Source of the DNA: a virus
Lineage: Duplodnaviria; Caudoviricetes
Reading direction: 5' to 3' (one strand)
IMG/VR virus record: IMGVR_UViG_3300013121_000004
Location: 32,001-96,000 of that record
DNA length: 64,000 nt
This document shows, one piece after another, positions 1-64,000 of this stretch. The notes under the pieces are model-generated. The model did not search any database. It was not told the origin of the DNA and worked only from the letters and a program-made list of their open reading frames with translations. Every line of letters starts with the position of its first letter. Positions within the stretch are counted from its first letter, which is position 1. The position numbers and the translations under genes were made by a program.

Positions 1-322
1 GAGTTAGTGCCTGATTTGTTTTTACAGCTTGCATAAATTTTTTCCCGCACTCCTTATCTTTTTCCGGGCAACAAGCGATAAGTGTTGCATTAACAGCAAT
101 TGGATTAGCGGCCCAGTTGGTGTTCGTTGTGAATAACTTTTTTCCGCACCAAGCGCAGTTCATATGGAGATATGGGATGTACCCGAAGGTGCGAAAATCT
201 ATATTTGTCGTTACTGGCTTTTTTAGGAATACCTCGTTAATCGCCATTCCGCTTGTCTTGTTTTGCTTGATTGAGTGCTTGGTTCTCTTTACTTCCGCGA
301 TATTAGATAGCGTAAGTGTCAA
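1..322 (-). CDS. hypothetical protein, truncated by window edge (CxxC-containing)
   Basis: TTG at 322 overlaps the upstream TGA and follows GGAGG; frame is open to position 1 (MTLTLSNIAEVK...CAWCGKK). Confidence 0.6.
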   Translation of the reverse strand, partial: MTLTLSNIAEVKRTKHSIKQNKTSGMAINEVFLKKPVTTNIDFRTFGYIPYLHMNCAWCGKKLFTTNTNWAANPIAVNATLIACCPEKDKECGKKFMQAVKTNQALT

Positions 323-597
323 AAGATCCTCCAGTTTGCAATCTCTTCTTCCTCTTTTGGTTGTTCTTCTTTTTGTTTACGGTTCGGATTCAGCAGGAAC
401 AGAGCAGTTACCGCGCTGCCTGCCGCGAACAACGCAATGTATGCGATTAGTTCTGAAATCATATATAGAACTCCTGTAATTATCAGAGCTATCGGAATCA
501 AGACTAATAGCACAGCGCATCCTAGTGCTAGAGGTTGTGTAGCTAGACCCCACATAAATGCTATAAACACACCTATTCCGACGTATGTGCTACGCAT
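319..597 (-). CDS. small membrane protein
   Basis: Hydrophobic segments followed by a charged tail; overlaps its neighbours. Confidence 0.65.
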   Translation of the reverse strand: MRSTYVGIGVFIAFMWGLATQPLALGCAVLLVLIPIALIITGVLYMISELIAYIALFAAGSAVTALFLLNPNRKQKEEQPKEEEEIANWRIF

Positions 598-877
598 GTA
601 CTAGTTGTCTATCTCCGGGGTCATCTTCGTCTAGAACGATTACACCCTTTTTATTGTCTCCCTCACCTCCAAACTTCTCGTCTAGTTTTTCCTCTTGTAG
701 GACACGTTCCCACACTGAATAAATGAGATCTTTAATTGTGATTCCCTCGCCCCTTACCTCGCATAGTTCCCCGCAGTATGTCATTTTCAGGTACGATGAG
801 GATTTCTTCCAATGATAAGCTGTGCCACAGTGTACACAATAGTAAATAGCGCCTCTATCTTCTAACACGATATTCAT
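590..877 (-). CDS. zinc-finger-like hypothetical protein
   Basis: CxxC...CxxxC; AAGGAG before the ATG. Confidence 0.65.
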   Translation of the reverse strand: MNIVLEDRGAIYYCVHCGTAYHWKKSSSYLKMTYCGELCEVRGEGITIKDLIYSVWERVLQEEKLDEKFGGEGDNKKGVIVLDEDDPGDRQLVHA

Positions 878-951
878 CGGCTGCTCCTTTAGCCTTTATA
901 ATACTCTCCTTAAACATAACACGATATACTTTTATTACACAAGTGCTAATC

Positions 952-1488
952 CTATTGGATCAGCTTTACTGCCACTTTAGTCTTGCGTTTACGTTTGGTA
1001 TTTTTACGAGTCGGAGGCGGGATATACGCATCCTTCCCCTTAATAATCGCCTTACCTGTTTTCTCCGCCACAGGCGTAGAAGTAGGCGCAGAAGTAGGCG
1101 CAGAAGTAGGTGCAGACGGCGGATACTGGTATGGAGTTTGCTGCTTAGCAGATATAGTCACTGACCGTGGCACTACTTCTGTTGTTGTTACTTTTTCTTT
1201 CAACTTTACATCTACATTACTTTCCTTCGTATCTGTATCTAATACAATATTCTCGTCCTTATACGGTAAATGCGATAGAGGGGCCGCAGTTTCAGAAGCC
1301 TTACGATGTACATGTTGCATATCATGATCACTCGCTTCCACGAAAATTCCTGATGGGTGATGCGTAGATAGGCGACGATATACCTTACGTCCGCAGATTT
1401 GCTTTGCGCCTTCTACTTCTAACACATGTGTGCAAATCGTGTACCAACCTAGTACTGTAGGTACTACTTCTGTATCTAGACTAGTCAT
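952..1488 (-). CDS. hypothetical protein with APTS repeats and basic C-terminus
   Basis: ORF track; in-operon overlap. Confidence 0.65.
   Translation of the reverse strand: MTSLDTEVVPTVLGWYTICTHVLEVEGAKQICGRKVYRRLSTHHPSGIFVEASDHDMQHVHRKASETAAPLSHLPYKDENIVLDTDTKESNVDVKLKEKVTTTEVVPRSVTISAKQQTPYQYPPSAPTSAPTSAPTSTPVAEKTGKAIIKGKDAYIPPPTRKNTKRKRKTKVAVKLIQ
1072..1116. repeat. 12-bp tandem repeat (about 3.5 copies, AGGCGCAGAAGT) encoding APTS
   Basis: Visible directly in the sequence. Confidence 0.85.
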
Positions 1489-1711
1489 CGAACCTGTATG
1501 ACCTCCGGCTTCTGTTTGACTTTCGGTTTCCTTTGTACTGGATATCGCGTTTACCTGTTGCTCTCTCGGCTTCTAGCCTTTCGATTGTGAATAAAGAGCG
1601 ACCAGACACTGACATCTTTCGTTCTTTCTTCCTGTCACGCTCTAGAGCGTGACGGTCTTGGTAAATATCTTCCTCCATTGGAGTCTCCTCTGCGATTAAG
1701 TATCTCTTCAA
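1481..1711 (-). CDS. basic hypothetical protein
   Basis: Overlapping start/stop with neighbours. Confidence 0.55.
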   Translation of the reverse strand: MKRYLIAEETPMEEDIYQDRHALERDRKKERKMSVSGRSLFTIERLEAERATGKRDIQYKGNRKSNRSRRSYRFDD

Positions 1712-2190
1712 CTTACCACAGATTCCTGCTGAAGGCTAGAAATTAGAGCATCTTGCTCAAACTCCTTTAGTTCGTCAGACTCTGTCACAATTCGAATATC
1801 TCTAATTTTAACGTCACCGATACTAATTTCTACGTTATCTGCTACGCGTTTAATGAAAAGCGCCGCTACAGACACGTTGGAGCGTCTGTATCTGCCTGTA
1901 ACGTTGCGCAGGGATGGGCTGAGAACAATCCAACTGCCCCGCAGATGTGTTGGGTATACGCGTACATCATCCTTGAATTTAGCGATTCCGTACGTGTGTT
2001 GAGAAATACCAGCAACAGACTGGATTCTGGGCATTTCTGTCATTGCACGCCCTACATGCACCGCAGCTACTGAGATAATAGAACTAATAGTATTTAAGCT
2101 ATTATAGTGCCCAAATTGGCCTGAACGTGCGGCTTCTTGCCCTGCCTGTTGCAATGATACCAACGCATTTAGGTAATGGGTATTAGGCAT
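1708..2190 (-). CDS. hypothetical protein
   Basis: ORF track; coupled to the GATase gene. Confidence 0.6.
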   Translation of the reverse strand: MPNTHYLNALVSLQQAGQEAARSGQFGHYNSLNTISSIISVAAVHVGRAMTEMPRIQSVAGISQHTYGIAKFKDDVRVYPTHLRGSWIVLSPSLRNVTGRYRRSNVSVAALFIKRVADNVEISIGDVKIRDIRIVTESDELKEFEQDALISSLQQESVVS

Positions 2191-3496
2191 TAACTGTTTC
2201 TTTCTCCTCAGCTACTTCTTTTGTTTCTTCGAATGCGTCGTCTAGCACAGCCATTAGTGTTTCGTACATGCCCGTCTGGAATTTGGTATGGCAACATAGC
2301 TCTAGATTCGCATCGTCAATAACATCTCCACTATATGCTAGGTGAATACAAGGGATGTCTCTATCGAAACACCCTTCACATAACTTGGAAGCCCAAGTGT
2401 CACATTCAGAGTGAATCATACCTACCATATCTTTATATGCCACTAAGATAGATGTGGTGTTTTCCTTTACCGCTTCGTCCTCTAGGAGCATGTAGCAAGA
2501 ATAGCAGATTGTAGTCTCATTCCATCCAGTAGCGGAGATGATGCATTCATCCTCCCCTCCTGTTAAAACATCTTCGTTGCAGTAGAAACATAGACCTTCT
2601 TTACGGTATCTAGCGTACCCTTCTTCTGTGATCTCTTCTAGTTGATTGTCTTGTTTTAGTTTCTCCTCTAGAGTCTTGCCTTCTTTGTTGTAAGAAGAGT
2701 TCTCGAATAGCCACTGCTGTAGTGCGGCGTCATCCGAATCGTCATCGTTCGGTACTGGCTCCCACACTCCCGGAGAGCGGAGACGATACGTAACATTATT
2801 CATAACCATGTAGGAGTCGCTATCCGCGTACTTATACTCTTTGCGACTTTTATTTTTCATCGGCACATACTTACTATTCCTACGATTATCAGTGGACTTA
2901 AACCCGATGCTCGCGCCAGCCGTCGTAGCAGCAGCAGATCCCCAAACTCGGGATGCTGTGAAAGTATTATTCGAGAACCAACGCTCTTCATTCCATGTGC
3001 CCATAGACGAATTGATGATATTGACTTTGCGGTCAGTATCCAAAAACGCCAGCTTAGAGTAACCAATGTAACTGCGGACTAGTTCGCGCATTGCTGTGTG
3101 CGCCTGCCAGCCGACAGGCAATCGCTTTAGAATTTCATCAACGAATACACGAGTGTCTGATCGAGAATCATTTACAGGAATATCGATTTTGATAATACCG
3201 TTGTGTACAACAGCCTCTTGCTCTGTAACTGAGAACGGGTGAACATTGTCGATGCTCTTGACTCCATGCGTTCCGATGCGCCAGTGTAGGACGAATGGAC
3301 TGTCATCCTTGTATTTATCGTGGTCTGGATAGAACATCTCCATAGCAGTGGTAAGTTCCATTGCCTTTTTGATTGTCAGTTTGTTATTCTCGTCTACATA
3401 CATGTAACCAAAGCCGTCCGGGTTGTTGGCCCAGCAGTTCTCGAACTCTTGCTTCGTGATTTTCTGTTCAACATTAAGGACACAAATGATGCAAAT
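2183..3496 (-). CDS. class II (Ntn) glutamine amidotransferase with Cys-rich C-terminal extension; probable ATT start
   Basis: Extending the ORF upstream gives (M)CIIC...NPDGFG...HWRIGTHG...NVHPF...HNGII...SDT, the GATase-II motif series. AGAGGT lies 8 nt before ATT at 3496. Confidence 0.85.
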   Translation of the reverse strand: MCIICVLNVEQKITKQEFENCWANNPDGFGYMYVDENNKLTIKKAMELTTAMEMFYPDHDKYKDDSPFVLHWRIGTHGVKSIDNVHPFSVTEQEAVVHNGIIKIDIPVNDSRSDTRVFVDEILKRLPVGWQAHTAMRELVRSYIGYSKLAFLDTDRKVNIINSSMGTWNEERWFSNNTFTASRVWGSAAATTAGASIGFKSTDNRRNSKYVPMKNKSRKEYKYADSDSYMVMNNVTYRLRSPGVWEPVPNDDDSDDAALQQWLFENSSYNKEGKTLEEKLKQDNQLEEITEEGYARYRKEGLCFYCNEDVLTGGEDECIISATGWNETTICYSCYMLLEDEAVKENTTSILVAYKDMVGMIHSECDTWASKLCEGCFDRDIPCIHLAYSGDVIDDANLELCCHTKFQTGMYETLMAVLDDAFEETKEVAEEKETVNA

Positions 3497-3513
3497 AGTA
3501 GTATACCTCTTTC

Positions 3514-5289
3514 TTAAGATACAATTACAGATGGCAGTACTTCTGAAAGTACAGGATATCTATCAGAATTACTTAGGACGAATTCTTTGTACGTATTGCT
3601 TACCTCGTACCTGACCGCACCGACAGGGTATGGAGTGCCCTGGTTTACATCCCAGATACTGATAGGTATTGTCTTAGAAAAATTCCACATACTGTGTGCG
3701 AACTCTACGCTTTCACGCAAGAACTTCTCATCTGCTTTAGACTTGAAGTATCGCAGTTCTACAGTGTTATTTGGGGATAAGTTAAGTCCGAGATACCGGG
3801 TACTTGCTAGGCGAATAATGCGCCTTCCGTAGGCATAATTCTCGATTTCACTTTGCGACCACGTATCCATACTGTACCTACAGTAGTTATTTGGTTGCCT
3901 GCCAGCCATTCCAACGATAGTAGGCCGCATGTACTTGTGGAACATGATGAAATTGTACATGGTAGACGGGTTGAACGAGGATTTACTTAGATGTAAGTGC
4001 ATACCAGCTGTTCTAGCTGACGTACGAATCCCGTTTAGCTCTGGGTGCTCAGCCTTTCCTCTCCTAGAGAACAAGTGCATTGGGAATTCTTTTTCCCACC
4101 ACCCAAAATCACCGGGATCTGTCACAATCTCTACTCCGTGGAGTAGAGAGCCGTCGTTTTTTACGTACGCGAATGGTACTGATGCCCCATCGTTAAGCAA
4201 ATTTGTGACGTAAGCGGTGAACTCTCTTCGATTGACATCGCGCTTCAGCTCTACCTCAAGCTCCATACCAATGAAAAGGTTGTTTACACTATTTACGTAC
4301 TTTGTTGTCTTCTTTTCCGGTAGTCGGAAGATTGGTGTTGGTTTGTAGCCGTATGGGAAAATTATGCTCTTCTCGTTTTCTCTTCGCTCACATTCACAAC
4401 ACATGTATTCCTTATTAACTGCGTCAACAGCGCACAGGTCTCTGCTGAGGTCATTATATGCGTCTATGATTACATCATAGCAGGCTACACACCTATATTG
4501 CTCATATTGGTCAAGGTATTTTTCTCTACATTCAGTGCATACTGCGTAATACAATCTTTCTCTTATCCATTGAGGCATCGGCACACTATTGACTACTCGT
4601 ATGTATCTAGCTACTGTCTTGCCCCCTTGCTCGTATATAGCCCATTTTGTATTACCGCACTCAACACAGGCTGTGACGTTACAGTTATGATTCATAGGGA
4701 CTACAATTCTGTTTTCATTGATGGTTAAATCGATGTACTCTCCATTCACCATCAAGAACGAGTCTTCACATGCTGTACAGGTGCCCGTGTCTAGTAATTC
4801 TGTACATTCGTTACATATGCCATTATGGATATTAGTGTTATTATCAATTAGTTTACATAATGAACAGACCCCAAACGTGTAATGGAACCCTGCTGCATTA
4901 CTGCCTGACCCTAGGATAGAGACACCAGTCTTTACACCACGCACTTCGTAATGACGCGTTTCTAGAAGTGCAGTGGGTTCGGATATTACAAGAACACGAT
5001 TCGCAAGGCTAGTTGGTTCTACATTTAGATGGGTACCGTAAGGAAGCCTTCCTGTGTTTATGTAGACGCCGTAAGGAAGTCTCCACATAATAGCCGATTG
5101 ATTTGCTGGCTCGCCCCCTGGGGTGTATGCTGCAATCGCTTCTGGGGCGTAAATCATAGTTGGTCTAGCGTTTGTGATTCTAGTTATATTCGTAACAGTA
5201 GTAGTTCTATTAGTTGATGCTTGCTGCGACGTGTTTACTGCATGTGCATTTGTTGTCACTGTTACGCGCACATTAGCTGTACTTGGCAA
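3514..5289 (-). CDS. putative amidoligase (COOH-NH2 ligase, GS/GCS-like fold) with N-terminal CxxC repeats
   Basis: GMELEVE, KNDGSL..GVEIVT, AGMHLHLS, RY..LN, TVELRYFK motifs. Confidence 0.85.
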   Translation of the reverse strand: MPSTANVRVTVTTNAHAVNTSQQASTNRTTTVTNITRITNARPTMIYAPEAIAAYTPGGEPANQSAIMWRLPYGVYINTGRLPYGTHLNVEPTSLANRVLVISEPTALLETRHYEVRGVKTGVSILGSGSNAAGFHYTFGVCSLCKLIDNNTNIHNGICNECTELLDTGTCTACEDSFLMVNGEYIDLTINENRIVVPMNHNCNVTACVECGNTKWAIYEQGGKTVARYIRVVNSVPMPQWIRERLYYAVCTECREKYLDQYEQYRCVACYDVIIDAYNDLSRDLCAVDAVNKEYMCCECERRENEKSIIFPYGYKPTPIFRLPEKKTTKYVNSVNNLFIGMELEVELKRDVNRREFTAYVTNLLNDGASVPFAYVKNDGSLLHGVEIVTDPGDFGWWEKEFPMHLFSRRGKAEHPELNGIRTSARTAGMHLHLSKSSFNPSTMYNFIMFHKYMRPTIVGMAGRQPNNYCRYSMDTWSQSEIENYAYGRRIIRLASTRYLGLNLSPNNTVELRYFKSKADEKFLRESVEFAHSMWNFSKTIPISIWDVNQGTPYPVGAVRYEVSNTYKEFVLSNSDRYPVLSEVLPSVIVS

Positions 5290-5298
5290 TTTTTACTC

Positions 5299-6366
5299 CT
5301 ACGCCGGTACCAGTTTCTTTAGGTTATGATTGGCAGTGCGTTCCAGATTTTCGATTCTCGATAGAGTCTTGTTGTACACTTCCTCTAGAAACGCGTATAG
5401 ATGAGGATATGTTTTGCGATTTCTATATAACCACGCTAGAAATTCCATAGTGTTGCTAATCTTCCACGCTGGCATATCACGAGTATGCGCCCACGCAGCA
5501 TGCGCAAACTCAATGTTCTTCATGATGCGTGAAGGGTTGATGTTGGACTTAAAGTAGCGTAGTTCGATAGTATTATAATTTGTCAAATTAACTGCGCGAT
5601 AACGACTAAAGTTGTGGTGGCCTCCGCCTCTCTTTAGTGTTTTGACAAGGTGCGCTTTGTACGCTGCATCATTTTCAAACTCCCACCAGTGGTTCTCTCC
5701 TCGTTGCGCTACACGGACAATCAGATTTTTGTTTAGATTATGGAACATAACAAACTTCCAAATGTGGAGCGATGTGAATGAGTTACGAGAAATATGTACG
5801 TGCCCACCTGCTGAGGATGTATGGAAACCCTTAAAATACTTCTGCAACTCTGTAGCGTAGGTTGCGAGGCTATCGTAATTCTCGTGCCAATAAGCCAGAG
5901 ATGCTGGATGGCTTACGATTTCTACACCATAATTGAGGCTTGAATCTGGCTTGTACCAGAAAAACCGCCCATAATTATATTGCTCCTTCCAGTTAAGGTG
6001 GTGTGTTGCTAGCAAGCCTTCCATCGTAGAGTGTCCACTGCGTGTCTCTACTTCTAGCTCCGTGCCGATGTAAGGGGTTTTGAAAATGGCTTTATCGTTT
6101 CCCCCTAGAATAACGCGCCTGCCCATAGTTTTGAACTCAGTTAACGATTGATGGAAGTTGATTGCGGGATTCTCGTAACGGATGTTAATGTTCTCGCCAG
6201 TACGAGAATCGTATGTCGATGTCGTCTCATCATCATCGTCATAGTCATCATCGTCATAATTGTCGTCATATCGTTCGTTGTCGTCATATTCTTCATCGTC
6301 ATAATTGTCGTACTGCTCTTCTTCTACTTCTTCCAGCGCAGGTGCTGTTGTGTACGAACTAGGCAT
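5299..6366 (-). CDS. putative amidoligase (COOH-NH2 ligase) with acidic N-terminus
   Basis: GTELEVE, KPDSSL..GVEIVSHP, GGHVHISR, RYRAVN, TIELRYFK motifs. Confidence 0.85.
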   Translation of the reverse strand: MPSSYTTAPALEEVEEEQYDNYDDEEYDDNERYDDNYDDDDYDDDDETTSTYDSRTGENINIRYENPAINFHQSLTEFKTMGRRVILGGNDKAIFKTPYIGTELEVETRSGHSTMEGLLATHHLNWKEQYNYGRFFWYKPDSSLNYGVEIVSHPASLAYWHENYDSLATYATELQKYFKGFHTSSAGGHVHISRNSFTSLHIWKFVMFHNLNKNLIVRVAQRGENHWWEFENDAAYKAHLVKTLKRGGGHHNFSRYRAVNLTNYNTIELRYFKSNINPSRIMKNIEFAHAAWAHTRDMPAWKISNTMEFLAWLYRNRKTYPHLYAFLEEVYNKTLSRIENLERTANHNLKKLVPA

Positions 6367-6721
6367 TGTTAGATACTCCTTCTTCTTCTGCTGATTCTAC
6401 TTGTAGGTTCTTGCTTACTTCTTCCCAGACTAGTAGATCCCTTGCCTCCCGTGCTTTGATAAGAATAGCGCTCCCATCTGCTACTGTAAGTAGAGTCTTC
6501 GGCCCAAATAGCCCGAACTCATTCCACAGCGCATTTCCACATTTACCGCATAGAGGCCAGAATGTTCGTTCTTTTGCTTCTGACGCACTTTGATCAATAG
6601 CTACTCGCCCTGCACGAGAGGAGCATTCCTTACATCGAGCAAAATAACCGTTACCACGAAAGATATCTCGTACTGGAATTTTGTATTCACGGCCTAGTGT
6701 AAATGTAAAAGTATCAGTCAT
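6359..6721 (-). CDS. zinc-finger hypothetical protein
   Basis: Two CxxC pairs. Confidence 0.6.
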   Translation of the reverse strand: MTDTFTFTLGREYKIPVRDIFRGNGYFARCKECSSRAGRVAIDQSASEAKERTFWPLCGKCGNALWNEFGLFGPKTLLTVADGSAILIKAREARDLLVWEEVSKNLQVESAEEEGVSNNA

Positions 6722-7022
6722 AGCTTAGTACCAACCCTGCTTCCTTTGTCATGAAGTCTTTCAACTTTTGTGCTAGTTCTTTGTTGGAAATAGACGCCCC
6801 CGTATTAGCGGGCCGCCAGTAAACACGTTCGAAAATAGGGCACCCATTACGAAGCATATCTAAGTCTATAATTGCTTGTGTGCGGTCTTCGCTGCTCACA
6901 TCATACAATACGCTCGATGCAGTGAAGCGCCCAGTAACCTCCCCTAGCAGAGCTAGGGGATGGGCATCGGGACGTTCTTCTAGAAGGCGAATATACTTCT
7001 TAGCCAGTTCATTAACTTGCAA
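6714..7022 (-). CDS. hypothetical protein
   Basis: GAGGT plus TTG start; overlaps neighbours. Confidence 0.6.
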   Translation of the reverse strand: MQVNELAKKYIRLLEERPDAHPLALLGEVTGRFTASSVLYDVSSEDRTQAIIDLDMLRNGCPIFERVYWRPANTGASISNKELAQKLKDFMTKEAGLVLSYD

Positions 7023-7398
7023 GTGTTACCTCTTCAATTGCGTCGTCTACCTCGGTGTTCTGCTTTTCATTGAACATGAGGCAGCTCTTAATTACCTCTC
7101 CCATGTTTCGTACTGATTTTGTAAGACTATCTTCTGCTTTTACTAACTGGGCTGCTTTACGCATTTCTATGGCATCTACCATATCCAAGTAAGCACAATA
7201 CACATCAACAGTGTAATCGTAAAGACGCATCAGAGTTACCATAGCATTGTGTAACTCTTTACAGTCATCTAGGTTAAGAGCGAGCCAGATTTTTTCATCC
7301 GGGTCATTCTCTTTGTCTAGCTTGGAGATACAGGTGTTTAAGGTTTCATATAACTCTTTAGCGCGACTACTCTTCATAGGCGCTGTGTGTCTACCCAC
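7012..7398 (-). CDS. hypothetical helical protein
   Basis: ORF track; operon packing. Confidence 0.6.
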   Translation of the reverse strand: MGRHTAPMKSSRAKELYETLNTCISKLDKENDPDEKIWLALNLDDCKELHNAMVTLMRLYDYTVDVYCAYLDMVDAIEMRKAAQLVKAEDSLTKSVRNMGEVIKSCLMFNEKQNTEVDDAIEEVTLAS

Positions 7399-7789
7399 CT
7401 ACTACTACTGCCTCCCCGATACGAGGGCTAAGATGGAAATCAAGAGACGGAGAATTGATTGGGCTGGTTACAGTGATGCCTTCAAACATATCTTGTAGGC
7501 TTACCTTTCCCCCTTCTTCTGGAATTAGATTGTATTGAAGATGGCCGACCGCATCTGCGATAGCTACATCACGTCCCCACTTCCTGTTGTAAAGCTGTGT
7601 ATCCGAACACACAGCGATGCCTGTGTAAATACGTCCGTTGTTGGGGTTGTATACGGATACAGCGGTCACACCGCCATGCGGGAGGAGGTTCTTGCCGCTT
7701 CGGTCATACTTGCGACGATGTGCGAACTGTACCTTGAATCCGAATTCTTCGAGACGCTTCCAGTTAGTGTTTACCTTGTTAATAGCCAT
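7391..7789 (-). CDS. phage protein with G-x-A-x-C...G-R-x-x-A motif (N4 gp49/Sf6 gp66-like)
   Basis: TGIAVCSDTQLYNRKWGRDVA; AGGAG RBS. Confidence 0.5.
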   Translation of the reverse strand: MAINKVNTNWKRLEEFGFKVQFAHRRKYDRSGKNLLPHGGVTAVSVYNPNNGRIYTGIAVCSDTQLYNRKWGRDVAIADAVGHLQYNLIPEEGGKVSLQDMFEGITVTSPINSPSLDFHLSPRIGEAVVVGG

Positions 7790-7801
7790 GTTAAGTTTCT
7801 C

Positions 7802-8155
7802 CTACGTGTAATAGATGTTCTTGATTCCGGCGTCAGAAAGTGCTTTAGCACATCTCTGACATGGGCGGGAGAGCCTAGGATGTCCTGCCTTATCTATCCT
7901 AGCTACATAGATGTCTACCCCTTCAGTGTGTTTAGCTTTTCTAAGTGCGTCTATTTCTGCATGAACACTAAGACCGTACGGAGTCTTTACAAAGTCAACC
8001 GAGTACGTACTATTGCGTTGCTTGTTGTAGCCTGCTGCAATAATTTTTCCTCCGTTAACCAGTATGGCTCCGTGCCTTTTATTACACGTTGATTTCAATG
8101 CTTCGTTGAGTGCCATCCGCATGTAGCGGTTGGCTACTGTTACTTGTTGTTCCAT
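7802..8155 (-). CDS. zinc-dependent cytidine/deoxycytidylate deaminase-family protein
   Basis: HGAILV...GYN, HAE and PCxxC motifs. Confidence 0.85.
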   Translation of the reverse strand: MEQQVTVANRYMRMALNEALKSTCNKRHGAILVNGGKIIAAGYNKQRNSTYSVDFVKTPYGLSVHAEIDALRKAKHTEGVDIYVARIDKAGHPRLSRPCQRCAKALSDAGIKNIYYT

Positions 8156-8166
8156 GTGTATTCCTT

Positions 8167-8733
8167 TTAGAAGTCTCCGCTAGCTACTTGCAAGCACGTA
8201 AGCCCTAGCTCTCGCCACATAGTAACTACTCGATCTCTATCGTCAAGTACGAACAGGACATTATATACTGACTCAATCCTGTTCTTGTAGATTTCTTCCT
8301 TGATGATACGGTCGTCTCTATAGTCTTCGCTACTGCGCATGTATAGAGGAAATTCTGATAGCCACCTTCTTGGGTTGCCAATTGACGGGAGCGAATGCAG
8401 CCACTCTAGTGTAGGGGCTCGATGGTCTTCACTTCTTCCGCTAACAAATACAGGAGCTACTCCCATGCTATCGTAGATAGCATGAATGACGGTAAATACA
8501 GGCACATTTACCGCATCCGTGCGCCCACACACGGATGCGTCATATGGGCTACGCATACCGGGTGTTAGAACGTCTTCTCGCTCCTGAATCTCCCAGTACT
8601 TACCACGCTTATTCTTATTGAATAGAGCCAGCGTGCCGTCTAGGTCTACTACGATTGCTGGCCTACGCGTGTCGGCGTTTTGTAGCTTCGCGAGGAACGA
8701 CCAAGACGATTCTACCGGAGAAATGCTTGCCAT
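8167..8733 (-). CDS. HAD-family polynucleotide 3'-phosphatase (T4 PseT/Pnkp phosphatase-domain-like)
   Basis: DLDGTLA, SGR, MR...D.R.D..IK, DDR..VV.MWR..G..CLQVA.GDF. Confidence 0.85.
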   Translation of the reverse strand: MASISPVESSWSFLAKLQNADTRRPAIVVDLDGTLALFNKNKRGKYWEIQEREDVLTPGMRSPYDASVCGRTDAVNVPVFTVIHAIYDSMGVAPVFVSGRSEDHRAPTLEWLHSLPSIGNPRRWLSEFPLYMRSSEDYRDDRIIKEEIYKNRIESVYNVLFVLDDRDRVVTMWRELGLTCLQVASGDF

Positions 8734-9061
8734 TTTTCTACTCCTTCGTAGTCAAGTAATGTAGCTAGAAACGAGCCGAACATATAACATGCCGTAAGAT
8801 ACGCTACTAACAGTAGCTCTTTAGCCAGCGTCACTTAAAACGCCCTCTAAATCTAGCACTATATCTTCGATGACTTCAATTTTTTCTTGCGTGGTTAATA
8901 GTTCTCCTAGCTCTCCGCTAGCGACGCAGTCGATGATCGTTACTGTCATCTCTATCATGCAATCGAAACAAGCCGGGTCTGTGTACGTTTTCTCTTTTGT
9001 AGATGATTGGTACATATATTCGGCGGGGCTTCCGCATGATCTACATACAATATGCAACCAC

Positions 9062-9319
9062 CTACTGCTGTGTGGCATTAAGAATTTTATTTTCATATCG
9101 AATAGCAGACATATAATCGACATCTACGTTCGACCAGTCATTATTGTTCCTGATTGCCATATCGAAGCGGAAACGCCATAGGATATTCGCGAGGATCTGT
9201 ACTGACTGGCTGTCTTTGCCAAGCATCTCGGCAAGCAGAGTGATGACTTTATCTGCTTGGTCTGCAATATCTGTATCATTAAAGATCATAGGGTCAAATC
9301 GAGTATCTTCAGTTTCCAC
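9062..9319 (-). CDS. hypothetical protein
   Basis: GAGGAG plus GTG start. Confidence 0.55.
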   Translation of the reverse strand: METEDTRFDPMIFNDTDIADQADKVITLLAEMLGKDSQSVQILANILWRFRFDMAIRNNNDWSNVDVDYMSAIRYENKILNATQQ

Positions 9320-9737
9320 TACGTGTTCTCCTCTTAGTGATAATCACTGTATCCGGGCCTTGCGAAGTAACCTTCGCTTTGTTCTTACTGCCGGGTGGCC
9401 GTCCTCTTCGTTTGGACTGCGAAGGTGGCGTTTCTACCGGAGTTTTCACTACTTCCGGTGTGTTCTCCACAATTACATCTTCCTCGGCGTTAGCGTCAAA
9501 CTGCGGCCTCTGGTAAGTCTTTTTATCTCTGATGTTTCCATCCCTGCATATGTGATAGTCTGTTGAATATTCGTTCTCAAGTCGCTTATGCGTGCTTTCA
9601 TATGGGCGATAGTTAACCCAATACATCTTGGTGCATAGCTTACCATCGTCGCATACATATACGCATCTGTTATACCAACCGTGTGGCTGTTTCAGGTCAA
9701 AGTTCAACGGTTGTTCTGTGGCTTTACGTTTTACCAT
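9309..9737 (-). CDS. hypothetical protein with AT-hook-like motif
   Basis: KRRGRPPGSKNK. Confidence 0.6.
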   Translation of the reverse strand: MVKRKATEQPLNFDLKQPHGWYNRCVYVCDDGKLCTKMYWVNYRPYESTHKRLENEYSTDYHICRDGNIRDKKTYQRPQFDANAEEDVIVENTPEVVKTPVETPPSQSKRRGRPPGSKNKAKVTSQGPDTVIITKRRTRSGN

Positions 9738-10095
9738 AAATTGTCCTATCTTTGAATAACTCTTTGACTTTTATAGCCGTAGTGCTTAGCTGTTCTGTTA
9801 CTTCGTTTCTGATAGTCTCCAATTTTCGTAATGACACTTCAGGTGAATTCCCCACCACCGACACATTAAAGAGTACTTCATTGTCTTCTCCTCCATAAGC
9901 CATAAATCTAATTGCAACGTATTCTGATTCATCGCGGGGATACCTTTCGACTTCTACGTAAAGCCCTTTATTGTGCGCGATAATCGCCCAACAATCGGAT
10001 TGATAACTGTAGCTAGAGACATCCCATCCGTCAGTTTCAGCTTGTAGGCCGAAGTATTGCTTGGCTTTTTGTTTTAAGTATTCGTCCGATACCAC
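9724..10095 (-). CDS. hypothetical protein
   Basis: AGGAG plus GTG start. Confidence 0.6.
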   Translation of the reverse strand: MVSDEYLKQKAKQYFGLQAETDGWDVSSYSYQSDCWAIIAHNKGLYVEVERYPRDESEYVAIRFMAYGGEDNEVLFNVSVVGNSPEVSLRKLETIRNEVTEQLSTTAIKVKELFKDRTIYGKT

Positions 10096-10424
10096 ATTAA
10101 CTCCTGTGCAATCTCCTTAACATTATTACCGATGTCGGTAAGGTGCACTAGCTCACCATTAGAGATAGTGACAACTTTGTGGTCATTCCATTCTTCTCCA
10201 ATGGAGCCTACATAGAAGTCAATAAACTTCAAGTGTGATTTTGCGACATTCAAAATAGCATTGATAAAAACCTCAGGAGGAGAGCTAAATCTATCTGCGC
10301 GAGGCTCTCCATTTCGATAGAATGCCATACTCGACTCTGGCATCTTTTCATATAACACGTCTACTACATAAGCAGTTAGTTGTTGAGTTTTACCGAATAC
10401 ATAATAATAGTAATCAGCACTCAT
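10074..10424 (-). CDS. hypothetical protein
   Basis: ORF track; RBS present. Confidence 0.6.
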   Translation of the reverse strand: MSADYYYYVFGKTQQLTAYVVDVLYEKMPESSMAFYRNGEPRADRFSSPPEVFINAILNVAKSHLKFIDFYVGSIGEEWNDHKVVTISNGELVHLTDIGNNVKEIAQELMWYRTNT

Positions 10425-10427
10425 GTA

Positions 10428-11150
10428 TCACTCCCAATATGCTTTTCTAACCTTGAGGAGAAACTCATTGATTCGATCTAAGTCTGGTTTTTTGTCTTTA
10501 TAGGGAGAATTATTGTACGCTTCGCGCAGCCTGTTTTCAGCAGGCTCAATTATTGGCACAATATCCCTCAACGATAGCGCCTTACTCGTGTGCTGCCATC
10601 TACGTAGCGTGTCAGCAGTATGATAAGTTTGAATGTTTAGCGGAAATTTGCCGTATGTATACAGTATTGTTCCCTGCTCTAGTGTGCGTAGCCAAGTTAC
10701 AGCTAGTTTATTTGTCCTAATATCTGTGGTATCTCTTTTGAATAACCTGTCTCGTTGGGAGGCAGCATACCCAAGATATGCTCGATACGCTTTTTTACCG
10801 TCCCAGACACTGCTGAACATCCGCCTTAATTCTGTTTCAAATGCGGACGATTGCAGCGATTGGGGTTGGACTTGCTTTCTATATACATTAGAAGCCATGT
10901 ACATCTCTAGGATGGTAGGATTGCTAGCTGTTGAAAGTTGCAAAAACCTACCTACTTCGATAGATGTATAGTCGTCTCCTTCCATGATTTCTTCAGATCG
11001 ATTACCCTTATCAGCTAAACCGATACTAAGTAACTCTGCCGTAGGCTTGACATGTACTGCACGAATGTCCCAATCGGAATCAGGACGCCACAGCCCGTAA
11101 GCCCTAGAGCCTGTTAGGACGGATAAGATTACCGGGTATTTATCAGCCAT
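10428..11150 (-). CDS. DNA polymerase-beta superfamily nucleotidyltransferase (RlaP/YcgL-like)
   Basis: GSRAYGL..PDSDWDIR, SNPTILE, YLGYA.SQ motifs. Confidence 0.85.
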   Translation of the reverse strand: MADKYPVILSVLTGSRAYGLWRPDSDWDIRAVHVKPTAELLSIGLADKGNRSEEIMEGDDYTSIEVGRFLQLSTASNPTILEMYMASNVYRKQVQPQSLQSSAFETELRRMFSSVWDGKKAYRAYLGYAASQRDRLFKRDTTDIRTNKLAVTWLRTLEQGTILYTYGKFPLNIQTYHTADTLRRWQHTSKALSLRDIVPIIEPAENRLREAYNNSPYKDKKPDLDRINEFLLKVRKAYWE

Positions 11151-11424
11151 TTATACGAGACACCTCCAATCCTACTAGGGTAGTCATTATCTTTTCTCCG
11201 TTGTGCTCGACTTCGATGTATGCTTTCCTGACAGGTATATACGTACCGCCACGTACGCCTTGTTCAGATATATGCATACCACTCTCTTTGACCGTGACAG
11301 TTTTATGCTCTAGTGAGCCGTCAGGCCAGCGCACTACGACGCATTCACCGTTTCTGAACTCTCCGTAGGCATCCTTATCTACATAGTTCCAGTTACTTGT
11401 TTCTACTACCTTGCTAAAAATCAT
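11143..11424 (-). CDS. hypothetical protein
   Basis: Likely start at ATG 11424 after GGAG (ATGA overlap with the ligase stop). Confidence 0.55.
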   Translation of the reverse strand: MIFSKVVETSNWNYVDKDAYGEFRNGECVVVRWPDGSLEHKTVTVKESGMHISEQGVRGGTYIPVRKAYIEVEHNGEKIMTTLVGLEVSRING

Positions 11425-12335
11425 TGCTCTCCAAACTGCCTTTCTACAAGCTTTTGCTTGTACCATTCGGCTACGCCACGTCCCCAAGGTAGTTTAATTT
11501 CTCGTTTGAACATCCGCCATAGTTGTTCTTTGATTTCTTCCTTACCCTCTTTAAGGCAGTCTGCTTGTACTTCCTTGATGAGTGCGCTGATATCCCGTAC
11601 CGAATGTTCGATTAATCCTTGCTCTTCTAGATGAATAAGAGCTTTGTTCCAACGAGGTTCTGTATTATAAGACTGCCCTAGGGCGGCAAGCTGTTCTTTA
11701 GTGTTTGGATTATCGTTCTTCCAGTGTACCTTTTGTACTTCTTTGTACTCTGGTCGTACATACTTAGCCATTAGTGTACGCTTACTGGCGTCAAACACGC
11801 CATATGCTTTGATGACTACGCCTTCAATAATGCCACCAAGCATTGACGGGTAGGTAAGGAAATTGTCTAGGTCAGCCTGTGATACTACGTTTCCGTAGTA
11901 CATGACTGGTGTCACTTCTAGGCCAAGCTCCTTACCTAGCTTCATTTTATCGTACAGGTCTAAGTACAGTTCCTGCCCAACTTCTACGTCGAACAGGACA
12001 AAGTTCCCATTAGGTACTCGCTCGTAAGTAATCCCATTATGGCGTAAAGCCATAATAGATTCGCCACGATACACCCATCCGGGAGTAAGTACACCGCTAT
12101 CATAAAGACGGAGCGCCGTATTGCAAGCACCTGCGAACAGGTTGTCTGCTGCATGTACGTCAACGACTGCTTTCTTAGAACGAGCTTTTAGCTCGCCCGT
12201 CTCTGGATCTACTGAGAAAGAGAACTGACTACCGTCTAGCTTCTCTTCGATTAGTACGTGGTAGTTAAAGATATCTGCCACAGCAGGATGCCCTAGATTG
12301 TAGATAGACGGATAGCTCCGTACTCCATTAGACAC
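11421..12335 (-). CDS. ATP-dependent RNA ligase (Rnl2-like)
   Basis: Motif I EEKLDGSQ, YRGE, FVLFDV, EGVVIK, MAKYV. Confidence 0.85.
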   Translation of the reverse strand: MSNGVRSYPSIYNLGHPAVADIFNYHVLIEEKLDGSQFSFSVDPETGELKARSKKAVVDVHAADNLFAGACNTALRLYDSGVLTPGWVYRGESIMALRHNGITYERVPNGNFVLFDVEVGQELYLDLYDKMKLGKELGLEVTPVMYYGNVVSQADLDNFLTYPSMLGGIIEGVVIKAYGVFDASKRTLMAKYVRPEYKEVQKVHWKNDNPNTKEQLAALGQSYNTEPRWNKALIHLEEQGLIEHSVRDISALIKEVQADCLKEGKEEIKEQLWRMFKREIKLPWGRGVAEWYKQKLVERQFGEQ

Positions 12336-12525
12336 ATTCGTACTCCTTCTCCGCTACTGAGTCGTATTTTAGCTTCGCTGTAGCGATTACTTCGTAGCAA
12401 TCAGCGCCATCGTTATAGTATTGTTTGATGGCTTCCTTCTCTGCTGCTAGAGGGCTAGGAGCATACACATCGTATAAGTTCCATAGAAGACCATGTTTAC
12501 GTAGCATGACTGTATAGAGTTTCAT
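12328..12525 (-). CDS. hypothetical protein
   Basis: ORF track. Confidence 0.5.
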   Translation of the reverse strand: MKLYTVMLRKHGLLWNLYDVYAPSPLAAEKEAIKQYYNDGADCYEVIATAKLKYDSVAEKEYECV

Positions 12526-12662
12526 TTACGATACCGTTCCTTACGTACTGTAGGAGATACTTGCGGGAATGCTGCTAAAATAGCTACTGTTACTGTAAAC
12601 AGGAATGAAGTCAACATAATTAATGTGCTTGCTAGCAGGATGAGTTTACTTAGCATTTATAC

Positions 12663-12989
12663 TTATTGTCCATCAATGACGCCTGTCTGCTTTACTGGCT
12701 GAAATATCTTGATTTCATTGTCATACAAGACTACTCTTCGCTGTTTATCTTCGCGCTCCTCGACAGCTACTATAACATATCCTACACGCACACCATCAAT
12801 CATGACCTCTTGTGCGCGTATCTTAACTGGTCGCCACCCATCTTCGATAGTGTGATAAGTTATAGACCAACTCCACACACTAGATGACCAAGCTACCTTG
12901 CGCTCTCGTTTGCCATTATCGTTGAACTCCCTGTAGTAGAAAGCCTCTGAGTCTTTAATGGGCACCCATCGTGACACGTGAAGATGCAT
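12663..12989 (-). CDS. hypothetical protein
   Basis: ORF track. Confidence 0.5.
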   Translation of the reverse strand: MHLHVSRWVPIKDSEAFYYREFNDNGKRERKVAWSSSVWSWSITYHTIEDGWRPVKIRAQEVMIDGVRVGYVIVAVEEREDKQRRVVLYDNEIKIFQPVKQTGVIDGQ

Positions 12990-13674
12990 CCTTTCTCATA
13001 TATTCTTTTTCCATCGTTGGTTTAAGAGCCACTCTACTAAGCACGATATCGAGCATATCAAGCTCGTTCAAGTGGTTAATAGTATCGTTAGAGTTTGCCT
13101 TGAAGCACTTATCAAGTTCGTCTCGTACACGATTCTCATCTGCTGTATAAATTAGTTCCCGATTACGCTGCATCGCTTGGAAAGTGTCAATATCGATCCA
13201 GAAATTAAGCGTAACTGAGAATCGAATAGCTCGAAGGATACGGAGACTGTCTTCTCTGAATCTTTTCTCCGCATCTCCAACGGCCTTAATACACTTCATG
13301 CTAATATCGTCTACACCGTTATAAGGGTCAGTCACTTCTCCGCTTTCAGTGTCTACTGCAATAGCGTTCATAGTGAAGTCTCGTCTAGCTAGATCATCGT
13401 AGATAGTACCAACCTCTACGTTAGCAGGGTGTCTTCCGTCTATATATTCCCCATCCTTTCGGCACAGAACGTAGTCAGCAGTAAGCTGCCCCGGAATCCG
13501 CGCACGAATAGTGTAGTATTCTGGGTGCTCCAAGAAAATTTCTCCGCCCCACAGTACGATATACTCTTTCATCACTTCGTATGATGGGGCTTCCACGGCG
13601 TAATCGATATCCTTAGAAGGTCTATTGAGGTATGCATCTCTAACAGCACCTCCTACATAATAGAGCTTAATCAC
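12955..13674 (-). CDS. class II tRNA nucleotidyltransferase (CCA-adding / poly(A) polymerase family), compact
   Basis: VGGAVRD...DID, DDLARRDFTMNAIA, DPYNG..D, RFREDSLRILRAIRF. Confidence 0.9.
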   Translation of the reverse strand: MIKLYYVGGAVRDAYLNRPSKDIDYAVEAPSYEVMKEYIVLWGGEIFLEHPEYYTIRARIPGQLTADYVLCRKDGEYIDGRHPANVEVGTIYDDLARRDFTMNAIAVDTESGEVTDPYNGVDDISMKCIKAVGDAEKRFREDSLRILRAIRFSVTLNFWIDIDTFQAMQRNRELIYTADENRVRDELDKCFKANSNDTINHLNELDMLDIVLSRVALKPTMEKEYMRKDASSRVTMGAH

Positions 13675-13686
13675 AATACCTTACCT

Positions 13687-14220
13687 TTAGCTATCATCGT
13701 CCTCGTCGTCTTCTTCGTCCCACTCTCGTGGTTCGTCGTGTTCGTTTTCTTCGTTTTCTGGCATCATCCATGTGTTGATGTTAATGTTTCCGAACCACAT
13801 ATTACCGCCGTAGTTTCTGCATTCTGTTTCTTCGGTGAACTCTACTACGGTTCCGTACTTTTCGATAGACTGCCCTAGCTTATCCTTATCTACGTACTCA
13901 AGTGGTACGAGTCCAATCATACCTGAGTCTACCGAGTAGCTGTATCCGTCAGAACCGGGATATACCCAGTCTCCAAACGCAGTACCAAAGCTAAGCACGT
14001 AGTAATTAATGTGCCGAAGATGGCCGTCTTCATCGTCTTCTAATGCGGACACACCAGCAATCGGAGAAGTCATAAAGCAGCCAGACACATCTAGAGCGTA
14101 ATCGTAATGCTTTGAAGGCATTACATAGCACGGATCTCCCAAGTAATACTTACCCGGAGGCACAATCACTTCCCAAGACTGCTTCTTAATTTTCATTCGA
14201 TAGTTATTCTTAGTCACCAT
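13687..14220 (-). CDS. conserved phage hypothetical protein with acidic tail
   Basis: GDPCYV...TAFGD..Y...VDSG.IG motif pattern. Confidence 0.65.
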   Translation of the reverse strand: MVTKNNYRMKIKKQSWEVIVPPGKYYLGDPCYVMPSKHYDYALDVSGCFMTSPIAGVSALEDDEDGHLRHINYYVLSFGTAFGDWVYPGSDGYSYSVDSGMIGLVPLEYVDKDKLGQSIEKYGTVVEFTEETECRNYGGNMWFGNININTWMMPENEENEHDEPREWDEEDDEDDDS

Positions 14221-14222
14221 TA

Positions 14223-14732
14223 TTAAACCTTACCATTACTCTTAGACTCTTCGTATAGCTTTTCAAGCTCTGAGTTGTCCATCCCGTTGTACTTATCCAG
14301 TTGTTCCTTCACCTTGTCGAGGTTTGTGCCTGTAATACATACATCGTATGCCCGCTTCCAATCGCTTCCGATCTGCATACGTTGAAAGGTACCGTACTGC
14401 ACCTTCACTTCAGGGCGACTATTCCATGCTTTAGCCATATCAGGAATATACATAGGATAGTGGAAAGTCTGAAGCACTTCACCGTCTTCTTTATCATAAC
14501 TGTAAGAGAGAGGAGCGACTTTACCGTCATCTTCCGTACACAGACTGGCACTGTAGAGATATTTGATATCAGGCATTTCTCCTTCGTAAAAGAAGTAAAC
14601 CTCTTGCACTTCTAGCGTTTTATCCATAGCATCTCGGATGCGTTCTGCGTGCTCCTTCGACTCAGTAACTGTATCTGGGCCGAACACGTTCCCATCAGTA
14701 TCGGAGCTTACAATTCCCCACAATACTTTCAT
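14223..14732 (-). CDS. hypothetical protein
   Basis: ORF track. Confidence 0.6.
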   Translation of the reverse strand: MKVLWGIVSSDTDGNVFGPDTVTESKEHAERIRDAMDKTLEVQEVYFFYEGEMPDIKYLYSASLCTEDDGKVAPLSYSYDKEDGEVLQTFHYPMYIPDMAKAWNSRPEVKVQYGTFQRMQIGSDWKRAYDVCITGTNLDKVKEQLDKYNGMDNSELEKLYEESKSNGKV

Positions 14733-14754
14733 CGATCCATCCCCTATTTGTTTT

Positions 14755-14830
14755 TGGCGCGCCCGACAGGACTCGAACCTGTGACACGTAGCTTAGAAGG
14801 CTACTGCTCTATCCACTGAGCTACGGGCGC
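14755..14830 (-). tRNA. tRNA-Arg (anticodon TCT), CCA encoded
   Basis: GCGCCCG/CGGGCGC acceptor stem, TAGCTCAGTGGATAGAGC D arm, GTAGC-CT-TCT-AA-GCTAC, GGTTCGAGTCC, 3' GCCA; 76 nt. Confidence 0.95.
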
Positions 14831-15033
14831 GTGTATTACTTAGTCTTGTTTATTGGCGCAGTATGTTTCCCATTCTGCTTTGAACGCTTCTACAAGTTCT
14901 TCAGCAAACCCAAGTCGTTTAGCCCCTGCTACGGCTTTGAAGCATGAATCTTCCATTCGGGAATGATTCGTGCCATTGTTTGAGATACTCTTGTTCCCGT
15001 AGAGAGATTAACTCTCGCACCGTCATCAAGTCG

Positions 15034-15696
15034 TTACTCATTGACATAGCTGTTCAATTCTTTTTGCATATTGATTCGCGCTTGAGCTTCAAGTTTATCA
15101 TGGAAGAAATTCGTAAGGTAGATCCTAGGGCGAGCTAGGGTGCTTTCCAAGAACTTTTTACGTTCTTCCACGAACGTCTTGTGAGAGAACCCGGCATCAG
15201 TATACTCGTTATATACACCCCACCTGTATTCGGAATAGTTGTACATATCACCTAAGATAGCCATGTCTAAGTCCATCAAGATATCATGCGTTCTGTACGT
15301 GATATTACTATTATGGCTTTTAGTGCCGTTGATCAGGCAAGATACGCGATCAATGGCTCCTAGTGCTAAGTCCGACGGTAGCGCATTTAGAAGGAATGCT
15401 GCTGCTACTTGGGCGCTACGTTCTTCGTTGTCAGTGCGTTTAACATCATAAACGACATCGTGGAACCAGATAGCGCACTCGAGTTCCCATCTTTCCGTGG
15501 CAGTTAGCTTAAGTTCTACCGTGTTCTGCATGTCTTCTAACATCTGTAGCATGTACATTACATGACTAAGATTGTGGTAGTACCTTCCACTATAATTCGA
15601 GGTAAGCGTCCAGATAAAAGGCCATCCATTAAAATAAGAGATGAATCGCTGCCACTCTTTAAGTACTGGATATAGGCGTGGTTCTGTACCAATCAC
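15034..15696 (-). CDS. HD-superfamily metal-dependent phosphohydrolase
   Basis: RYYHNLSH, WFHDVVYD, NEERSA, DLDMAILG. Confidence 0.85.
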   Translation of the reverse strand: MIGTEPRLYPVLKEWQRFISYFNGWPFIWTLTSNYSGRYYHNLSHVMYMLQMLEDMQNTVELKLTATERWELECAIWFHDVVYDVKRTDNEERSAQVAAAFLLNALPSDLALGAIDRVSCLINGTKSHNSNITYRTHDILMDLDMAILGDMYNYSEYRWGVYNEYTDAGFSHKTFVEERKKFLESTLARPRIYLTNFFHDKLEAQARINMQKELNSYVNE

Positions 15697-16220
15697 TACA
15701 GGAAACTCCTAAAGGTATATCGAATGCAGTCAGCGATCTCTTGGAATGTGTAATCCAAGGTGTCGTTTAGCTCTGATGCTACCACATACACGTCTCTACC
15801 TTCCAGAAGGTCGTCTTCAATCCCTTGAATTGCGTCTTCTAGCTCGATCGTCGCTTCGTCTATAATCGAGTAGTATTTTTTAAGAGTCTTACTGATCAAC
15901 CAAGGAGGAATAGCGAGAGGAATATCGCTACGATTGTTAGGTTGTTCCGTAGCCGAGCCCAGTTTGGCTGCCAACCCTGTCGGGATGTAGCACATAGATT
16001 CGATCGTAACAACGTCCTTGTCTTCTTCGACTAGGTAGTATAGTTTGCCTATGGATTCACTATACTGCGGGTTAATCGTCCATGTTCCGAAATTGCTGCG
16101 GTCACACAATACCCCGAGACAGCAGAACCTGCCATTTTGTCGTAGTTTTCGCCGTATTTGTGAGTACCCACCAGATTCGAGCGCATCAATCCACTCCTTA
16201 ACCAACTGCACATCTACCAT
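15696..16220 (-). CDS. conserved phage hypothetical protein
   Basis: W..ALESG.Y.Q...L...CCLGVLC...LND....F.EIAD.I. Confidence 0.7.
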   Translation of the reverse strand: MVDVQLVKEWIDALESGGYSQIRRKLRQNGRFCCLGVLCDRSNFGTWTINPQYSESIGKLYYLVEEDKDVVTIESMCYIPTGLAAKLGSATEQPNNRSDIPLAIPPWLISKTLKKYYSIIDEATIELEDAIQGIEDDLLEGRDVYVVASELNDTLDYTFQEIADCIRYTFRSFL

Positions 16221-16242
16221 CTCATTCTCCTACAGTAAATTC

Positions 16243-16317
16243 CTATTTGCCTTGTTTATACTTTCCGCTTTCGAGTTCATCGACCCAACTCTTGATGAGT
16301 TCGATATTAAGAGTCAT
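16243..16317 (-). pseudogene. 24-aa remnant paralogous to the N-terminus of 15696..16220
   Basis: MTLNIELIKSWVDELESGKYKQGK* versus MVDVQLVKEWIDALESGGYSQ. Confidence 0.65.
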
Positions 16318-16525
16318 AGAAAGAGACACATTCCTTTCGAGCTAACTCTGCGTTTTCTTCGTACGGGCCTTTGATGTATCCGTCAAAGATTACCGCTACT
16401 GTGCCGAGTTCACCGAGTTCATCGACGGCTGCGACCACCCGGTTTTCGTCAAAATCAGGCGGGTCACACACTACCCTGATAAGCAACATGCGTGTATGTT
16501 TTGGAATCTCAATGGGGACGTACAT
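16307..16525 (-). CDS. hypothetical protein
   Basis: ORF track. Confidence 0.5.
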   Translation of the reverse strand: MYVPIEIPKHTRMLLIRVVCDPPDFDENRVVAAVDELGELGTVAVIFDGYIKGPYEENAELARKECVSFYDS

Positions 16526-16547
16526 ATTTTCTATTTTCTGTGTTTTA

Positions 16548-16623
16548 TGGTGGGCCTGCTGGGATTCGAACCCAGAACCTACAAGTTATGAGCTTGTTGC
16601 TCTAACCGTTGAGCTACAGGCCC
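16548..16623 (-). tRNA. tRNA with CAT anticodon, most likely Ile2 (lysidine-type); CCA encoded
   Basis: GGGCCTG/CAGGCCC acceptor stem with C4-G69 and C5-G68, ACAAG-CT-CAT-AA-CTTGT, GGTTCGAATCC, 3' ACCA; lacks initiator features. Confidence 0.9.
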
Positions 16624-16634
16624 TAGCTTACGTT

Positions 16635-16655
16635 AGGGTAACATATAACGCGTTA
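16635..16655 (-). promoter_or_regulatory. candidate extended -10 promoter (TGT-TACCCT) for the tRNA, with adjacent TAACGCGTTA palindrome
   Basis: Same -10 hexamer as both promoters at 30350-30413; lies about 11 nt upstream of the tRNA. Confidence 0.5.
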
Positions 16656-16660
16656 CTTTG

Positions 16661-16888
16661 CTAGCGCGTTCCCGCCGATGTGAATGCGCGAACCATAGTA
16701 GGATTGCCGCTAAGGGACACAGGAAGCCCAAGGCGCTCGCTGACTTCGACATTCATCTGCTTAAACGAATCGCGCCGACACTTCATGCATCGATTGTTGA
16801 GATACGTAACTGTAATGTCGAATGCGCGGCAACCATCACACTCGAACTTGGCGTTGCGGATAGTAAAGACCTCTGGAAGGATGTTCAT
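16661..16888 (-). CDS. zinc-finger hypothetical protein
   Basis: Two CxxC pairs; AGGAG RBS. Confidence 0.6.
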   Translation of the reverse strand: MNILPEVFTIRNAKFECDGCRAFDITVTYLNNRCMKCRRDSFKQMNVEVSERLGLPVSLSGNPTMVRAFTSAGTR

Positions 16889-16963
16889 TTTGTTTCTCCT
16901 GTTAGTTTAGAAATCGATGAAGTCGTCTTCAACACCACCGGCAGCATCGTAGTGTGCAGATGC

Positions 16964-17167
16964 TCATTTCTCCTTGAACTTGATGTTATCAAATGGTGTG
17001 CAAGTGTGCTGATCTCCTGATTTAGTCTTGAGTACCACGATTACTTCATCCTCGAAGCACTTAGGGTACTGACGAACCGTAATGATAGCAGTCAGTGAGA
17101 TGGATGTGATTGTAACGGCGATAGCTACAATCAGTACTACAAGTACAATTGCTTCTCGTCTAGTCAT
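16964..17167 (-). CDS. small membrane-anchored protein
   Basis: N-terminal hydrophobic helix. Confidence 0.55.
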   Translation of the reverse strand: MTRREAIVLVVLIVAIAVTITSISLTAIITVRQYPKCFEDEVIVVLKTKSGDQHTCTPFDNIKFKEK

Positions 17168-17627
17168 CTGCTGCTTCTACTGCACTCATGGCTTTACGCA
17201 TCGCTTCAAGCACAGGCAAATTAGCCTCCGTAGGTACGTAGATTACCTCAGAAGACCCATCATGCAACCCTTCAACCCATCGCCACAAAAGATATTCATT
17301 TGTAATACTGTTCCCGATGATACGGTTAGCTTCTGCGATACCACGCGCACGCTCTTCGTCAGTTTGCCGCTGAAGCTGAGCAGCTTCAAGCGCCGCCTGC
17401 GCTTCAAGTACCTGAATCTTACGGTCTTGTTCGGCTCGTTTGTAAGCCGCTTCGCCAGTTTTTTCTTGCGAATAGACGCGGTACTTAGGTACTCCCCAAC
17501 AAGTACCTCCAATCAGAGCTACGACAAGCACAATAACTGCCATAACCATCAAGAAAAATACAGCCGATCCAGACTCATTGCTTCCGGTTTCGTTATACAC
17601 TGGTTCCACCTTTCTTACTAATCGCAT
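17160..17627 (-). CDS. SPFH/band-7-related membrane protein
   Basis: TM helix, coiled coil ERARGIAEANRIIG.S.T.EYL, and IYVPTEANLPVLEA. Confidence 0.7.
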   Translation of the reverse strand: MRLVRKVEPVYNETGSNESGSAVFFLMVMAVIVLVVALIGGTCWGVPKYRVYSQEKTGEAAYKRAEQDRKIQVLEAQAALEAAQLQRQTDEERARGIAEANRIIGNSITNEYLLWRWVEGLHDGSSEVIYVPTEANLPVLEAMRKAMSAVEAADD

Positions 17628-17955
17628 CTAGCGCCGCCTTAACTTTGTTTCGGATTTCCGTGTAGATTTCCTGTTGCCCCTTACCCGACAGCCATTGGCT
17701 CATATTGTGCAAGAAGTGGTCAAACGTAAGCGGGGCAATCAGAGTGAGATCATCTGTGTCAGTTACCCATTCGAACGGGCTCGGACATGAACACCCTGAA
17801 TCTAGCGCATAGTATAGCTTTCCTGTTGCCTTTTCTCTCCATACGACGAGCATATTGAACGAGTACATTTCGGCAATGTCAACATCCGCGATAATCTCGA
17901 AGCCTAGTTTTTCGGGATGGTAGTAGATGTTGTGTTGGAATTTTACTGGCCCCAT
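17593..17955 (-). CDS. conserved phage hypothetical protein
   Basis: YSF...VVW...DSGCSCPSPFE motif. Confidence 0.65.
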   Translation of the reverse strand: MGPVKFQHNIYYHPEKLGFEIIADVDIAEMYSFNMLVVWREKATGKLYYALDSGCSCPSPFEWVTDTDDLTLIAPLTFDHFLHNMSQWLSGKGQQEIYTEIRNKVKAALDAISKKGGTSV

Positions 17956-18094
17956 TAGTACAGCCCTCCTAACAGTTTATACGATAGAAGCACCGCCCAC
18001 ATCACGCCTAGAGCGATGACTGTCATTCCAAGCGCAAATTCGATTGCGAATAGTGTTAACTTCAATGGCTCATTGCCTGCTTTCAATAGCTGCC

Positions 18095-18337
18095 TTAGCT
18101 TCGACATAATAGGCATCCGCCTAGTCCATTTCTATTTGCTGCTCGTAAGATTTCAAATGCTAAGTACGCAGCTAATTCCCCCGCAGCGTTCGCATCAGGT
18201 GTAGCGTCTCCGTTTTTGTCTACGAACCCGCCGTATTCGTCTCTAGCGTGCGGATTGTTACGTGCGTATTCTCGAATCTCAGCCACAAGGAGTGAACCTA
18301 GATGCCTGATACTTTTTTCACTTTCTGCTAGTGCCAA
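18095..18337 (-). CDS. hypothetical protein
   Basis: ORF track. Confidence 0.5.
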   Translation of the reverse strand: MALAESEKSIRHLGSLLVAEIREYARNNPHARDEYGGFVDKNGDATPDANAAGELAAYLAFEILRAANRNGLGGCLLCRS

Positions 18338-18611
18338 TACGCTGCTCCCTACAATTATTCTCGTAGATTTGACGAGTAATAGATGGACATTCTACATAGA
18401 TAAGTTCCTCCCTATCTTTTACTCGAATAGTGCAGCTAACGTAGCCGTTATCATCAGAGTCAAACGTGCCGCATTTAGCTGCGATTACTTCGTATCCGAG
18501 GTCTTCGGCCCACTTGGTGGCGTTATCTGCATTGTTATCAGCAATATCTCCGCATCCAACTGACAGCATTCCTACTGCTGCCAGACTGACCACAAAGAAC
18601 TTCTTGTACAT
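18318..18611 (-). CDS. putative lipoprotein
   Basis: MYKK plus hydrophobic stretch plus LSVG-C lipobox; GAGGAG RBS. Confidence 0.7.
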   Translation of the reverse strand: MYKKFFVVSLAAVGMLSVGCGDIADNNADNATKWAEDLGYEVIAAKCGTFDSDDNGYVSCTIRVKDREELIYVECPSITRQIYENNCREQRIGTSRK

Positions 18612-18737
18612 CTACTTACTCCTCTTCAAGGTCGATATCTCCACTCCCGCATCGCGGGTATTCTTCTACAGGTCGTTTGATGCGCTTACCGCAGTCGTAA
18701 CACTTGAACATTTACTGGCTCCTTACGCTCAGTCTTC

Positions 18738-18929
18738 TTAGCCGAATAGTGTATCTAGGGTTGCTATCACAATAGATAAGATCAAGACAGTCCAACCGAC
18801 TACCGCTATCACGGCGATGATTGAAGGAGGATACGAGAACATAACTACCACCGGAGGCGCAAAGCATAGAGCAAATAAGAATAAGATAGTGACTATGGTT
18901 ATGAATACAACCGCAGTCTTACGGGTTAT
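18738..18929 (-). CDS. two-TM small membrane protein, probable ATA start
   Basis: 64-codon hydrophobic frame fills the gap exactly; ATA overlaps the upstream TAA (ATAA). Confidence 0.45.
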   Translation of the reverse strand: MTRKTAVVFITIVTILFLFALCFAPPVVVMFSYPPSIIAVIAVVGWTVLILSIVIATLDTLFG

Positions 18930-19357
18930 CTTGGATCGTTGTAGTAATGTTTATCGTACGGTTTCTCTCCTTCCCAGTGTGGTTCAATCCAAGTCAAAGG
19001 CGGAACCTTTAGCTTGTTGTCTTCATTGGCTAAGCAGTACTGGCACATACACGCTCGTACAATCGCTCTCTGCACTCCACAACTGACGCACTTCGCGATA
19101 CGTGGTAATGCCCCGGCTGTGTCTGCGATAAACATCGCGATGTTGCCAATATCTGCTGTTAGTTCTCTGACTTTATCTACATCTCGTCTCTTTCGTATCT
19201 CCACGTGTAGCTTGGAGACGTGATAGTAAAGCTCTTGTAGCAGCGTAGCCATGTCAAGGGTAATCCACTCGCCCTTCCAAGCGTTAGCTTGTAGCTCTCT
19301 ACGCATCTCCATAAGGTACGCATTAGCTGCATTGTTGTTTGCTAGGTTGTCACTCAT
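18926..19357 (-). CDS. MazG-like/all-alpha NTP pyrophosphatase-like protein with zinc finger
   Basis: KGEW...LLQEL...EL.ADIGNIAMFI, followed by CxxC pairs. Confidence 0.45.
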   Translation of the reverse strand: MSDNLANNNAANAYLMEMRRELQANAWKGEWITLDMATLLQELYYHVSKLHVEIRKRRDVDKVRELTADIGNIAMFIADTAGALPRIAKCVSCGVQRAIVRACMCQYCLANEDNKLKVPPLTWIEPHWEGEKPYDKHYYNDPR

Positions 19358-19448
19358 ACATCTTCCTCTTTATGGCACGAACAATGACAGGATCTACCAT
19401 CACACCACTTGTGATTACCTACACCGCAGTAGTATGACTTGATTTTCA

Positions 19449-19748
19449 TCAGTCAGCGCTTCTCTTTCTGTTTATCCATTTTTCGAAGCTGATTAGTGTA
19501 TTGTCTTCTTGCTTGGTAGGCTCCTCCTGTCGCTGCGTAGGGGGGTTTGTGAGTGTGTGTACGATGATTGCTCTCGCTTGCGGGTGATTCATCGCCCTGA
19601 CCCACATAAGGAGAAAGTCATCAATCTCCAACTCATCGCCCCACAGATTGCATTGCGTGCACTTGCTTTGCTTTTCGCCGCTAACACCTGTGTAAGCGCG
19701 AAAGCCGTGCCCGCATTGTATTTGCTTTTCGGATGAGCCAATGAACAT
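19449..19748 (-). CDS. hypothetical protein
   Basis: ORF track; TAATG coupling. Confidence 0.55.
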   Translation of the reverse strand: MFIGSSEKQIQCGHGFRAYTGVSGEKQSKCTQCNLWGDELEIDDFLLMWVRAMNHPQARAIIVHTLTNPPTQRQEEPTKQEDNTLISFEKWINRKRSAD

Positions 19749-19990
19749 TACTCTTCAAACTCACAAGCGCCGCACATATAGTCAGCGCCAGACCCTCCGG
19801 TGTAACGTCCGTGCTTGCACGTGTCTCCGGGATACCCAGTCCATCCTTGCGGATAGAGTGCTTCGTATCGGGCGAGGCAATCGTCACAGAATACCTTCTC
19901 GCCTCCCCTCCACTTGCCGCACGGATAGATGATAGGTGTACCATCCTTCCGTGTCCCGACATCGACTTCGTTGGTGCATTCTGTAGGCAT
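19748..19990 (-). CDS. Cys-rich hypothetical protein
   Basis: YPGDTCKHGRY...CGACE; GAGGAG RBS. Confidence 0.6.
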   Translation of the reverse strand: MPTECTNEVDVGTRKDGTPIIYPCGKWRGGEKVFCDDCLARYEALYPQGWTGYPGDTCKHGRYTGGSGADYMCGACEFEE

Positions 19991-19995
19991 TGTTC

Positions 19996-20166
19996 TTACT
20001 CCTCTTCTTCGTTGCGAACGCTGCGGTTACTGCGACGACGTTCAATGCGCTTCTTGACCACGCGAAGTTTACGATTCCAACCGTCATGCCCGAAGCAACA
20101 GAACCAGAAGTTCTTACCACGATGGCGATGCGCCTCAGTCCCCAACATACGCTCTTTATTAGACAT
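19996..20166 (-). CDS. 56-aa basic hypothetical protein (below ORF-track cutoff)
   Basis: GGAGG plus ATG; MSNKERMLGTEAHRHRGKNFW... Confidence 0.55.
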   Translation of the reverse strand: MSNKERMLGTEAHRHRGKNFWFCCFGHDGWNRKLRVVKKRIERRRSNRSVRNEEEE

Positions 20167-20189
20167 AGCATGTCCTCCTCAGTTATTGC

Positions 20190-20576
20190 TTACCCGTATA
20201 CGATCTCATTGAACAGACCAAGTTGCACGATAGCGTCAGCATCATCAGCGTCGAAGTCTGTGTTATCAGCATCGAATCTCCCCGCAATGACGAGCTTAAA
20301 GTCGTTAACCATCGCCCTCCGATAATCGTTATCTGTATTTTCGAACTTGGTAATAAAGCGTTCGACACCGCGCTTAATCATTTCACGGTTGATAATGCAT
20401 GGTTCTTCGTCTTCTTCGTAGGCACGACCCCGCGCTTCGTATCCTTCGTAGTCTTCATCGATTCCCTTGTTGTCTTTCGACCAGCGATACGAAGTAGCTT
20501 CGAACCAGTAACCAATACCTCCTTCCATTGCGGTAGTGAAGATGTAGTGATAAAGCTTATCTTCTTCTGTAGCCAT
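20190..20576 (-). CDS. conserved phage hypothetical protein
   Basis: TAMEGGIGYW...DADDADAIVQLGLF.EIVYG. Confidence 0.7.
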   Translation of the reverse strand: MATEEDKLYHYIFTTAMEGGIGYWFEATSYRWSKDNKGIDEDYEGYEARGRAYEEDEEPCIINREMIKRGVERFITKFENTDNDYRRAMVNDFKLVIAGRFDADNTDFDADDADAIVQLGLFNEIVYG

Positions 20577-20578
20577 TA

Positions 20579-20779
20579 TTACCTCGTTCCGGGTGGCGCA
20601 TACGGTGGGCGCGGTGCTGGCGGCGGCGTATACGCTTTAGATGCATACAAATTTGCCAAGCTGTTAAGTGTGTTTGCCTTCCTGTACTCCCAATCCATGT
20701 CGCCTTTATGTATTGCAGACGTTAGCTCATAGAACGCTAACCCTATTTGGTGTTTGATTTCACTTTCGGTTGGCAACAA
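20579..20779 (-). CDS. hypothetical protein
   Basis: GAGGAG plus TTG start. Confidence 0.5.
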   Translation of the reverse strand: MLPTESEIKHQIGLAFYELTSAIHKGDMDWEYRKANTLNSLANLYASKAYTPPPAPRPPYAPPGTR

Positions 20780-21017
20780 ACGTCTTCTCCTCTAGAATTT
20801 CGAGGATTCCCTTGAGGTAGTAGTACGTGGTCGCGCTAGGAAGAATCATCTTGGTAGCAAACAGGAGCGCGACAGTTTGCAGATACGTCGGCGTGAATGA
20901 CACATCGAGGCCGCGCGAAATCACCGGGGTCAGAGCCCAAAGGATAAGCGCATTGATGAACAAACCCACGTACGTGGTAAACAGGCTAGAGATATATGCT
21001 TTAGTTGACTTCTTCGT
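20760..21017 (-). CDS. membrane protein, possible ACG start (GTG at 20969 is the alternative)
   Basis: GGAGG 6 nt before in-frame ACG, giving MKKSTKAYISSLF...; two hydrophobic segments. Confidence 0.5.
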   Translation of the reverse strand, partial: TKKSTKAYISSLFTTYVGLFINALILWALTPVISRGLDVSFTPTYLQTVALLFATKMILPSATTYYYLKGILEILEEKTFVANRK

Positions 21018-21888
21018 CGGTTTCCTCCGTATTGTTGAGAATCCAGTTAGCTACTTTTCGTGCTGCGCTTGACGTGAGAAGGATTTGATCATAGACGCTA
21101 ACATCTGTCATTCTCTGAGTGATACCTACGCCTCCGTTTTTTGTTTTCTGGATCTTCGTATCACCAATTACGAGATGGTTTGACGCAGTATTCTTTACTA
21201 GCTGCATCAAGTCCATCATTAGACCGTGCACATGCAAGGTTTCCCAGTTGAACAGATGATCGAATCCGCTTGTCTCGGCTGCATGTACGAGGCTATCTAC
21301 AGCCGTGAATATAAGCGATGGTGTCGAATAATACTCACCTTCCTTAGAGGAATGATACACCTGTTTAGCTTGAGGGCAAAACATGCGTACAAGCCACCAC
21401 TCTAGATCTACGTCGCTATTATGCAGTAGTAGACTAGTACGGGCTTTCTCTAGTACATCGCCCCAATCGGTATCTTCTTTTGTTAGTTGATTGAGCGCGA
21501 CTATAAAATCCTCGTAGAAAGTAGTTGTCGGGCAATCCCTGATGAATTTAGGGATGATTGTTTTGATAAACCAATTACCCACAACCACGTCATGTACTGC
21601 TTTGTTCTCCACACGTCGTGACATACAGAGCGTAGGCAAAATATTTTGTTGCCATTGTGCTCCTAGGAGAGACTCTGGCAAAACAGCGACTTCCATGTTA
21701 TCGATAAGCAATCCAATAGCAGGATTGATGAAGAACGGCGGCATATACTCGTCGTATTCGTCGTAGTCGAGCATTACCATTGCTGCTCGATGCGTAGGAG
21801 GGAGCCACTTTCTACGATCGATGTACCGTAGCATTGAGTTCATACTACGGAACTGTTTGAGTTCCTTTTCAGACATTCCTTCTGGCAT
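21001..21888 (-). CDS. hypothetical protein
   Basis: 295-aa ORF. Confidence 0.7.
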   Translation of the reverse strand: MPEGMSEKELKQFRSMNSMLRYIDRRKWLPPTHRAAMVMLDYDEYDEYMPPFFINPAIGLLIDNMEVAVLPESLLGAQWQQNILPTLCMSRRVENKAVHDVVVGNWFIKTIIPKFIRDCPTTTFYEDFIVALNQLTKEDTDWGDVLEKARTSLLLHNSDVDLEWWLVRMFCPQAKQVYHSSKEGEYYSTPSLIFTAVDSLVHAAETSGFDHLFNWETLHVHGLMMDLMQLVKNTASNHLVIGDTKIQKTKNGGVGITQRMTDVSVYDQILLTSSAARKVANWILNNTEETDEEVN

Positions 21889-21905
21889 TAGTTGTTCTCG
21901 TCGTG

Positions 21906-22103
21906 TTATTCGTACTTAGCGAACAATGAGTCACGGAATGACAGGACACCCATAAACAAGGCGATCAGATTCCCATTGTAGTGTACTTCGAGCACTCCTC
22001 TGTCGGCTGTGTAAGTCATAGTCGAGCTACTAGGGACACGAAGAAACTTTCGATCATAGTCCGCGAAGAGGATGACGATTTGCTTTGTTGTCTCGTTACC
22101 CAT
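21906..22103 (-). CDS. hypothetical protein
   Basis: ORF track. Confidence 0.55.
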   Translation of the reverse strand: MGNETTKQIVILFADYDRKFLRVPSSSTMTYTADRGVLEVHYNGNLIALFMGVLSFRDSLFAKYE

Positions 22104-22109
22104 ATTTAG

Positions 22110-22586
22110 CTATACCTTCCTGTAGTGTGGCGCTGGTTTGAGGTCGAAAAAAGTCCCGTTTAGCAGATTGTATGCTAGGAACCCAATTCGCCCGTTACCA
22201 TCTATCCACGGATGAATGTACATGAGTTCCTTGTAAAACTCGTGCGGTGTAAGTGCTTTTTCTTTGACAGCCCCCATCAAATTTTCGAATGCACGAGGAA
22301 CTAACTTATAGTGTAATGAAGAGCCTCCATTCTGGAATGTTACAGGAACTTTTCGTAATGTTCCATGTGGATAATCATTACTATTTCCCATAGCCAGCCG
22401 GTTTGCTTGGCATAGACTATACGCTGTAAGCGGCATAGAATTATTTTCGGAATACACTCGCATATACTTCCATGCTTCAAGCAGATTGATTACTGCTTTG
22501 TATTCTGTTTCTCCTTGCCGAATTACTTCTTCTGCGATAGGATGCATTACAGAAGACATGAATTTATGTGGAGTGAGATTACTTAT
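22110..22586 (-). CDS. Fic/Doc family protein, probable ATA start (ATG at 22559 is the alternative)
   Basis: IHPWIDGNGRIG Fic motif; AAGGAG 7 nt before in-frame ATA. Confidence 0.8.
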   Translation of the reverse strand: MSNLTPHKFMSSVMHPIAEEVIRQGETEYKAVINLLEAWKYMRVYSENNSMPLTAYSLCQANRLAMGNSNDYPHGTLRKVPVTFQNGGSSLHYKLVPRAFENLMGAVKEKALTPHEFYKELMYIHPWIDGNGRIGFLAYNLLNGTFFDLKPAPHYRKV

Positions 22587-22616
22587 TTTGTTTCTCCTTT
22601 CGAGTCGCCAATACTT

Positions 22617-22985
22617 TCAGTCAAGATACACGCCTATATCTTGCCAATCCCATCGTGCAATCAATTCGTTTTTAAGAAAAACGCATTGTCTATCTCCTTT
22701 CTCCATAATGTCTGTAGAGTATACAGATATCTTGTATCCGTTGGAGTGCAGCACTTCTTCGTATCCATTGAACCATTTCTTCAATAGCTCTAAAGAATGA
22801 AAGCCGCACACAAATTGACTGTTTGCTTTGCGCCACAATGGGATTCCAATGTCTTCGTGTGGGTCTTTGTGGTAGGACGACTCGTTGTGAGCTTTCATCA
22901 TTTCGTCCATCTTATAGCCCAATACGTTCGCTCTATATGGGCCTTCCCCGTCGATGTTCTCTACACGATATACAACGGTTTCCAT
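22617..22985 (-). CDS. conserved phage hypothetical protein
   Basis: VYRVE...GPY...CGF.S...L..WF. Confidence 0.65.
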   Translation of the reverse strand: METVVYRVENIDGEGPYRANVLGYKMDEMMKAHNESSYHKDPHEDIGIPLWRKANSQFVCGFHSLELLKKWFNGYEEVLHSNGYKISVYSTDIMEKGDRQCVFLKNELIARWDWQDIGVYLD

Positions 22986-23108
22986 TGTAGTATTCCTTAC
23001 TAGTCCTCTTGAGTCGTAGAAAGTATCAAACTAGCTCCTGTGTAATCAGATCGCTAGAGTTTACCACTCTCTGTTTGAATGGCGCAATGGCCCGTGTGCG
23101 CTGGATAC

Positions 23109-23564
23109 TCAGCCGTCGTTTCCATCGTCTGTAAACGCAAGCCGCACAATCACCGGGACGAGCTGGCGTCTGTACTCCGCCAAAAGCGGCGCTTCCTTGC
23201 GTTCGTACTCCTCCCAAAGCGGAGCGCGCTGCCGTTCGTACTTCGCCAAAAACGGAGCGCGCTGCCGTTCGTACTCCGCCAAAAGCGGAGCGCGCTGCCG
23301 TTTGTACTCCTCCCAAAGCGGAGCGCGCTGCCGTTCGTACTTCGCCAAAAGCGGAGCGCGCTGCCGTTCGTACTCCTCCCAAAGCGGGGCAGGGAACCGA
23401 CGTTCCACCGCCCATTCCACAGCGAGACCAACGCGGAAGGCCCGCTCAATGTTCTCGACCGTGATGGGCATCCCCTCTGGGAATGTTGCCTCGAACAACT
23501 CCCGCTGCTCCGTACACGCACCCCGCAGATGTTTCGCCCGAATCGGGTTCGGTATCCCATTCAT
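23109..23564 (-). CDS. 11-aa tandem-repeat helical protein (APLWEEYERQR-type)
   Basis: Repeat is in frame; this is the most protein-like of the open frames. Confidence 0.75.
   Translation of the reverse strand: MNGIPNPIRAKHLRGACTEQRELFEATFPEGMPITVENIERAFRVGLAVEWAVERRFPAPLWEEYERQRAPLLAKYERQRAPLWEEYKRQRAPLLAEYERQRAPFLAKYERQRAPLWEEYERKEAPLLAEYRRQLVPVIVRLAFTDDGNDG
23172..23390. repeat. 33-bp tandem repeat, about 6.5 copies
   Basis: Units like GTACTCCTCCCAAAGCGGAGCGCGCTGCCGTTC. Confidence 0.95.
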
Positions 23565-23796
23565 TGCACCACCGCCTTCACAATGCCCTGTTGCGATAGA
23601 TAATAACGCTCACGAACTATCCTCCTCTGTTGTGTTCCACACATTTGTCCTGTTCCCTTCATTGAAGAAGTACACTGTGCACAACGCGCCATTGTGCTTG
23701 TTCATGAAATACCTGATAGCCTCGCGCTTTGTAAGGGCACGAATGCTATCGGTACTTCCATTCACTGATGCGTAATAAACGCGTGTATACTCCATC

Positions 23797-24072
23797 CTAC
23801 ACGAAGGAGTTACGCGCATTGCGTCGCATGGATGCGACATTCGCTGTGATCTGTTTGACGGATTGGATTGGGTTTTTGTTGCTGGAGATATACGGCTTCC
23901 AGATAGTTTCCGACACCCACAGTGGCGAAACTCCATCGCGCAACGTACCGTCAGGATTCCATCGCGCGGCAGTCATCTGCGCATCCGGTTTCGGGATGTA
24001 CTCCCTGAGCATAACGTTCGAGGTGATCGCGTCATCCAGATACACTCCCGGAAGAAAGCCAAAAACAGACAT
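23797..24072 (-). CDS. hypothetical protein
   Basis: ORF track. Confidence 0.5.
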   Translation of the reverse strand: MSVFGFLPGVYLDDAITSNVMLREYIPKPDAQMTAARWNPDGTLRDGVSPLWVSETIWKPYISSNKNPIQSVKQITANVASMRRNARNSFV

Positions 24073-24098
24073 AGCTAAGGCACCCTTTCATGATGCAA

Positions 24099-24347
24099 TT
24101 AGCGCGTTAAGTTCACCATGTTTAACGCGCTAAACGATTTGCAAGCTGCTGTAAATGTCCAGCCCTTCTTGCGCAGGATTATGCAAAATCGCACACTCGT
24201 TGCACGATATACAACCAAGGTGACCGCCATTTATGCAACGCGTTAAAGGGCAGAATACGCCTAATAATTCGGCCCTTTAACGCGTTATACAAGGGTATCG
24301 GACAAAGGGGTATTGCAATTCATCGCTTTTCATGCAATCCCCTTTTT
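24099..24347. promoter_or_regulatory. cluster of three long inverted repeats
   Basis: 24099-24110/24122-24133 (12 bp), 24237-24251/24272-24286 (15 bp), 24304-24317/24333-24345 (bulged). Confidence 0.7.
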
Positions 24348-24812
24348 GCCGCGTTTATCGAGGCCCGAACATGGCCTCGAAAGCAGCCAACTTGGCGCGC
24401 CTTTCTTCTGCCTCTACAGGCAGAGGTTCGCCACGACCGGGACGTTCTCGCATCACCCGATCGATGCGAATTTCGTGCACGAATTCTTGCTTGCTGGTGG
24501 TGACCAATTTGTCCTCTCTTGTGGTGGAATGCTGGGGCTTAGAGCGAAACGACGAGGAGGCCGATCGAAGATTCGTTGTCAAGGCATGCGCCACAAAGCG
24601 GCCTTCCCGTCAGGATATACACGCCCTTTGGGTACGCCCACTGGGCGCACCTTGAGCATTTGGTAACGATGTTCTTCTTGAGCATTTCTTTCTCCATCAT
24701 GCGTGTTAGATGCGCATCCCCTACTGGTTGTACTACGTGTAAGGCCAGAGGCCAGACACAGATAACACGATGACGATGGCTGCTCCTAGTAAGCAGCTAA
24801 ATGCGCCGATGC

Positions 24813-25328
24813 TCACTTGATCACCCCTTCTGCGCGACTGAGCATGTATCGGAAGAAGTACTTTCCCGTGCCCTTGGGCTTCTTGCCAGCGAGCGCGAGT
24901 TCGGTCATGAAGTGGATAAAGGCAATGCCTTCAGGGGAGCTTTTGCTCCACATTTCCACACTGTCGTGCTGCTTCTTCAGCTTGCTGAAAGCGTGGTGGG
25001 CTTCAAACACGTGCATGTCGATCAGCGTGTCGCGCGAATTCGGCCTCCTCATGACGAATCTAGCCGCATTGTCAGAGTACAATGCGGCTAGCGTTTCAGC
25101 CTCAAATCCGCCATCCCGAAGCGCCTCCTTGGCTTTGTTGAAGTCATAGACCAAGACGAACACATCGAGGTCAGACGAATCAGGCACCTTCTGGCTGTCA
25201 AGGAATCGGTATGACCCGCCGATAAAAGCCCCTCCGAGATTCTCCCATCCAAAAAGCGCCTCCATTGCGGCTTGAATGTTTCCGGCGAGAAGCGCCTTGT
25301 AGTTGTTCTCCAGCGTGTATGCGTCCAT
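24813..25328 (-). CDS. minimal Pol-beta-like nucleotidyltransferase-domain protein
   Basis: FIGGS...SDLDVFV...IDMHV (GS...DxD...D). Confidence 0.6.
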   Translation of the reverse strand: MDAYTLENNYKALLAGNIQAAMEALFGWENLGGAFIGGSYRFLDSQKVPDSSDLDVFVLVYDFNKAKEALRDGGFEAETLAALYSDNAARFVMRRPNSRDTLIDMHVFEAHHAFSKLKKQHDSVEMWSKSSPEGIAFIHFMTELALAGKKPKGTGKYFFRYMLSRAEGVIK

Positions 25329-25331
25329 TGT

Positions 25332-25658
25332 TCAGTGCCCCTTACGTTCAATTTCGTCGAAGATGGCGAGTTTTTCGATCGCGATGCGGTCGAGTTCCTC
25401 TTGATGCTTGCGGTATTCACTGGCCGTGAATGCCTTCGTCGGTGTCACTTCGTACCGCGCACTCAGAGAAGGCGCGGTAACTACGAAGTTCATGCCATCA
25501 CACTCGATAATGGCCTCCTCTCCTTCTTCGAGCCAATCGCCAACTAGGTATTTGGCGATTTCAATGGCGTCTGCACACGTGGTGAAGACCCCAACGATCT
25601 CATTGCGCACATGATAGAAATCATATGCTTTCTCAAGCAGCCACAGCTGGTTAGACAT
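25332..25658 (-). CDS. hypothetical protein
   Basis: GAGGA plus ATG. Confidence 0.6.
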   Translation of the reverse strand: MSNQLWLLEKAYDFYHVRNEIVGVFTTCADAIEIAKYLVGDWLEEGEEAIIECDGMNFVVTAPSLSARYEVTPTKAFTASEYRKHQEELDRIAIEKLAIFDEIERKGH

Positions 25659-25661
25659 TGG

Positions 25662-25904
25662 TTATTCCTCCTCTGGGAACGGAAGGCGGATTCCACACCA
25701 CGCGCAAAAGCGCACATTGTGGGTCGCCTCGAAATCGAGGCATACCATCCATGTGCGTTCGTTTGTAGCGTAGCCGAGATACACCCACGGCGGCATCGTG
25801 ATGCACACGTGCATACCGGACATGTTCACGTCTTCACCCCACCCTTTGAACGGCTCGCATTCGACGCCGATCATGGTGGTGGACTGTTCGTTATGCTGGA
25901 GCAT
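25662..25904 (-). CDS. hypothetical protein with FCxWCG motif
   Basis: VRFCAWCGIRL. Confidence 0.55.
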   Translation of the reverse strand: MLQHNEQSTTMIGVECEPFKGWGEDVNMSGMHVCITMPPWVYLGYATNERTWMVCLDFEATHNVRFCAWCGIRLPFPEEE

Positions 25905-25931
25905 TTAACGCCCTTTCTGTGCGTTTCTGGT

Positions 25932-25970
25932 GCTATGTACTAGGGTAATACACACACCCTAGTACATAGC
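25932..25970. promoter_or_regulatory. perfect 15-bp intergenic inverted repeat
   Basis: GCTATGTACTAGGGT-N9-ACCCTAGTACATAGC. Confidence 0.75.
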
Positions 25971-25985
25971 GTGGTGCGTTGTGGA

Positions 25986-26819
25986 TTAACCCAGAACGGC
26001 GGCGCGTTCCTGCTGAATCGCCCACTTCCAGCGGTTCATGAGCGCGGACATGTAGACTGGGCGATTCCATTCCCAGTCCTTGAGGATCTCGGGGCGCGCC
26101 TTCGTCTTGCGCCCACCCTGCGGGCCAGTGATGATATCCCGAGGACGAATCCACGAGAAGTCCATGCCGGGATTGTTATCCCGGAGTTCTTGCAGGTACG
26201 CCGCAGCGTCAACGAGCGTACCCTGTTGCCCGTATGTGCTCTCCCGCGCCTGCTGTTCCTGCTGCTCAAGCTGCGCCTTGAGCCTGTCAAGCTCGTCGAG
26301 CTTCTTCAGGATGCCAGCCGAAGGCTGCACTTGCGCCTTCACCTGCTCCATGACAGGCTTCGGAGCCTGCTTCGCAGGAGCCGCGTAGGCGTTTTGCTTC
26401 GGCGCATGCGACCCGTTTACAGGGGCGTGCTTCCCGAGATTCCGCCCTTCATCGCGCGTCATGTTGACGCCTCCGCGCGCTTCGGCCATCAAAGCCGCTT
26501 CAGCAGCCTTCTGTGCTTCGCGTTCGATGGTCGCGCGATTCCGGCTCCCCGGAGGACGCCCGCGCCGTGGCTTCGGCGTAGCCGTGACCCCGAAGTTGTC
26601 ATCGAGGTTCTGGCGAATGGACGTGATGTTCTGAGGAGCCTGCACAGGCGTCCCGAGGACATTCGCAAGGGCGCTTTCAATCGCGCCGTCGATGATGCTC
26701 CCGACGAGCGCATCGATTACCGTGCGCTCAATCATGGGGCCGAGCTTTTCGCTCAGCCGCGCCTGAATCAGTTCTTGAAGCTTGTTCACTATAGTCTCCA
26801 TGCGTTTAGAATCCGCCAC
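25986..26819 (-). CDS. early protein with AT-hook-like motif and coiled coil
   Basis: PRRGRPPGSRNR; GAGAGG before GTG. Confidence 0.75.
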   Translation of the reverse strand: MADSKRMETIVNKLQELIQARLSEKLGPMIERTVIDALVGSIIDGAIESALANVLGTPVQAPQNITSIRQNLDDNFGVTATPKPRRGRPPGSRNRATIEREAQKAAEAALMAEARGGVNMTRDEGRNLGKHAPVNGSHAPKQNAYAAPAKQAPKPVMEQVKAQVQPSAGILKKLDELDRLKAQLEQQEQQARESTYGQQGTLVDAAAYLQELRDNNPGMDFSWIRPRDIITGPQGGRKTKARPEILKDWEWNRPVYMSALMNRWKWAIQQERAAVLG

Positions 26820-26911
26820 CCTCTCTTGAGGCCCACCGTATATGCGCCCACATACGATGGAGCACGACTCTTACGCCGTGGCTTAGACTTCCGAGTGCGT
26901 GTGTGTGTGTG

Positions 26912-27433
26912 TTAGGCGAGCTTGCCGTCTGCGAGCTTGGCTGCGAACTGCCCGTTGTTGCCATCCGCGAGCGTGCTACCGCCCACGAGCCGGGACTTCT
27001 TCAGCCCCTTCTCGCTAGCGAGCGCAGTGTACTCGCGCGTGGTAGCCCAGTTGCCGCTTTCCCAGCCGCGCTTATCGCGGTTAGGGAGTTCGCTGAACCC
27101 CTCGCCCGTGGTAGGCGTATGACGCCTCTCCGCCCCTGTCCTGTGGTCGCTGTTCGGATTGCCGAGGTTGTACACCGGGCGCCCCCGAAAGTGCCCGACT
27201 AGGCCGGGCGTTTCATTCACGCCCGACTTGTGCACGTATGGCACGAAGGCAGGGCCACTATCGGCCCCTCGCTGAAGCACGCGCTTGGGTTGCGCAGGCT
27301 TCTCTGCAAAGCCTGCACTCATGGCGTGTGCCGCTGTAGCGGCTCGCAAGGCACGGCGTTCTTCACGCGCCCTATAGGCTGCTTCACGGTCAGCAGTTGC
27401 CTGCTGCATATCGAGCGTGACGACGTAACCCAT
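26912..27433 (-). CDS. hypothetical early protein
   Basis: GGAGGG plus ATG. Confidence 0.7.
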   Translation of the reverse strand: MGYVVTLDMQQATADREAAYRAREERRALRAATAAHAMSAGFAEKPAQPKRVLQRGADSGPAFVPYVHKSGVNETPGLVGHFRGRPVYNLGNPNSDHRTGAERRHTPTTGEGFSELPNRDKRGWESGNWATTREYTALASEKGLKKSRLVGGSTLADGNNGQFAAKLADGKLA

Positions 27434-27490
27434 GATGAACCCTCCGAGTGTGTTTGTCGGGGGAGCATAGCTCCCCCTAGGGCGTGTGGA

Positions 27491-27865
27491 CTAGGCGAGC
27501 TTGGCGGGCGTCTTGGCCTTGGCGGGCTGCTTTGCAGCCTGTGCGGGCTTGGCGTAGCGGGCCGCAGCCTCTGCCTTGCGGGCTTCCCGCTTCGCGGGCT
27601 CTTCGACCGACAGGTAGCAGGCCATCCGGCCCTCGCGGTTCACCCATGAGCGTCCGAAGTACACCCGGTATCCCTTCGGGATACCGTGAGCCTTCAGGAA
27701 GGTCGTTGAGAACAGATCCTCCGCAGCGGCTTTGCCGCTGTGTGTCCGCATGTCGTGGGCGATGAACGCCACGACTCGGAACCCTTCGTGGTGGGCTTCC
27801 GCACGGACACCAGTCTTGCCCTTGGCAAGACCCGTGATTGCGGACTGGATTGCATTGCTGGACAT
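27491..27865 (-). CDS. first gene of the leftward arm; Lys/Ala-rich C-terminus
   Basis: GAGGTG plus ATG. Confidence 0.75.
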   Translation of the reverse strand: MSSNAIQSAITGLAKGKTGVRAEAHHEGFRVVAFIAHDMRTHSGKAAAEDLFSTTFLKAHGIPKGYRVYFGRSWVNREGRMACYLSVEEPAKREARKAEAAARYAKPAQAAKQPAKAKTPAKLA

Positions 27866-27869
27866 GGTA

Positions 27870-28560
27870 CACCTCTAGACAAAGCTCGCGCCTTTTAGGC
27901 GCGGCATAGCGAAAATGTACCTTATTTTGAGCACGCTTCCGCTAGGCCGCGTGTAAAACACGCTTTGCCTTCCCCCGTCCCCCATAAGCGCATATCTTCA
28001 CTTGGCGGGCGCAGCTCTCCTACGGACTCATAACCCGGAGGCACGCGGGCCTCAGAGCTGCATAGGGGTTATTACGAACGTTGGCACCACCCAACGCGCT
28101 TATTGTTAATGTACTCTAGGCACAGCTACCGCCGCGACATAACGTTTCGGCCACGGGTGGCTTGCGCTATGTGGTGAGCATAGCTCGCGCCAACCCTTGA
28201 CGTCCCGGCTTCGCCTTACAGGGTCAGCCTTCCGTTCAACGGTAACCTACCTATCGAAGAGTGTTTTGGACATAGCTCACGCCTGCCTGCTAGCTGCCAT
28301 GCTAAGGCTCGTTATTGCTATCCCGCGTCCCATAGCTCGCGCTTAAGGTGTCTTGGCTGACCCCTACCGCGTTTGCCCAAAGCTACCGCTCACGTCCGGG
28401 ACAAGTCAACCGAACGTCTAGCTAATGGAATCACTCTTTAAGGTGCGACCGAATCGGTTGAGATTGGATTCGGCAAAGGCCGCAATCGGCCTCGACCCCC
28501 AGAGAATGAACTGTTTCGGCGGTTTTGGCAGGATGTCCTCGGGGGTCTAACCCACCCGCC
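27870..28560. ncRNA. candidate large structured non-coding element (RNA or leader) with six 12-bp direct repeats
   Basis: No credible ORF; many perfect stems, long-range helices and crossing helices; repeats of CA(A/C/T)AGCT-NN-CGC. Confidence 0.5.
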
Positions 28561-28589
28561 GTTTGCATTTCCGCTAGGTTTGCGCAATT

Positions 28590-28760
28590 AATACATACAC
28601 TCGTATATGCTATGTGTGTATGCGTATGTATCCTCAATAACGGTATCATCGTATATGGTATGGTAGGTATATAGTATATCTGTGGTGTATGTATGCTATG
28701 TGTATAGTCTACCTGTGATGTATGTATGGTAATGCGGTAAGGTATACGTGGTAGCATGAT
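28590..28760. repeat. low-complexity, strand-biased GTAT-rich tract
   Basis: 15 GTAT tetramers counted between 28603 and 28745. Confidence 0.8.
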
Positions 28761-28886
28761 AGTGCTCTACTGTCATGCTCTATGAAAATGTACTCCGGTA
28801 CAGGCTTTGAATGGTAGTCAAACATTTGAGAGATTTTGTGAATTTGTTAGTAGAGGGGTATCTTACTACGTTTGGGCTCAGGTAAT

Positions 28887-28922
28887 AAAAACCCCACTAG
28901 AGTATAGTGGGGTAGATTTTTT
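28887..28922. terminator. intrinsic terminator for the 30329-28971 leftward operon, possibly bidirectional
   Basis: ACCCCACTA-N5-TAGTGGGGT with an A-run on the left and a T-run on the right. Confidence 0.75.
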
Positions 28923-28970
28923 GATAAATAGGCGATGCGGGCCGTTGTGGTGCGTTTCAGGCGGTATTAT

Positions 28971-29357
28971 TTATGTGTTGCTGGAGAATAAACTGGTGAT
29001 CCAGTGTGGGCGGTGGTGTAGTGGGTCTATGTTGCGATCGAAGATTACCAGTCCACTGATAGATGGGAATTGGTTGGTATACTCTTCGTACGCTCGGCGC
29101 ATAGACCCTCCAGTGGTATACACGTCATCGCATATCAGGAGATTGAATCTAGCGTATGAAGTGTATTGCTCCATAGCTTTCGCTAAGCGAAGTCCTCCTC
29201 TGGGGATGCCTACTACGTCGGAGAAGGGTGGGAGTCTTTGGGAGGCGATATACGCCAGTGTTTCGATGTCTCCGTCTGTCAGCGCGTCACAGTCTATTTT
29301 CCATTCGGACTTTAATCCGCTATTGAGTGTATAGTCACCTATTTGGAATAATGTCAT
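28971..29357 (-). CDS. type I phosphoribosyltransferase (OPRT-like)
   Basis: LNSG..S.WKIDC, VGIPRGG, LICDDVYTTGGS PRPP-binding motif. Confidence 0.85.
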   Translation of the reverse strand: MTLFQIGDYTLNSGLKSEWKIDCDALTDGDIETLAYIASQRLPPFSDVVGIPRGGLRLAKAMEQYTSYARFNLLICDDVYTTGGSMRRAYEEYTNQFPSISGLVIFDRNIDPLHHRPHWITSLFSSNT

Positions 29358-29358
29358 A

Positions 29359-29760
29359 TTATTTGTCTGGCTCCATTCTGTCCTTCCGATTTGTTGTATC
29401 TACGTCTCTTGCGTGCAGTACTTCCATAAGTGACACTGTACCGAAGGTACAGTAATCAGAATGCTTCCACTCGTACAAGAACTCCAATAAGTTGGAGAGG
29501 GAAGGGTCAGCGTCCAGTACGGAGTATAACCTTTGTAGTTCGCGTAGTGTGGCTCCGGTGCGTACGGCATCTTCGTACTCTTCTACGTTGTCGAATAACC
29601 AAAACTTGAAGTTTTGCGCGTATCCTACGTTAGTGGATAGGAATTCGATTAGCTCTTTGATACCGTTTACGGTGTCGTAGAATAGCACTACTGCTGAATC
29701 TTGTTCGAATACTAATGCGTACTCTGCTACGTCATTACCCACGATTAACCTCCGGCACAT
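29359..29760 (-). CDS. hypothetical protein
   Basis: ORF track; true start may be the GTG near 29742 after GGAGG. Confidence 0.55.
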   Translation of the reverse strand: MCRRLIVGNDVAEYALVFEQDSAVVLFYDTVNGIKELIEFLSTNVGYAQNFKFWLFDNVEEYEDAVRTGATLRELQRLYSVLDADPSLSNLLEFLYEWKHSDYCTFGTVSLMEVLHARDVDTTNRKDRMEPDK

Positions 29761-29867
29761 TTAGTAAGAATACCCGCCTGTAGGCTTTATTGATTTGCAC
29801 TCTTTGGCCTCCAGATGAGAAACATATCAGCTTCTCCACTATAATACTCTCAACTATACAGCTCCTT

Positions 29868-30329
29868 TTATCTCTTCCAAAAAATTTCGTATTTGTTCTT
29901 CTCCTTCACTGTGTCTGCTGATAGCCCTGTTATGATTATTCTGTTTGGTAGGTATTGGTTTCGTGTTTGTACAAGGTTTGTCCAATCTTCGTTAGTTATC
30001 TTCTGATCATCGCAAGCGATGATTATCGGGTACATTATTGACTCGCACTCTCTTGAATGGCCTAGCCCTATGCAATGCCCGAACTCGTGTATGGCTATCA
30101 CTACTAGGAAGTCTATGTCTAGATTCTCTAGTCCTTTCTCTTGATACTCACGTTCGTAGTATTCTAGTCCATCTGTAAATCGCACATAGCACGTCTGGAG
30201 CGGCGCAGGAGCAGCATACGCCAGTACACTTGGGCTTTCGGTGTCTGTATACCCGATGTCGAAGTTTACACCACTGTAGCCCCATACAGCGGCTGCGATG
30301 TACATAACGATGCTAAGTAATGCTGTCAT
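29868..30329 (-). CDS. matrixin-like (M10/metzincin) zinc metalloprotease with N-terminal signal/anchor
   Basis: HEFGHCIGLGHS plus SIMYP Met-turn; AGGAGG before ATG 30329. Confidence 0.85.
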   Translation of the reverse strand: MTALLSIVMYIAAAVWGYSGVNFDIGYTDTESPSVLAYAAPAPLQTCYVRFTDGLEYYEREYQEKGLENLDIDFLVVIAIHEFGHCIGLGHSRECESIMYPIIIACDDQKITNEDWTNLVQTRNQYLPNRIIITGLSADTVKEKNKYEIFWKR

Positions 30330-30349
30330 ACTTTTCCTCCTATTGTAGT

Positions 30350-30378
30350 AGGGTAACACACGTTTGACGCGTTGTAAA
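30350..30378 (-). promoter_or_regulatory. sigma70-type promoter TTTACA-N17-TACCCT (extended -10)
   Basis: Exact 17-bp spacing, at the strand switch. Confidence 0.7.
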
Positions 30379-30384
30379 GCGCAT

Positions 30385-30413
30385 TTGACGCGGTGATTCG
30401 TCTATGCTACCCT
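30385..30413 (+). promoter_or_regulatory. sigma70-type promoter TTGACG-N17-TACCCT (extended -10)
   Basis: Exact 17-bp spacing; divergent partner of the leftward promoter. Confidence 0.7.
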
Positions 30414-30440
30414 TAGTATATAACGCGAGAGTAGGAGAGT

Positions 30441-30728
30441 TTGATGGTTAAAGTATTTCACCTGTCAGTAGTCGATGAACAGTGGAACGCAGATATTGAG
30501 TTAGGAATTTTCTCCTCACTCAAGCAAGCAAAAGCGATTGCACGAAACATCTTTCCACCGCAGCCAGAATGGTACTTTAAGGACGAAATTGCAACATATA
30601 TTGCAGAAGTAAGCGGGAATACCGGGGTACCGTACACACTTTCTATCTCTGTCTGGGAGATGGACGACGAGTCAGCAGTGAAAGAATACAAAGAAAATTG
30701 GCTAGGGAAAGGAGGTACGGATGACTAA
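30441..30728 (+). CDS. hypothetical protein
   Basis: AGGAG RBS; first gene of the rightward arm. Confidence 0.65.
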   Translation: MMVKVFHLSVVDEQWNADIELGIFSSLKQAKAIARNIFPPQPEWYFKDEIATYIAEVSGNTGVPYTLSISVWEMDDESAVKEYKENWLGKGGTDD

Positions 30729-30987
30729 ATTCAAGTGCTTCTTCTTCGGACATGAAGATATATTCAAGTTGTTCTGGAAAGGTAAGCTAAACCTGCATAG
30801 TGAATGCAAGCACTGTGGGGATTTCTTCAAAGAATACCAAATCCCTGCGTCTGCTCCTAAATATCTAATGGAACAGATGATTGAGAGGCAAAGAAATAAC
30901 AACTTCATGCCTCCCAACTACAGCCACAAATGGGGAGGGCCATTATGGGAACTACGCCCCTTAGCTACAAAACACATACGACGATAG
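30721..30987 (+). CDS. hypothetical protein (C-x-F-F-G-H...CxxCG)
   Basis: AGGAGG RBS. Confidence 0.65.
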   Translation: MTKFKCFFFGHEDIFKLFWKGKLNLHSECKHCGDFFKEYQIPASAPKYLMEQMIERQRNNNFMPPNYSHKWGGPLWELRPLATKHIRR

Positions 30988-31340
30988 AAGAAACTGGTAG
31001 CTCATTCAGACGGATTTGCTCTATCTGTAAAAGTTGGGTTATAGACCATACTTTTATCAGGAAAACAGATCACACAGACGAATGTGAATTTCAGAAAGTA
31101 GCGATAGACGACACGGAGGAAACAATGCAAATCAGTTATAGTAATGATCAAGACCGCATGGATCGATTCGACCAAAAACTAGATGTTATTATGAATCGAC
31201 TTCTGGAAGTCGTGGAAGAGATAAATAGCGTCCACGATATTGCTTCAGCAGCGTATGACGCAGTAGAATCACTAGCTGCTGAGATGGAACAGTTTCGCGA
31301 TGGACTAGGCGAGAACGTACTTGAAGTCGAAACTGATTAG
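30945..31340 (+). CDS. hypothetical protein; second in-frame RBS/ATG at 31125
   Basis: GGAGG before both ATG 30945 and ATG 31125. Confidence 0.55.
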   Translation: MGTTPLSYKTHTTIEETGSSFRRICSICKSWVIDHTFIRKTDHTDECEFQKVAIDDTEETMQISYSNDQDRMDRFDQKLDVIMNRLLEVVEEINSVHDIASAAYDAVESLAAEMEQFRDGLGENVLEVETD

Positions 31341-31547
31341 ATGGCTTTTTCAAAAACCAAAAGACGAAGAGCGCCCTCCTCAGTGTACATGTATAGTGTT
31401 CCATAATAACTGGGAGGGCCAAGTAATCGTATTCTCTACCGATTGCCCGTGGCACGGTGAGTATGCAGAATATAATGTCGGGCACAGGCTAAAAGACCCG
31501 TGGAAAGAATAATTTCAAACAGCGTAGTACGAGAAAAAGGAGAGCAT

Positions 31548-31850
31548 ATGGAGAACAACGCTAAACCACCAACGCAGGTAGTCGGTGTAGAATCCGTGGA
31601 AAGCGGATTCGTGGCAGGAGGATGGAATGACAAGGAAGAAAAGCCGGTTGAACAGCCAACCAACAAAGGCAGTATTCCTCGTATTCGCTGCCCTTTCTGT
31701 CATAAAGATTTCCGGTCTATTTTATCGGCTTCGCATCAGAAGGCTTGTAGAAGCAAATTTATGGTCAAGTGCGAACAATGTGGAGAACGTGTACTCTACG
31801 TTAGTATTGCCAACGGTACACATGGAAACAGGTGCCTTAAGAATGACTAG
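31548..31850 (+). CDS. zinc-finger protein
   Basis: CPFC...H...C, CEQC; AAGGAG RBS. Confidence 0.6.
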   Translation: MENNAKPPTQVVGVESVESGFVAGGWNDKEEKPVEQPTNKGSIPRIRCPFCHKDFRSILSASHQKACRSKFMVKCEQCGERVLYVSIANGTHGNRCLKND

Positions 31851-32181
31851 GATTATAGCTGCAAAGGGAGCAGAGTTACGCTGGGACTCTGATTGGCCTG
31901 ATTACTCTGAGGTCGGTAATTGGTGGCCTGTTATCGAGAAGAGCGGAAAAGTAACAGGTTTAGCTATCATCTGCCCTCAATCGAAATATAGTTTTGGTGT
32001 GCCTCATCGCCATTGGATCGACTTCATCGACGATAACGTGAAGTTTAACAGGCGTAATAAGACCACCAATCAGTTCACTTTCAAACACCCCTGCGATAAT
32101 GTTTCAGTGGAGTTCAAAGACACAGGGCATATCGAGTTCACAATTATCGAGGAAGTAGAAGCGGAAGGCGCTAATGCCTGA
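31843..32181 (+). CDS. hypothetical protein
   Basis: ATG overlaps the upstream stop region. Confidence 0.55.
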   Translation: MTRIIAAKGAELRWDSDWPDYSEVGNWWPVIEKSGKVTGLAIICPQSKYSFGVPHRHWIDFIDDNVKFNRRNKTTNQFTFKHPCDNVSVEFKDTGHIEFTIIEEVEAEGANA

Positions 32182-32322
32182 AGTAAACGAGGGCAAGACC
32201 TTATGCAAGACTTGCAACATAGTGAAACCTATAGACGAGTTCAATATCATGAAACTCAACGACCGTACATTACCTGTAGTGTGCTATTCTTGCGAAGAAA
32301 GAGCCAGCAAGAGGAGTAGAGA

Positions 32323-32613
32323 ATGAATCGACTAAAGCTAAACAAGAAACCAGTTATCCATGCAAAACCAGTAGATTGTCTAGGAAGATACGTAGAAGTA
32401 GGCGATATCGTGTGCTACCCCGTAAGGGCTGGTTCTTCGATGTGGCTTCAGGTAGGGGAGGTATTAGAGATTTGCTGGGAGGATGGATCTCCTAGAGTTA
32501 AGATCATGCGAGAGGATAATCGTAAAGTAGTGTTTACTTCTTTTCCACGCTTAGCAATACTATCAGTCGATGTAAGTGAGCGACTACCTAGAGAGAGGGT
32601 TATTGCGCAATGA
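32323..32613 (+). CDS. small SH3/KOW-like barrel protein
   Basis: D.LG..VEVGDIV.Y...VGEV. Confidence 0.55.
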   Translation: MNRLKLNKKPVIHAKPVDCLGRYVEVGDIVCYPVRAGSSMWLQVGEVLEICWEDGSPRVKIMREDNRKVVFTSFPRLAILSVDVSERLPRERVIAQ

Positions 32614-32807
32614 AAGACTTGTTTAAGGTTGCGAAAGAGCGAAAAATGTCCGATGAGCGCGGCTCATTAGCCAAACTAATATCTGACGCTACAGTGCATT
32701 TAGATAGGTGCGGAGTATGCTCCTCAATAGCTTATGTCAACAACATAGACCACGTTTGCTGGGACTGCAAAGCATGGCTGGAGATGATAAATGAGCGCAC
32801 CGGGTAA
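32610..32807 (+). CDS. zinc-finger hypothetical protein
   Basis: Two CxxC pairs. Confidence 0.55.
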   Translation: MKDLFKVAKERKMSDERGSLAKLISDATVHLDRCGVCSSIAYVNNIDHVCWDCKAWLEMINERTG

Positions 32808-33354
32808 TATGCGTAGAAGGCTAGTGAACTCCAAGGATGATTGGAGAACCCCACCTAGCTTGGTAAAAGCTATAGAGGAGCATTTTGATGTCTGGTTTAC
32901 TCTAGACGCAGCAGCAGACTATAACAATAAAGTATGCGAAGCTTACTTAAGCGGGCCGCACCGCGACAACTTAGGTTGTTGGTGCGGCCTTTGCGCATCT
33001 TGGCAATCTAAATTTTTTGTTTGGTGTAATCCTCCTTATAGTATGACCAAACAATTCATCAAAAAAGCTATTGCTGAAGGCTCAGACAGACACGTATCTT
33101 GTTTGTTAGTGCCTGCTGCTACCGATACTCAATGGTGGGCTGAAGCTTACGCTAACGCAGATATGACCGTTCTTCTTACTGGAAGAGTGCCTTTCTTGGA
33201 CGGAGAAACAGGTGAAACTTGGTTTATAGACAAAGATGGCAATAAGAAACAATCCAGTAACACTACTGGGAGTACTTTATTCTTCTTCGGGAGAGACTAT
33301 TTGAGTATGAGTAGCTTTGATGTGTGGGATTGGAAACAATGCATCAAACCATAG
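32791..33354 (+). CDS. phage DNA N6-adenine methyltransferase (Dam-like family)
   Basis: DDWRTP, FTLDAAA, VWCNPPYS, LVPA.TDT.WW, GRVPF. Confidence 0.9.
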   Translation: MSAPGNMRRRLVNSKDDWRTPPSLVKAIEEHFDVWFTLDAAADYNNKVCEAYLSGPHRDNLGCWCGLCASWQSKFFVWCNPPYSMTKQFIKKAIAEGSDRHVSCLLVPAATDTQWWAEAYANADMTVLLTGRVPFLDGETGETWFIDKDGNKKQSSNTTGSTLFFFGRDYLSMSSFDVWDWKQCIKP

Positions 33355-33414
33355 TATAATAACATCAATCGTGTTTTAAGCTGCAAGACGGCTCTACATA
33401 GTAGGAGGAAGGCT

Positions 33415-34326
33415 ATGGGAGCCGTTATTGATATCTCGAATTGGCAATCTTGGATGCTAGGAAAATTCCCGGCTCTTAAAGACCTAGGAGTAGAGGAGAT
33501 TATTGTCAATTCAAATAACATTAGACTAGCTAACAGCTTCATCAAAGAAGCAAGAGCGGTTGGCATTCGTTGCCGTATGCTGTACTCCTATTTATATTTT
33601 GGATTTAACGGTAGCAACGGCACTATAGATAGAATCGGTGACGAAATCTCTAAGGCGATTACAATCGCTAAAGAGAATGACATCCGTACAGTAGCAGTAG
33701 ATATAGAGGCTGTCGGTGAATACGAGTTTCCCGGCACTACTTTTGATGGGCGCGTTAGGGACACATGGAGAGCTATCAGTTTGCTAGAAGAAGCTGGGCT
33801 TTCTGTTATGGTGTACACTTACCCGTACTACTGGACTAATCAAATGCGGAATACCGCACAATTTAGCAAGTATCCTCTATGGTTAGCGCAATGGGCCGAT
33901 AATGCTGGGGGATACAGCGAGGTGCGCACGGTTAATTTTGGGGGATGGATTAACGTAGACATCCACCAGTGGACTTCATCGACAAAAATCATGGGAAATG
34001 ACGTAGATCACAACACCATATTTACCAATATACTAGACACAATAGGGGAGAATGACATGCCTGATCCAAGAATAGACAAATTAGTCAAAGTAATGGGCGG
34101 ACAAGGGCTTATAGATGTGTGGGAAGCAGACGGAGATTCTTTGTTACTAGGCTACGAGAATCTCCAAAATACAGTAAGTCAACTTGCAGTAACAGTTAAT
34201 GAGCTTACTAATACTGTTAACACCATGAAGGCTGAACAAGCCACGCTAGCGTCATCAGCAAAAGCCGACTCTGATAGAGTAGTAAATGCTATAGTGGAGC
34301 TAGTAAATGTACTTAAAAACAAGTGA
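33415..34326 (+). CDS. endolysin, GH25 muramidase with helical C-terminal domain
   Basis: IDISNWQ, VDIE, YT..Y.W, LWLAQW, HQWTS, DVDHN. Confidence 0.85.
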   Translation: MGAVIDISNWQSWMLGKFPALKDLGVEEIIVNSNNIRLANSFIKEARAVGIRCRMLYSYLYFGFNGSNGTIDRIGDEISKAITIAKENDIRTVAVDIEAVGEYEFPGTTFDGRVRDTWRAISLLEEAGLSVMVYTYPYYWTNQMRNTAQFSKYPLWLAQWADNAGGYSEVRTVNFGGWINVDIHQWTSSTKIMGNDVDHNTIFTNILDTIGENDMPDPRIDKLVKVMGGQGLIDVWEADGDSLLLGYENLQNTVSQLAVTVNELTNTVNTMKAEQATLASSAKADSDRVVNAIVELVNVLKNK

Positions 34327-34816
34327 ACCTAAGCCGAAAACTGTCTACGAGATAGACAAAACCATGTATCAGCTACGCGCTATCGGGTATGTAGCTGAAA
34401 TCTTTTCCGTGTTACTGGTGCTTGCTTGGGCTTTTCCTTTGTTCTTCTTTGACGCATTTGAAAAGCAGACCGTGTACTATGCCAGCATGTTGGCAATTAT
34501 GCCAGACTATATGTGGGCACTATGCGCTTTTGGTTGCTCCATTATAGACGTAGGAAGCCATATAGTAGGTATAGGTCATCGAAAATCAGGAATGTTGATG
34601 AGAGCTTTAGGTACTGCTGGTATAGCTGTATTTTTTGGAATAATAGCTTGGATAGGACTGTTGACCAACTGCCTCGTACCATACCCATATCTTCACCTAG
34701 TGATGTCTGCGCTAGCATTGCTAGGATCTTCTTTAGCATTAGCAGATACTAGAGAAATAGTAAACAAGGAAGAGGCTTTTGCTATTATAGTTCCTAGAAA
34801 AGGGAGTGGCGAATGA
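34307..34816 (+). CDS. multi-TM membrane protein, putative holin
   Basis: About four hydrophobic helices, directly after the endolysin. Confidence 0.6.
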   Translation: MYLKTSEPKPKTVYEIDKTMYQLRAIGYVAEIFSVLLVLAWAFPLFFFDAFEKQTVYYASMLAIMPDYMWALCAFGCSIIDVGSHIVGIGHRKSGMLMRALGTAGIAVFFGIIAWIGLLTNCLVPYPYLHLVMSALALLGSSLALADTREIVNKEEAFAIIVPRKGSGE

Positions 34817-35175
34817 AGGACATAGGCGCTTTAGAGCCTCTTATAGGCTTAATCGCTACTGCTATTACTGGCGGGCTATTTACGTTTATTATCAATATGT
34901 TCATAGTTCGACAGAAGAATGGCACGGTAAAGGCTACTGCCGCCGAGGAACTATGGGAACTAATGGCCAACCAATTAGAGCGTAATAGATTAGAGATCAT
35001 TGAAAGTAAAGCAGAAATGGCTGCGTTACGTATTGAGTTAGAAAAGACTAAAGCAGATGCAGCATCCCAATTACTATCAGCTAAGGTAAGAGAAGCGGAA
35101 TTACTTAAAGAAATAAATCTGCTTCGTGAGCAGATTACTGAACTAAAGGACAAAATAGTCGGTGCCGGTATATAA
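34813..35175 (+). CDS. single-TM coiled-coil protein (lysis-associated, holin-like)
   Basis: N-terminal TM plus heptad pattern; position in the lysis cassette. Confidence 0.55.
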   Translation: MKDIGALEPLIGLIATAITGGLFTFIINMFIVRQKNGTVKATAAEELWELMANQLERNRLEIIESKAEMAALRIELEKTKADAASQLLSAKVREAELLKEINLLREQITELKDKIVGAGI

Positions 35176-35178
35176 GTA

Positions 35179-35207
35179 TTGCAATAAATTGCAAATACAG
35201 ATATATT
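35179..35207 (+). promoter_or_regulatory. promoter TTGCAA-N17-TATATT, followed by AGATGTA/TACATCT repeats
   Basis: Spacing counted; sits upstream of the GT4-portal operon. Confidence 0.6.
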
Positions 35208-35243
35208 AGATGTATCTTACATCTCGAAAAGGGAGATACATCT

Positions 35244-36470
35244 ATGCATATTCTATGGATGGGCGATGCCGGTAGTAACACTGGATTTGCAAGAGTTACT
35301 GACACTATTTGTCGAGGCATGCTGGCCCAACGAGACGACCTACGTATTGACGTATTGGCTGTAAACTTTAGAGGAGAGCTACCAGCAGCGCTAGAGAACG
35401 TAAAGTTTCCGTATAAACTTCTAGTGCCTACAATTTATAATTCTTCGGACTTGTTTGGCGTTTCACGTATTAAAGAGTTAATGCTGAAGACCAAGTACGA
35501 CGCTATTATTATTCTAAACGACATACCAGTAATTCGAGAATATATGACTTATATCAAGTCGCTTGTAGGGCAAGTTCCTTGGATTCCGCCTGTTATCGTA
35601 TACACTCCTATCGATTCGTATAACATGCCATCTTCGTGGAGCGAAGTAGCGAACTCTGTTGATAAGGTAATTACTTACACAGAAACAGGCAAGAAGGAAC
35701 TTATTAAGTGCGGGACTAGAGAAGACCTTATTAGGGTAGCACCGCACGGTAACAGTAATGAATTCTACAAAGCTTCTCCTGATAATCCTGCATTCGTGCC
35801 GGACTGGGAAGGTAAGCCAATCGGCGCTTGGAGCAGAGATCATATAAAGGCTGCTGCCGGTATGGATGGGCGGTTCATGACTTTATGGGCTGATCGAAAT
35901 AGTGAGCGCAAGAATCTACCCGGCTTCCTTCGTGCAATAGCTCCTCTTATGCATAAGTACAAAGACATGACTGTGTGGTTGCATTGCTATAAACAGGATG
36001 TAGGTGGCAATGTTCAAGACCATGTAGAGACTGCGGGGCTGCTTGATACTGGTCGCGTATACATTACTCCTAATCTATTCCCCGGACATGAGATACCAGA
36101 TTGGCACCTCAATGCTATTTACAATCATGCGGACTTAAAAGTGTCTTCTTCCCTTGGGGAAGGCTGGGGCTTGACTAATGTAGAGGCATTACAAGCAGGC
36201 ACTCCTGTTATCACGCTTAATAGTCCGATTAACGAAGAGATCTTCGGGGCGTCTGTAGCGCAAATTGATAAAGGATGGACGCAGTATGCTGCCAGAGGCG
36301 GAGAAATGTACTACCCAAGTATCACACACATGACAGAACTTATTGAGCACATGTATGAGCATCCCGGATACCGGAACTATGTGGCCGAACAGGGGTTAGA
36401 ACGTATTAAGAGATGGGATTGGAATGACTCAATTAAAGTATTCTTAGAAACGCTAGACGAGGTAGCATAA
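35244..36470 (+). CDS. glycosyltransferase family 4 (GT-B)
   Basis: TGFARV, RN..RKN, EGWGLTNVEALQAGTPVI. Confidence 0.9.
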   Translation: MHILWMGDAGSNTGFARVTDTICRGMLAQRDDLRIDVLAVNFRGELPAALENVKFPYKLLVPTIYNSSDLFGVSRIKELMLKTKYDAIIILNDIPVIREYMTYIKSLVGQVPWIPPVIVYTPIDSYNMPSSWSEVANSVDKVITYTETGKKELIKCGTREDLIRVAPHGNSNEFYKASPDNPAFVPDWEGKPIGAWSRDHIKAAAGMDGRFMTLWADRNSERKNLPGFLRAIAPLMHKYKDMTVWLHCYKQDVGGNVQDHVETAGLLDTGRVYITPNLFPGHEIPDWHLNAIYNHADLKVSSSLGEGWGLTNVEALQAGTPVITLNSPINEEIFGASVAQIDKGWTQYAARGGEMYYPSITHMTELIEHMYEHPGYRNYVAEQGLERIKRWDWNDSIKVFLETLDEVA

Positions 36471-36847
36471 TGAGTAGTGAATTAGAAGAGTATCAGGACT
36501 GGGTAAAGTCTAGGCCACGATACCTTAAACCTGACGAGGTTATGCCTACTATTGTAGGCTTTTTGACTGAATTTGGTGTGCGTGATGAATATATTTCACA
36601 AATCGAGTATGATAGAAAGGAAAGGGTTGTATTCTTCCCTTTCTTAGATCCTTATTGGTTTCGCGCTGGTCGGGTGTGGGAGAAGTTTTCGAACCTATCT
36701 GAAACACGACTAATGCCTCTCCGAGTACAGCTTGCAGCTTGTATCAGAGAAGCGGAACGTAAAGATGAAACGCATATTCTTTTCAAACCTACAAAGGGCG
36801 CGCAGCATCGAGAGAGGTTAAAGCATCTCGGAGGAACGTGTAACTAA
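36470..36847 (+). CDS. hypothetical protein
   Basis: TAATG-coupled on both sides. Confidence 0.65.
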   Translation: MSSELEEYQDWVKSRPRYLKPDEVMPTIVGFLTEFGVRDEYISQIEYDRKERVVFFPFLDPYWFRAGRVWEKFSNLSETRLMPLRVQLAACIREAERKDETHILFKPTKGAQHRERLKHLGGTCN

Positions 36848-38598
36848 TGTGGTTTAGAAAAAAGAACACCCAAGCAAATACTCTTGAAAAGCTAGAAGAG
36901 CGCCTCTCTGGAGGCGGTATTGGTGTGCGCTTAAATTCTAACAGTGATTTAGCTTTGGGGGGCGATAGAGGGATGCGTAGTGCCACGGCCAGCATTTCTA
37001 TTGCAGACCTTATTGAGTATGAAACAGCTAGACGCCGCTACATAGATAGTGGTGGCACAGCTATGGCTGCTTCCGACTATACTCTCCCAGAAGGCTTCGA
37101 TCCCGGTGCAGAACCTGATATCTCAGAAAGAATCAGGCAGCGTGCTACTCAGACTACAGTCGGTGGCGGAAATGTGCAAATCCCTGAGACGGACTCCACA
37201 GATATTCGTGGAACCAGAAGCACACAAAGCCTCCTGTACTATCTGAGCGATGGTGTAGCTCACGCAGCTATAGACACTCTATACCAATACGTTATCGGCC
37301 CCGGCTTCGATATTGATATAGTTTACGATCACGATAATCTTCCACCTTGGTTCGACTCAGGAGCAGATAATGTTTCAGTCGTGAAGCGTAATTACACTGG
37401 TAGAGCATCAAAAAACAAAGATCGAAACATCTTCTTTGGATACCTTAATTACAAAGCTAATGACCTGAAGGATAGGTTGGATTTGGAAGAGATAGCAGTC
37501 GCTATCGCTAAAGATTCTCTCATCACAGGCGATGCTTTCGCCTACAGAGTAGACACTATTGGCTTGGACACGTATCTAGAATCATGGCAGAACGACCAGC
37601 GAGAATTTCTAGAAAACGATGTGTTCAAGATAGACGTACTCAATCCTCTTGCGGTTACTGTTGAAACTAATGAGTTCAACGACCTCATTAAAGCACAAGT
37701 AGCACAGCTAGGCGGACAAGGCGGGTCAAACAATAAGACACCTATTCCAGATCTTACAAAACTTATCCGCATGAAGTGGGGTGGAGCACCATACACAGTG
37801 TATGGAGTACCTCATCTTAACAGCGCACTTTCAGAACTAGCCCTAAAGGCGTCACTAATTAGGGCTGCGAAAGCTTCTGCTGACCGATTCTCTATTCCTA
37901 TTAGGATGCTAAAATACGGCGTTATGGCCCCCGGACAAGACGGCGGCCCTATCGCTTCAGCAGCTATGCGGGCTGAAGTAGTATCGGCTCTACAGGTTTT
38001 CAACCCTGCTAATGAAATTCTAGCTTCTCCGTTCCACTGGGACTTGAAGCTGATCGGCGCCGAAGGTCAAGTACTTGACTTAGCCTCGCAGATAGCTGAG
38101 TGCGATCGTAGAATCATGATGGCTCTAGGTATTCCGCCTAACTTTTTGGATTCTAACTACACATCTTTTGCTACTGCGAAAATCCAGTTCTCTAATATGA
38201 TTCTCAAGCTACGTGGTCTACAACTACAAGTCGCTAAGACTATAGAAGACGATATTCTTGCACGTTGGGCTGAGATGCGTGGTTATCGCACGCCTACTGG
38301 TGATCTCATTAAGTTCAAAGTACGATGGAAGAGAGCAGACCTAGAGAGCGATACTGAAATTATCAAGCTAATCGGAACTCTCGCTAAGATTCCTAACCAG
38401 TCAATCCTTAGCATAAAGACAATCAGAGAGACATTAGGTTTTAATGACGAAACCGAAGAGCAGAACTTTGCTGTGCAGTGGGAGCAGGAAGATACGCTAG
38501 GAAATAATAATCCTAATGCAGGCCCCAACGCTCCAGCATCTAAAGACAATAACCAAGACAGTAAACCAAAAGACAATTCGCCTCCAGAAGGTGGGTAG
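36847..38598 (+). CDS. portal protein
   Basis: Size and position; ITGDAF, YGVPHL, I..ALGIPP..L, TIRETLGF portal-like motifs. Confidence 0.85.
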   Translation: MWFRKKNTQANTLEKLEERLSGGGIGVRLNSNSDLALGGDRGMRSATASISIADLIEYETARRRYIDSGGTAMAASDYTLPEGFDPGAEPDISERIRQRATQTTVGGGNVQIPETDSTDIRGTRSTQSLLYYLSDGVAHAAIDTLYQYVIGPGFDIDIVYDHDNLPPWFDSGADNVSVVKRNYTGRASKNKDRNIFFGYLNYKANDLKDRLDLEEIAVAIAKDSLITGDAFAYRVDTIGLDTYLESWQNDQREFLENDVFKIDVLNPLAVTVETNEFNDLIKAQVAQLGGQGGSNNKTPIPDLTKLIRMKWGGAPYTVYGVPHLNSALSELALKASLIRAAKASADRFSIPIRMLKYGVMAPGQDGGPIASAAMRAEVVSALQVFNPANEILASPFHWDLKLIGAEGQVLDLASQIAECDRRIMMALGIPPNFLDSNYTSFATAKIQFSNMILKLRGLQLQVAKTIEDDILARWAEMRGYRTPTGDLIKFKVRWKRADLESDTEIIKLIGTLAKIPNQSILSIKTIRETLGFNDETEEQNFAVQWEQEDTLGNNNPNAGPNAPASKDNNQDSKPKDNSPPEGG

Positions 38599-38608
38599 GA
38601 GATAGACA

Positions 38609-38800
38609 ATGGCACGAAGATTTTGGCAATGCGAAGGTACTATTGAGAGGTACATTGACCCTTCAACTGGTAAGCCTAGGCGCTGTACACAGAAACTGAT
38701 GTTTTATGACGATATCCTTGTTAGCTTAGTCGAGCTAAGCGCAATGGTTGAGATTAAATGCCCTAGATGTAGAGCCATTTCTGGCAAAGCGTCTGACTAG
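38609..38800 (+). CDS. Mu Com-like zinc-ribbon protein
   Basis: C..KL...VEIKCPRC; AGGAG RBS. Confidence 0.6.
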   Translation: MARRFWQCEGTIERYIDPSTGKPRRCTQKLMFYDDILVSLVELSAMVEIKCPRCRAISGKASD

Positions 38801-38806
38801 CACGAG

Positions 38807-38852
38807 TTGACAATCGTAAAAGTGTATATGTATATTTGTACATATACACTTT
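38807..38852 (+). promoter_or_regulatory. promoter TTGACA-N18-TATATT overlapped by a 14-bp palindrome
   Basis: AAAGTGTATATGTA-N6-TACATATACACTTT. Confidence 0.65.
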
Positions 38853-38877
38853 ACAATACCAAGCTGTTGGAGTATTA

Positions 38878-39408
38878 ATGACACAGTTTTACGGCACAAC
38901 GTATGCAGCATCCGCAAATTCAAAAATGAATTTGATGGAGATCTCGTACCCTCTAGTACATGAAGGTAAAAACCTCAATGGGCACATCTTTACTAGAGAA
39001 GAGATGGCCGAAGCATACGAGACACTCGTAGGTACCCCTATCGACCTAGATCATAGTCAAACAATAAACGATGTAGTCGGTAAACATACTGACGCGGAAT
39101 TCAAGATCGAAGACGGTACAGCAGTAATTTACTGCAAGGGATACATTTACGCCGATTTCTACCCAGAGCTAGCAGCAAAACTTAGGGATGGGGTAGTAAC
39201 CGGTATCTCCATGGAAACCCACTACGAGTGGGCCGAACGAACTGCTGATGGAATGGTATTACACGGGCTTAATTTCTTAGGCGCTGGTATCGTCCGTACT
39301 CCAGCAGATCCGATGGCTAGAGTAGTGCTTTCCGAAAATAAAGCTGTTAAAGAAATAATGGCTAAAGTAATAGAGTCCCTACTTACTTCAAAGGGAGTGA
39401 AAGTATAA
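38878..39408 (+). CDS. prohead maturation protease
   Basis: N.NG..F...GTPIDLDH...VVG...GISME...G.G....PAD; GGAG before ATG 38878. Confidence 0.75.
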   Translation: MTQFYGTTYAASANSKMNLMEISYPLVHEGKNLNGHIFTREEMAEAYETLVGTPIDLDHSQTINDVVGKHTDAEFKIEDGTAVIYCKGYIYADFYPELAAKLRDGVVTGISMETHYEWAERTADGMVLHGLNFLGAGIVRTPADPMARVVLSENKAVKEIMAKVIESLLTSKGVKV

Positions 39409-40442
39409 TGGCTAGAAAAGAAGAAGTAATGAAGCTTATACATGGCGCTACTTCTACCGAGTGGGAAGAGGCTATTAACACAGCTATAGCCAGCATTATA
39501 GGCGGTAGATCAGAGGCTGATGAAGCAGAAATACTAGACAAAACTGCTATTGCAGAGCATAATGAAGAAGAAGATGTTACACTAGTAACAGAAGCTATGT
39601 CTATTTTACGGGAATTAATTGCCCGTGAAGCAGTAGACGGAAATCAAGAAGACATCTATAAGCTCTACCTGATTGTTGAGACGCTATCCATGCTAGCTCA
39701 GCTACATTGGGAAGAAGAGTGGGATGTAATGCGTAAAGAGTACGAAGATACTGTAGCTGAAGCATCTATGTCTCGTAGAAATAGAAAAGAAAAAGAACAA
39801 GAGTGCAGTTCGCTAGCTGAATCTGAAACTGCTAGCGTTGAAATAAATGAAATTGAAGGAGATGAAGACATGGCACTTTCCGCAGAAGATAGAGCAGCCC
39901 TGATCGAAGCTACCCGAGAGGGTGTAGTCGCAGGTCTGGCCCCTATTCTAGAAGCCATTTCTTCACAGGTTGCCGCAACTACGGCTCTCGCAAACGCTAT
40001 TAGCGAGACGCGTGCCTCTACAGAAGTAGAGGAAGCTGTTGTCGAGGCCGCTGATGAAGAAACTGAAGAAGTGGTCGAAGATGCCCCGACCGCAGAAGCA
40101 GTCGCTGAGGCTGAAGAAATCGTAGCTGAAGTGGAGACTGAAGCAGAAGCTGTGGCAGAAGTAGACGAGGAACTAGAAGCCGCTGTAGCAGAAGCAGAAG
40201 TCGAAGTAGCAAATAGCGTAGTCTCCGCAGGCGTACGCAGTTACAGAATGGACACCACAGAAGGTCGCAAAGAATATCTAGCTTATGTAGCTAATCCCAA
40301 CAACGTAAATCGCACACCTGAGGGTGGTCGAGTTCCAGTTGGTAAAGTAGCTACGGCTGGAGCCGAATCAAGGGGCAGCGCAGGAGCTTCCCTTACTAAA
40401 GAAGAAATTCTAGAGGCTACAAAGAGCCTCTTCAAGCGATAA
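39408..40442 (+). CDS. acidic scaffolding protein; internal start at 39870
   Basis: Glu/Ala-rich helical protein between the protease and capsid genes. Confidence 0.7.
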   Translation: MARKEEVMKLIHGATSTEWEEAINTAIASIIGGRSEADEAEILDKTAIAEHNEEEDVTLVTEAMSILRELIAREAVDGNQEDIYKLYLIVETLSMLAQLHWEEEWDVMRKEYEDTVAEASMSRRNRKEKEQECSSLAESETASVEINEIEGDEDMALSAEDRAALIEATREGVVAGLAPILEAISSQVAATTALANAISETRASTEVEEAVVEAADEETEEVVEDAPTAEAVAEAEEIVAEVETEAEAVAEVDEELEAAVAEAEVEVANSVVSAGVRSYRMDTTEGRKEYLAYVANPNNVNRTPEGGRVPVGKVATAGAESRGSAGASLTKEEILEATKSLFKR

Positions 40443-40459
40443 TCTAGGAGGAATTAGAT

Positions 40460-40951
40460 ATGTCTGCAACACAGGTAGGTATTGCGCAGGGTGTAGCTGC
40501 TCTAGGGTTCGAAGTCCTAGACCATCGCGAAATCGCTGCTGACGGAATGAGTGTCGCTGCAACAGTAGCTACTAAGGGTGACCTTATGTTCTACTCGGCT
40601 GCGAACACTGTTTCACGGGCTTCCGGCGATATGGCTGCTACCGCCCAATACGCAGGTTTTATTGACAACACTGTAGTCTCTTCAATGACTGGGCTACGGA
40701 TTGACTACCACGGCGAAAAGATTCTCGTTAGCGAGGATAAGGCAACCCTATGGCGAGTCGGTCGCTATCGAATTACCAACGTCAGTGGCACAGTTGGTGA
40801 CAACGTAAAGGTTTATCCTGCTGACAGCGGCGCTCTAAGTGCTTCTCAGACAGGCTCCGCTCCTGCTGTCGGTATTGCTCGCAAGGGTAATGGCGGCGTA
40901 TCTGGAGATCCAATCGAAGTCGAAATTGACTTCATCGCACGCCTAGCATAA
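40460..40951 (+). CDS. capsid decoration/cement protein
   Basis: Position, small Gly/Ala-rich beta-type sequence, AGGAGG RBS. Confidence 0.65.
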   Translation: MSATQVGIAQGVAALGFEVLDHREIAADGMSVAATVATKGDLMFYSAANTVSRASGDMAATAQYAGFIDNTVVSSMTGLRIDYHGEKILVSEDKATLWRVGRYRITNVSGTVGDNVKVYPADSGALSASQTGSAPAVGIARKGNGGVSGDPIEVEIDFIARLA

Positions 40952-40975
40952 GCGAGAAAAGGAGAATTAGTTAAC

Positions 40976-41911
40976 ATGGCACTTTCAAAGAATGCAATTT
41001 TCGCAGCCGCGCAGGAAAACCTAACCGATGGGGAACTTTCTGCTGCGCTTGCAACTGCTGCTCTAGCTCCTATCGCTGAGCAGGTAATTGAGAACGCAAA
41101 GATGCGTCAGCTACTTCTTACTGACCGGATTAGCTCTGGGTCTAGTATTGAGTATCAGCTAAAGAAGAGAGGGATTGCCTATGTGTTCCCCCGCTATGGC
41201 CTTCCTGCTACTCGCATCGTACGGTACACCAAGTTCGCAGTCGAGCCTTGGCTCATCGCAACTCGGCCCAAGATCTCCATCCTAGACATTCAGGACGCCA
41301 ACTTCAATGTTGTTACTGATATTCTAGAAGATGCAGGTAAAGAAATGGCTGTCATGGAGGACAAGGAAGGATTCCGCCTATTCAACGTAGGTGCTCCTCT
41401 TCCCGGTACTGCTTGGCCTACAGCCGGTTCTGACGAATGGCCGACTATCTCTGACGGCCCCGGTGGTATTGGGCGCAAGCTCAGCACCAACATTGTCCGT
41501 CTCGATGGTAGCACCGTGCCAGTCCTTCAGGACTTCGTTCGCGCTCAGTCGCTACTTCGCGTAATCGGCTATGAGCCAAACGGTCTTCTCATGAACCCTT
41601 ATACTCTAGGAAAGCTAATGGCTACCAACGAGTTCCTCCTTTACACCAACAGCGGTTCACGCGAAGTTGTAGAGACTGGTAACATCCGTGGTGCCCTTGG
41701 TGTGGATATTGTCACAAGCAATCTTTGCGGCCTTGAGGATACATGGATTCTGGATGCCAAGGAAGCTGCTCGATTCGTCGAGCGGAATCCTCTAACCGTA
41801 GTCGCCAAGACAGACATGCTCATCAATGAGTGGCTGCTCTGGGAGCGAATCGCAGTAGTTGTGCTAAACGCCAACGCAATGATTCGCCTGTCTTATGACG
41901 AAGACGCCTAA
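40976..41911 (+). CDS. major capsid protein (HK97 fold)
   Basis: 311 aa, strong RBS, biased codon use, LLMNP and G..GALGVDIVTSN motifs; followed by a terminator. Confidence 0.85.
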   Translation: MALSKNAIFAAAQENLTDGELSAALATAALAPIAEQVIENAKMRQLLLTDRISSGSSIEYQLKKRGIAYVFPRYGLPATRIVRYTKFAVEPWLIATRPKISILDIQDANFNVVTDILEDAGKEMAVMEDKEGFRLFNVGAPLPGTAWPTAGSDEWPTISDGPGGIGRKLSTNIVRLDGSTVPVLQDFVRAQSLLRVIGYEPNGLLMNPYTLGKLMATNEFLLYTNSGSREVVETGNIRGALGVDIVTSNLCGLEDTWILDAKEAARFVERNPLTVVAKTDMLINEWLLWERIAVVVLNANAMIRLSYDEDA

Positions 41912-41932
41912 TATTTAGGTAGAACATTTCTT

Positions 41933-41965
41933 TGGGGAGGAGGGGTAATCCTCCTCCCCATTTTT
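41933..41965 (+). terminator. intrinsic terminator after the major capsid gene
   Basis: TGGGGAGGAGG-N6-CCTCCTCCCCA-TTTTT. Confidence 0.9.
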
Positions 41966-41990
41966 CATTCAATCACATAGGGGAAACATT

Positions 41991-42167
41991 ATGTATCACG
42001 TAGTTCATGCCAGTGCAGGATACAGCATCGTAGACGAGGATGGGACAGTAGTAAGCTCTACTCTCGATGAAAAGAAAGCTTACGCACAAGCTAAGGCACG
42101 GAATGAAGGACGATACGAAGAGGGCGGGAGTATTATGATTCCGGCTACTATCACTAGGGGACGGTAA
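41991..42167 (+). CDS. 58-aa hypothetical protein (below ORF-track cutoff)
   Basis: AGGGG plus ATG; stop abuts the next start. Confidence 0.6.
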   Translation: MYHVVHASAGYSIVDEDGTVVSSTLDEKKAYAQAKARNEGRYEEGGSIMIPATITRGR

Positions 42168-42788
42168 ATGGCGCGACCAGAAGACTTACTTGAATACTTG
42201 AAAGCTGATATGGGGTTTCTTCTTGAAACTTACGTACCAGAGAGATATCTTGTACCTAATACCAGCTTTACTTCTTACAATTCAAGAGAGTCTAGCTGGT
42301 ACAGCAGACCTCCAGCAATTATCAGGAAGAACGGGGCTATCCTTACTGCCGGGTACACGGTTGACTATACTAACGGGATAGTCACGTTCTCTCCTGCGTT
42401 AACTGCAAGCGATGTAGTTACAGCAGAATTCTATTTCTCTCCTATATCTGACTCTGCGCTTATTATGGCATTGAATGCAGGAACTAGAGAGCTAGCCTCG
42501 CTTATAGGTGTAGCCATATCTCCTGCTGCTGATGTAAACGCTTTGTACGAAATCCCAATTGTCGATTTAGCTTATAGACGGCTGTATCGGCCACTTATGG
42601 CTGCTACTGCTGACTACCACAAATGGGACGCAGACGGAGTGTCGTACGATAAGAATCAGGTGTTTAAGAATTACGCTGTAACAATCGAAGAGAAATCAAA
42701 GGCTATCAATCAGGCTATAGCTAGGCTACGCCTAACAGGGCTAATAGGCGGCATTAACGTGGAAGTACTAGACACAGCGGGGCAGTAA
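42168..42788 (+). CDS. head-tail adaptor with inserted beta domain
   Basis: Position; YTVDYTNGIVTF insert. Confidence 0.6.
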   Translation: MARPEDLLEYLKADMGFLLETYVPERYLVPNTSFTSYNSRESSWYSRPPAIIRKNGAILTAGYTVDYTNGIVTFSPALTASDVVTAEFYFSPISDSALIMALNAGTRELASLIGVAISPAADVNALYEIPIVDLAYRRLYRPLMAATADYHKWDADGVSYDKNQVFKNYAVTIEEKSKAINQAIARLRLTGLIGGINVEVLDTAGQ

Positions 42789-42789
42789 A

Positions 42790-43143
42790 ATGAGCAACAT
42801 TCCTAGAGAAGAATTACATCAAACACAGATTAACAGGTACTTAAGGAGTTCGGCGTATCTTCCCCAAGATGAGGAAGATTACGATTACGATGAGTACCTA
42901 GACCATCTAGAGGATAACTTGAAAGGGCCGATGCGTCAGTTCAGATCTGCTATGCTGGATCTAGGAAATCTGATGACAGCAGACTACGCACAACGAAAAG
43001 TATTTCGAGATGTAGTATTCGCTAAAGAAAAAGAAATGATGGCACTCATGGACGACTGGATACATTTCTATCTTCTTCACTCTGAGGCTGTAAAGGATTC
43101 AATCAGTTATGAGTTTACATGCAGACCGTTATCATCTGACTAA
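42790..43143 (+). CDS. acidic hypothetical protein in the neck module
   Basis: ORF track. Confidence 0.55.
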   Translation: MSNIPREELHQTQINRYLRSSAYLPQDEEDYDYDEYLDHLEDNLKGPMRQFRSAMLDLGNLMTADYAQRKVFRDVVFAKEKEMMALMDDWIHFYLLHSEAVKDSISYEFTCRPLSSD

Positions 43144-43477
43144 GATAGCTACACACCTAGTTAATATATACAGACTAGACGATACAACAACCCCGTATCG
43201 CCATACTGTCATATATAACGACTGGCGTTGTACTTTTTCACCTACTAACGAAGACCAATATCCGGTAGTAGCTAGCTCAGGCATACGTGCCCAGTACTGG
43301 TCAGTGTGGGGTGTGGTTTATCCTCCGTTTGAGATAAAGAGAGGTGATCAGCTTCAGAACTTACGCAATGTTAGCACGCGTAGAGTGGTAAAAGATAAGC
43401 TGAACGTAGTAGAAGTTATCCCTGTGTCTGCTGATAATGTCGTTCATCTCATAGTTTCTGATAGCGGTACTAGATAA
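43109..43477 (+). CDS. head-closure (stopper) protein
   Basis: Size and position; TH.VNIYR...IKRGD. Confidence 0.6.
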   Translation: MSLHADRYHLTKIATHLVNIYRLDDTTTPYRHTVIYNDWRCTFSPTNEDQYPVVASSGIRAQYWSVWGVVYPPFEIKRGDQLQNLRNVSTRRVVKDKLNVVEVIPVSADNVVHLIVSDSGTR

Positions 43478-45264
43478 TGGGAAGTGAACCTAGCTCTGGG
43501 CAGCCATTTCGTGTATCCTTGGAAGCCAAAGGCATTAAGCGAACTGCGCCAAAGAAAGTGCCCACAGTCAAATTAGACGAAGCTTCTATTCGTGCGTGGA
43601 GGAACGCTTCCCCCGCTATGCGTGCAGTAGTAGCGAAGAATTTTACTAAAGCCGAAGTAGCGGCCATGAACAGAGCCGCAGGTGTACAAGGACAAATACA
43701 GGCCGCTAAAGCTAACGTAGCGCAAAAGCCAAAAACCCCTGCCGCGAAGAAATCTGCCCCTGCTAGACAGCCTAAGACTTTTGCTCCGAATCCAACTGTC
43801 CCGGAGCCTAAAGCTACTAGCGCGAGAATGGCTAAGGCAATGGCTGCGCCCAGCTTATCAGAAGCAGAATTAGAGAAGGCAACAAAAGCCTATAGAGCTA
43901 ACAAAGCGAGGATTAGTGCTGCTGAAAAAGCTGATGCTGAATCTCGTCGTAGAGCCAAAACGCAAAGAGAAGGAAGCAAGAAAGGCGGAAGGCCACGCAC
44001 AGCTACGCCAAAACCGTCTAAGAGGGAAGAGAAGAAGCTAGCCGCCGCACTAGACCAGAAAGCGCACGAAGATACTCTTAGGCTTAGAGTAGGTGATAAA
44101 CAGTTTGGTTTGCATACCCCTGCCGCGAAGGATTCTATGAGGAAGCCAAAAGACTTCTTTAGTGGTAATCCATATTACAGAGGAGACAGCAGGCCGGGCC
44201 GTATTAAACAGCACGGCAGTATGTCTGAGTCTTTTAAGATTCTAGCCGGTAAGCTAGATCGCGCAGGAAATGATAAGTACCATTTCAACTTGTTCTTCCG
44301 TAACATGGAAGCAATGGCACAACGTGTTTATCAAGATTTACTACGTGTGACACCACCAGAGATGAGAGACACGTGGGTGTACACTAAAACCAGAACTGGC
44401 GACAGTCTAGAAGTAACTCTGTACAATAATCACGTAGCGTTTCCGTATAAGCTATACGGTACAGCTACTCATAGAGTCTGGCCTGAGAAGCGCGTAGACT
44501 ACCCTATTGTACCGGGGGCTGCTGGTGACTTTGATACGCCTGCACAGAGACGCGCTTACATCAAGGACGTTCAGCGTGGAAAGATAAGGAGATATGAAAA
44601 ATCTGTAGAGCCAGAACAGAAGAAAAAGAAAAGCAATTTTCTTTCTGACCCAGATACAGCAGCAACAGCAGCGCAGTACCTGCGGGAGTACCAAAGTACT
44701 AAGCATATGGGTAAAGCTGCTGCTGACTACTTCAAACAAAGAATGGACGCATTAAAGTCCAGTTATGAGAAGAGATTCGCCTACGAAGAGGATTATGAAG
44801 AAGACGGCACCGGCCCCGGCAGGCAGACCCAGTATTTTCTAAAACTTGGCGGTCAATGGATAGACGGAAAGGGAGGAAAAGCAGCTTTCGCTCCTTACCA
44901 AACCTCTGAGTACATCAAATCCAGACAACATGACTCGCAACAAGTTAGTGCGGCTGGGGTGCAAGTCGAATTCAGAACATCTTCTGGTGGTAAAGTAAGC
45001 TTCGTTAGAAAGACTAGGAAGAAACAATCTAACAAGCGTGGGGAAGTGTTTATCCCGTATGTCGAGCATCACTATGGTGTACGGCCTGACATGAAGCTGT
45101 ATAATACATGGAGGGCATGGACTTCTGGTAAGAAATATCGACAGCTACGTCAAGAAAAGCATTCGGTACAGATCGACCAGATCATGAAGAACTTTACTGA
45201 TATGTCAGCTCAAATGAACAAGCAGTTCAATGCCAATCCTGTCGATATGCAAGTGAGGGTATAA
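43477..45264 (+). CDS. greatly expanded, highly basic HK97-gp10-like tail completion protein
   Basis: Lies between stopper and terminator; TP...W...YGT..H.VWP...V.H.GVRP core motifs embedded in K/R/A-rich sequence. Confidence 0.5.
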   Translation: MGSEPSSGQPFRVSLEAKGIKRTAPKKVPTVKLDEASIRAWRNASPAMRAVVAKNFTKAEVAAMNRAAGVQGQIQAAKANVAQKPKTPAAKKSAPARQPKTFAPNPTVPEPKATSARMAKAMAAPSLSEAELEKATKAYRANKARISAAEKADAESRRRAKTQREGSKKGGRPRTATPKPSKREEKKLAAALDQKAHEDTLRLRVGDKQFGLHTPAAKDSMRKPKDFFSGNPYYRGDSRPGRIKQHGSMSESFKILAGKLDRAGNDKYHFNLFFRNMEAMAQRVYQDLLRVTPPEMRDTWVYTKTRTGDSLEVTLYNNHVAFPYKLYGTATHRVWPEKRVDYPIVPGAAGDFDTPAQRRAYIKDVQRGKIRRYEKSVEPEQKKKKSNFLSDPDTAATAAQYLREYQSTKHMGKAAADYFKQRMDALKSSYEKRFAYEEDYEEDGTGPGRQTQYFLKLGGQWIDGKGGKAAFAPYQTSEYIKSRQHDSQQVSAAGVQVEFRTSSGGKVSFVRKTRKKQSNKRGEVFIPYVEHHYGVRPDMKLYNTWRAWTSGKKYRQLRQEKHSVQIDQIMKNFTDMSAQMNKQFNANPVDMQVRV

Positions 45265-45776
45265 TGTATACAGGGCCATATATTCAACTGATAGATAATA
45301 TCAAAGCCATTCTACAGAATGAATCTAGTAAACGAACAGGTTCGCCACTTACTAGTGCATACGGTGATTTTACCTTTTTTACTAAGAGAGTAACTAACTG
45401 GGATGAACTTCTAAACAGTCTTCCAGCTATTACAATAGATTTGGACGGAGGCGGATTCGACTACATATACGAAGATCAAGGAGCCTTTAGGTTAATACCA
45501 GTAGTAATCGTTCTGTACATGCCATTATATACGTATGGTAAAACAGCGGATGAATCTGCTACAATAGAAGTAGCGGTAGACGAAGAAATAAAACTACGCT
45601 TCGCTGACCTCGAAGAAATAATGAATGAAAATCGTGCAGCGCACGGTACTGCATATGAGTTATTAATGGTTGAAGGCGGTGGCATTTTCTATGAAGCCTT
45701 CGATTTTGGCGAACCAATCAACATGCAACTAAGACTTGCACAACTCAATCTAGTCGCGAGACAGCGCATACAATAA
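45264..45776 (+). CDS. tail terminator protein
   Basis: Position before the tail tube gene; LPAITI motif. Confidence 0.6.
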   Translation: MYTGPYIQLIDNIKAILQNESSKRTGSPLTSAYGDFTFFTKRVTNWDELLNSLPAITIDLDGGGFDYIYEDQGAFRLIPVVIVLYMPLYTYGKTADESATIEVAVDEEIKLRFADLEEIMNENRAAHGTAYELLMVEGGGIFYEAFDFGEPINMQLRLAQLNLVARQRIQ

Positions 45777-45819
45777 GTGTTCCCACTTTCTAAGTGGCAA
45801 ATTTCAGGAGGAATAACTA

Positions 45820-46680
45820 ATGGCAAGAGACGTAATTTCCCAAGCACGCGCTGGTTCTCTACTAGAATCCCATGGTGGGCCAGCAGTTTTGTTCTACGCG
45901 CCTCTCGGCACTACTTTCCCAACGGCAATTAGTGACGTAATCGATTTCGATGCCGGTGCAAACCAGTTCAAGGCCCTAAGCCCTTGGACTTCTCTAGGTA
46001 TTACCCGCAGTGGTATTACTGTTACAAGAGGTTTCGAAGATATTAAGCGAGACGCAGATCAATCATACGGTGCTTTTGACCTTCGCCCAACCGGTTGGTC
46101 AACAATGGTTTCGACCGAACTTCTAAAAACTGACCCTGTTACGCTACAGCTAGCGTGGGTTGGCGGTGCTATTACTACCGTAGCAAAGGTTTCTACCACA
46201 CTACAGGTAGCAGTAGCAGCAACCGATACAACCATGACTGTAAACAGCATTTCTGGTCTATCCAATGCTGATTACATCATCATGGGCACTGGGCCTTATC
46301 AGGAACTATGCAAGATTTCTGGATCACCATCTGGTAACACTGTTACCATCGCCGTAGGCGCACAGTATGCTCACGCATCAGGTACTCTTGTAGCTAAGCT
46401 AGAAGAGAATACCATGCCTTATGGTACTGCCCGAAACATCCCACCGTATCTACTCGCCGTAATTGCTCCGGTAAACTACGACGATCCAGCTGCTGGTGGT
46501 GTTGTTAACGGCCTTAGAATGTTCGCATTCCGTCGCGTAAAGCTTGAAGCTGGGCAGCGCCAGATTAACCACTCAAACGGTCAAGACTGGACTCTCCCTG
46601 TTAGCTTCTACGCATTCCCTGACCTTGATCAGGGTGACCCAGACACCGATACCTTCGTTGTCTACGACCTAGCATACTAA
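45820..46680 (+). CDS. major tail (tube) protein with internal inserted domain
   Basis: GPAVLFYAPLGT, W.SLG.T..GITV; AGGAGG RBS. Confidence 0.85.
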   Translation: MARDVISQARAGSLLESHGGPAVLFYAPLGTTFPTAISDVIDFDAGANQFKALSPWTSLGITRSGITVTRGFEDIKRDADQSYGAFDLRPTGWSTMVSTELLKTDPVTLQLAWVGGAITTVAKVSTTLQVAVAATDTTMTVNSISGLSNADYIIMGTGPYQELCKISGSPSGNTVTIAVGAQYAHASGTLVAKLEENTMPYGTARNIPPYLLAVIAPVNYDDPAAGGVVNGLRMFAFRRVKLEAGQRQINHSNGQDWTLPVSFYAFPDLDQGDPDTDTFVVYDLAY

Positions 46681-46762
46681 GTCTTAGTAGCTAATACACG
46701 TAGTGACAGCCCGTACAGGGTGTTTCACTTTTACATCATCACACATAAGGAAACGATATAAG

Positions 46763-47227
46763 ATGAGTGACGCATTTATTCAGAGAAGTAAGTCCATTTG
46801 GGTAGGGGCTGAAGAAGTAGAGGTAAGGGAAATGCCTCTAGCCAGAGTAAAGAGATTTAAGACTGTAATCTCTGGTTTCGCAGAAGAGTACAACGAACTA
46901 ATGGATACTGTACGTGCTACCATGGAAGCGCGAGACGAGGCCATCGAACGAGGCGAAGATCCAGTAACCGCAAATCTAGAGCTAGATATGTGGAGCGACA
47001 TCGCAGATATGATCTTTGCACGTCCGCACGAAGTGCTTAGTGTCCTAGTGCCTAATCTGCCGAAAGAACCGTTTGAAGACGAAGAAAATGGTGTAACGAT
47101 CCCACAGTTAATCGACGCATTTGATACTGTGTTAGAAGTTAACAAGATAGAGTGGGTCAAGAAGAGCCTCCCTTTCATCCAGAGTTTGATCTTGAGTTCG
47201 GATCTGAACTTCTTAACCAAGAAGTAG
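46763..47227 (+). CDS. tail assembly chaperone (G)
   Basis: Lies between the tube and tape measure genes; ATG at 46763. Confidence 0.75.
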   Translation: MSDAFIQRSKSIWVGAEEVEVREMPLARVKRFKTVISGFAEEYNELMDTVRATMEARDEAIERGEDPVTANLELDMWSDIADMIFARPHEVLSVLVPNLPKEPFEDEENGVTIPQLIDAFDTVLEVNKIEWVKKSLPFIQSLILSSDLNFLTKK

Positions 47228-47685
47228 ATGAAAAGTACACAGAAGACAGAGTGCTAGCACGACTGTTCTCTAGGACTTCTATCAAACCTGTAGACGCGTT
47301 AAACGAGGATACAGGTTTAACTTTGTCGCAAATACAAGTTCTCTTAGAAGAAGTACAATATCAAGACAACACTACCCTAGCGCTGCTATTGCAAGCACAA
47401 GCAATGACTGTTCCTGCAATAGCTAGTATAATGGGAGGTATGATGGGCGGAGGAAGCCCTGATGGTGCTACCAAGTCGTTAGAGGCTATCTTAAATATGG
47501 CACGCACTCTCCTCGAAGGAAAAGACTCAGAAGAGACTGTTGCGGAAAAGAAGATGACAGAAAAGCAGAAAAAGGAGGCGGACGAGTTACTTGAAAGACA
47601 TCCGCTATTCAAGCAATTTTATGCTGAGCGAGGAGCCGAGAGCTTAGATGAAATCAATGTAATGAATCCAATTAGCATTGGCTGA
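47170..47685 (+). CDS. tail assembly chaperone frameshift extension (GT), reached by -1 slip at C CCT TTC
   Basis: X XXY YYZ heptamer at 47170-47176 is in the correct phase; -1 frame is open to 47685. Confidence 0.75.
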   Translation, partial: PFHPEFDLEFGSELLNQEVDEKYTEDRVLARLFSRTSIKPVDALNEDTGLTLSQIQVLLEEVQYQDNTTLALLLQAQAMTVPAIASIMGGMMGGGSPDGATKSLEAILNMARTLLEGKDSEETVAEKKMTEKQKKEADELLERHPLFKQFYAERGAESLDEINVMNPISIG

Positions 47686-50600
47686 TAATAACGATACCCT
47701 TAATCTATTGTTCCGGCTCTCAGCCGTTATTGACCCTCAATTCTCGCAGACACTAAAGAAAGCTGCGCAGGAGGTAGATAAAGCTGGGAAGAATATTGAG
47801 GGGTCATTAAAGAGAACTGGCGAAGCCAATTTAGCCAAGCTTACACAAAATCTAGGCGAAAACAGTACTCTAGTTAAGGGGCTACGCGATAAGATGCGAA
47901 GCATTCAGAAGTACACTTCTGATGTCGGCGCTCAGCGTAGGCTAGTACAAGAAGAAGAAAGAAAGTTACTTGAAGGGCTTAATCAAAAGGATAGGGCTGG
48001 CCCCGGCGCGGCAGCTAAAAGATACAGTAAAGCTAAAGGGATCTTCCAAGCAATTGGCACTCCACAGGAGATTAAGCTTCAAGTAGCTGAAATAGAAAGC
48101 AATCTACGCAAACTCAGAGCTATATACATAGAGTTAGCTAAGGATGACCCTAAGCTTTCTAAATCTATGTCTAACTGGTTTACTACTAATAAAAGCAAAG
48201 AGCAAGAGTGGGTAAAGCGACAAGGGGAGCTTAAAGGGCACCTACAGCAGTCTTCTGCCGCTATGAAGCGATATGAGCTGGCTATCGCTAACATGGCTAG
48301 ATTCAAAGGATATGACCCGCAAAGAATTACGGACATCAAACGTGACCTCCAGTCTTTGCTGACTGGTTTAGACCTGAGTGAGCAAGGTAAACAGTTTGCA
48401 CAGGCTCAAGCACAACTTAAAAAAGCACTCGAAGATCGTAAGAGACTGATTGATGATTATCTAAAGAAGTCCGGCATCACCAGCCCTACAGCTATGCAGC
48501 AAACACTAGGTAAAATTAGCGCCAAGATGGCTGCTGGTACTGATGCTGCTGGAGCTAAATCCAGTGAAACTGCTCTCATTAATCTCTACACTACTTGGCG
48601 AACTAAGGCTAATGAAGTAGCTACGGCTCTATCTATTATCCCCAAAGAAATTCAAGATACTGTACCATATATCCAGCAGATTAAAGACGAGTGGGAAAAA
48701 GTAGGCAAAGAGATTGAAGATCAGATGGTTCTGTACAAGAACGCTAACAATTTCTTACAGCGCCAGAAGGTTTTGACTGATCAGATTACATATGACCGAG
48801 GAGACGGATACCACACTACAAGCGGTAATTTGAATGCTATGCGCCGCCGCTATCAAACAATAACAGGCGGTATTTCTGAGCGCCCACAAGGGTACGCTTC
48901 TGACTCACAGCTACGCGGTATGACTCGTCTTATTCAAGATGCGCAAGAGCGAATCATGGCTCTCAAGGAAGCGATGCGCGTGGCTGGCGCAGAGAACGAT
49001 GATTACTCGGACGGACTTTCAGATCAAAAACACGAGATTCAAGGAATCATAAAAGAGTACGAGGATTGGGCGGAAGCTACTAAGGAACTCTACAAAGAGC
49101 AGAAGAAGTTAAACACGGAAGGTCGGGCGCAGAATGCCCGCTATCAGGCTCGTAATGCTATTGCTAACGCAGTAGGTGGTATGCGCTTTGGTATGATTAG
49201 CCGTGGCGTTCACGGCGCTACCAGTTTGTTTAAGACTAGTTATGATGATGGAGGTATAGCAGAAGTAGGTAAGAGTTTTGCCTATGTAGGTGGGACTATT
49301 GCTGCTATCGCTATTCCACTCAAGATCTTCGACCTAGCTATGAAGGCTATCGTAGGAACTTTCCGCACATTCACAAATGTAATACGCAATGGCATAGGTA
49401 CAATAAAGGGATTCATCTCTTCGTCTGTTGCAGCGCACCAACAACTAGTAGCATTTGCGCTCCAGACTGGTCTGTCTATTAACGAGGCTCAGAAGCTTAG
49501 CGCTTCGTTCCGCGTTCTTGGGTTGGATACTACTTGGGTAGCCGTTGGTATGGGTGCCTTGAACAAGTCTGTAATCGAGAACAACGCTATTTACGCTAAG
49601 TGGGGGATCGCTACAAGAGATGCTACGGGTAACGCACGTCGTATGTCTGATGTGCTTGATGACCTAAACGATAAATACCAGTCCCTGAACGAAGGAGACA
49701 GGATTAACTTCCTAGCCGATCTCCAAACTGCACTCCCATTCATCAGCATGATTACGCCGATGATTACTACAAATCTTAACGACATTCTAAAACCACTTGA
49801 GAATATGAATGTAATCCTAGACGAGACTGAACAGAAGGATATGACTCGTGTAGTCGCTTCTGTTACTGGCATGAAGCTAGCGTTTGAAGGATTAGCTAAC
49901 ACTGTAACTATCGCTTTAGCTCCTGCTATCGAATCCTTCGCCAATACTGTTATTACAGTACTGGTAGCCGCTATGCCTAAGATACAGAAGATATTTAGAA
50001 GTGCAGCAGAGCAAATTCGCGACTTTTTCTTCGCGCTAGGTGGCGGAGATACTGGCCCAATTAGTGCGTTTGCTGATGCGTTCAGCAACACAGAGAAGAC
50101 CTTGGAAAGCGGTAATGGTACGATGGGTCTTTATACAGATACTGTACAAGACCTAGATAAGGAAATTGCAGCCAACGTTCAGACTATGGACGATTGGCGC
50201 GAGCATATCGAGGATCTGCGTGGCCCTATGGAAGATATGCAGAAAGCTATGCAAGATGAGCTAGAAGCTATTAACGATGCCAAAGAAACAGTAAGTGATG
50301 CGCTTAAAATAGAAATAAGCCCCCTTGAAGACAGACTCGAATTAATCGAGAAGTCCAAGGAGTCTTGGATAGAGGAGAGGGATACTGCACTAGAAGCTAT
50401 CGATGACGAAATCAAAGCTCTTCAAAGAGCCAATCGTCAGCTATCTAGAGATGAGCGTGCTGAACTTAATCCATTAAATGATGCTTTAGAAGCTCTAAAG
50501 GAACAGAAAAAGGCTTTAGCTAAGGCAGCAAAAGATGCTAAGAAAGATGTACCTGACTACTCTGAGGAGATTGATGCTCAAAACGCCATTAAAGATGGCC

Positions 50601-53600
50601 TACAAGACCAGATAGAATCCATCAGAGACGCTACTGACGCTTGGACGGAACAAAAGGAAGCTATCATAGATGACTACCAGTCACAGATAGTTGTAATCGA
50701 CGATATAATTGATGGTATCCGTAAGCAAGAAGCTGCTGCATCAAAGGCGGCTAATGCTCAGAAAGAGCTTCTACAAGATCAAATAGATGCTATCCAAGAA
50801 GTAGGCGAAGAGCAGACACGGGTCGCGCAGGATAAAGAATATTGGGATCAGAGAGCGTACCTCACTGGTCAGTCTTTGCTCGCTCAGCTAGAGGCACAAC
50901 AAAGAGCACTAGATAATCGAGCACAGCGGCAGCGGCAGCAGGGTGAATCCGATACAGATTACCAGCTACGTATGCAGCAGCTTGCTCTTGCTAACGACAT
51001 CGAAGAGGAACAGAGAAGACTATCCCTGTCTGCTCTTGACGAGAACAGATTGCTGGAGGAAGCTAACCGCGTTAGAGAAAATACCATCAAGTTGCTTCAG
51101 GATCAGATTCAAGCTATCGAAGATGCGTTTGAAGCACAAAAGGAAGCTAACGACACACTAATTGAAGGATACGACGCGCAGAAGGGGTCATATTCCAGCC
51201 TTATCGACGGAATCAAGGATGAAATCGATGCTCGCAAGAAAGCAGACGACGCTACTATTAAAGGGATCGAGAACAACGTCAAGGCAATTGATAAGGAAAT
51301 CGAAAGGTACCAGAACCTAGCTGACGAGGCACGCAAGGCGCAAGACGCTGTTGATGAGTACTACGATAAGCAAATTGAAGATCTAGATACACAAATCGAT
51401 TCTATCTCTGACGCTATCGACAGCATCAAAAATAAGTACGACGAACTCAAAGAAGCAAATGATCTGAGAATCGAAGACCTCCAAGAGCTGGCCGAGAGTA
51501 CTCGCGATACTTATGAAGGCATCATTGACCCAATTGACGAAGAAATTAAGAAGATCAAAGAATCTGTAGACGAAGCCAAGAAAGCAGCAGCAGAAAAGAT
51601 CGAGCTATTGGACGATCAAGCCGAGGCTATCCGTGACTACTATACCCCTCTGCTTCGTGCACAGCAAGATGAGATCGATAAATGGGAAGAAGCCATCAAA
51701 GTGATGGATCGTTATAATAAGGAACGGAAGCGAGCACTAGATGAAGCAATAGGTCTACAGGAAGCCAATGCAGCTAAGCCTGTTTCAGGAGCATCTAGCT
51801 CTTACACTATCGGTGGAGTAGACGTAGGGAGTATCGGTACTAAGATCGGTAAAATCGTGTACGAAGCAGCTATTGCTCCGTTTACAAAGGAAATAACTAA
51901 TCCCAAAAAGAGAGCAGGGTCAGCTGGTATAGATGACCCTGATACTGTAACTGTGTTTGCATTTGACTCAGAGGCTATTAAGGAAGCGCTACACAATCTA
52001 GTAGACGATATCGTACAGCCTACAGTGGAGTATTTCTGGAATGAGTGGTGGAGACTGTCTGGGGAATATGCTCCTAAAGGCGCAAAGGGTCTTATAGGTA
52101 TACTGGTAGCGGAACTCGTAGATCAGATGATTAATCATCTAAAAGATCCTAATACATGGAAAGACATGACCAGCGGTAAGTTCATGCCCGCAGGGGTCTT
52201 CTCCAATATGGGAGAGAAAATTGGAGGCTGGATCATTGAAGGACTTATCGATGAAATAGGGAAGAACATAGGTATAAGTAGCAATACGCGAAAGAAGTGG
52301 ATAGAGTTCTTTGAAGAAGCTATTTCCGCTATGAAAGAACTCTTCACTCCAATGAACTGGGCTATCTATTTCTATAGATACATAGTTAAGCCACTAATTG
52401 ACTTGATAACGGAATGGGACAAAATGATTCCTTACTGGGAGGGGTTTTGGGAAGAAGCTCTTATTGCTGCTGGCAATGTCTTCAAAGACATTGCAATGTT
52501 CCTGTATGACCATCTTATTAAGCCAATCATAGATTACATCAAAGATCCTTCGTTACTTAAGGACGATGCGGAAAAGCTATGGGGCAGTATCTTAAAGGCT
52601 GGTGAGTTTGTATTCAGCACGCTTACTAAGTGGTTAAGCGATACATTCGTTAAGCCTATAGTATCTTTCATAGACGGCACTATCAAGGTCGGTGGAGAGC
52701 TGTGGGATAAGTTTAGCGATATGTGGGGCGCATTCTACAGATCAGGTGAAAAAGCATTCAGCACAATCGGTACTTGGCTAAGCGATACTATCGGAAAGCC
52801 TATTACAGAATTCTTTAGTGGGTTAGGCAGTAGCATTGGAACTGCCTTTGGTGGGGTTTGGTCTGTTATTCTAAAGCCATTCGAGACAGCGTATAAAGGT
52901 ATAGACTGGATGTTCGAAAAGCTAAGTGCAGCAATCTCTAAGATTGCTGGTGTTGCTAGGCTCGACGTTCCAGATTTCAGCCTTCCTGATTGGCAGAATC
53001 CATCTGCGGGTATTGGAGACGCGTATGCAGGCCAGCCTCCTCCGGGGTCTAGCGCGTACCCTGAGTTTGCTGAAGGCGGTCGAATTGATCGACCGACTCG
53101 TGCGCTAATTGGTGAAGCCGGGTATCCTGAGTACGTTATTTCTACTGATCCGAGTAAGAAATCTCGCACTATGGGACTCCTCCAAAACTTCTTCAAAGAA
53201 TTAAATGGTGGACGTCAAACGGATGGCGGATTCGGGTCTAGTAGAGGCGGGCCGTTTGACTTTATCGATAGTGCATTCGGCAAGGCCGGGGAGTTCTTCT
53301 CTGGCGCGTTCGCTGCTGGGAAGAAAGGGCTCGATGTAATTACAGAAGCACCATCTCAGTTAATGTCGCTTGCCAAGGATCAGGCAGCCAAGATTCTAAA
53401 AGCTGCTATTGAAGAAGCGATCAGTGCAACACCCGGACAGCTACCGCTATTTACCGGCTTAATGAATTGGGTTAAGGATGCCATCATTAAATGGTTCACC
53501 GGGTCTGGGTATGATGCTGGAACGTTCTTCGACGCAGAAGATATATTCGGTAACGGCGCAGTTATTCCTACACAATCATATGGAGATACTACGTATGCTC

Positions 53601-54328
53601 AAGGCGCATACGCCGATAAGTTCCACCACGGCGTAGACATCGCATCCGTTGGCGGACAGAAGATTCCTCTGTTCGGGTCTGGTCGTGCATCTCTCGTAAG
53701 CAAAGGCTACAACGAGGGACTAGGTAACTATGTAGCAATGCGCGGTATCGTTAAGGGTGGCGAGGCTATACAGTTCCTCCTAGGCCACCTAGACCGCGTT
53801 TTAATCAACTTTACGGATACTATATCAAAAGCCACACAAATCGGTAATATGGGCACTACAGGCTATTCAGACGGGGTTCATACACATGTCCAGACCCGTA
53901 ATGAAGCCGGGACTGAAATAAACCCAGAAAGATTCTTCCCATCCATGAGTTGGTTCTGGGGGTCTGATGCAGTAGGTTATCGCAATGGCGGACTGGTAAA
54001 GCCTAACTCTACGCTGCTCGACATGTACGGTCGCCCGTACGCACGCGCGGGAGAGGGCGGACTGTCCGAAGCCATCACTCCTATTGATATGCTAAAGAAT
54101 GTGGTAAAATACAGTGTAGCATCAGGTATTAGTTCTGCGAGAATGCCTGCTATGAATAGCAGTCAGAACATCTCGCAAAGCGGCCCGACACTTCACATCG
54201 AGAATATCTATGCGAACACAAAGGAAGACGGACAAGAGATTGCAAGAGTTATCCGTAATGAGTTCGAAGATTTGCTAACAAATATGAAAACTCACAAGCG
54301 GACAATAGCTGCCGGGAGAAGGATTTAA
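47678..54328 (+). CDS. tape measure protein with C-terminal M23 peptidase domain
   Basis: 2216-aa coiled coil with aromatic periodic repeats; FAEGG; HHGVDI...GN...HL...GTTGYS.G.H.H. Confidence 0.9.
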   Translation: MADNNDTLNLLFRLSAVIDPQFSQTLKKAAQEVDKAGKNIEGSLKRTGEANLAKLTQNLGENSTLVKGLRDKMRSIQKYTSDVGAQRRLVQEEERKLLEGLNQKDRAGPGAAAKRYSKAKGIFQAIGTPQEIKLQVAEIESNLRKLRAIYIELAKDDPKLSKSMSNWFTTNKSKEQEWVKRQGELKGHLQQSSAAMKRYELAIANMARFKGYDPQRITDIKRDLQSLLTGLDLSEQGKQFAQAQAQLKKALEDRKRLIDDYLKKSGITSPTAMQQTLGKISAKMAAGTDAAGAKSSETALINLYTTWRTKANEVATALSIIPKEIQDTVPYIQQIKDEWEKVGKEIEDQMVLYKNANNFLQRQKVLTDQITYDRGDGYHTTSGNLNAMRRRYQTITGGISERPQGYASDSQLRGMTRLIQDAQERIMALKEAMRVAGAENDDYSDGLSDQKHEIQGIIKEYEDWAEATKELYKEQKKLNTEGRAQNARYQARNAIANAVGGMRFGMISRGVHGATSLFKTSYDDGGIAEVGKSFAYVGGTIAAIAIPLKIFDLAMKAIVGTFRTFTNVIRNGIGTIKGFISSSVAAHQQLVAFALQTGLSINEAQKLSASFRVLGLDTTWVAVGMGALNKSVIENNAIYAKWGIATRDATGNARRMSDVLDDLNDKYQSLNEGDRINFLADLQTALPFISMITPMITTNLNDILKPLENMNVILDETEQKDMTRVVASVTGMKLAFEGLANTVTIALAPAIESFANTVITVLVAAMPKIQKIFRSAAEQIRDFFFALGGGDTGPISAFADAFSNTEKTLESGNGTMGLYTDTVQDLDKEIAANVQTMDDWREHIEDLRGPMEDMQKAMQDELEAINDAKETVSDALKIEISPLEDRLELIEKSKESWIEERDTALEAIDDEIKALQRANRQLSRDERAELNPLNDALEALKEQKKALAKAAKDAKKDVPDYSEEIDAQNAIKDGLQDQIESIRDATDAWTEQKEAIIDDYQSQIVVIDDIIDGIRKQEAAASKAANAQKELLQDQIDAIQEVGEEQTRVAQDKEYWDQRAYLTGQSLLAQLEAQQRALDNRAQRQRQQGESDTDYQLRMQQLALANDIEEEQRRLSLSALDENRLLEEANRVRENTIKLLQDQIQAIEDAFEAQKEANDTLIEGYDAQKGSYSSLIDGIKDEIDARKKADDATIKGIENNVKAIDKEIERYQNLADEARKAQDAVDEYYDKQIEDLDTQIDSISDAIDSIKNKYDELKEANDLRIEDLQELAESTRDTYEGIIDPIDEEIKKIKESVDEAKKAAAEKIELLDDQAEAIRDYYTPLLRAQQDEIDKWEEAIKVMDRYNKERKRALDEAIGLQEANAAKPVSGASSSYTIGGVDVGSIGTKIGKIVYEAAIAPFTKEITNPKKRAGSAGIDDPDTVTVFAFDSEAIKEALHNLVDDIVQPTVEYFWNEWWRLSGEYAPKGAKGLIGILVAELVDQMINHLKDPNTWKDMTSGKFMPAGVFSNMGEKIGGWIIEGLIDEIGKNIGISSNTRKKWIEFFEEAISAMKELFTPMNWAIYFYRYIVKPLIDLITEWDKMIPYWEGFWEEALIAAGNVFKDIAMFLYDHLIKPIIDYIKDPSLLKDDAEKLWGSILKAGEFVFSTLTKWLSDTFVKPIVSFIDGTIKVGGELWDKFSDMWGAFYRSGEKAFSTIGTWLSDTIGKPITEFFSGLGSSIGTAFGGVWSVILKPFETAYKGIDWMFEKLSAAISKIAGVARLDVPDFSLPDWQNPSAGIGDAYAGQPPPGSSAYPEFAEGGRIDRPTRALIGEAGYPEYVISTDPSKKSRTMGLLQNFFKELNGGRQTDGGFGSSRGGPFDFIDSAFGKAGEFFSGAFAAGKKGLDVITEAPSQLMSLAKDQAAKILKAAIEEAISATPGQLPLFTGLMNWVKDAIIKWFTGSGYDAGTFFDAEDIFGNGAVIPTQSYGDTTYAQGAYADKFHHGVDIASVGGQKIPLFGSGRASLVSKGYNEGLGNYVAMRGIVKGGEAIQFLLGHLDRVLINFTDTISKATQIGNMGTTGYSDGVHTHVQTRNEAGTEINPERFFPSMSWFWGSDAVGYRNGGLVKPNSTLLDMYGRPYARAGEGGLSEAITPIDMLKNVVKYSVASGISSARMPAMNSSQNISQSGPTLHIENIYANTKEDGQEIARVIRNEFEDLLTNMKTHKRTIAAGRRI

Positions 54329-57300
54329 TGCCAGTACCAAACGGGCCTAGTGTTTTAGCACCTAACGCCAACGCGCACTATGCGGTAGGTAGTGCTATTC
54401 AATGGCTTATCACGCCACAACATCCTGACGGAACTAACGTAACAGGGTATGAGTTTCAGCTATCTGAGTCTGGCGGTACAGTCGAGTGGTACATACATAC
54501 AGTTACAGGGGTAAACCTGTCTTCTGGCAATAACATCTACTTTATCGGAACGCTGTCTGAACCTCTACCTACAGGTATTTCTCTAGAAGTTAGAGCAAGA
54601 ACTAGAAATGCCGAAGGGTGGGGCTTATGGGGTAGTGGTACAAGCATTGTAGTAACTAACACAGCGCCTACATTTGTTACTGGTACTGCTGCGCCTCAAG
54701 GTACTGTAAACGTAGTCGGAGCAACTGTTACTCCTACGTTTTCTATTACCGTAAATGACACAGAAGGAGATCCGATTAAGTACTACGAAGCTATCGTAGA
54801 GAACGATGGCGGTGCTGCGTATTATTGGATCTCTCCTCTAGTATCTATCGATATCGCGGCGGGTAGTGTGCTTACGTTCCAAGGCCCGAGTAACATGCCT
54901 AACGATGCAAGCTATAAGTGGAAGATTAGAGCATGGGACGCGGCTATGCGTACTACTGTTTCTCCCAGCTACACTTCCTACATAAACTTCTCGTTGGTAA
55001 ACATTCTAAGTAGCAATACTGCACCTACACTTACCTCTACTGGTGGCCCGTCTGGTACAGTAGCCGCGACTACTAATGACTATTACAACTTTACCTGCAC
55101 TAGCGTATGGACTGATGCTGAAGGTCACTCTATTGCAGCTTATCAGCTACAGATTGAAAACACTAGCGATAGCACTACAGTATTAGACACAGGTAAAGTC
55201 CCTACATCAGTAGCCAGCGGTGCTACGCTATCTGTTACTGGCCCTGCTCTATCAGTAGGCAGTAACTACAGATGGCGCATTAAAGTGTGGGATGTGTATG
55301 ACGCAGAGAGTAGCTGGAGTTCTTACACTGACTTTACACCTGCTGTAACGTCTGCTACTAACCTTCCACCTACCGCCACAGCTATTACACCTAGCGGCGC
55401 TACTACATCGCCTGTTTCGTTTGTCGGAGGGTTCTCTGACTTAGGCGGTACACTGAACACTTTCTCGCAGTACCAACTTCGTATATATGAGGACTCTACT
55501 CTAGTGTGGACTTCTCCGTTGTACAACACCACAGCTACAGAGAGAAGTGCTAAGCAGTTCAGCAGGCTTTATGCTGGCCCTGCTCTATCCTCTGGATCTA
55601 CATATTACTGGCAATGTAAAGTGTGGGATAATGGTGGGCTTGGCTCTGCTTGGTCTACTCTTGTTCCATTCTCTATTCAGGTAGCCCCTAACGCCCCTGT
55701 AAGCCTTGCACCGTCCGGCGTTACTACTACACTGTCGTTCTCATTCACAGGCGGTTTCAGCACCAGCGGTGCTGGCACACTTGCTTATACACAGATTGTA
55801 GTCAAGAATGTTAGCAACGTAGTAATCTGGGATTCTGGTGCTGTTGCGTCTTCTGGTTCTACATTCTCTATCCCTTACGCTGGCCCTGCTCTATCCGCTG
55901 GTCAGCAAATAACATGGATAGCTAGAAACAAAGACAGTAATGGGTTGTGGGGGCCATACTCAGGTGCTACTTCGGTAGTTTACCAGTCTACTCCAGATGT
56001 CCCTATCAACTTGTTCCCGGCCAGTAGTAATGTTGCTGCTTACCCGTCTACACGTCCTGTCTTTGGTGGAGATAACAGCCATCCAAGCAGCGTAGGAATG
56101 AACGCTGCACAGATTGTGGTTTACACAGAAGACGAGGCTACTCAACTGTGGGATAGTGGTATCGTAGCTCAGACTGGTACTCGATTTAAGATTGGGTACG
56201 CTGGTACAGCTTTATCCGATGGACAAGTAATCAAATGGAAAGCTCGTACACGATCTTCTGACACAAACTATTGGGGGCCATATACCGAATTACAGACTCT
56301 AAGGATTAACAAAGCCCCAGAAGCTATTGTTAACCCTTCGCCTAATGGCGCAAATATCTCAACGCTAACTCCTACACTTACTTGGACTGCTAAAGTAGGA
56401 GAGGCTACGGTAGAAACTTCAGCAATAGCTAATGGTCGTCGCCCTACATTTACTATTTTGAACATCGTAGATCAGCAGACATTAGCTGATGTTGTCGGAT
56501 ACCCTGACAATACCTCTGCTGTGTGGGATGACTTTTCTGCATTATCTGGGTGGACTACTGAAGCTGGCACATGGGCTGTGTCTGCTGGTAGGCTTTACTG
56601 CTCTGCCGGTGCTGACAATGCGCGGCTATATAAGGACTCATTAATTAGTGACGGACTAATTGGGTGCTTAATGAAATACGACTCTTCTGGATCTGCTGGT
56701 AGCGGGACAGTTGGCCCCGGCGCGGGGATCTACTTCAGAAGGAGTGATGCGTCCAATTATTGGGTTGTGTCTATTGCTGGCGGTACGCTCTACCTTAGCT
56801 CTAATGTAGCTGGTACTTTCACCACAGTAGCCAGCGCAGACGTAGACGTAGTGCATGGATACGATTGCCATATCTCCGTTACACTCAGTGGACAAGATAT
56901 CAATGTATACTTTAACGGAGTAGAGAAGATTGACTACACGGATGCTACAAACTTCAACACTACAGAAACAGAACACGGTATCTTTGCTTCTCAGTCCACA
57001 TCATCTACTTTTGACAACTTCTTTGTAGCATCCTCGACAGCAGGCGCTAGCGCCTATGTAGTCGGAGGCGGTGACCTTTCTTCAGAAAAGAGCTACACTT
57101 GGGTAGCAAGAATATTTGACGGGTATGTGTTAGGAGCATACAATGCTCCCTCTACATTCACGACTGTAAGCGCACCGTCTGTGGCTATCACATCTCATGC
57201 AGAAGGCGATACTATTGCTTCGCCTAACCCAACTATAACTTGGTCTTATACAGGGTACGGCGGTAGAACACAGACTACCTACAGAATACGCATACTGAAT

Positions 57301-58161
57301 AACGCTACTGTCGTATATGACAGCGGATCTGTAAGTTCTTCTGGCACATCGGCGTCTATCCCGACAGGATATTTGCTCAACGGTAACGTGTACACTGTAA
57401 TCGTTACAGTGACAGACACATTTAACTTGGTGAGCAACTCCACTCCAGTTAACATCATCACTATCTGGACTCCGCCTTCCGCTATCGGGTCTATCACAGC
57501 AACAGGTGATGCTACAACAGCATCTGTCCTGCTGGAGTGGGAGCGGTCTGCTCTTACTGCATCCGTATTCGTAAGATACGAGATATACAGACAAATAGGC
57601 ACAGACGACGAGGTTATTATAGCTCAAATTAATGACATCGAAACCTTATCTTGGACAGACTACTTCATCGCGTCTGGTAAAGAAATCACATACAGAATTA
57701 TTCAGTACGAACTTGTTGGTATCGAGGCCGTACCTAGCACTAACGTGTACGACAACGTAACTGTTACATTCAGGGATATGTGGCTAACAGACACCAGCGA
57801 TACTAGTGTCCGTGTACGACTAAGAGACAATCCGTCAAAATCGTTCAACACCAAGAGGCAGGAAGAGAGTAAGTTATATTGGGGAGCAAGAGCGCCTGTC
57901 CGTCACATAGGTCAGCACTTTTATCAGGAGTTCAGTATATCCTTCATGGTATTTGGGCCTAACGGTATAGACGGTGATGAAGATGATACGTACATTATCG
58001 ATTATCTAACAACTATGCTGAGAAATAAGGCGGTTGTCCATTACATGGATGGGAGAGGAAGAACCATGTTTGCTAACTTTACAATGTCAGTAGAGGATCA
58101 ACTACCTGATAACTATCAAGTGTCTCTATCTCTTGAAGAGACTACGTACTCGGAAGTGTAA
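54328..58161 (+). CDS. distal tail (Dit-position) protein with many Ig/FN3-like repeats and a lectin-like insert
   Basis: Repeated Y.W..(K/R)..D..G..(S/G).WS modules; Dit-like C-terminus ending Y.DGRGR...LEE; directly after the tape measure. Confidence 0.7.
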   Translation: MPVPNGPSVLAPNANAHYAVGSAIQWLITPQHPDGTNVTGYEFQLSESGGTVEWYIHTVTGVNLSSGNNIYFIGTLSEPLPTGISLEVRARTRNAEGWGLWGSGTSIVVTNTAPTFVTGTAAPQGTVNVVGATVTPTFSITVNDTEGDPIKYYEAIVENDGGAAYYWISPLVSIDIAAGSVLTFQGPSNMPNDASYKWKIRAWDAAMRTTVSPSYTSYINFSLVNILSSNTAPTLTSTGGPSGTVAATTNDYYNFTCTSVWTDAEGHSIAAYQLQIENTSDSTTVLDTGKVPTSVASGATLSVTGPALSVGSNYRWRIKVWDVYDAESSWSSYTDFTPAVTSATNLPPTATAITPSGATTSPVSFVGGFSDLGGTLNTFSQYQLRIYEDSTLVWTSPLYNTTATERSAKQFSRLYAGPALSSGSTYYWQCKVWDNGGLGSAWSTLVPFSIQVAPNAPVSLAPSGVTTTLSFSFTGGFSTSGAGTLAYTQIVVKNVSNVVIWDSGAVASSGSTFSIPYAGPALSAGQQITWIARNKDSNGLWGPYSGATSVVYQSTPDVPINLFPASSNVAAYPSTRPVFGGDNSHPSSVGMNAAQIVVYTEDEATQLWDSGIVAQTGTRFKIGYAGTALSDGQVIKWKARTRSSDTNYWGPYTELQTLRINKAPEAIVNPSPNGANISTLTPTLTWTAKVGEATVETSAIANGRRPTFTILNIVDQQTLADVVGYPDNTSAVWDDFSALSGWTTEAGTWAVSAGRLYCSAGADNARLYKDSLISDGLIGCLMKYDSSGSAGSGTVGPGAGIYFRRSDASNYWVVSIAGGTLYLSSNVAGTFTTVASADVDVVHGYDCHISVTLSGQDINVYFNGVEKIDYTDATNFNTTETEHGIFASQSTSSTFDNFFVASSTAGASAYVVGGGDLSSEKSYTWVARIFDGYVLGAYNAPSTFTTVSAPSVAITSHAEGDTIASPNPTITWSYTGYGGRTQTTYRIRILNNATVVYDSGSVSSSGTSASIPTGYLLNGNVYTVIVTVTDTFNLVSNSTPVNIITIWTPPSAIGSITATGDATTASVLLEWERSALTASVFVRYEIYRQIGTDDEVIIAQINDIETLSWTDYFIASGKEITYRIIQYELVGIEAVPSTNVYDNVTVTFRDMWLTDTSDTSVRVRLRDNPSKSFNTKRQEESKLYWGARAPVRHIGQHFYQEFSISFMVFGPNGIDGDEDDTYIIDYLTTMLRNKAVVHYMDGRGRTMFANFTMSVEDQLPDNYQVSLSLEETTYSEV

Positions 58162-58163
58162 TC

Positions 58164-58703
58164 ATGCCGTACTTGAAGCTGTTTTCGTGGCACGGAGCGT
58201 CAGGCTCTGAATATGGTATAGACGTTACCGGGTTTCCGTTTATGTTTATTCAAGAAGACATCGATTATGACAATCTCCAGACAAACAATTACTTAGAGAT
58301 ACCAGAAGAATATGATGAATTCACATATAGTTACGTAAAGAACTTCAGAATAAAACTAACAACCGCCATACCAGTAGGTAATCTCCTGTTGGACGGAGCC
58401 GGTGTATGGTTCCCTCCTAGAGACTCTAGTTGGATCGGCGTAGACGTATTCGCACAAATTACAGCGTCTTACGTAGATCCTGTAGCCAATGGCACAGCCC
58501 CTTTGAATGGTTTCGTAAATAACGTAGGGCTGTATAATAGTAATACATCCCTGTTGAGCATGAACGTTGGTACATTAGATAACACCGACACTATCGGATA
58601 CTACGGGGATTGGCTGCAAGTGCAGATCAGGGTAGGGAAACGAGCAAATCCACGATTAACTAACCCAATGTCAATCGTGCTAAATTTCGACGTATTGGAG
58701 TAA
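58164..58703 (+). CDS. minor tail protein
   Basis: Position. Confidence 0.55.
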   Translation: MPYLKLFSWHGASGSEYGIDVTGFPFMFIQEDIDYDNLQTNNYLEIPEEYDEFTYSYVKNFRIKLTTAIPVGNLLLDGAGVWFPPRDSSWIGVDVFAQITASYVDPVANGTAPLNGFVNNVGLYNSNTSLLSMNVGTLDNTDTIGYYGDWLQVQIRVGKRANPRLTNPMSIVLNFDVLE

Positions 58704-58706
58704 CGT

Positions 58707-61700
58707 ATGGCAGTACCTTCTGGCATTATCGTAATGTGGCCGGGAACGAACGCGTCCATCCCGTCTGGATGGACTCGGGTAACTGCGCTCGATAGTAAGT
58801 TCCCTAAAGGTGCTGCTGCGGCCACCGAGGCTGGTAGCACAGGCGGCGCGTTAACTCACTCACATACAGATGCCAGCCACACTCACCCTATCGGATCACA
58901 TACTCACGGCACATATAACTCTGGTAATGCCTCTGGGGCTAAGCAAGAGATTTATACTACAACTGTCAGTTCCACAGCCGCTACCAGTTCGCATTATCAT
59001 GTACTTACTCCTGCATCTGGCAGTGGAACGTCTGGTGCGTCGGCTAACCAATCTACGTCTAGTAACCTTCCATCCTATTCTACAGTAATCTACATTCAGT
59101 CTAATGGTACAACAGATATTCCAGTAGATGCAGTAGCTTTCACTGACGATACAGTAGCGCCGAGTGGGTATAGAAAAGCCGATGGCACGGGCGGAGCGCC
59201 ATCATATAATGGTATTTATTTTTATGGCGCTGCTACTGCCGCTAACGCAGGGAGCACAGGCGGTGCGTTAACCACGCACACACATACACATGATCATAGT
59301 GTTGGTACTCACACACATACGTTAACAACACCTACAGGCAGCCCGTCTGCTTCTTTAGACATATGGCCTAGTGGAACCCCATCTGCGTCTGCTACGCACG
59401 GACATACTGTGTCAGGCGCATCAGCTAACGCATCTGCTACAAGCACAGGGACAGCCACATCCTCTACTGGCACTATAGAGCCAGCATATAGGACTCTTCT
59501 GCCTATCCAAGCTACCTCCAGTAGCACAACGCCACCGAATATTGTTGTTCTATGGATTGGGCTTATAGCAGACATTCCCACAGGGTGGGTTCTGTGTGAC
59601 GGTACTAATGGCACACCGGATCTGCGTGGAAAGTATATCAAAGGCTACACTGCTGGGGCGCACACTACTGGCGGCAATAACACACACTCTCACACGTACA
59701 CGAATCACACCCACACTGCTACCCACTCGCATGGCGCTGGCACGCTAGCTCTCGCCGCTATAAACGATAGAGGATTCTTGGCTGGCACTTCTGGTTCGTT
59801 TGTTCCTGCCAATAACCATAATCACACTATAGGGTCTTTACCTTCTGTTAGTGCTACTGCTACAGCTGCTTCTCCTACAGTATCGACAGACTCTAACGAG
59901 CCACCGTACTATACAGTGCAGTACATTATGAGCGCGGCACAAGTAGTAAACATTGATGAGTATGATGCGTCTAGTGTGCCTAACGATGTAACAGTAACTA
60001 CTGGCCCCGTAACTGTAAGTGTTAATGAATATGATGCGTCTAGTACTCCGCCAAATGTTGAAAACGTATTCTACGGAACGGTGAATACTCACACCGTATC
60101 TATTTCAGGCACTACATACTTGTATCCAAACGATGCATTAATAGATAGACTCCTATCTGGCGATTTTGGCAACGTAGTATACGAGTTCAAACTGTACAAA
60201 ACTAACGAGCATCTTGTGAGACTAGAGGACATCTCAGATAAACTAGTGGCTAATTCTGGCTCAATATCAGCTGAGCGTGGATATATGGTTGGCCGTACGG
60301 GGCAGATAGAACTTAAAGATTTAGACGGTATTGACCTAGAGAATCATAGATTCGAAATTGTTATAGAATATGACTTCAACGGCATTCCTCTAGAGTTCAA
60401 ACAGGGATACTTCGTCGGTAACGTGCCAACATACGGATACTCCAATATTGACACAAATATAGCCTTAACACTAGCGGATATATCCAGCTTACTGACGAAG
60501 CCTATCTCGCATCCTGTTATCATACAGGCTAATACTAATTATACTGAGGCGCTGAGAACTGTAGCTAGTATTGCGCATTTTTATAAAGTAGCGTTCCCTG
60601 CCACTGATCTAGTTACACCAAATGATTTTATTTGGAATCCGGGTACACTTTGGGCCACTGTTCTGGAAGACCTTGCTCTAGGGGCTAACATGCTTCCTCC
60701 TTGGGTGTGTAAATACGGATTTCTGCAAACTAGAAGCAGAACTTCTCTTGATGAGAGGGCGCCTGACGTTGTGTACACGTCTGACGTTGACGAGGTAGCG
60801 GGCTCTCAGATACTTATACCTCCATTTAACACCACAATTAATCAAGCAGACCTAGTTAATGAGATAGTTATTCAGGTAAACGACCCTCTAAGAGACCCAT
60901 TCTGGTCTACGTACTATATTGAGAATCCAGAGTCTCCTGTAGCTATCAAACCCCGTAAAGGCATCGGTAACTTCACTAAGTACTCATATCTAACAGGCGA
61001 GCGCGAAGGAGAGTACACGCCAGCGCAATTCAAAGTCACACCCGCTAACGTACAGGCAATTCAGCCGCATTACTTTAGTGATACATATAACCTTACAAAC
61101 ACCATGACTATTGCTGCTTGGGTTAGGTTGTTTCCTAATGATACTAGACCTAGGAGAGAGTTTATATGTGGTTGGTGGGACGAAGGCGAGGAGTACGTCG
61201 CGCTAGCTATAGGCAACGAAGGATACGATGGTGAAATAGAGCTTGTACTGTTGTGGAATAACCCTACGCTAGGGGTATATGAGGCTGCGTTCGTTGTCCC
61301 AAGTATACCAGCAGATGGCGATACATGTTTGCTGGCTATTACATTATCTGATGGCGGAGTTGTATCTGACAATCTATTACGAAACTCCAACTGGGATGGC
61401 GGCAGTTTATCATACTGGGTTAATAGCTCTCCAGCTAGTAACGTAGTAACAATTACCGATCTCGCTCCTTCCCCTAACGAACTAGAGGTGTTCTTTACTG
61501 ATCCGGGTACGTCATTTAGCCAAGAATTTTCCATAGAAGATAGCTCTTCTCATCCAGATAGTAGATACAGGTACTTCATTGATTTTGAATATAAGATAAC
61601 AGTAGCTGGAGGTGGAGTTGGAAATATAGCTTATCAGCTTTATAACGAAACAACCGAATCTTGGGGGTCTGTTACAAACATCGTTTCGTCTGCTGTAACC

Positions 61701-63251
61701 GTAGGTACTTGGACTAGTAAACGGGCCGCTATACATAGCGTATTAATAGGCTCAAACATAACAAAAGCTAGATTAATTCTCTACGGAACAGAGCCGACAT
61801 CTGGTAATAGTTCAGTGTTTCTTCGAAGCGTTACATTCAAGAAAGCATTAGTAGGTAACTATTACATGACTGTGTACAATAGGGAGGGGACACAACTAGG
61901 CGCTTCTGCGTTGCTACTAGCTGACACAAATGACTATACGTCTGATTACGCGCTAACAGGTATTACCTCTAACTCTGTATTTAAGGTAGGATACGCAAAT
62001 GGGGATGTAGTGCCATCCGTTGGGCCTAAATTAGCTCCCCTTTCCATAGGTGTAAACGATATCTCTGTATTCTATTCCTATTTATACCCAGATGATCTAG
62101 AGCCTTTAGCAAAAGGCGTATGGCCTACTAACATACCATTTGCAGCTATGTTCTACGATATGGATGACCCTCAGGGGAGTCCTGTAAATGACCACTCAGC
62201 TAGAGGGTTCACACTGTACCCATCTGCCACGAATGGACAATATGATGTGGACTCGTACATTGTAGACATGCTGCCTTGGGTGTATCTGCCTTTTGACGAT
62301 GCCGCTGCGGCTACTACTGCTTTAAGCGGTATAGGCGGAGTAAAGGGGACGTATGTCGGCTCTCCCACTTTAGAGAATGCGTCTATTATAAGTAATAATA
62401 CGTCTACATGTGTTAGATTAGACGGGTCTACGCAATACGTTACTGTTGAAGACAATGCGCGCATACGCGCGAACGACACGTTCTCTACGGTGCTATTCTT
62501 CAAGCCTGATGTGCTAAGAGTGCAGGGATTAATTGACAAAGGCAATGGAGTTACTAATGCTTGGCGCATATTTATGCACGATACAGCAGGAAGCATAACG
62601 TTTGACGTAGACGGAGGAGGAACATACGCTATTCAAGGAAACGTAGAAACTACTACTGGCGGGCTTAATATGGTGGCCGTTACTTACGATTACCAGACGA
62701 CTACAGCTAGGTTGTATGTTAATGGTGTGCTAGAAGGAGAGATAACTGTACCGACGTGTCATGCAGCTTCAGCTGGTGCTTTAGAGTTGGCCCCATCTCA
62801 CACCAACCGATTCGACGGCTACATGCAGCATTTTGCTTACTGGAATGGTGTAGCTCTGACAGCAGAACAAATTGAAGAACTGTGGATGTACGCTACTAAC
62901 GCTGAAGTAGTTACACATGACGGTTTACTGTATGAAGTAGACGTAAACGATGGTGCAGATAGGTTTACAGCTACACCGTTCGTAATCAACATTCCTAGAA
63001 TGGAAAGTCAAGCACAAGCAGATCTTGCTGCTGCTTACTTTGCTGAAGAGTACGCTTCCCAGTACATGCGAGGCGAAATTAATATCGGTATTGACCCTAG
63101 GAGATGCATCAACGAGATGGCTTACTTGTACATTAAAGACGCGGATGGGAATATAGTGACTGACGGGAAATGGCTGATTGAAAGCTGGACTATGCCACTA
63201 CAGGTTGGCGGTGAAATGAGTATGGTATTTAGTAGATTGGAGAAATTCTAA
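58707..63251 (+). CDS. tail hub (Tal-position) protein fused to N-terminal collar-like His-rich repeats, with LamG-like inserts
   Basis: IP.GW..CDG.NGTPDLRG collar motif; HxH repeats; TIAAWV and VAVTYD...LYVNG LamG motifs. Confidence 0.7.
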   Translation: MAVPSGIIVMWPGTNASIPSGWTRVTALDSKFPKGAAAATEAGSTGGALTHSHTDASHTHPIGSHTHGTYNSGNASGAKQEIYTTTVSSTAATSSHYHVLTPASGSGTSGASANQSTSSNLPSYSTVIYIQSNGTTDIPVDAVAFTDDTVAPSGYRKADGTGGAPSYNGIYFYGAATAANAGSTGGALTTHTHTHDHSVGTHTHTLTTPTGSPSASLDIWPSGTPSASATHGHTVSGASANASATSTGTATSSTGTIEPAYRTLLPIQATSSSTTPPNIVVLWIGLIADIPTGWVLCDGTNGTPDLRGKYIKGYTAGAHTTGGNNTHSHTYTNHTHTATHSHGAGTLALAAINDRGFLAGTSGSFVPANNHNHTIGSLPSVSATATAASPTVSTDSNEPPYYTVQYIMSAAQVVNIDEYDASSVPNDVTVTTGPVTVSVNEYDASSTPPNVENVFYGTVNTHTVSISGTTYLYPNDALIDRLLSGDFGNVVYEFKLYKTNEHLVRLEDISDKLVANSGSISAERGYMVGRTGQIELKDLDGIDLENHRFEIVIEYDFNGIPLEFKQGYFVGNVPTYGYSNIDTNIALTLADISSLLTKPISHPVIIQANTNYTEALRTVASIAHFYKVAFPATDLVTPNDFIWNPGTLWATVLEDLALGANMLPPWVCKYGFLQTRSRTSLDERAPDVVYTSDVDEVAGSQILIPPFNTTINQADLVNEIVIQVNDPLRDPFWSTYYIENPESPVAIKPRKGIGNFTKYSYLTGEREGEYTPAQFKVTPANVQAIQPHYFSDTYNLTNTMTIAAWVRLFPNDTRPRREFICGWWDEGEEYVALAIGNEGYDGEIELVLLWNNPTLGVYEAAFVVPSIPADGDTCLLAITLSDGGVVSDNLLRNSNWDGGSLSYWVNSSPASNVVTITDLAPSPNELEVFFTDPGTSFSQEFSIEDSSSHPDSRYRYFIDFEYKITVAGGGVGNIAYQLYNETTESWGSVTNIVSSAVTVGTWTSKRAAIHSVLIGSNITKARLILYGTEPTSGNSSVFLRSVTFKKALVGNYYMTVYNREGTQLGASALLLADTNDYTSDYALTGITSNSVFKVGYANGDVVPSVGPKLAPLSIGVNDISVFYSYLYPDDLEPLAKGVWPTNIPFAAMFYDMDDPQGSPVNDHSARGFTLYPSATNGQYDVDSYIVDMLPWVYLPFDDAAAATTALSGIGGVKGTYVGSPTLENASIISNNTSTCVRLDGSTQYVTVEDNARIRANDTFSTVLFFKPDVLRVQGLIDKGNGVTNAWRIFMHDTAGSITFDVDGGGTYAIQGNVETTTGGLNMVAVTYDYQTTTARLYVNGVLEGEITVPTCHAASAGALELAPSHTNRFDGYMQHFAYWNGVALTAEQIEELWMYATNAEVVTHDGLLYEVDVNDGADRFTATPFVINIPRMESQAQADLAAAYFAEEYASQYMRGEINIGIDPRRCINEMAYLYIKDADGNIVTDGKWLIESWTMPLQVGGEMSMVFSRLEKF

Positions 63252-64000
63252 TGAGCATTAATAAAGTTGCCAAAGACATGTTGTCTCATATAGAGAGTCA
63301 ATCTGAAGTATGGGCTAAAACTCAAGTACCAGCTACTTGGAATATACGAGGAATAATAACGGACATAGACTCTACAGGCTCTCTTGCGAAAGTACAAAGA
63401 GTCGGGCAAGACTATGCTGATCCGTCTTTCTACCCTACTCTGTACCCGTACTTCCCTAGGGTTGGGGATAATGTGCTTTGTGGCGTATTGTCAGAAGGCA
63501 TTATTGTATTAGGTAAAATAAACAACCATGCGTCTACTGAAGTGGGGTCTACCATGGACACGAATAAGAACAACGTTCTACTAAGAGAGCTAGAACTAAA
63601 AGACCCTGCCGTAGAGGCACAAACATACTCTGCGGTATCTGCTAACTGGGTAACTAACAAGACAAGAGTACGTCCACATATTCTTTATTTGGATAATAGT
63701 ACAACAGTGCACACTGACCCTACAGCATGGACTAGTATTTATAATTACTCAGTCCCAGCTGGGACAGTAGTACAGAATGAAATACTACACGTTTACGCTG
63801 TTATGTTCTTTTACACTACTGGTGCTGCGCGTGCTATAGGGTTTAGGGTAACCTTTGGCGGAGATGTTATGTACTCTACGTTAACATCCGAAACCTTTAA
63901 CCATACTAACAGACTTATATTAGTACTGGATGCGTACATATCAATATCATCCTCTACGATTGCTAGCTTATACGGCACTATGTATCTTGGGTCGGCTACT
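63251..64000 (+). CDS. tail tip/fiber protein with N-terminal OB-fold-like segment, truncated by window edge
   Basis: TAATG coupling at 63251; Y.P.VGD.VL...IIVLGKI; frame appears open to the edge. Confidence 0.6.
   Translation, partial: MSINKVAKDMLSHIESQSEVWAKTQVPATWNIRGIITDIDSTGSLAKVQRVGQDYADPSFYPTLYPYFPRVGDNVLCGVLSEGIIVLGKINNHASTEVGSTMDTNKNNVLLRELELKDPAVEAQTYSAVSANWVTNKTRVRPHILYLDNSTTVHTDPTAWTSIYNYSVPAGTVVQNEILHVYAVMFFYTTGAARAIGFRVTFGGDVMYSTLTSETFNHTNRLILVLDAYISISSSTIASLYGTMYLGSAT

Follow-up and report, generated by a model that had tools for sequence, protein, structure and literature searches.

Can ordinary protein genes of a phage begin at ATT, ATA or ACG, and do such starts form a regulated set? 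The question is raised by the leftward accessory-gene arm of an uncultured Caudoviricetes phage (IMG/VR record IMGVR_UViG_3300013121_000004), of which a window of 64,000 nt, record positions 32,001-96,000, was analysed. The preliminary description of this DNA placed four non-canonical start sites in the arm, and all four were confirmed in the sequence. The comparison material was a phage with 78% protein identity, found in several independent assemblies and called the relative below, and a more distant relative, L012. Selection was measured as pN/pS between window and relative, with in-frame and off-frame values; the synonymous differences between the two phage lineages are about 0.35 to 0.7. 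Megablast and tblastn detected no close relative among known phages, only distant glutamine amidotransferase (GATase) homologues being matched, and the search for related loci in viral contigs gave no matches for the GATase, the 295-aa protein or the membrane protein.

The GATase gene and its Shine-Dalgarno (SD) site are located as follows.

2183..3496, minus strand: class-II (Ntn) glutamine amidotransferase with a Cys-rich C-terminal domain, 437 codons; proposed start ATT 3496-3494, then the catalytic Cys codon TGC
3505..3510, minus strand: Shine-Dalgarno AGAGGT with an 8-nt spacer to ATT; the amidoligase-like gene upstream ends just ahead of it (stop 3516-3514)

No in-frame ATG, GTG or TTG occurs from the preceding in-frame stop down to ATG 3403. 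The ATT occupies the Met1 column, before the invariant catalytic Cys, and the seven homologues begin M-C (M-C-I/V); C2, N99 and G100, the Cys nucleophile and the Asn-Gly oxyanion pair, are invariant among the GATase homologues. The PHROG profile alignment begins at position 2. The GATase profile matched the GlmS glutaminase domain 1xff (E 1.4e-7) with the register within 2 residues, and the best Foldseek match of the AF2 model (pLDDT 88) was 1xff_A (E 5.6e-7, TM 0.60); profile and fold agree with the class-II GATases GlmS, EgtC and PurF, the N-terminus being in register. The Pfam gathering score was not reached by the window protein (15.2 bits on GATase_6, cut-off 27), and homologues gave E values of ~1e-6. 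The 31-codon extension upstream of ATG 3403 is under purifying selection, with pN/pS of 0.19 in frame and ~1 off frame. ATT-TGC was also detected in the relative, in 8 contigs from 8 samples and behind AGAGGTG and 7 nt; L012 has ATG-TGC. The homologue check proposed in the preliminary description thus gave a codon kept in the 78% relative and ATG in L012.

The ATT had been proposed on the ground that class-II GATases need Cys right after Met. This is not absolute, as some members have cleaved propeptides, for instance B. subtilis PurF, but all homologues of this protein begin M-C, and a canonical start is likewise absent upstream. So far as a start can be proven from sequence, ATT 3496 is that of the GATase, and this gene would certainly begin at a rare weak codon instead of ATG; the Met1-column position, the M-C homologues, the selected extension and the recurrence in the relative all bear out the proposal. 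An original ATG would have changed to ATT in an ancestor shared by the window phage and the relative. The protein would still begin fMet-Cys, and Met removal would free the catalytic N-terminal Cys.

The ACG candidate lies further along the arm.

20760..21017, minus strand: small two-TM membrane protein, 85 codons from the candidate start ACG 21017-21015; alternatives ATC 20993-20991 and GTG 20969-20967
21024..21028, minus strand: Shine-Dalgarno GGAGG, 6 nt before ACG, within the 3'-terminal part of the 295-aa gene upstream, which stops at 21003-21001

The first canonical start of the membrane gene is GTG 20969. Window and relative have 53 differences in 258 nt, with zero stops and zero indels, and pN/pS is 0.26 overall and 0.32 in codons 6-16, upstream of the GTG (off-frame 1.0 and 3.2); over the GATase and membrane-gene extensions together, no off-frame value falls below 0.8. 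In the relative this GTG codon reads GTA and no canonical start precedes codon 29; GGAGG is unchanged there. A non-canonical start is well supported by this selection signal and the GTG to GTA change, suggesting that translation starts upstream of any conserved canonical codon; to this extent the earlier proposal stood. ACG itself, behind GGAGG and 6 nt, is its best candidate and the most likely start, and the near-cognate ATC/ATT at codon 9 is the alternative. No homologue of the membrane protein was found outside, the searches giving the window's own truncated form and low-complexity TM matches, and two metagenome-contig scans with this protein had no matches.

Since the ACG and SD of the membrane gene are also part of the upstream gene, their invariance has this second cause. 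The window gene could use the GTG at codon 17, and in E. coli ACG initiates very poorly.

The Fic-like gene has an ATA behind a longer SD.

22110..22586, minus strand: Fic/Doc-family gene, 158 codons from ATA 22586-22584 and 149 from ATG 22559
22594..22599, minus strand: Shine-Dalgarno AAGGAG, with spacers of 7 nt to ATA and 34 nt to ATG 22559

Membership of the Fic/Doc family is suggested by Pfam Fic PF02661 (36.8 bits, cut-off 24), and the motif reads HPWIDGNGRIGF against HxFx(D/E)GNGRxxR, with W standing in place of F and F in place of the last R. ATG 22559 has no SD; the 6-nt SD lies within a 57-nt spacer, and 4 contigs of the relative carry the AAGGAG unchanged. The only outside homologue (P0008, 158 aa, 63% identity) has ATG in the ATA column of an ungapped alignment, behind GGAGAGG and 7 nt, the same spacer as in the window gene, and it has Ile in place of Met10. 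The extension matches P0008 at 2 of 9 residues, H7 and F9 being conserved, and the AF2 model with the 9-residue extension is poor (pLDDT 44). Window and relative DNA are identical over the Fic region, which leaves no differences for pN/pS in the 9-codon extension. The proposed AAGGAG, 7 nt and ATA are present and ATG 22559 is without an SD, as described, and the start itself remains probable: the Fic gene probably starts at ATA 22586, where its only outside homologue has ATG. A T4 gene 38-style hairpin bringing the SD near the ATG was also considered; only 4-bp pairing was seen by eye, and the candidate was rejected.

The fourth site belongs to a small ORF between the GATase and membrane genes.

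18738..18929, minus strand: two-TM small ORF, 63 codons; candidate start ATA 18929-18927 overlapping the upstream stop TAA 18928-18926, without SD

Its frame is open only from 18950, after the in-frame TAA 18953-18951. The relative has a homologous two-TM ORF in the same place with its own ATG and SD, and this homologue shows the ORF to be real. The whole-protein local score of 65 against the relative was reached by none of 2000 shuffles, and the score of the TM1 half alone by 8 of 3000. TM1 is conserved at the protein level, and the codons upstream of it are only ATA or AAG. Against the relative the 5' end is changed in length by 12 nt, and the ORF is too diverged for pN/pS. The ORF and the ATA/TAA overlap described earlier were retained, and ATA 18929 is the weakest of the four proposed starts, reached by elimination only; here a ribosome having just terminated on the overlapping stop would initiate at ATA.

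The relative starts at a canonical ATG farther 5', at a point occupied by a stop in the window. The window copy of this ORF could be decaying.

The genome-wide scan proposed in the preliminary description covered the near-cognate codons that lie in frame within upstream extensions of genes. An SD of >=5 nt at 4-10 nt, the spacer range at canonical starts in this genome, preceded 15 of the 176 near-cognate codons and 79 of the 994 other codons, and the rate inside genes was ~4%. The pattern of SD plus near-cognate codon is not enriched genome-wide over chance. The GATase (8 nt), Fic (7 nt) and membrane gene (6 nt) spacers fall within the canonical range, and about one third or more of the genes in this genome have no clear SD. 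The case for the weak starts is carried by homology and selection, not by the motif. The scan additionally gave a candidate ATA with an SD motif at genome position 4633. The ATT at genome position 100585 (SD and 8 nt) was rejected as a false positive, its true start being an ATGA-coupled ATG.

The tblastn screen of extensions aligned all frames, since the DNA was too similar, and a pN/pS scan of the arm was used instead. Ahead of the first canonical start, a signal in frame and free of stops was given by two open frames only, the GATase and the membrane gene; the scan detected no other extension under selection in the arm. An extra signal at genome positions 26834-27076 was rejected as the shadow of an opposite-strand gene.

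Is initiation altered by the phage itself? Searches of the phage detected no IF3-like gene and no peptide deformylase. ARAGORN found two tRNAs only in the phage genome, Arg-TCT and CAT, the latter at this position.

16548..16623, minus strand: tRNA with anticodon CAT (ARAGORN)

In the CAT tRNA G1-C72 is paired and the anticodon-stem pairs 29-31/39-41 are A-U, A-U and G-C, and no initiator-type tRNA (1:72 mismatch, three G-C stem pairs) was found in the phage. By these pairs the CAT tRNA is not an initiator and so would not account for the odd starts. It shares C4-G69 and C5-G68 with E. coli tRNA-Ile2, and it is probably an AUA-reading tRNA-Ile2. The proposed starts would be read by the host initiator fMet-tRNA on a ribosome held by a normal SD. 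Published start efficiencies in E. coli are 1-2% of AUG for AUU/AUA and 1% or less for ACG (bioRxiv 10.1101/063800). Low-level expression is the plain reading given these efficiencies: by the E. coli values the output would be ~1-2% of AUG for AUU/AUA and <=1% for ACG. In E. coli, IF3 holds down non-canonical starts as well as re-initiation without an SD (PMC2268962), and IF3 sensitivity would follow as a by-product.

The likely reading, on balance, is that these are ordinary protein genes with near-cognate initiators, the GATase with ATT, the membrane gene with a codon upstream of the conserved canonical codons and the Fic gene probably with ATA. In addition to the GATase, the small membrane-protein gene and the Fic-like gene would probably start at rare weak codons (ACG or ATC; ATA). 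The comparisons show the codon positions, the homology, purifying selection and the recurrence in independent assemblies, whereas the codon that the ribosome uses, how strongly the genes are expressed and any adaptive value of a weak start are inferred. Initiation at the downstream canonical codons (ATG 3403, ATG 22559, GTG 20969), the upstream motifs being chance or relics and the GATase truncated and inactive, is unlikely. The motifs do occur at about the background rate with one clear false positive, many genes have no recognisable SD, and the Fic extension matches P0008 at only two residues. However, a GATase starting at 3403 loses its catalytic Cys and first strand together with 31 codons under purifying selection, the GTG of the membrane gene is not conserved while codons 6-16 are constrained, and a Fic start at ATG 22559 leaves the 6-nt SD 34 nt off, with the ATG of P0008 sitting in the ATA column. 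Assembly or base-call errors in the metagenomic contig are hardly credible as the origin of the odd codons: the window's own lineage is a single contig, and the two-TM 5' end differs in length from the relative, but ATT-TGC, AAGGAG-N7-ATA and GGAGG-N6-ACG are found in 4-8 independent assemblies of the relative.

The preliminary description suggested a deliberate regulatory set, switched on when start-codon fidelity falls through loss or modification of host IF3. All cases do lie in one leftward accessory-gene arm, and IF3-controlled non-canonical starts regulate infC and Streptomyces sigR (PMC5472188), a precedent to which the IF3 repression in E. coli may be added. The four genes are nevertheless spread over 19 kb among ~60 canonical-start genes, and the lack of genome-wide enrichment, of further selected extensions in the arm, of a phage IF3-like gene and of an initiator-type tRNA argues against a coordinated programme or IF3 switch, which we consider quite improbable and did not retain. 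It is very doubtful that the near-cognate starts of the GATase, Fic and two membrane-protein genes are a sensor of host initiation fidelity, giving products only when IF3 activity drops; such a drop might be caused by the phage, e.g. by Fic/Doc-type modification of a translation factor. It is also highly improbable that the small membrane ORF, and possibly the two-TM one, lacks a start codon of its own and that ribosomes enter it from the upstream gene by a +1 frameshift or slide, yielding a membrane-anchored fusion. Both ORFs overlap the upstream gene 3' end, with frames open 17 and 8 codons before its stop, and GGAGG lies within the membrane-gene overlap, a feature also of prfB-type +1 shifts. 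The overlap shows no slippery or hungry-codon motif, though; in the relative the two-TM ORF has an ATG and SD of its own, and an N-terminus MKKST ahead of a TM segment resembles that of a membrane protein with an independent start.

Near-cognate initiation from the host ribosome has known counterparts. In E. coli, infC (IF3) and pcnB are the two confirmed natural AUU starts (bioRxiv 10.1101/063800; Sacerdot 1996 as cited in PMC2268962); the phage genes would resemble them in a near-cognate AUU behind an SD, read by the initiator tRNA with low, IF3-sensitive output, but they are phage accessory genes with no known autoregulatory loop, and ACG and ATA occur besides ATT. The GTC start of Streptomyces sigR, repressed by IF3, is similarly a non-canonical start acting as a translational throttle; the IF3 link is experimental in sigR (PMC5472188), whereas in the phage it is only a possibility. 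The GATase itself shares with the GlmS glutaminase domain (1xff), EgtC (4zfj) and PurF the fold, the N-terminal Cys nucleophile straight after Met1 and the Asn-Gly in GlmS register. It differs from them by its ~19% identity, the Cys-rich C-terminal domain instead of a synthase domain, the phage amidoligase cassette and the ATT initiator. Weak near-cognate starts are already known from the infC/pcnB type, and no sign of a special phage programme was found.

The practical consequence is for annotation. Standard gene callers strip the catalytic Cys from the GATase, which at least 24 public contigs list as a protein of 400 aa, and in this phage lineage two small membrane proteins escape them altogether, so that annotation and function prediction of the amidoligase cassette go wrong. 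For biology, the finding opens no new mechanism; it provides a well-documented ATT start that has persisted, on a gene under purifying selection, from the time the two phage lineages diverged, and adds a plausible rare ACG start. It agrees with the idea that phages hold certain accessory enzymes at low levels through weak starts.

On re-reading the sequence, all four minus-strand sites with near-cognate starts (in the GATase, Fic, membrane and two-TM genes) were present as described. For the class-II glutamine amidotransferase (GATase), initiation at ATT-TGC 3496 is proven as far as comparative sequence can show it. In-frame ATG, GTG and TTG are absent from the upstream stop (3562) down to ATG 3403. 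Read from the ATT, the protein aligned from residue 1 to phage GATases beginning M-C-I (Methylophilales phage MEP402 gp07 and Marvin-like mycobacteriophages). Five metagenomic homologues aligned likewise, with an M-C start in 5/5, and Cys2 was invariant across the aligned homologues. The family profile matched the GlmS glutaminase domain with the register off by at most 2 residues and an Asn-Gly pair at 99-100, and the AF2 model (pLDDT 88) matched the glutaminase domains of GlmS, EgtC and PurF.

A phage with 78% protein identity (the relative) was found in at least 24 contigs. Its GATase is called as 400 aa from an internal ATG, and AGAGGTG-N7-ATT-TGC lies upstream of the called gene in 8/8 contigs read, from 8 samples; a 51%-identical relative has ATG-TGC at the GATase start. 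For the 31-codon extension, window against 78% relative, pN/pS was 0.19 in the coding frame and about 1 in the others; the following 150 codons gave a pS of 0.68 and a pN/pS of 0.08. Because ATT-TGC occurs in the 78% relative and ATG-TGC in the 51% relative, and the extension pN/pS is low, the comparison indicates that the ATT is derived from an ATG in the common ancestor of the window phage and the 78% relative and that the gene has been kept functional since that change. Both sequencing error and recent decay are excluded as sources of the ATT. Initiator tRNA still brings Met to starts other than AUG (bioRxiv 10.1101/063800); an fMet placed at the ATT would therefore leave the mature N-terminal Cys available. 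The Cys-rich C-terminal half of the GATase (window 2183-2900, minus strand) resembles a zinc ribbon, with a Pfam DZR match in one homologue. The GATase gene comes after two genes:
3514-5289, amidoligase-like gene
5299-6366, amidoligase-like gene

The membrane gene (20760-21017) had been assigned an ACG start. GGAGG-N6-ACG-AAG-AAG is identical in the relative, where the gene was left uncalled by gene callers. The two copies differ at 53/258 nt with no stops or indels; pN/pS was 0.26 overall and 0.32 at codons 6-16, and the other two frames gave 1.0 and 3.2 and contain stops. Codon 17 is GTG in the window and GTA in the relative, which reaches no canonical codon until the TTG at codon 29, within TM1. 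Since codons 6-16 are constrained, the GTG is not kept and the other frames are unconstrained, translation should start upstream of about codon 6-9, where all available codons are non-canonical. The ACG, codon 1, has the Shine-Dalgarno (SD) site. The alternative at codon 9 is ATC in the window and ATT in the relative, and the latter overlaps the upstream gene's stop as ATTAA. The efficiency of ACG starts in E. coli is very poor, in the 0.1-1% class (bioRxiv 10.1101/063800). A +1 frameshift fusing the upstream 295-aa protein to the membrane gene is possible, but no motif for slippage was seen. A non-canonical start, ACG or ATY, is well supported by selection at codons 6-16 and the change from GTG to GTA, with the ACG as the best candidate and the codon-9 ATC/ATT as the alternative.

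The membrane gene is a divergence island (window 20760-21017 vs L013:544-798 in the relative, 20% nt differences) between a 98% identical 295-aa gene and a 100% identical 128-aa gene, a pattern that points to mosaic exchange or to rapid evolution of its protein. The membrane and 128-aa genes are separated by an ORF of roughly 55-66 codons with a TTG or GTG start (window 20579-20779, minus strand), which is open in the relative too and uncalled there.

ATA 22586 is probably the main start of the Fic gene, with ATG 22559 as the alternative. The ATA is present in four assemblies; window and relative differ by only one base in the start region. The only outside homologue, P0008 (158 aa, 63% identity), aligned without gaps: its ATG falls in the ATA column, Ile stands opposite window Met10, His7 and Phe9 are conserved, and its SD is likewise 7 nt upstream of the start. 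The 6-nt Fic SD lies 34 nt from the ATG within a 57-nt spacer, a position that would be hard to explain unless the start is the ATA. The Fic-like protein (window 22110-22586, minus strand) is short, 149-158 aa, and carries the motif HPWIDGNGRIGF; because the final Arg of the canonical HxFx(D/E)GNGRxxR is absent, its AMPylation activity is uncertain.

The two-TM ORF has a homologue at the same place in the relative (local score 65, reached in 0/2000 shuffles; the score of the TM1 half alone was matched in 8/3000). The relative's copy has an ATG of its own, with an SD, 11 codons earlier, in a 47-nt overlap with the upstream gene. That stretch is replaced in the window, where the length differs by 12 nt and TAA 18953 interrupts the frame. 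Because ATA and AAG are the only near-cognates preceding TM1 in the window, ATA 18929 in the ATAA overlap is tentatively taken as the start, by elimination. The window's ORF is possibly a decaying gene, or the odd start possibly an error in the single window contig; the homology of the ORF held up, and the proposed ATA start is doubtful.

The window covers bases 32001-96000 of an IMG/VR phage contig of 105.9 kb (completeness estimate 85%), and a search of deposited phages detected no close relative. Genes run leftward across window 1 to about 28000. Many starts are preceded by AGGAG-type SDs at 4-10 nt, but at least a third of the first canonical starts lack one. GC rises to 0.62 at window 26001-28000, with 0.43-0.48 in the rest of the genome.

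The preliminary description had also suggested deliberate translational down-tuning in this leftward arm, or genes switched on only once start-codon fidelity relaxes in infection. A coordinated programme or switch found no support: genome-wide, SDs were no commoner ahead of in-frame near-cognates in upstream extensions (15/176) than ahead of other codons (79/994), with an internal background of about 4%, and when every upstream extension in the part of the arm covered by the relative was scanned for pN/pS, the GATase and the membrane gene were the only cases recovered. A third scan signal was rejected as the shadow of an opposite-strand gene, and AGGAG-N8-ATT at genome 100585 was a false positive adjoining an ATGA-coupled ATG. 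A further AGGAG-N4-ATA, at genome 4537-4633 (minus strand), is found 27.4 kb ahead of window base 1 and forms an ATAA overlap with the preceding stop; its ATA at 4633 comes 32 codons before an ATG that has no SD, and the intervening codons are not evidently coding.

An IF3-like domain and a deformylase were looked for in the phage genome, and both were absent. Two tRNA genes lie in the window:
16548-16623, minus strand, tRNA with CAT anticodon, "tRNA-Met(CAT)", with C4-G69, C5-G68 and a non-initiator anticodon stem
14755-14830, minus strand, tRNA-Arg(TCT)
The CAT tRNA was ruled out as an initiator (G1-C72 paired, anticodon stem without three G-C pairs). Its C4-G69, C5-G68 and anticodon stem make it probably an AUA-reading tRNA-Ile2 under the tRNA-Ile2 identity rule. 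Both tRNAs match the phage's codon usage, in which ATA (14.4 per 1000) and AGA (14.9 per 1000) are fairly frequent.

Both non-canonical starts and re-initiation without an SD are under IF3 repression (PMC2268962; PMC5472188), and for this reason the weak-start genes would be IF3-sensitive; such sensitivity is a by-product of a known mechanism rather than evidence of a switch.
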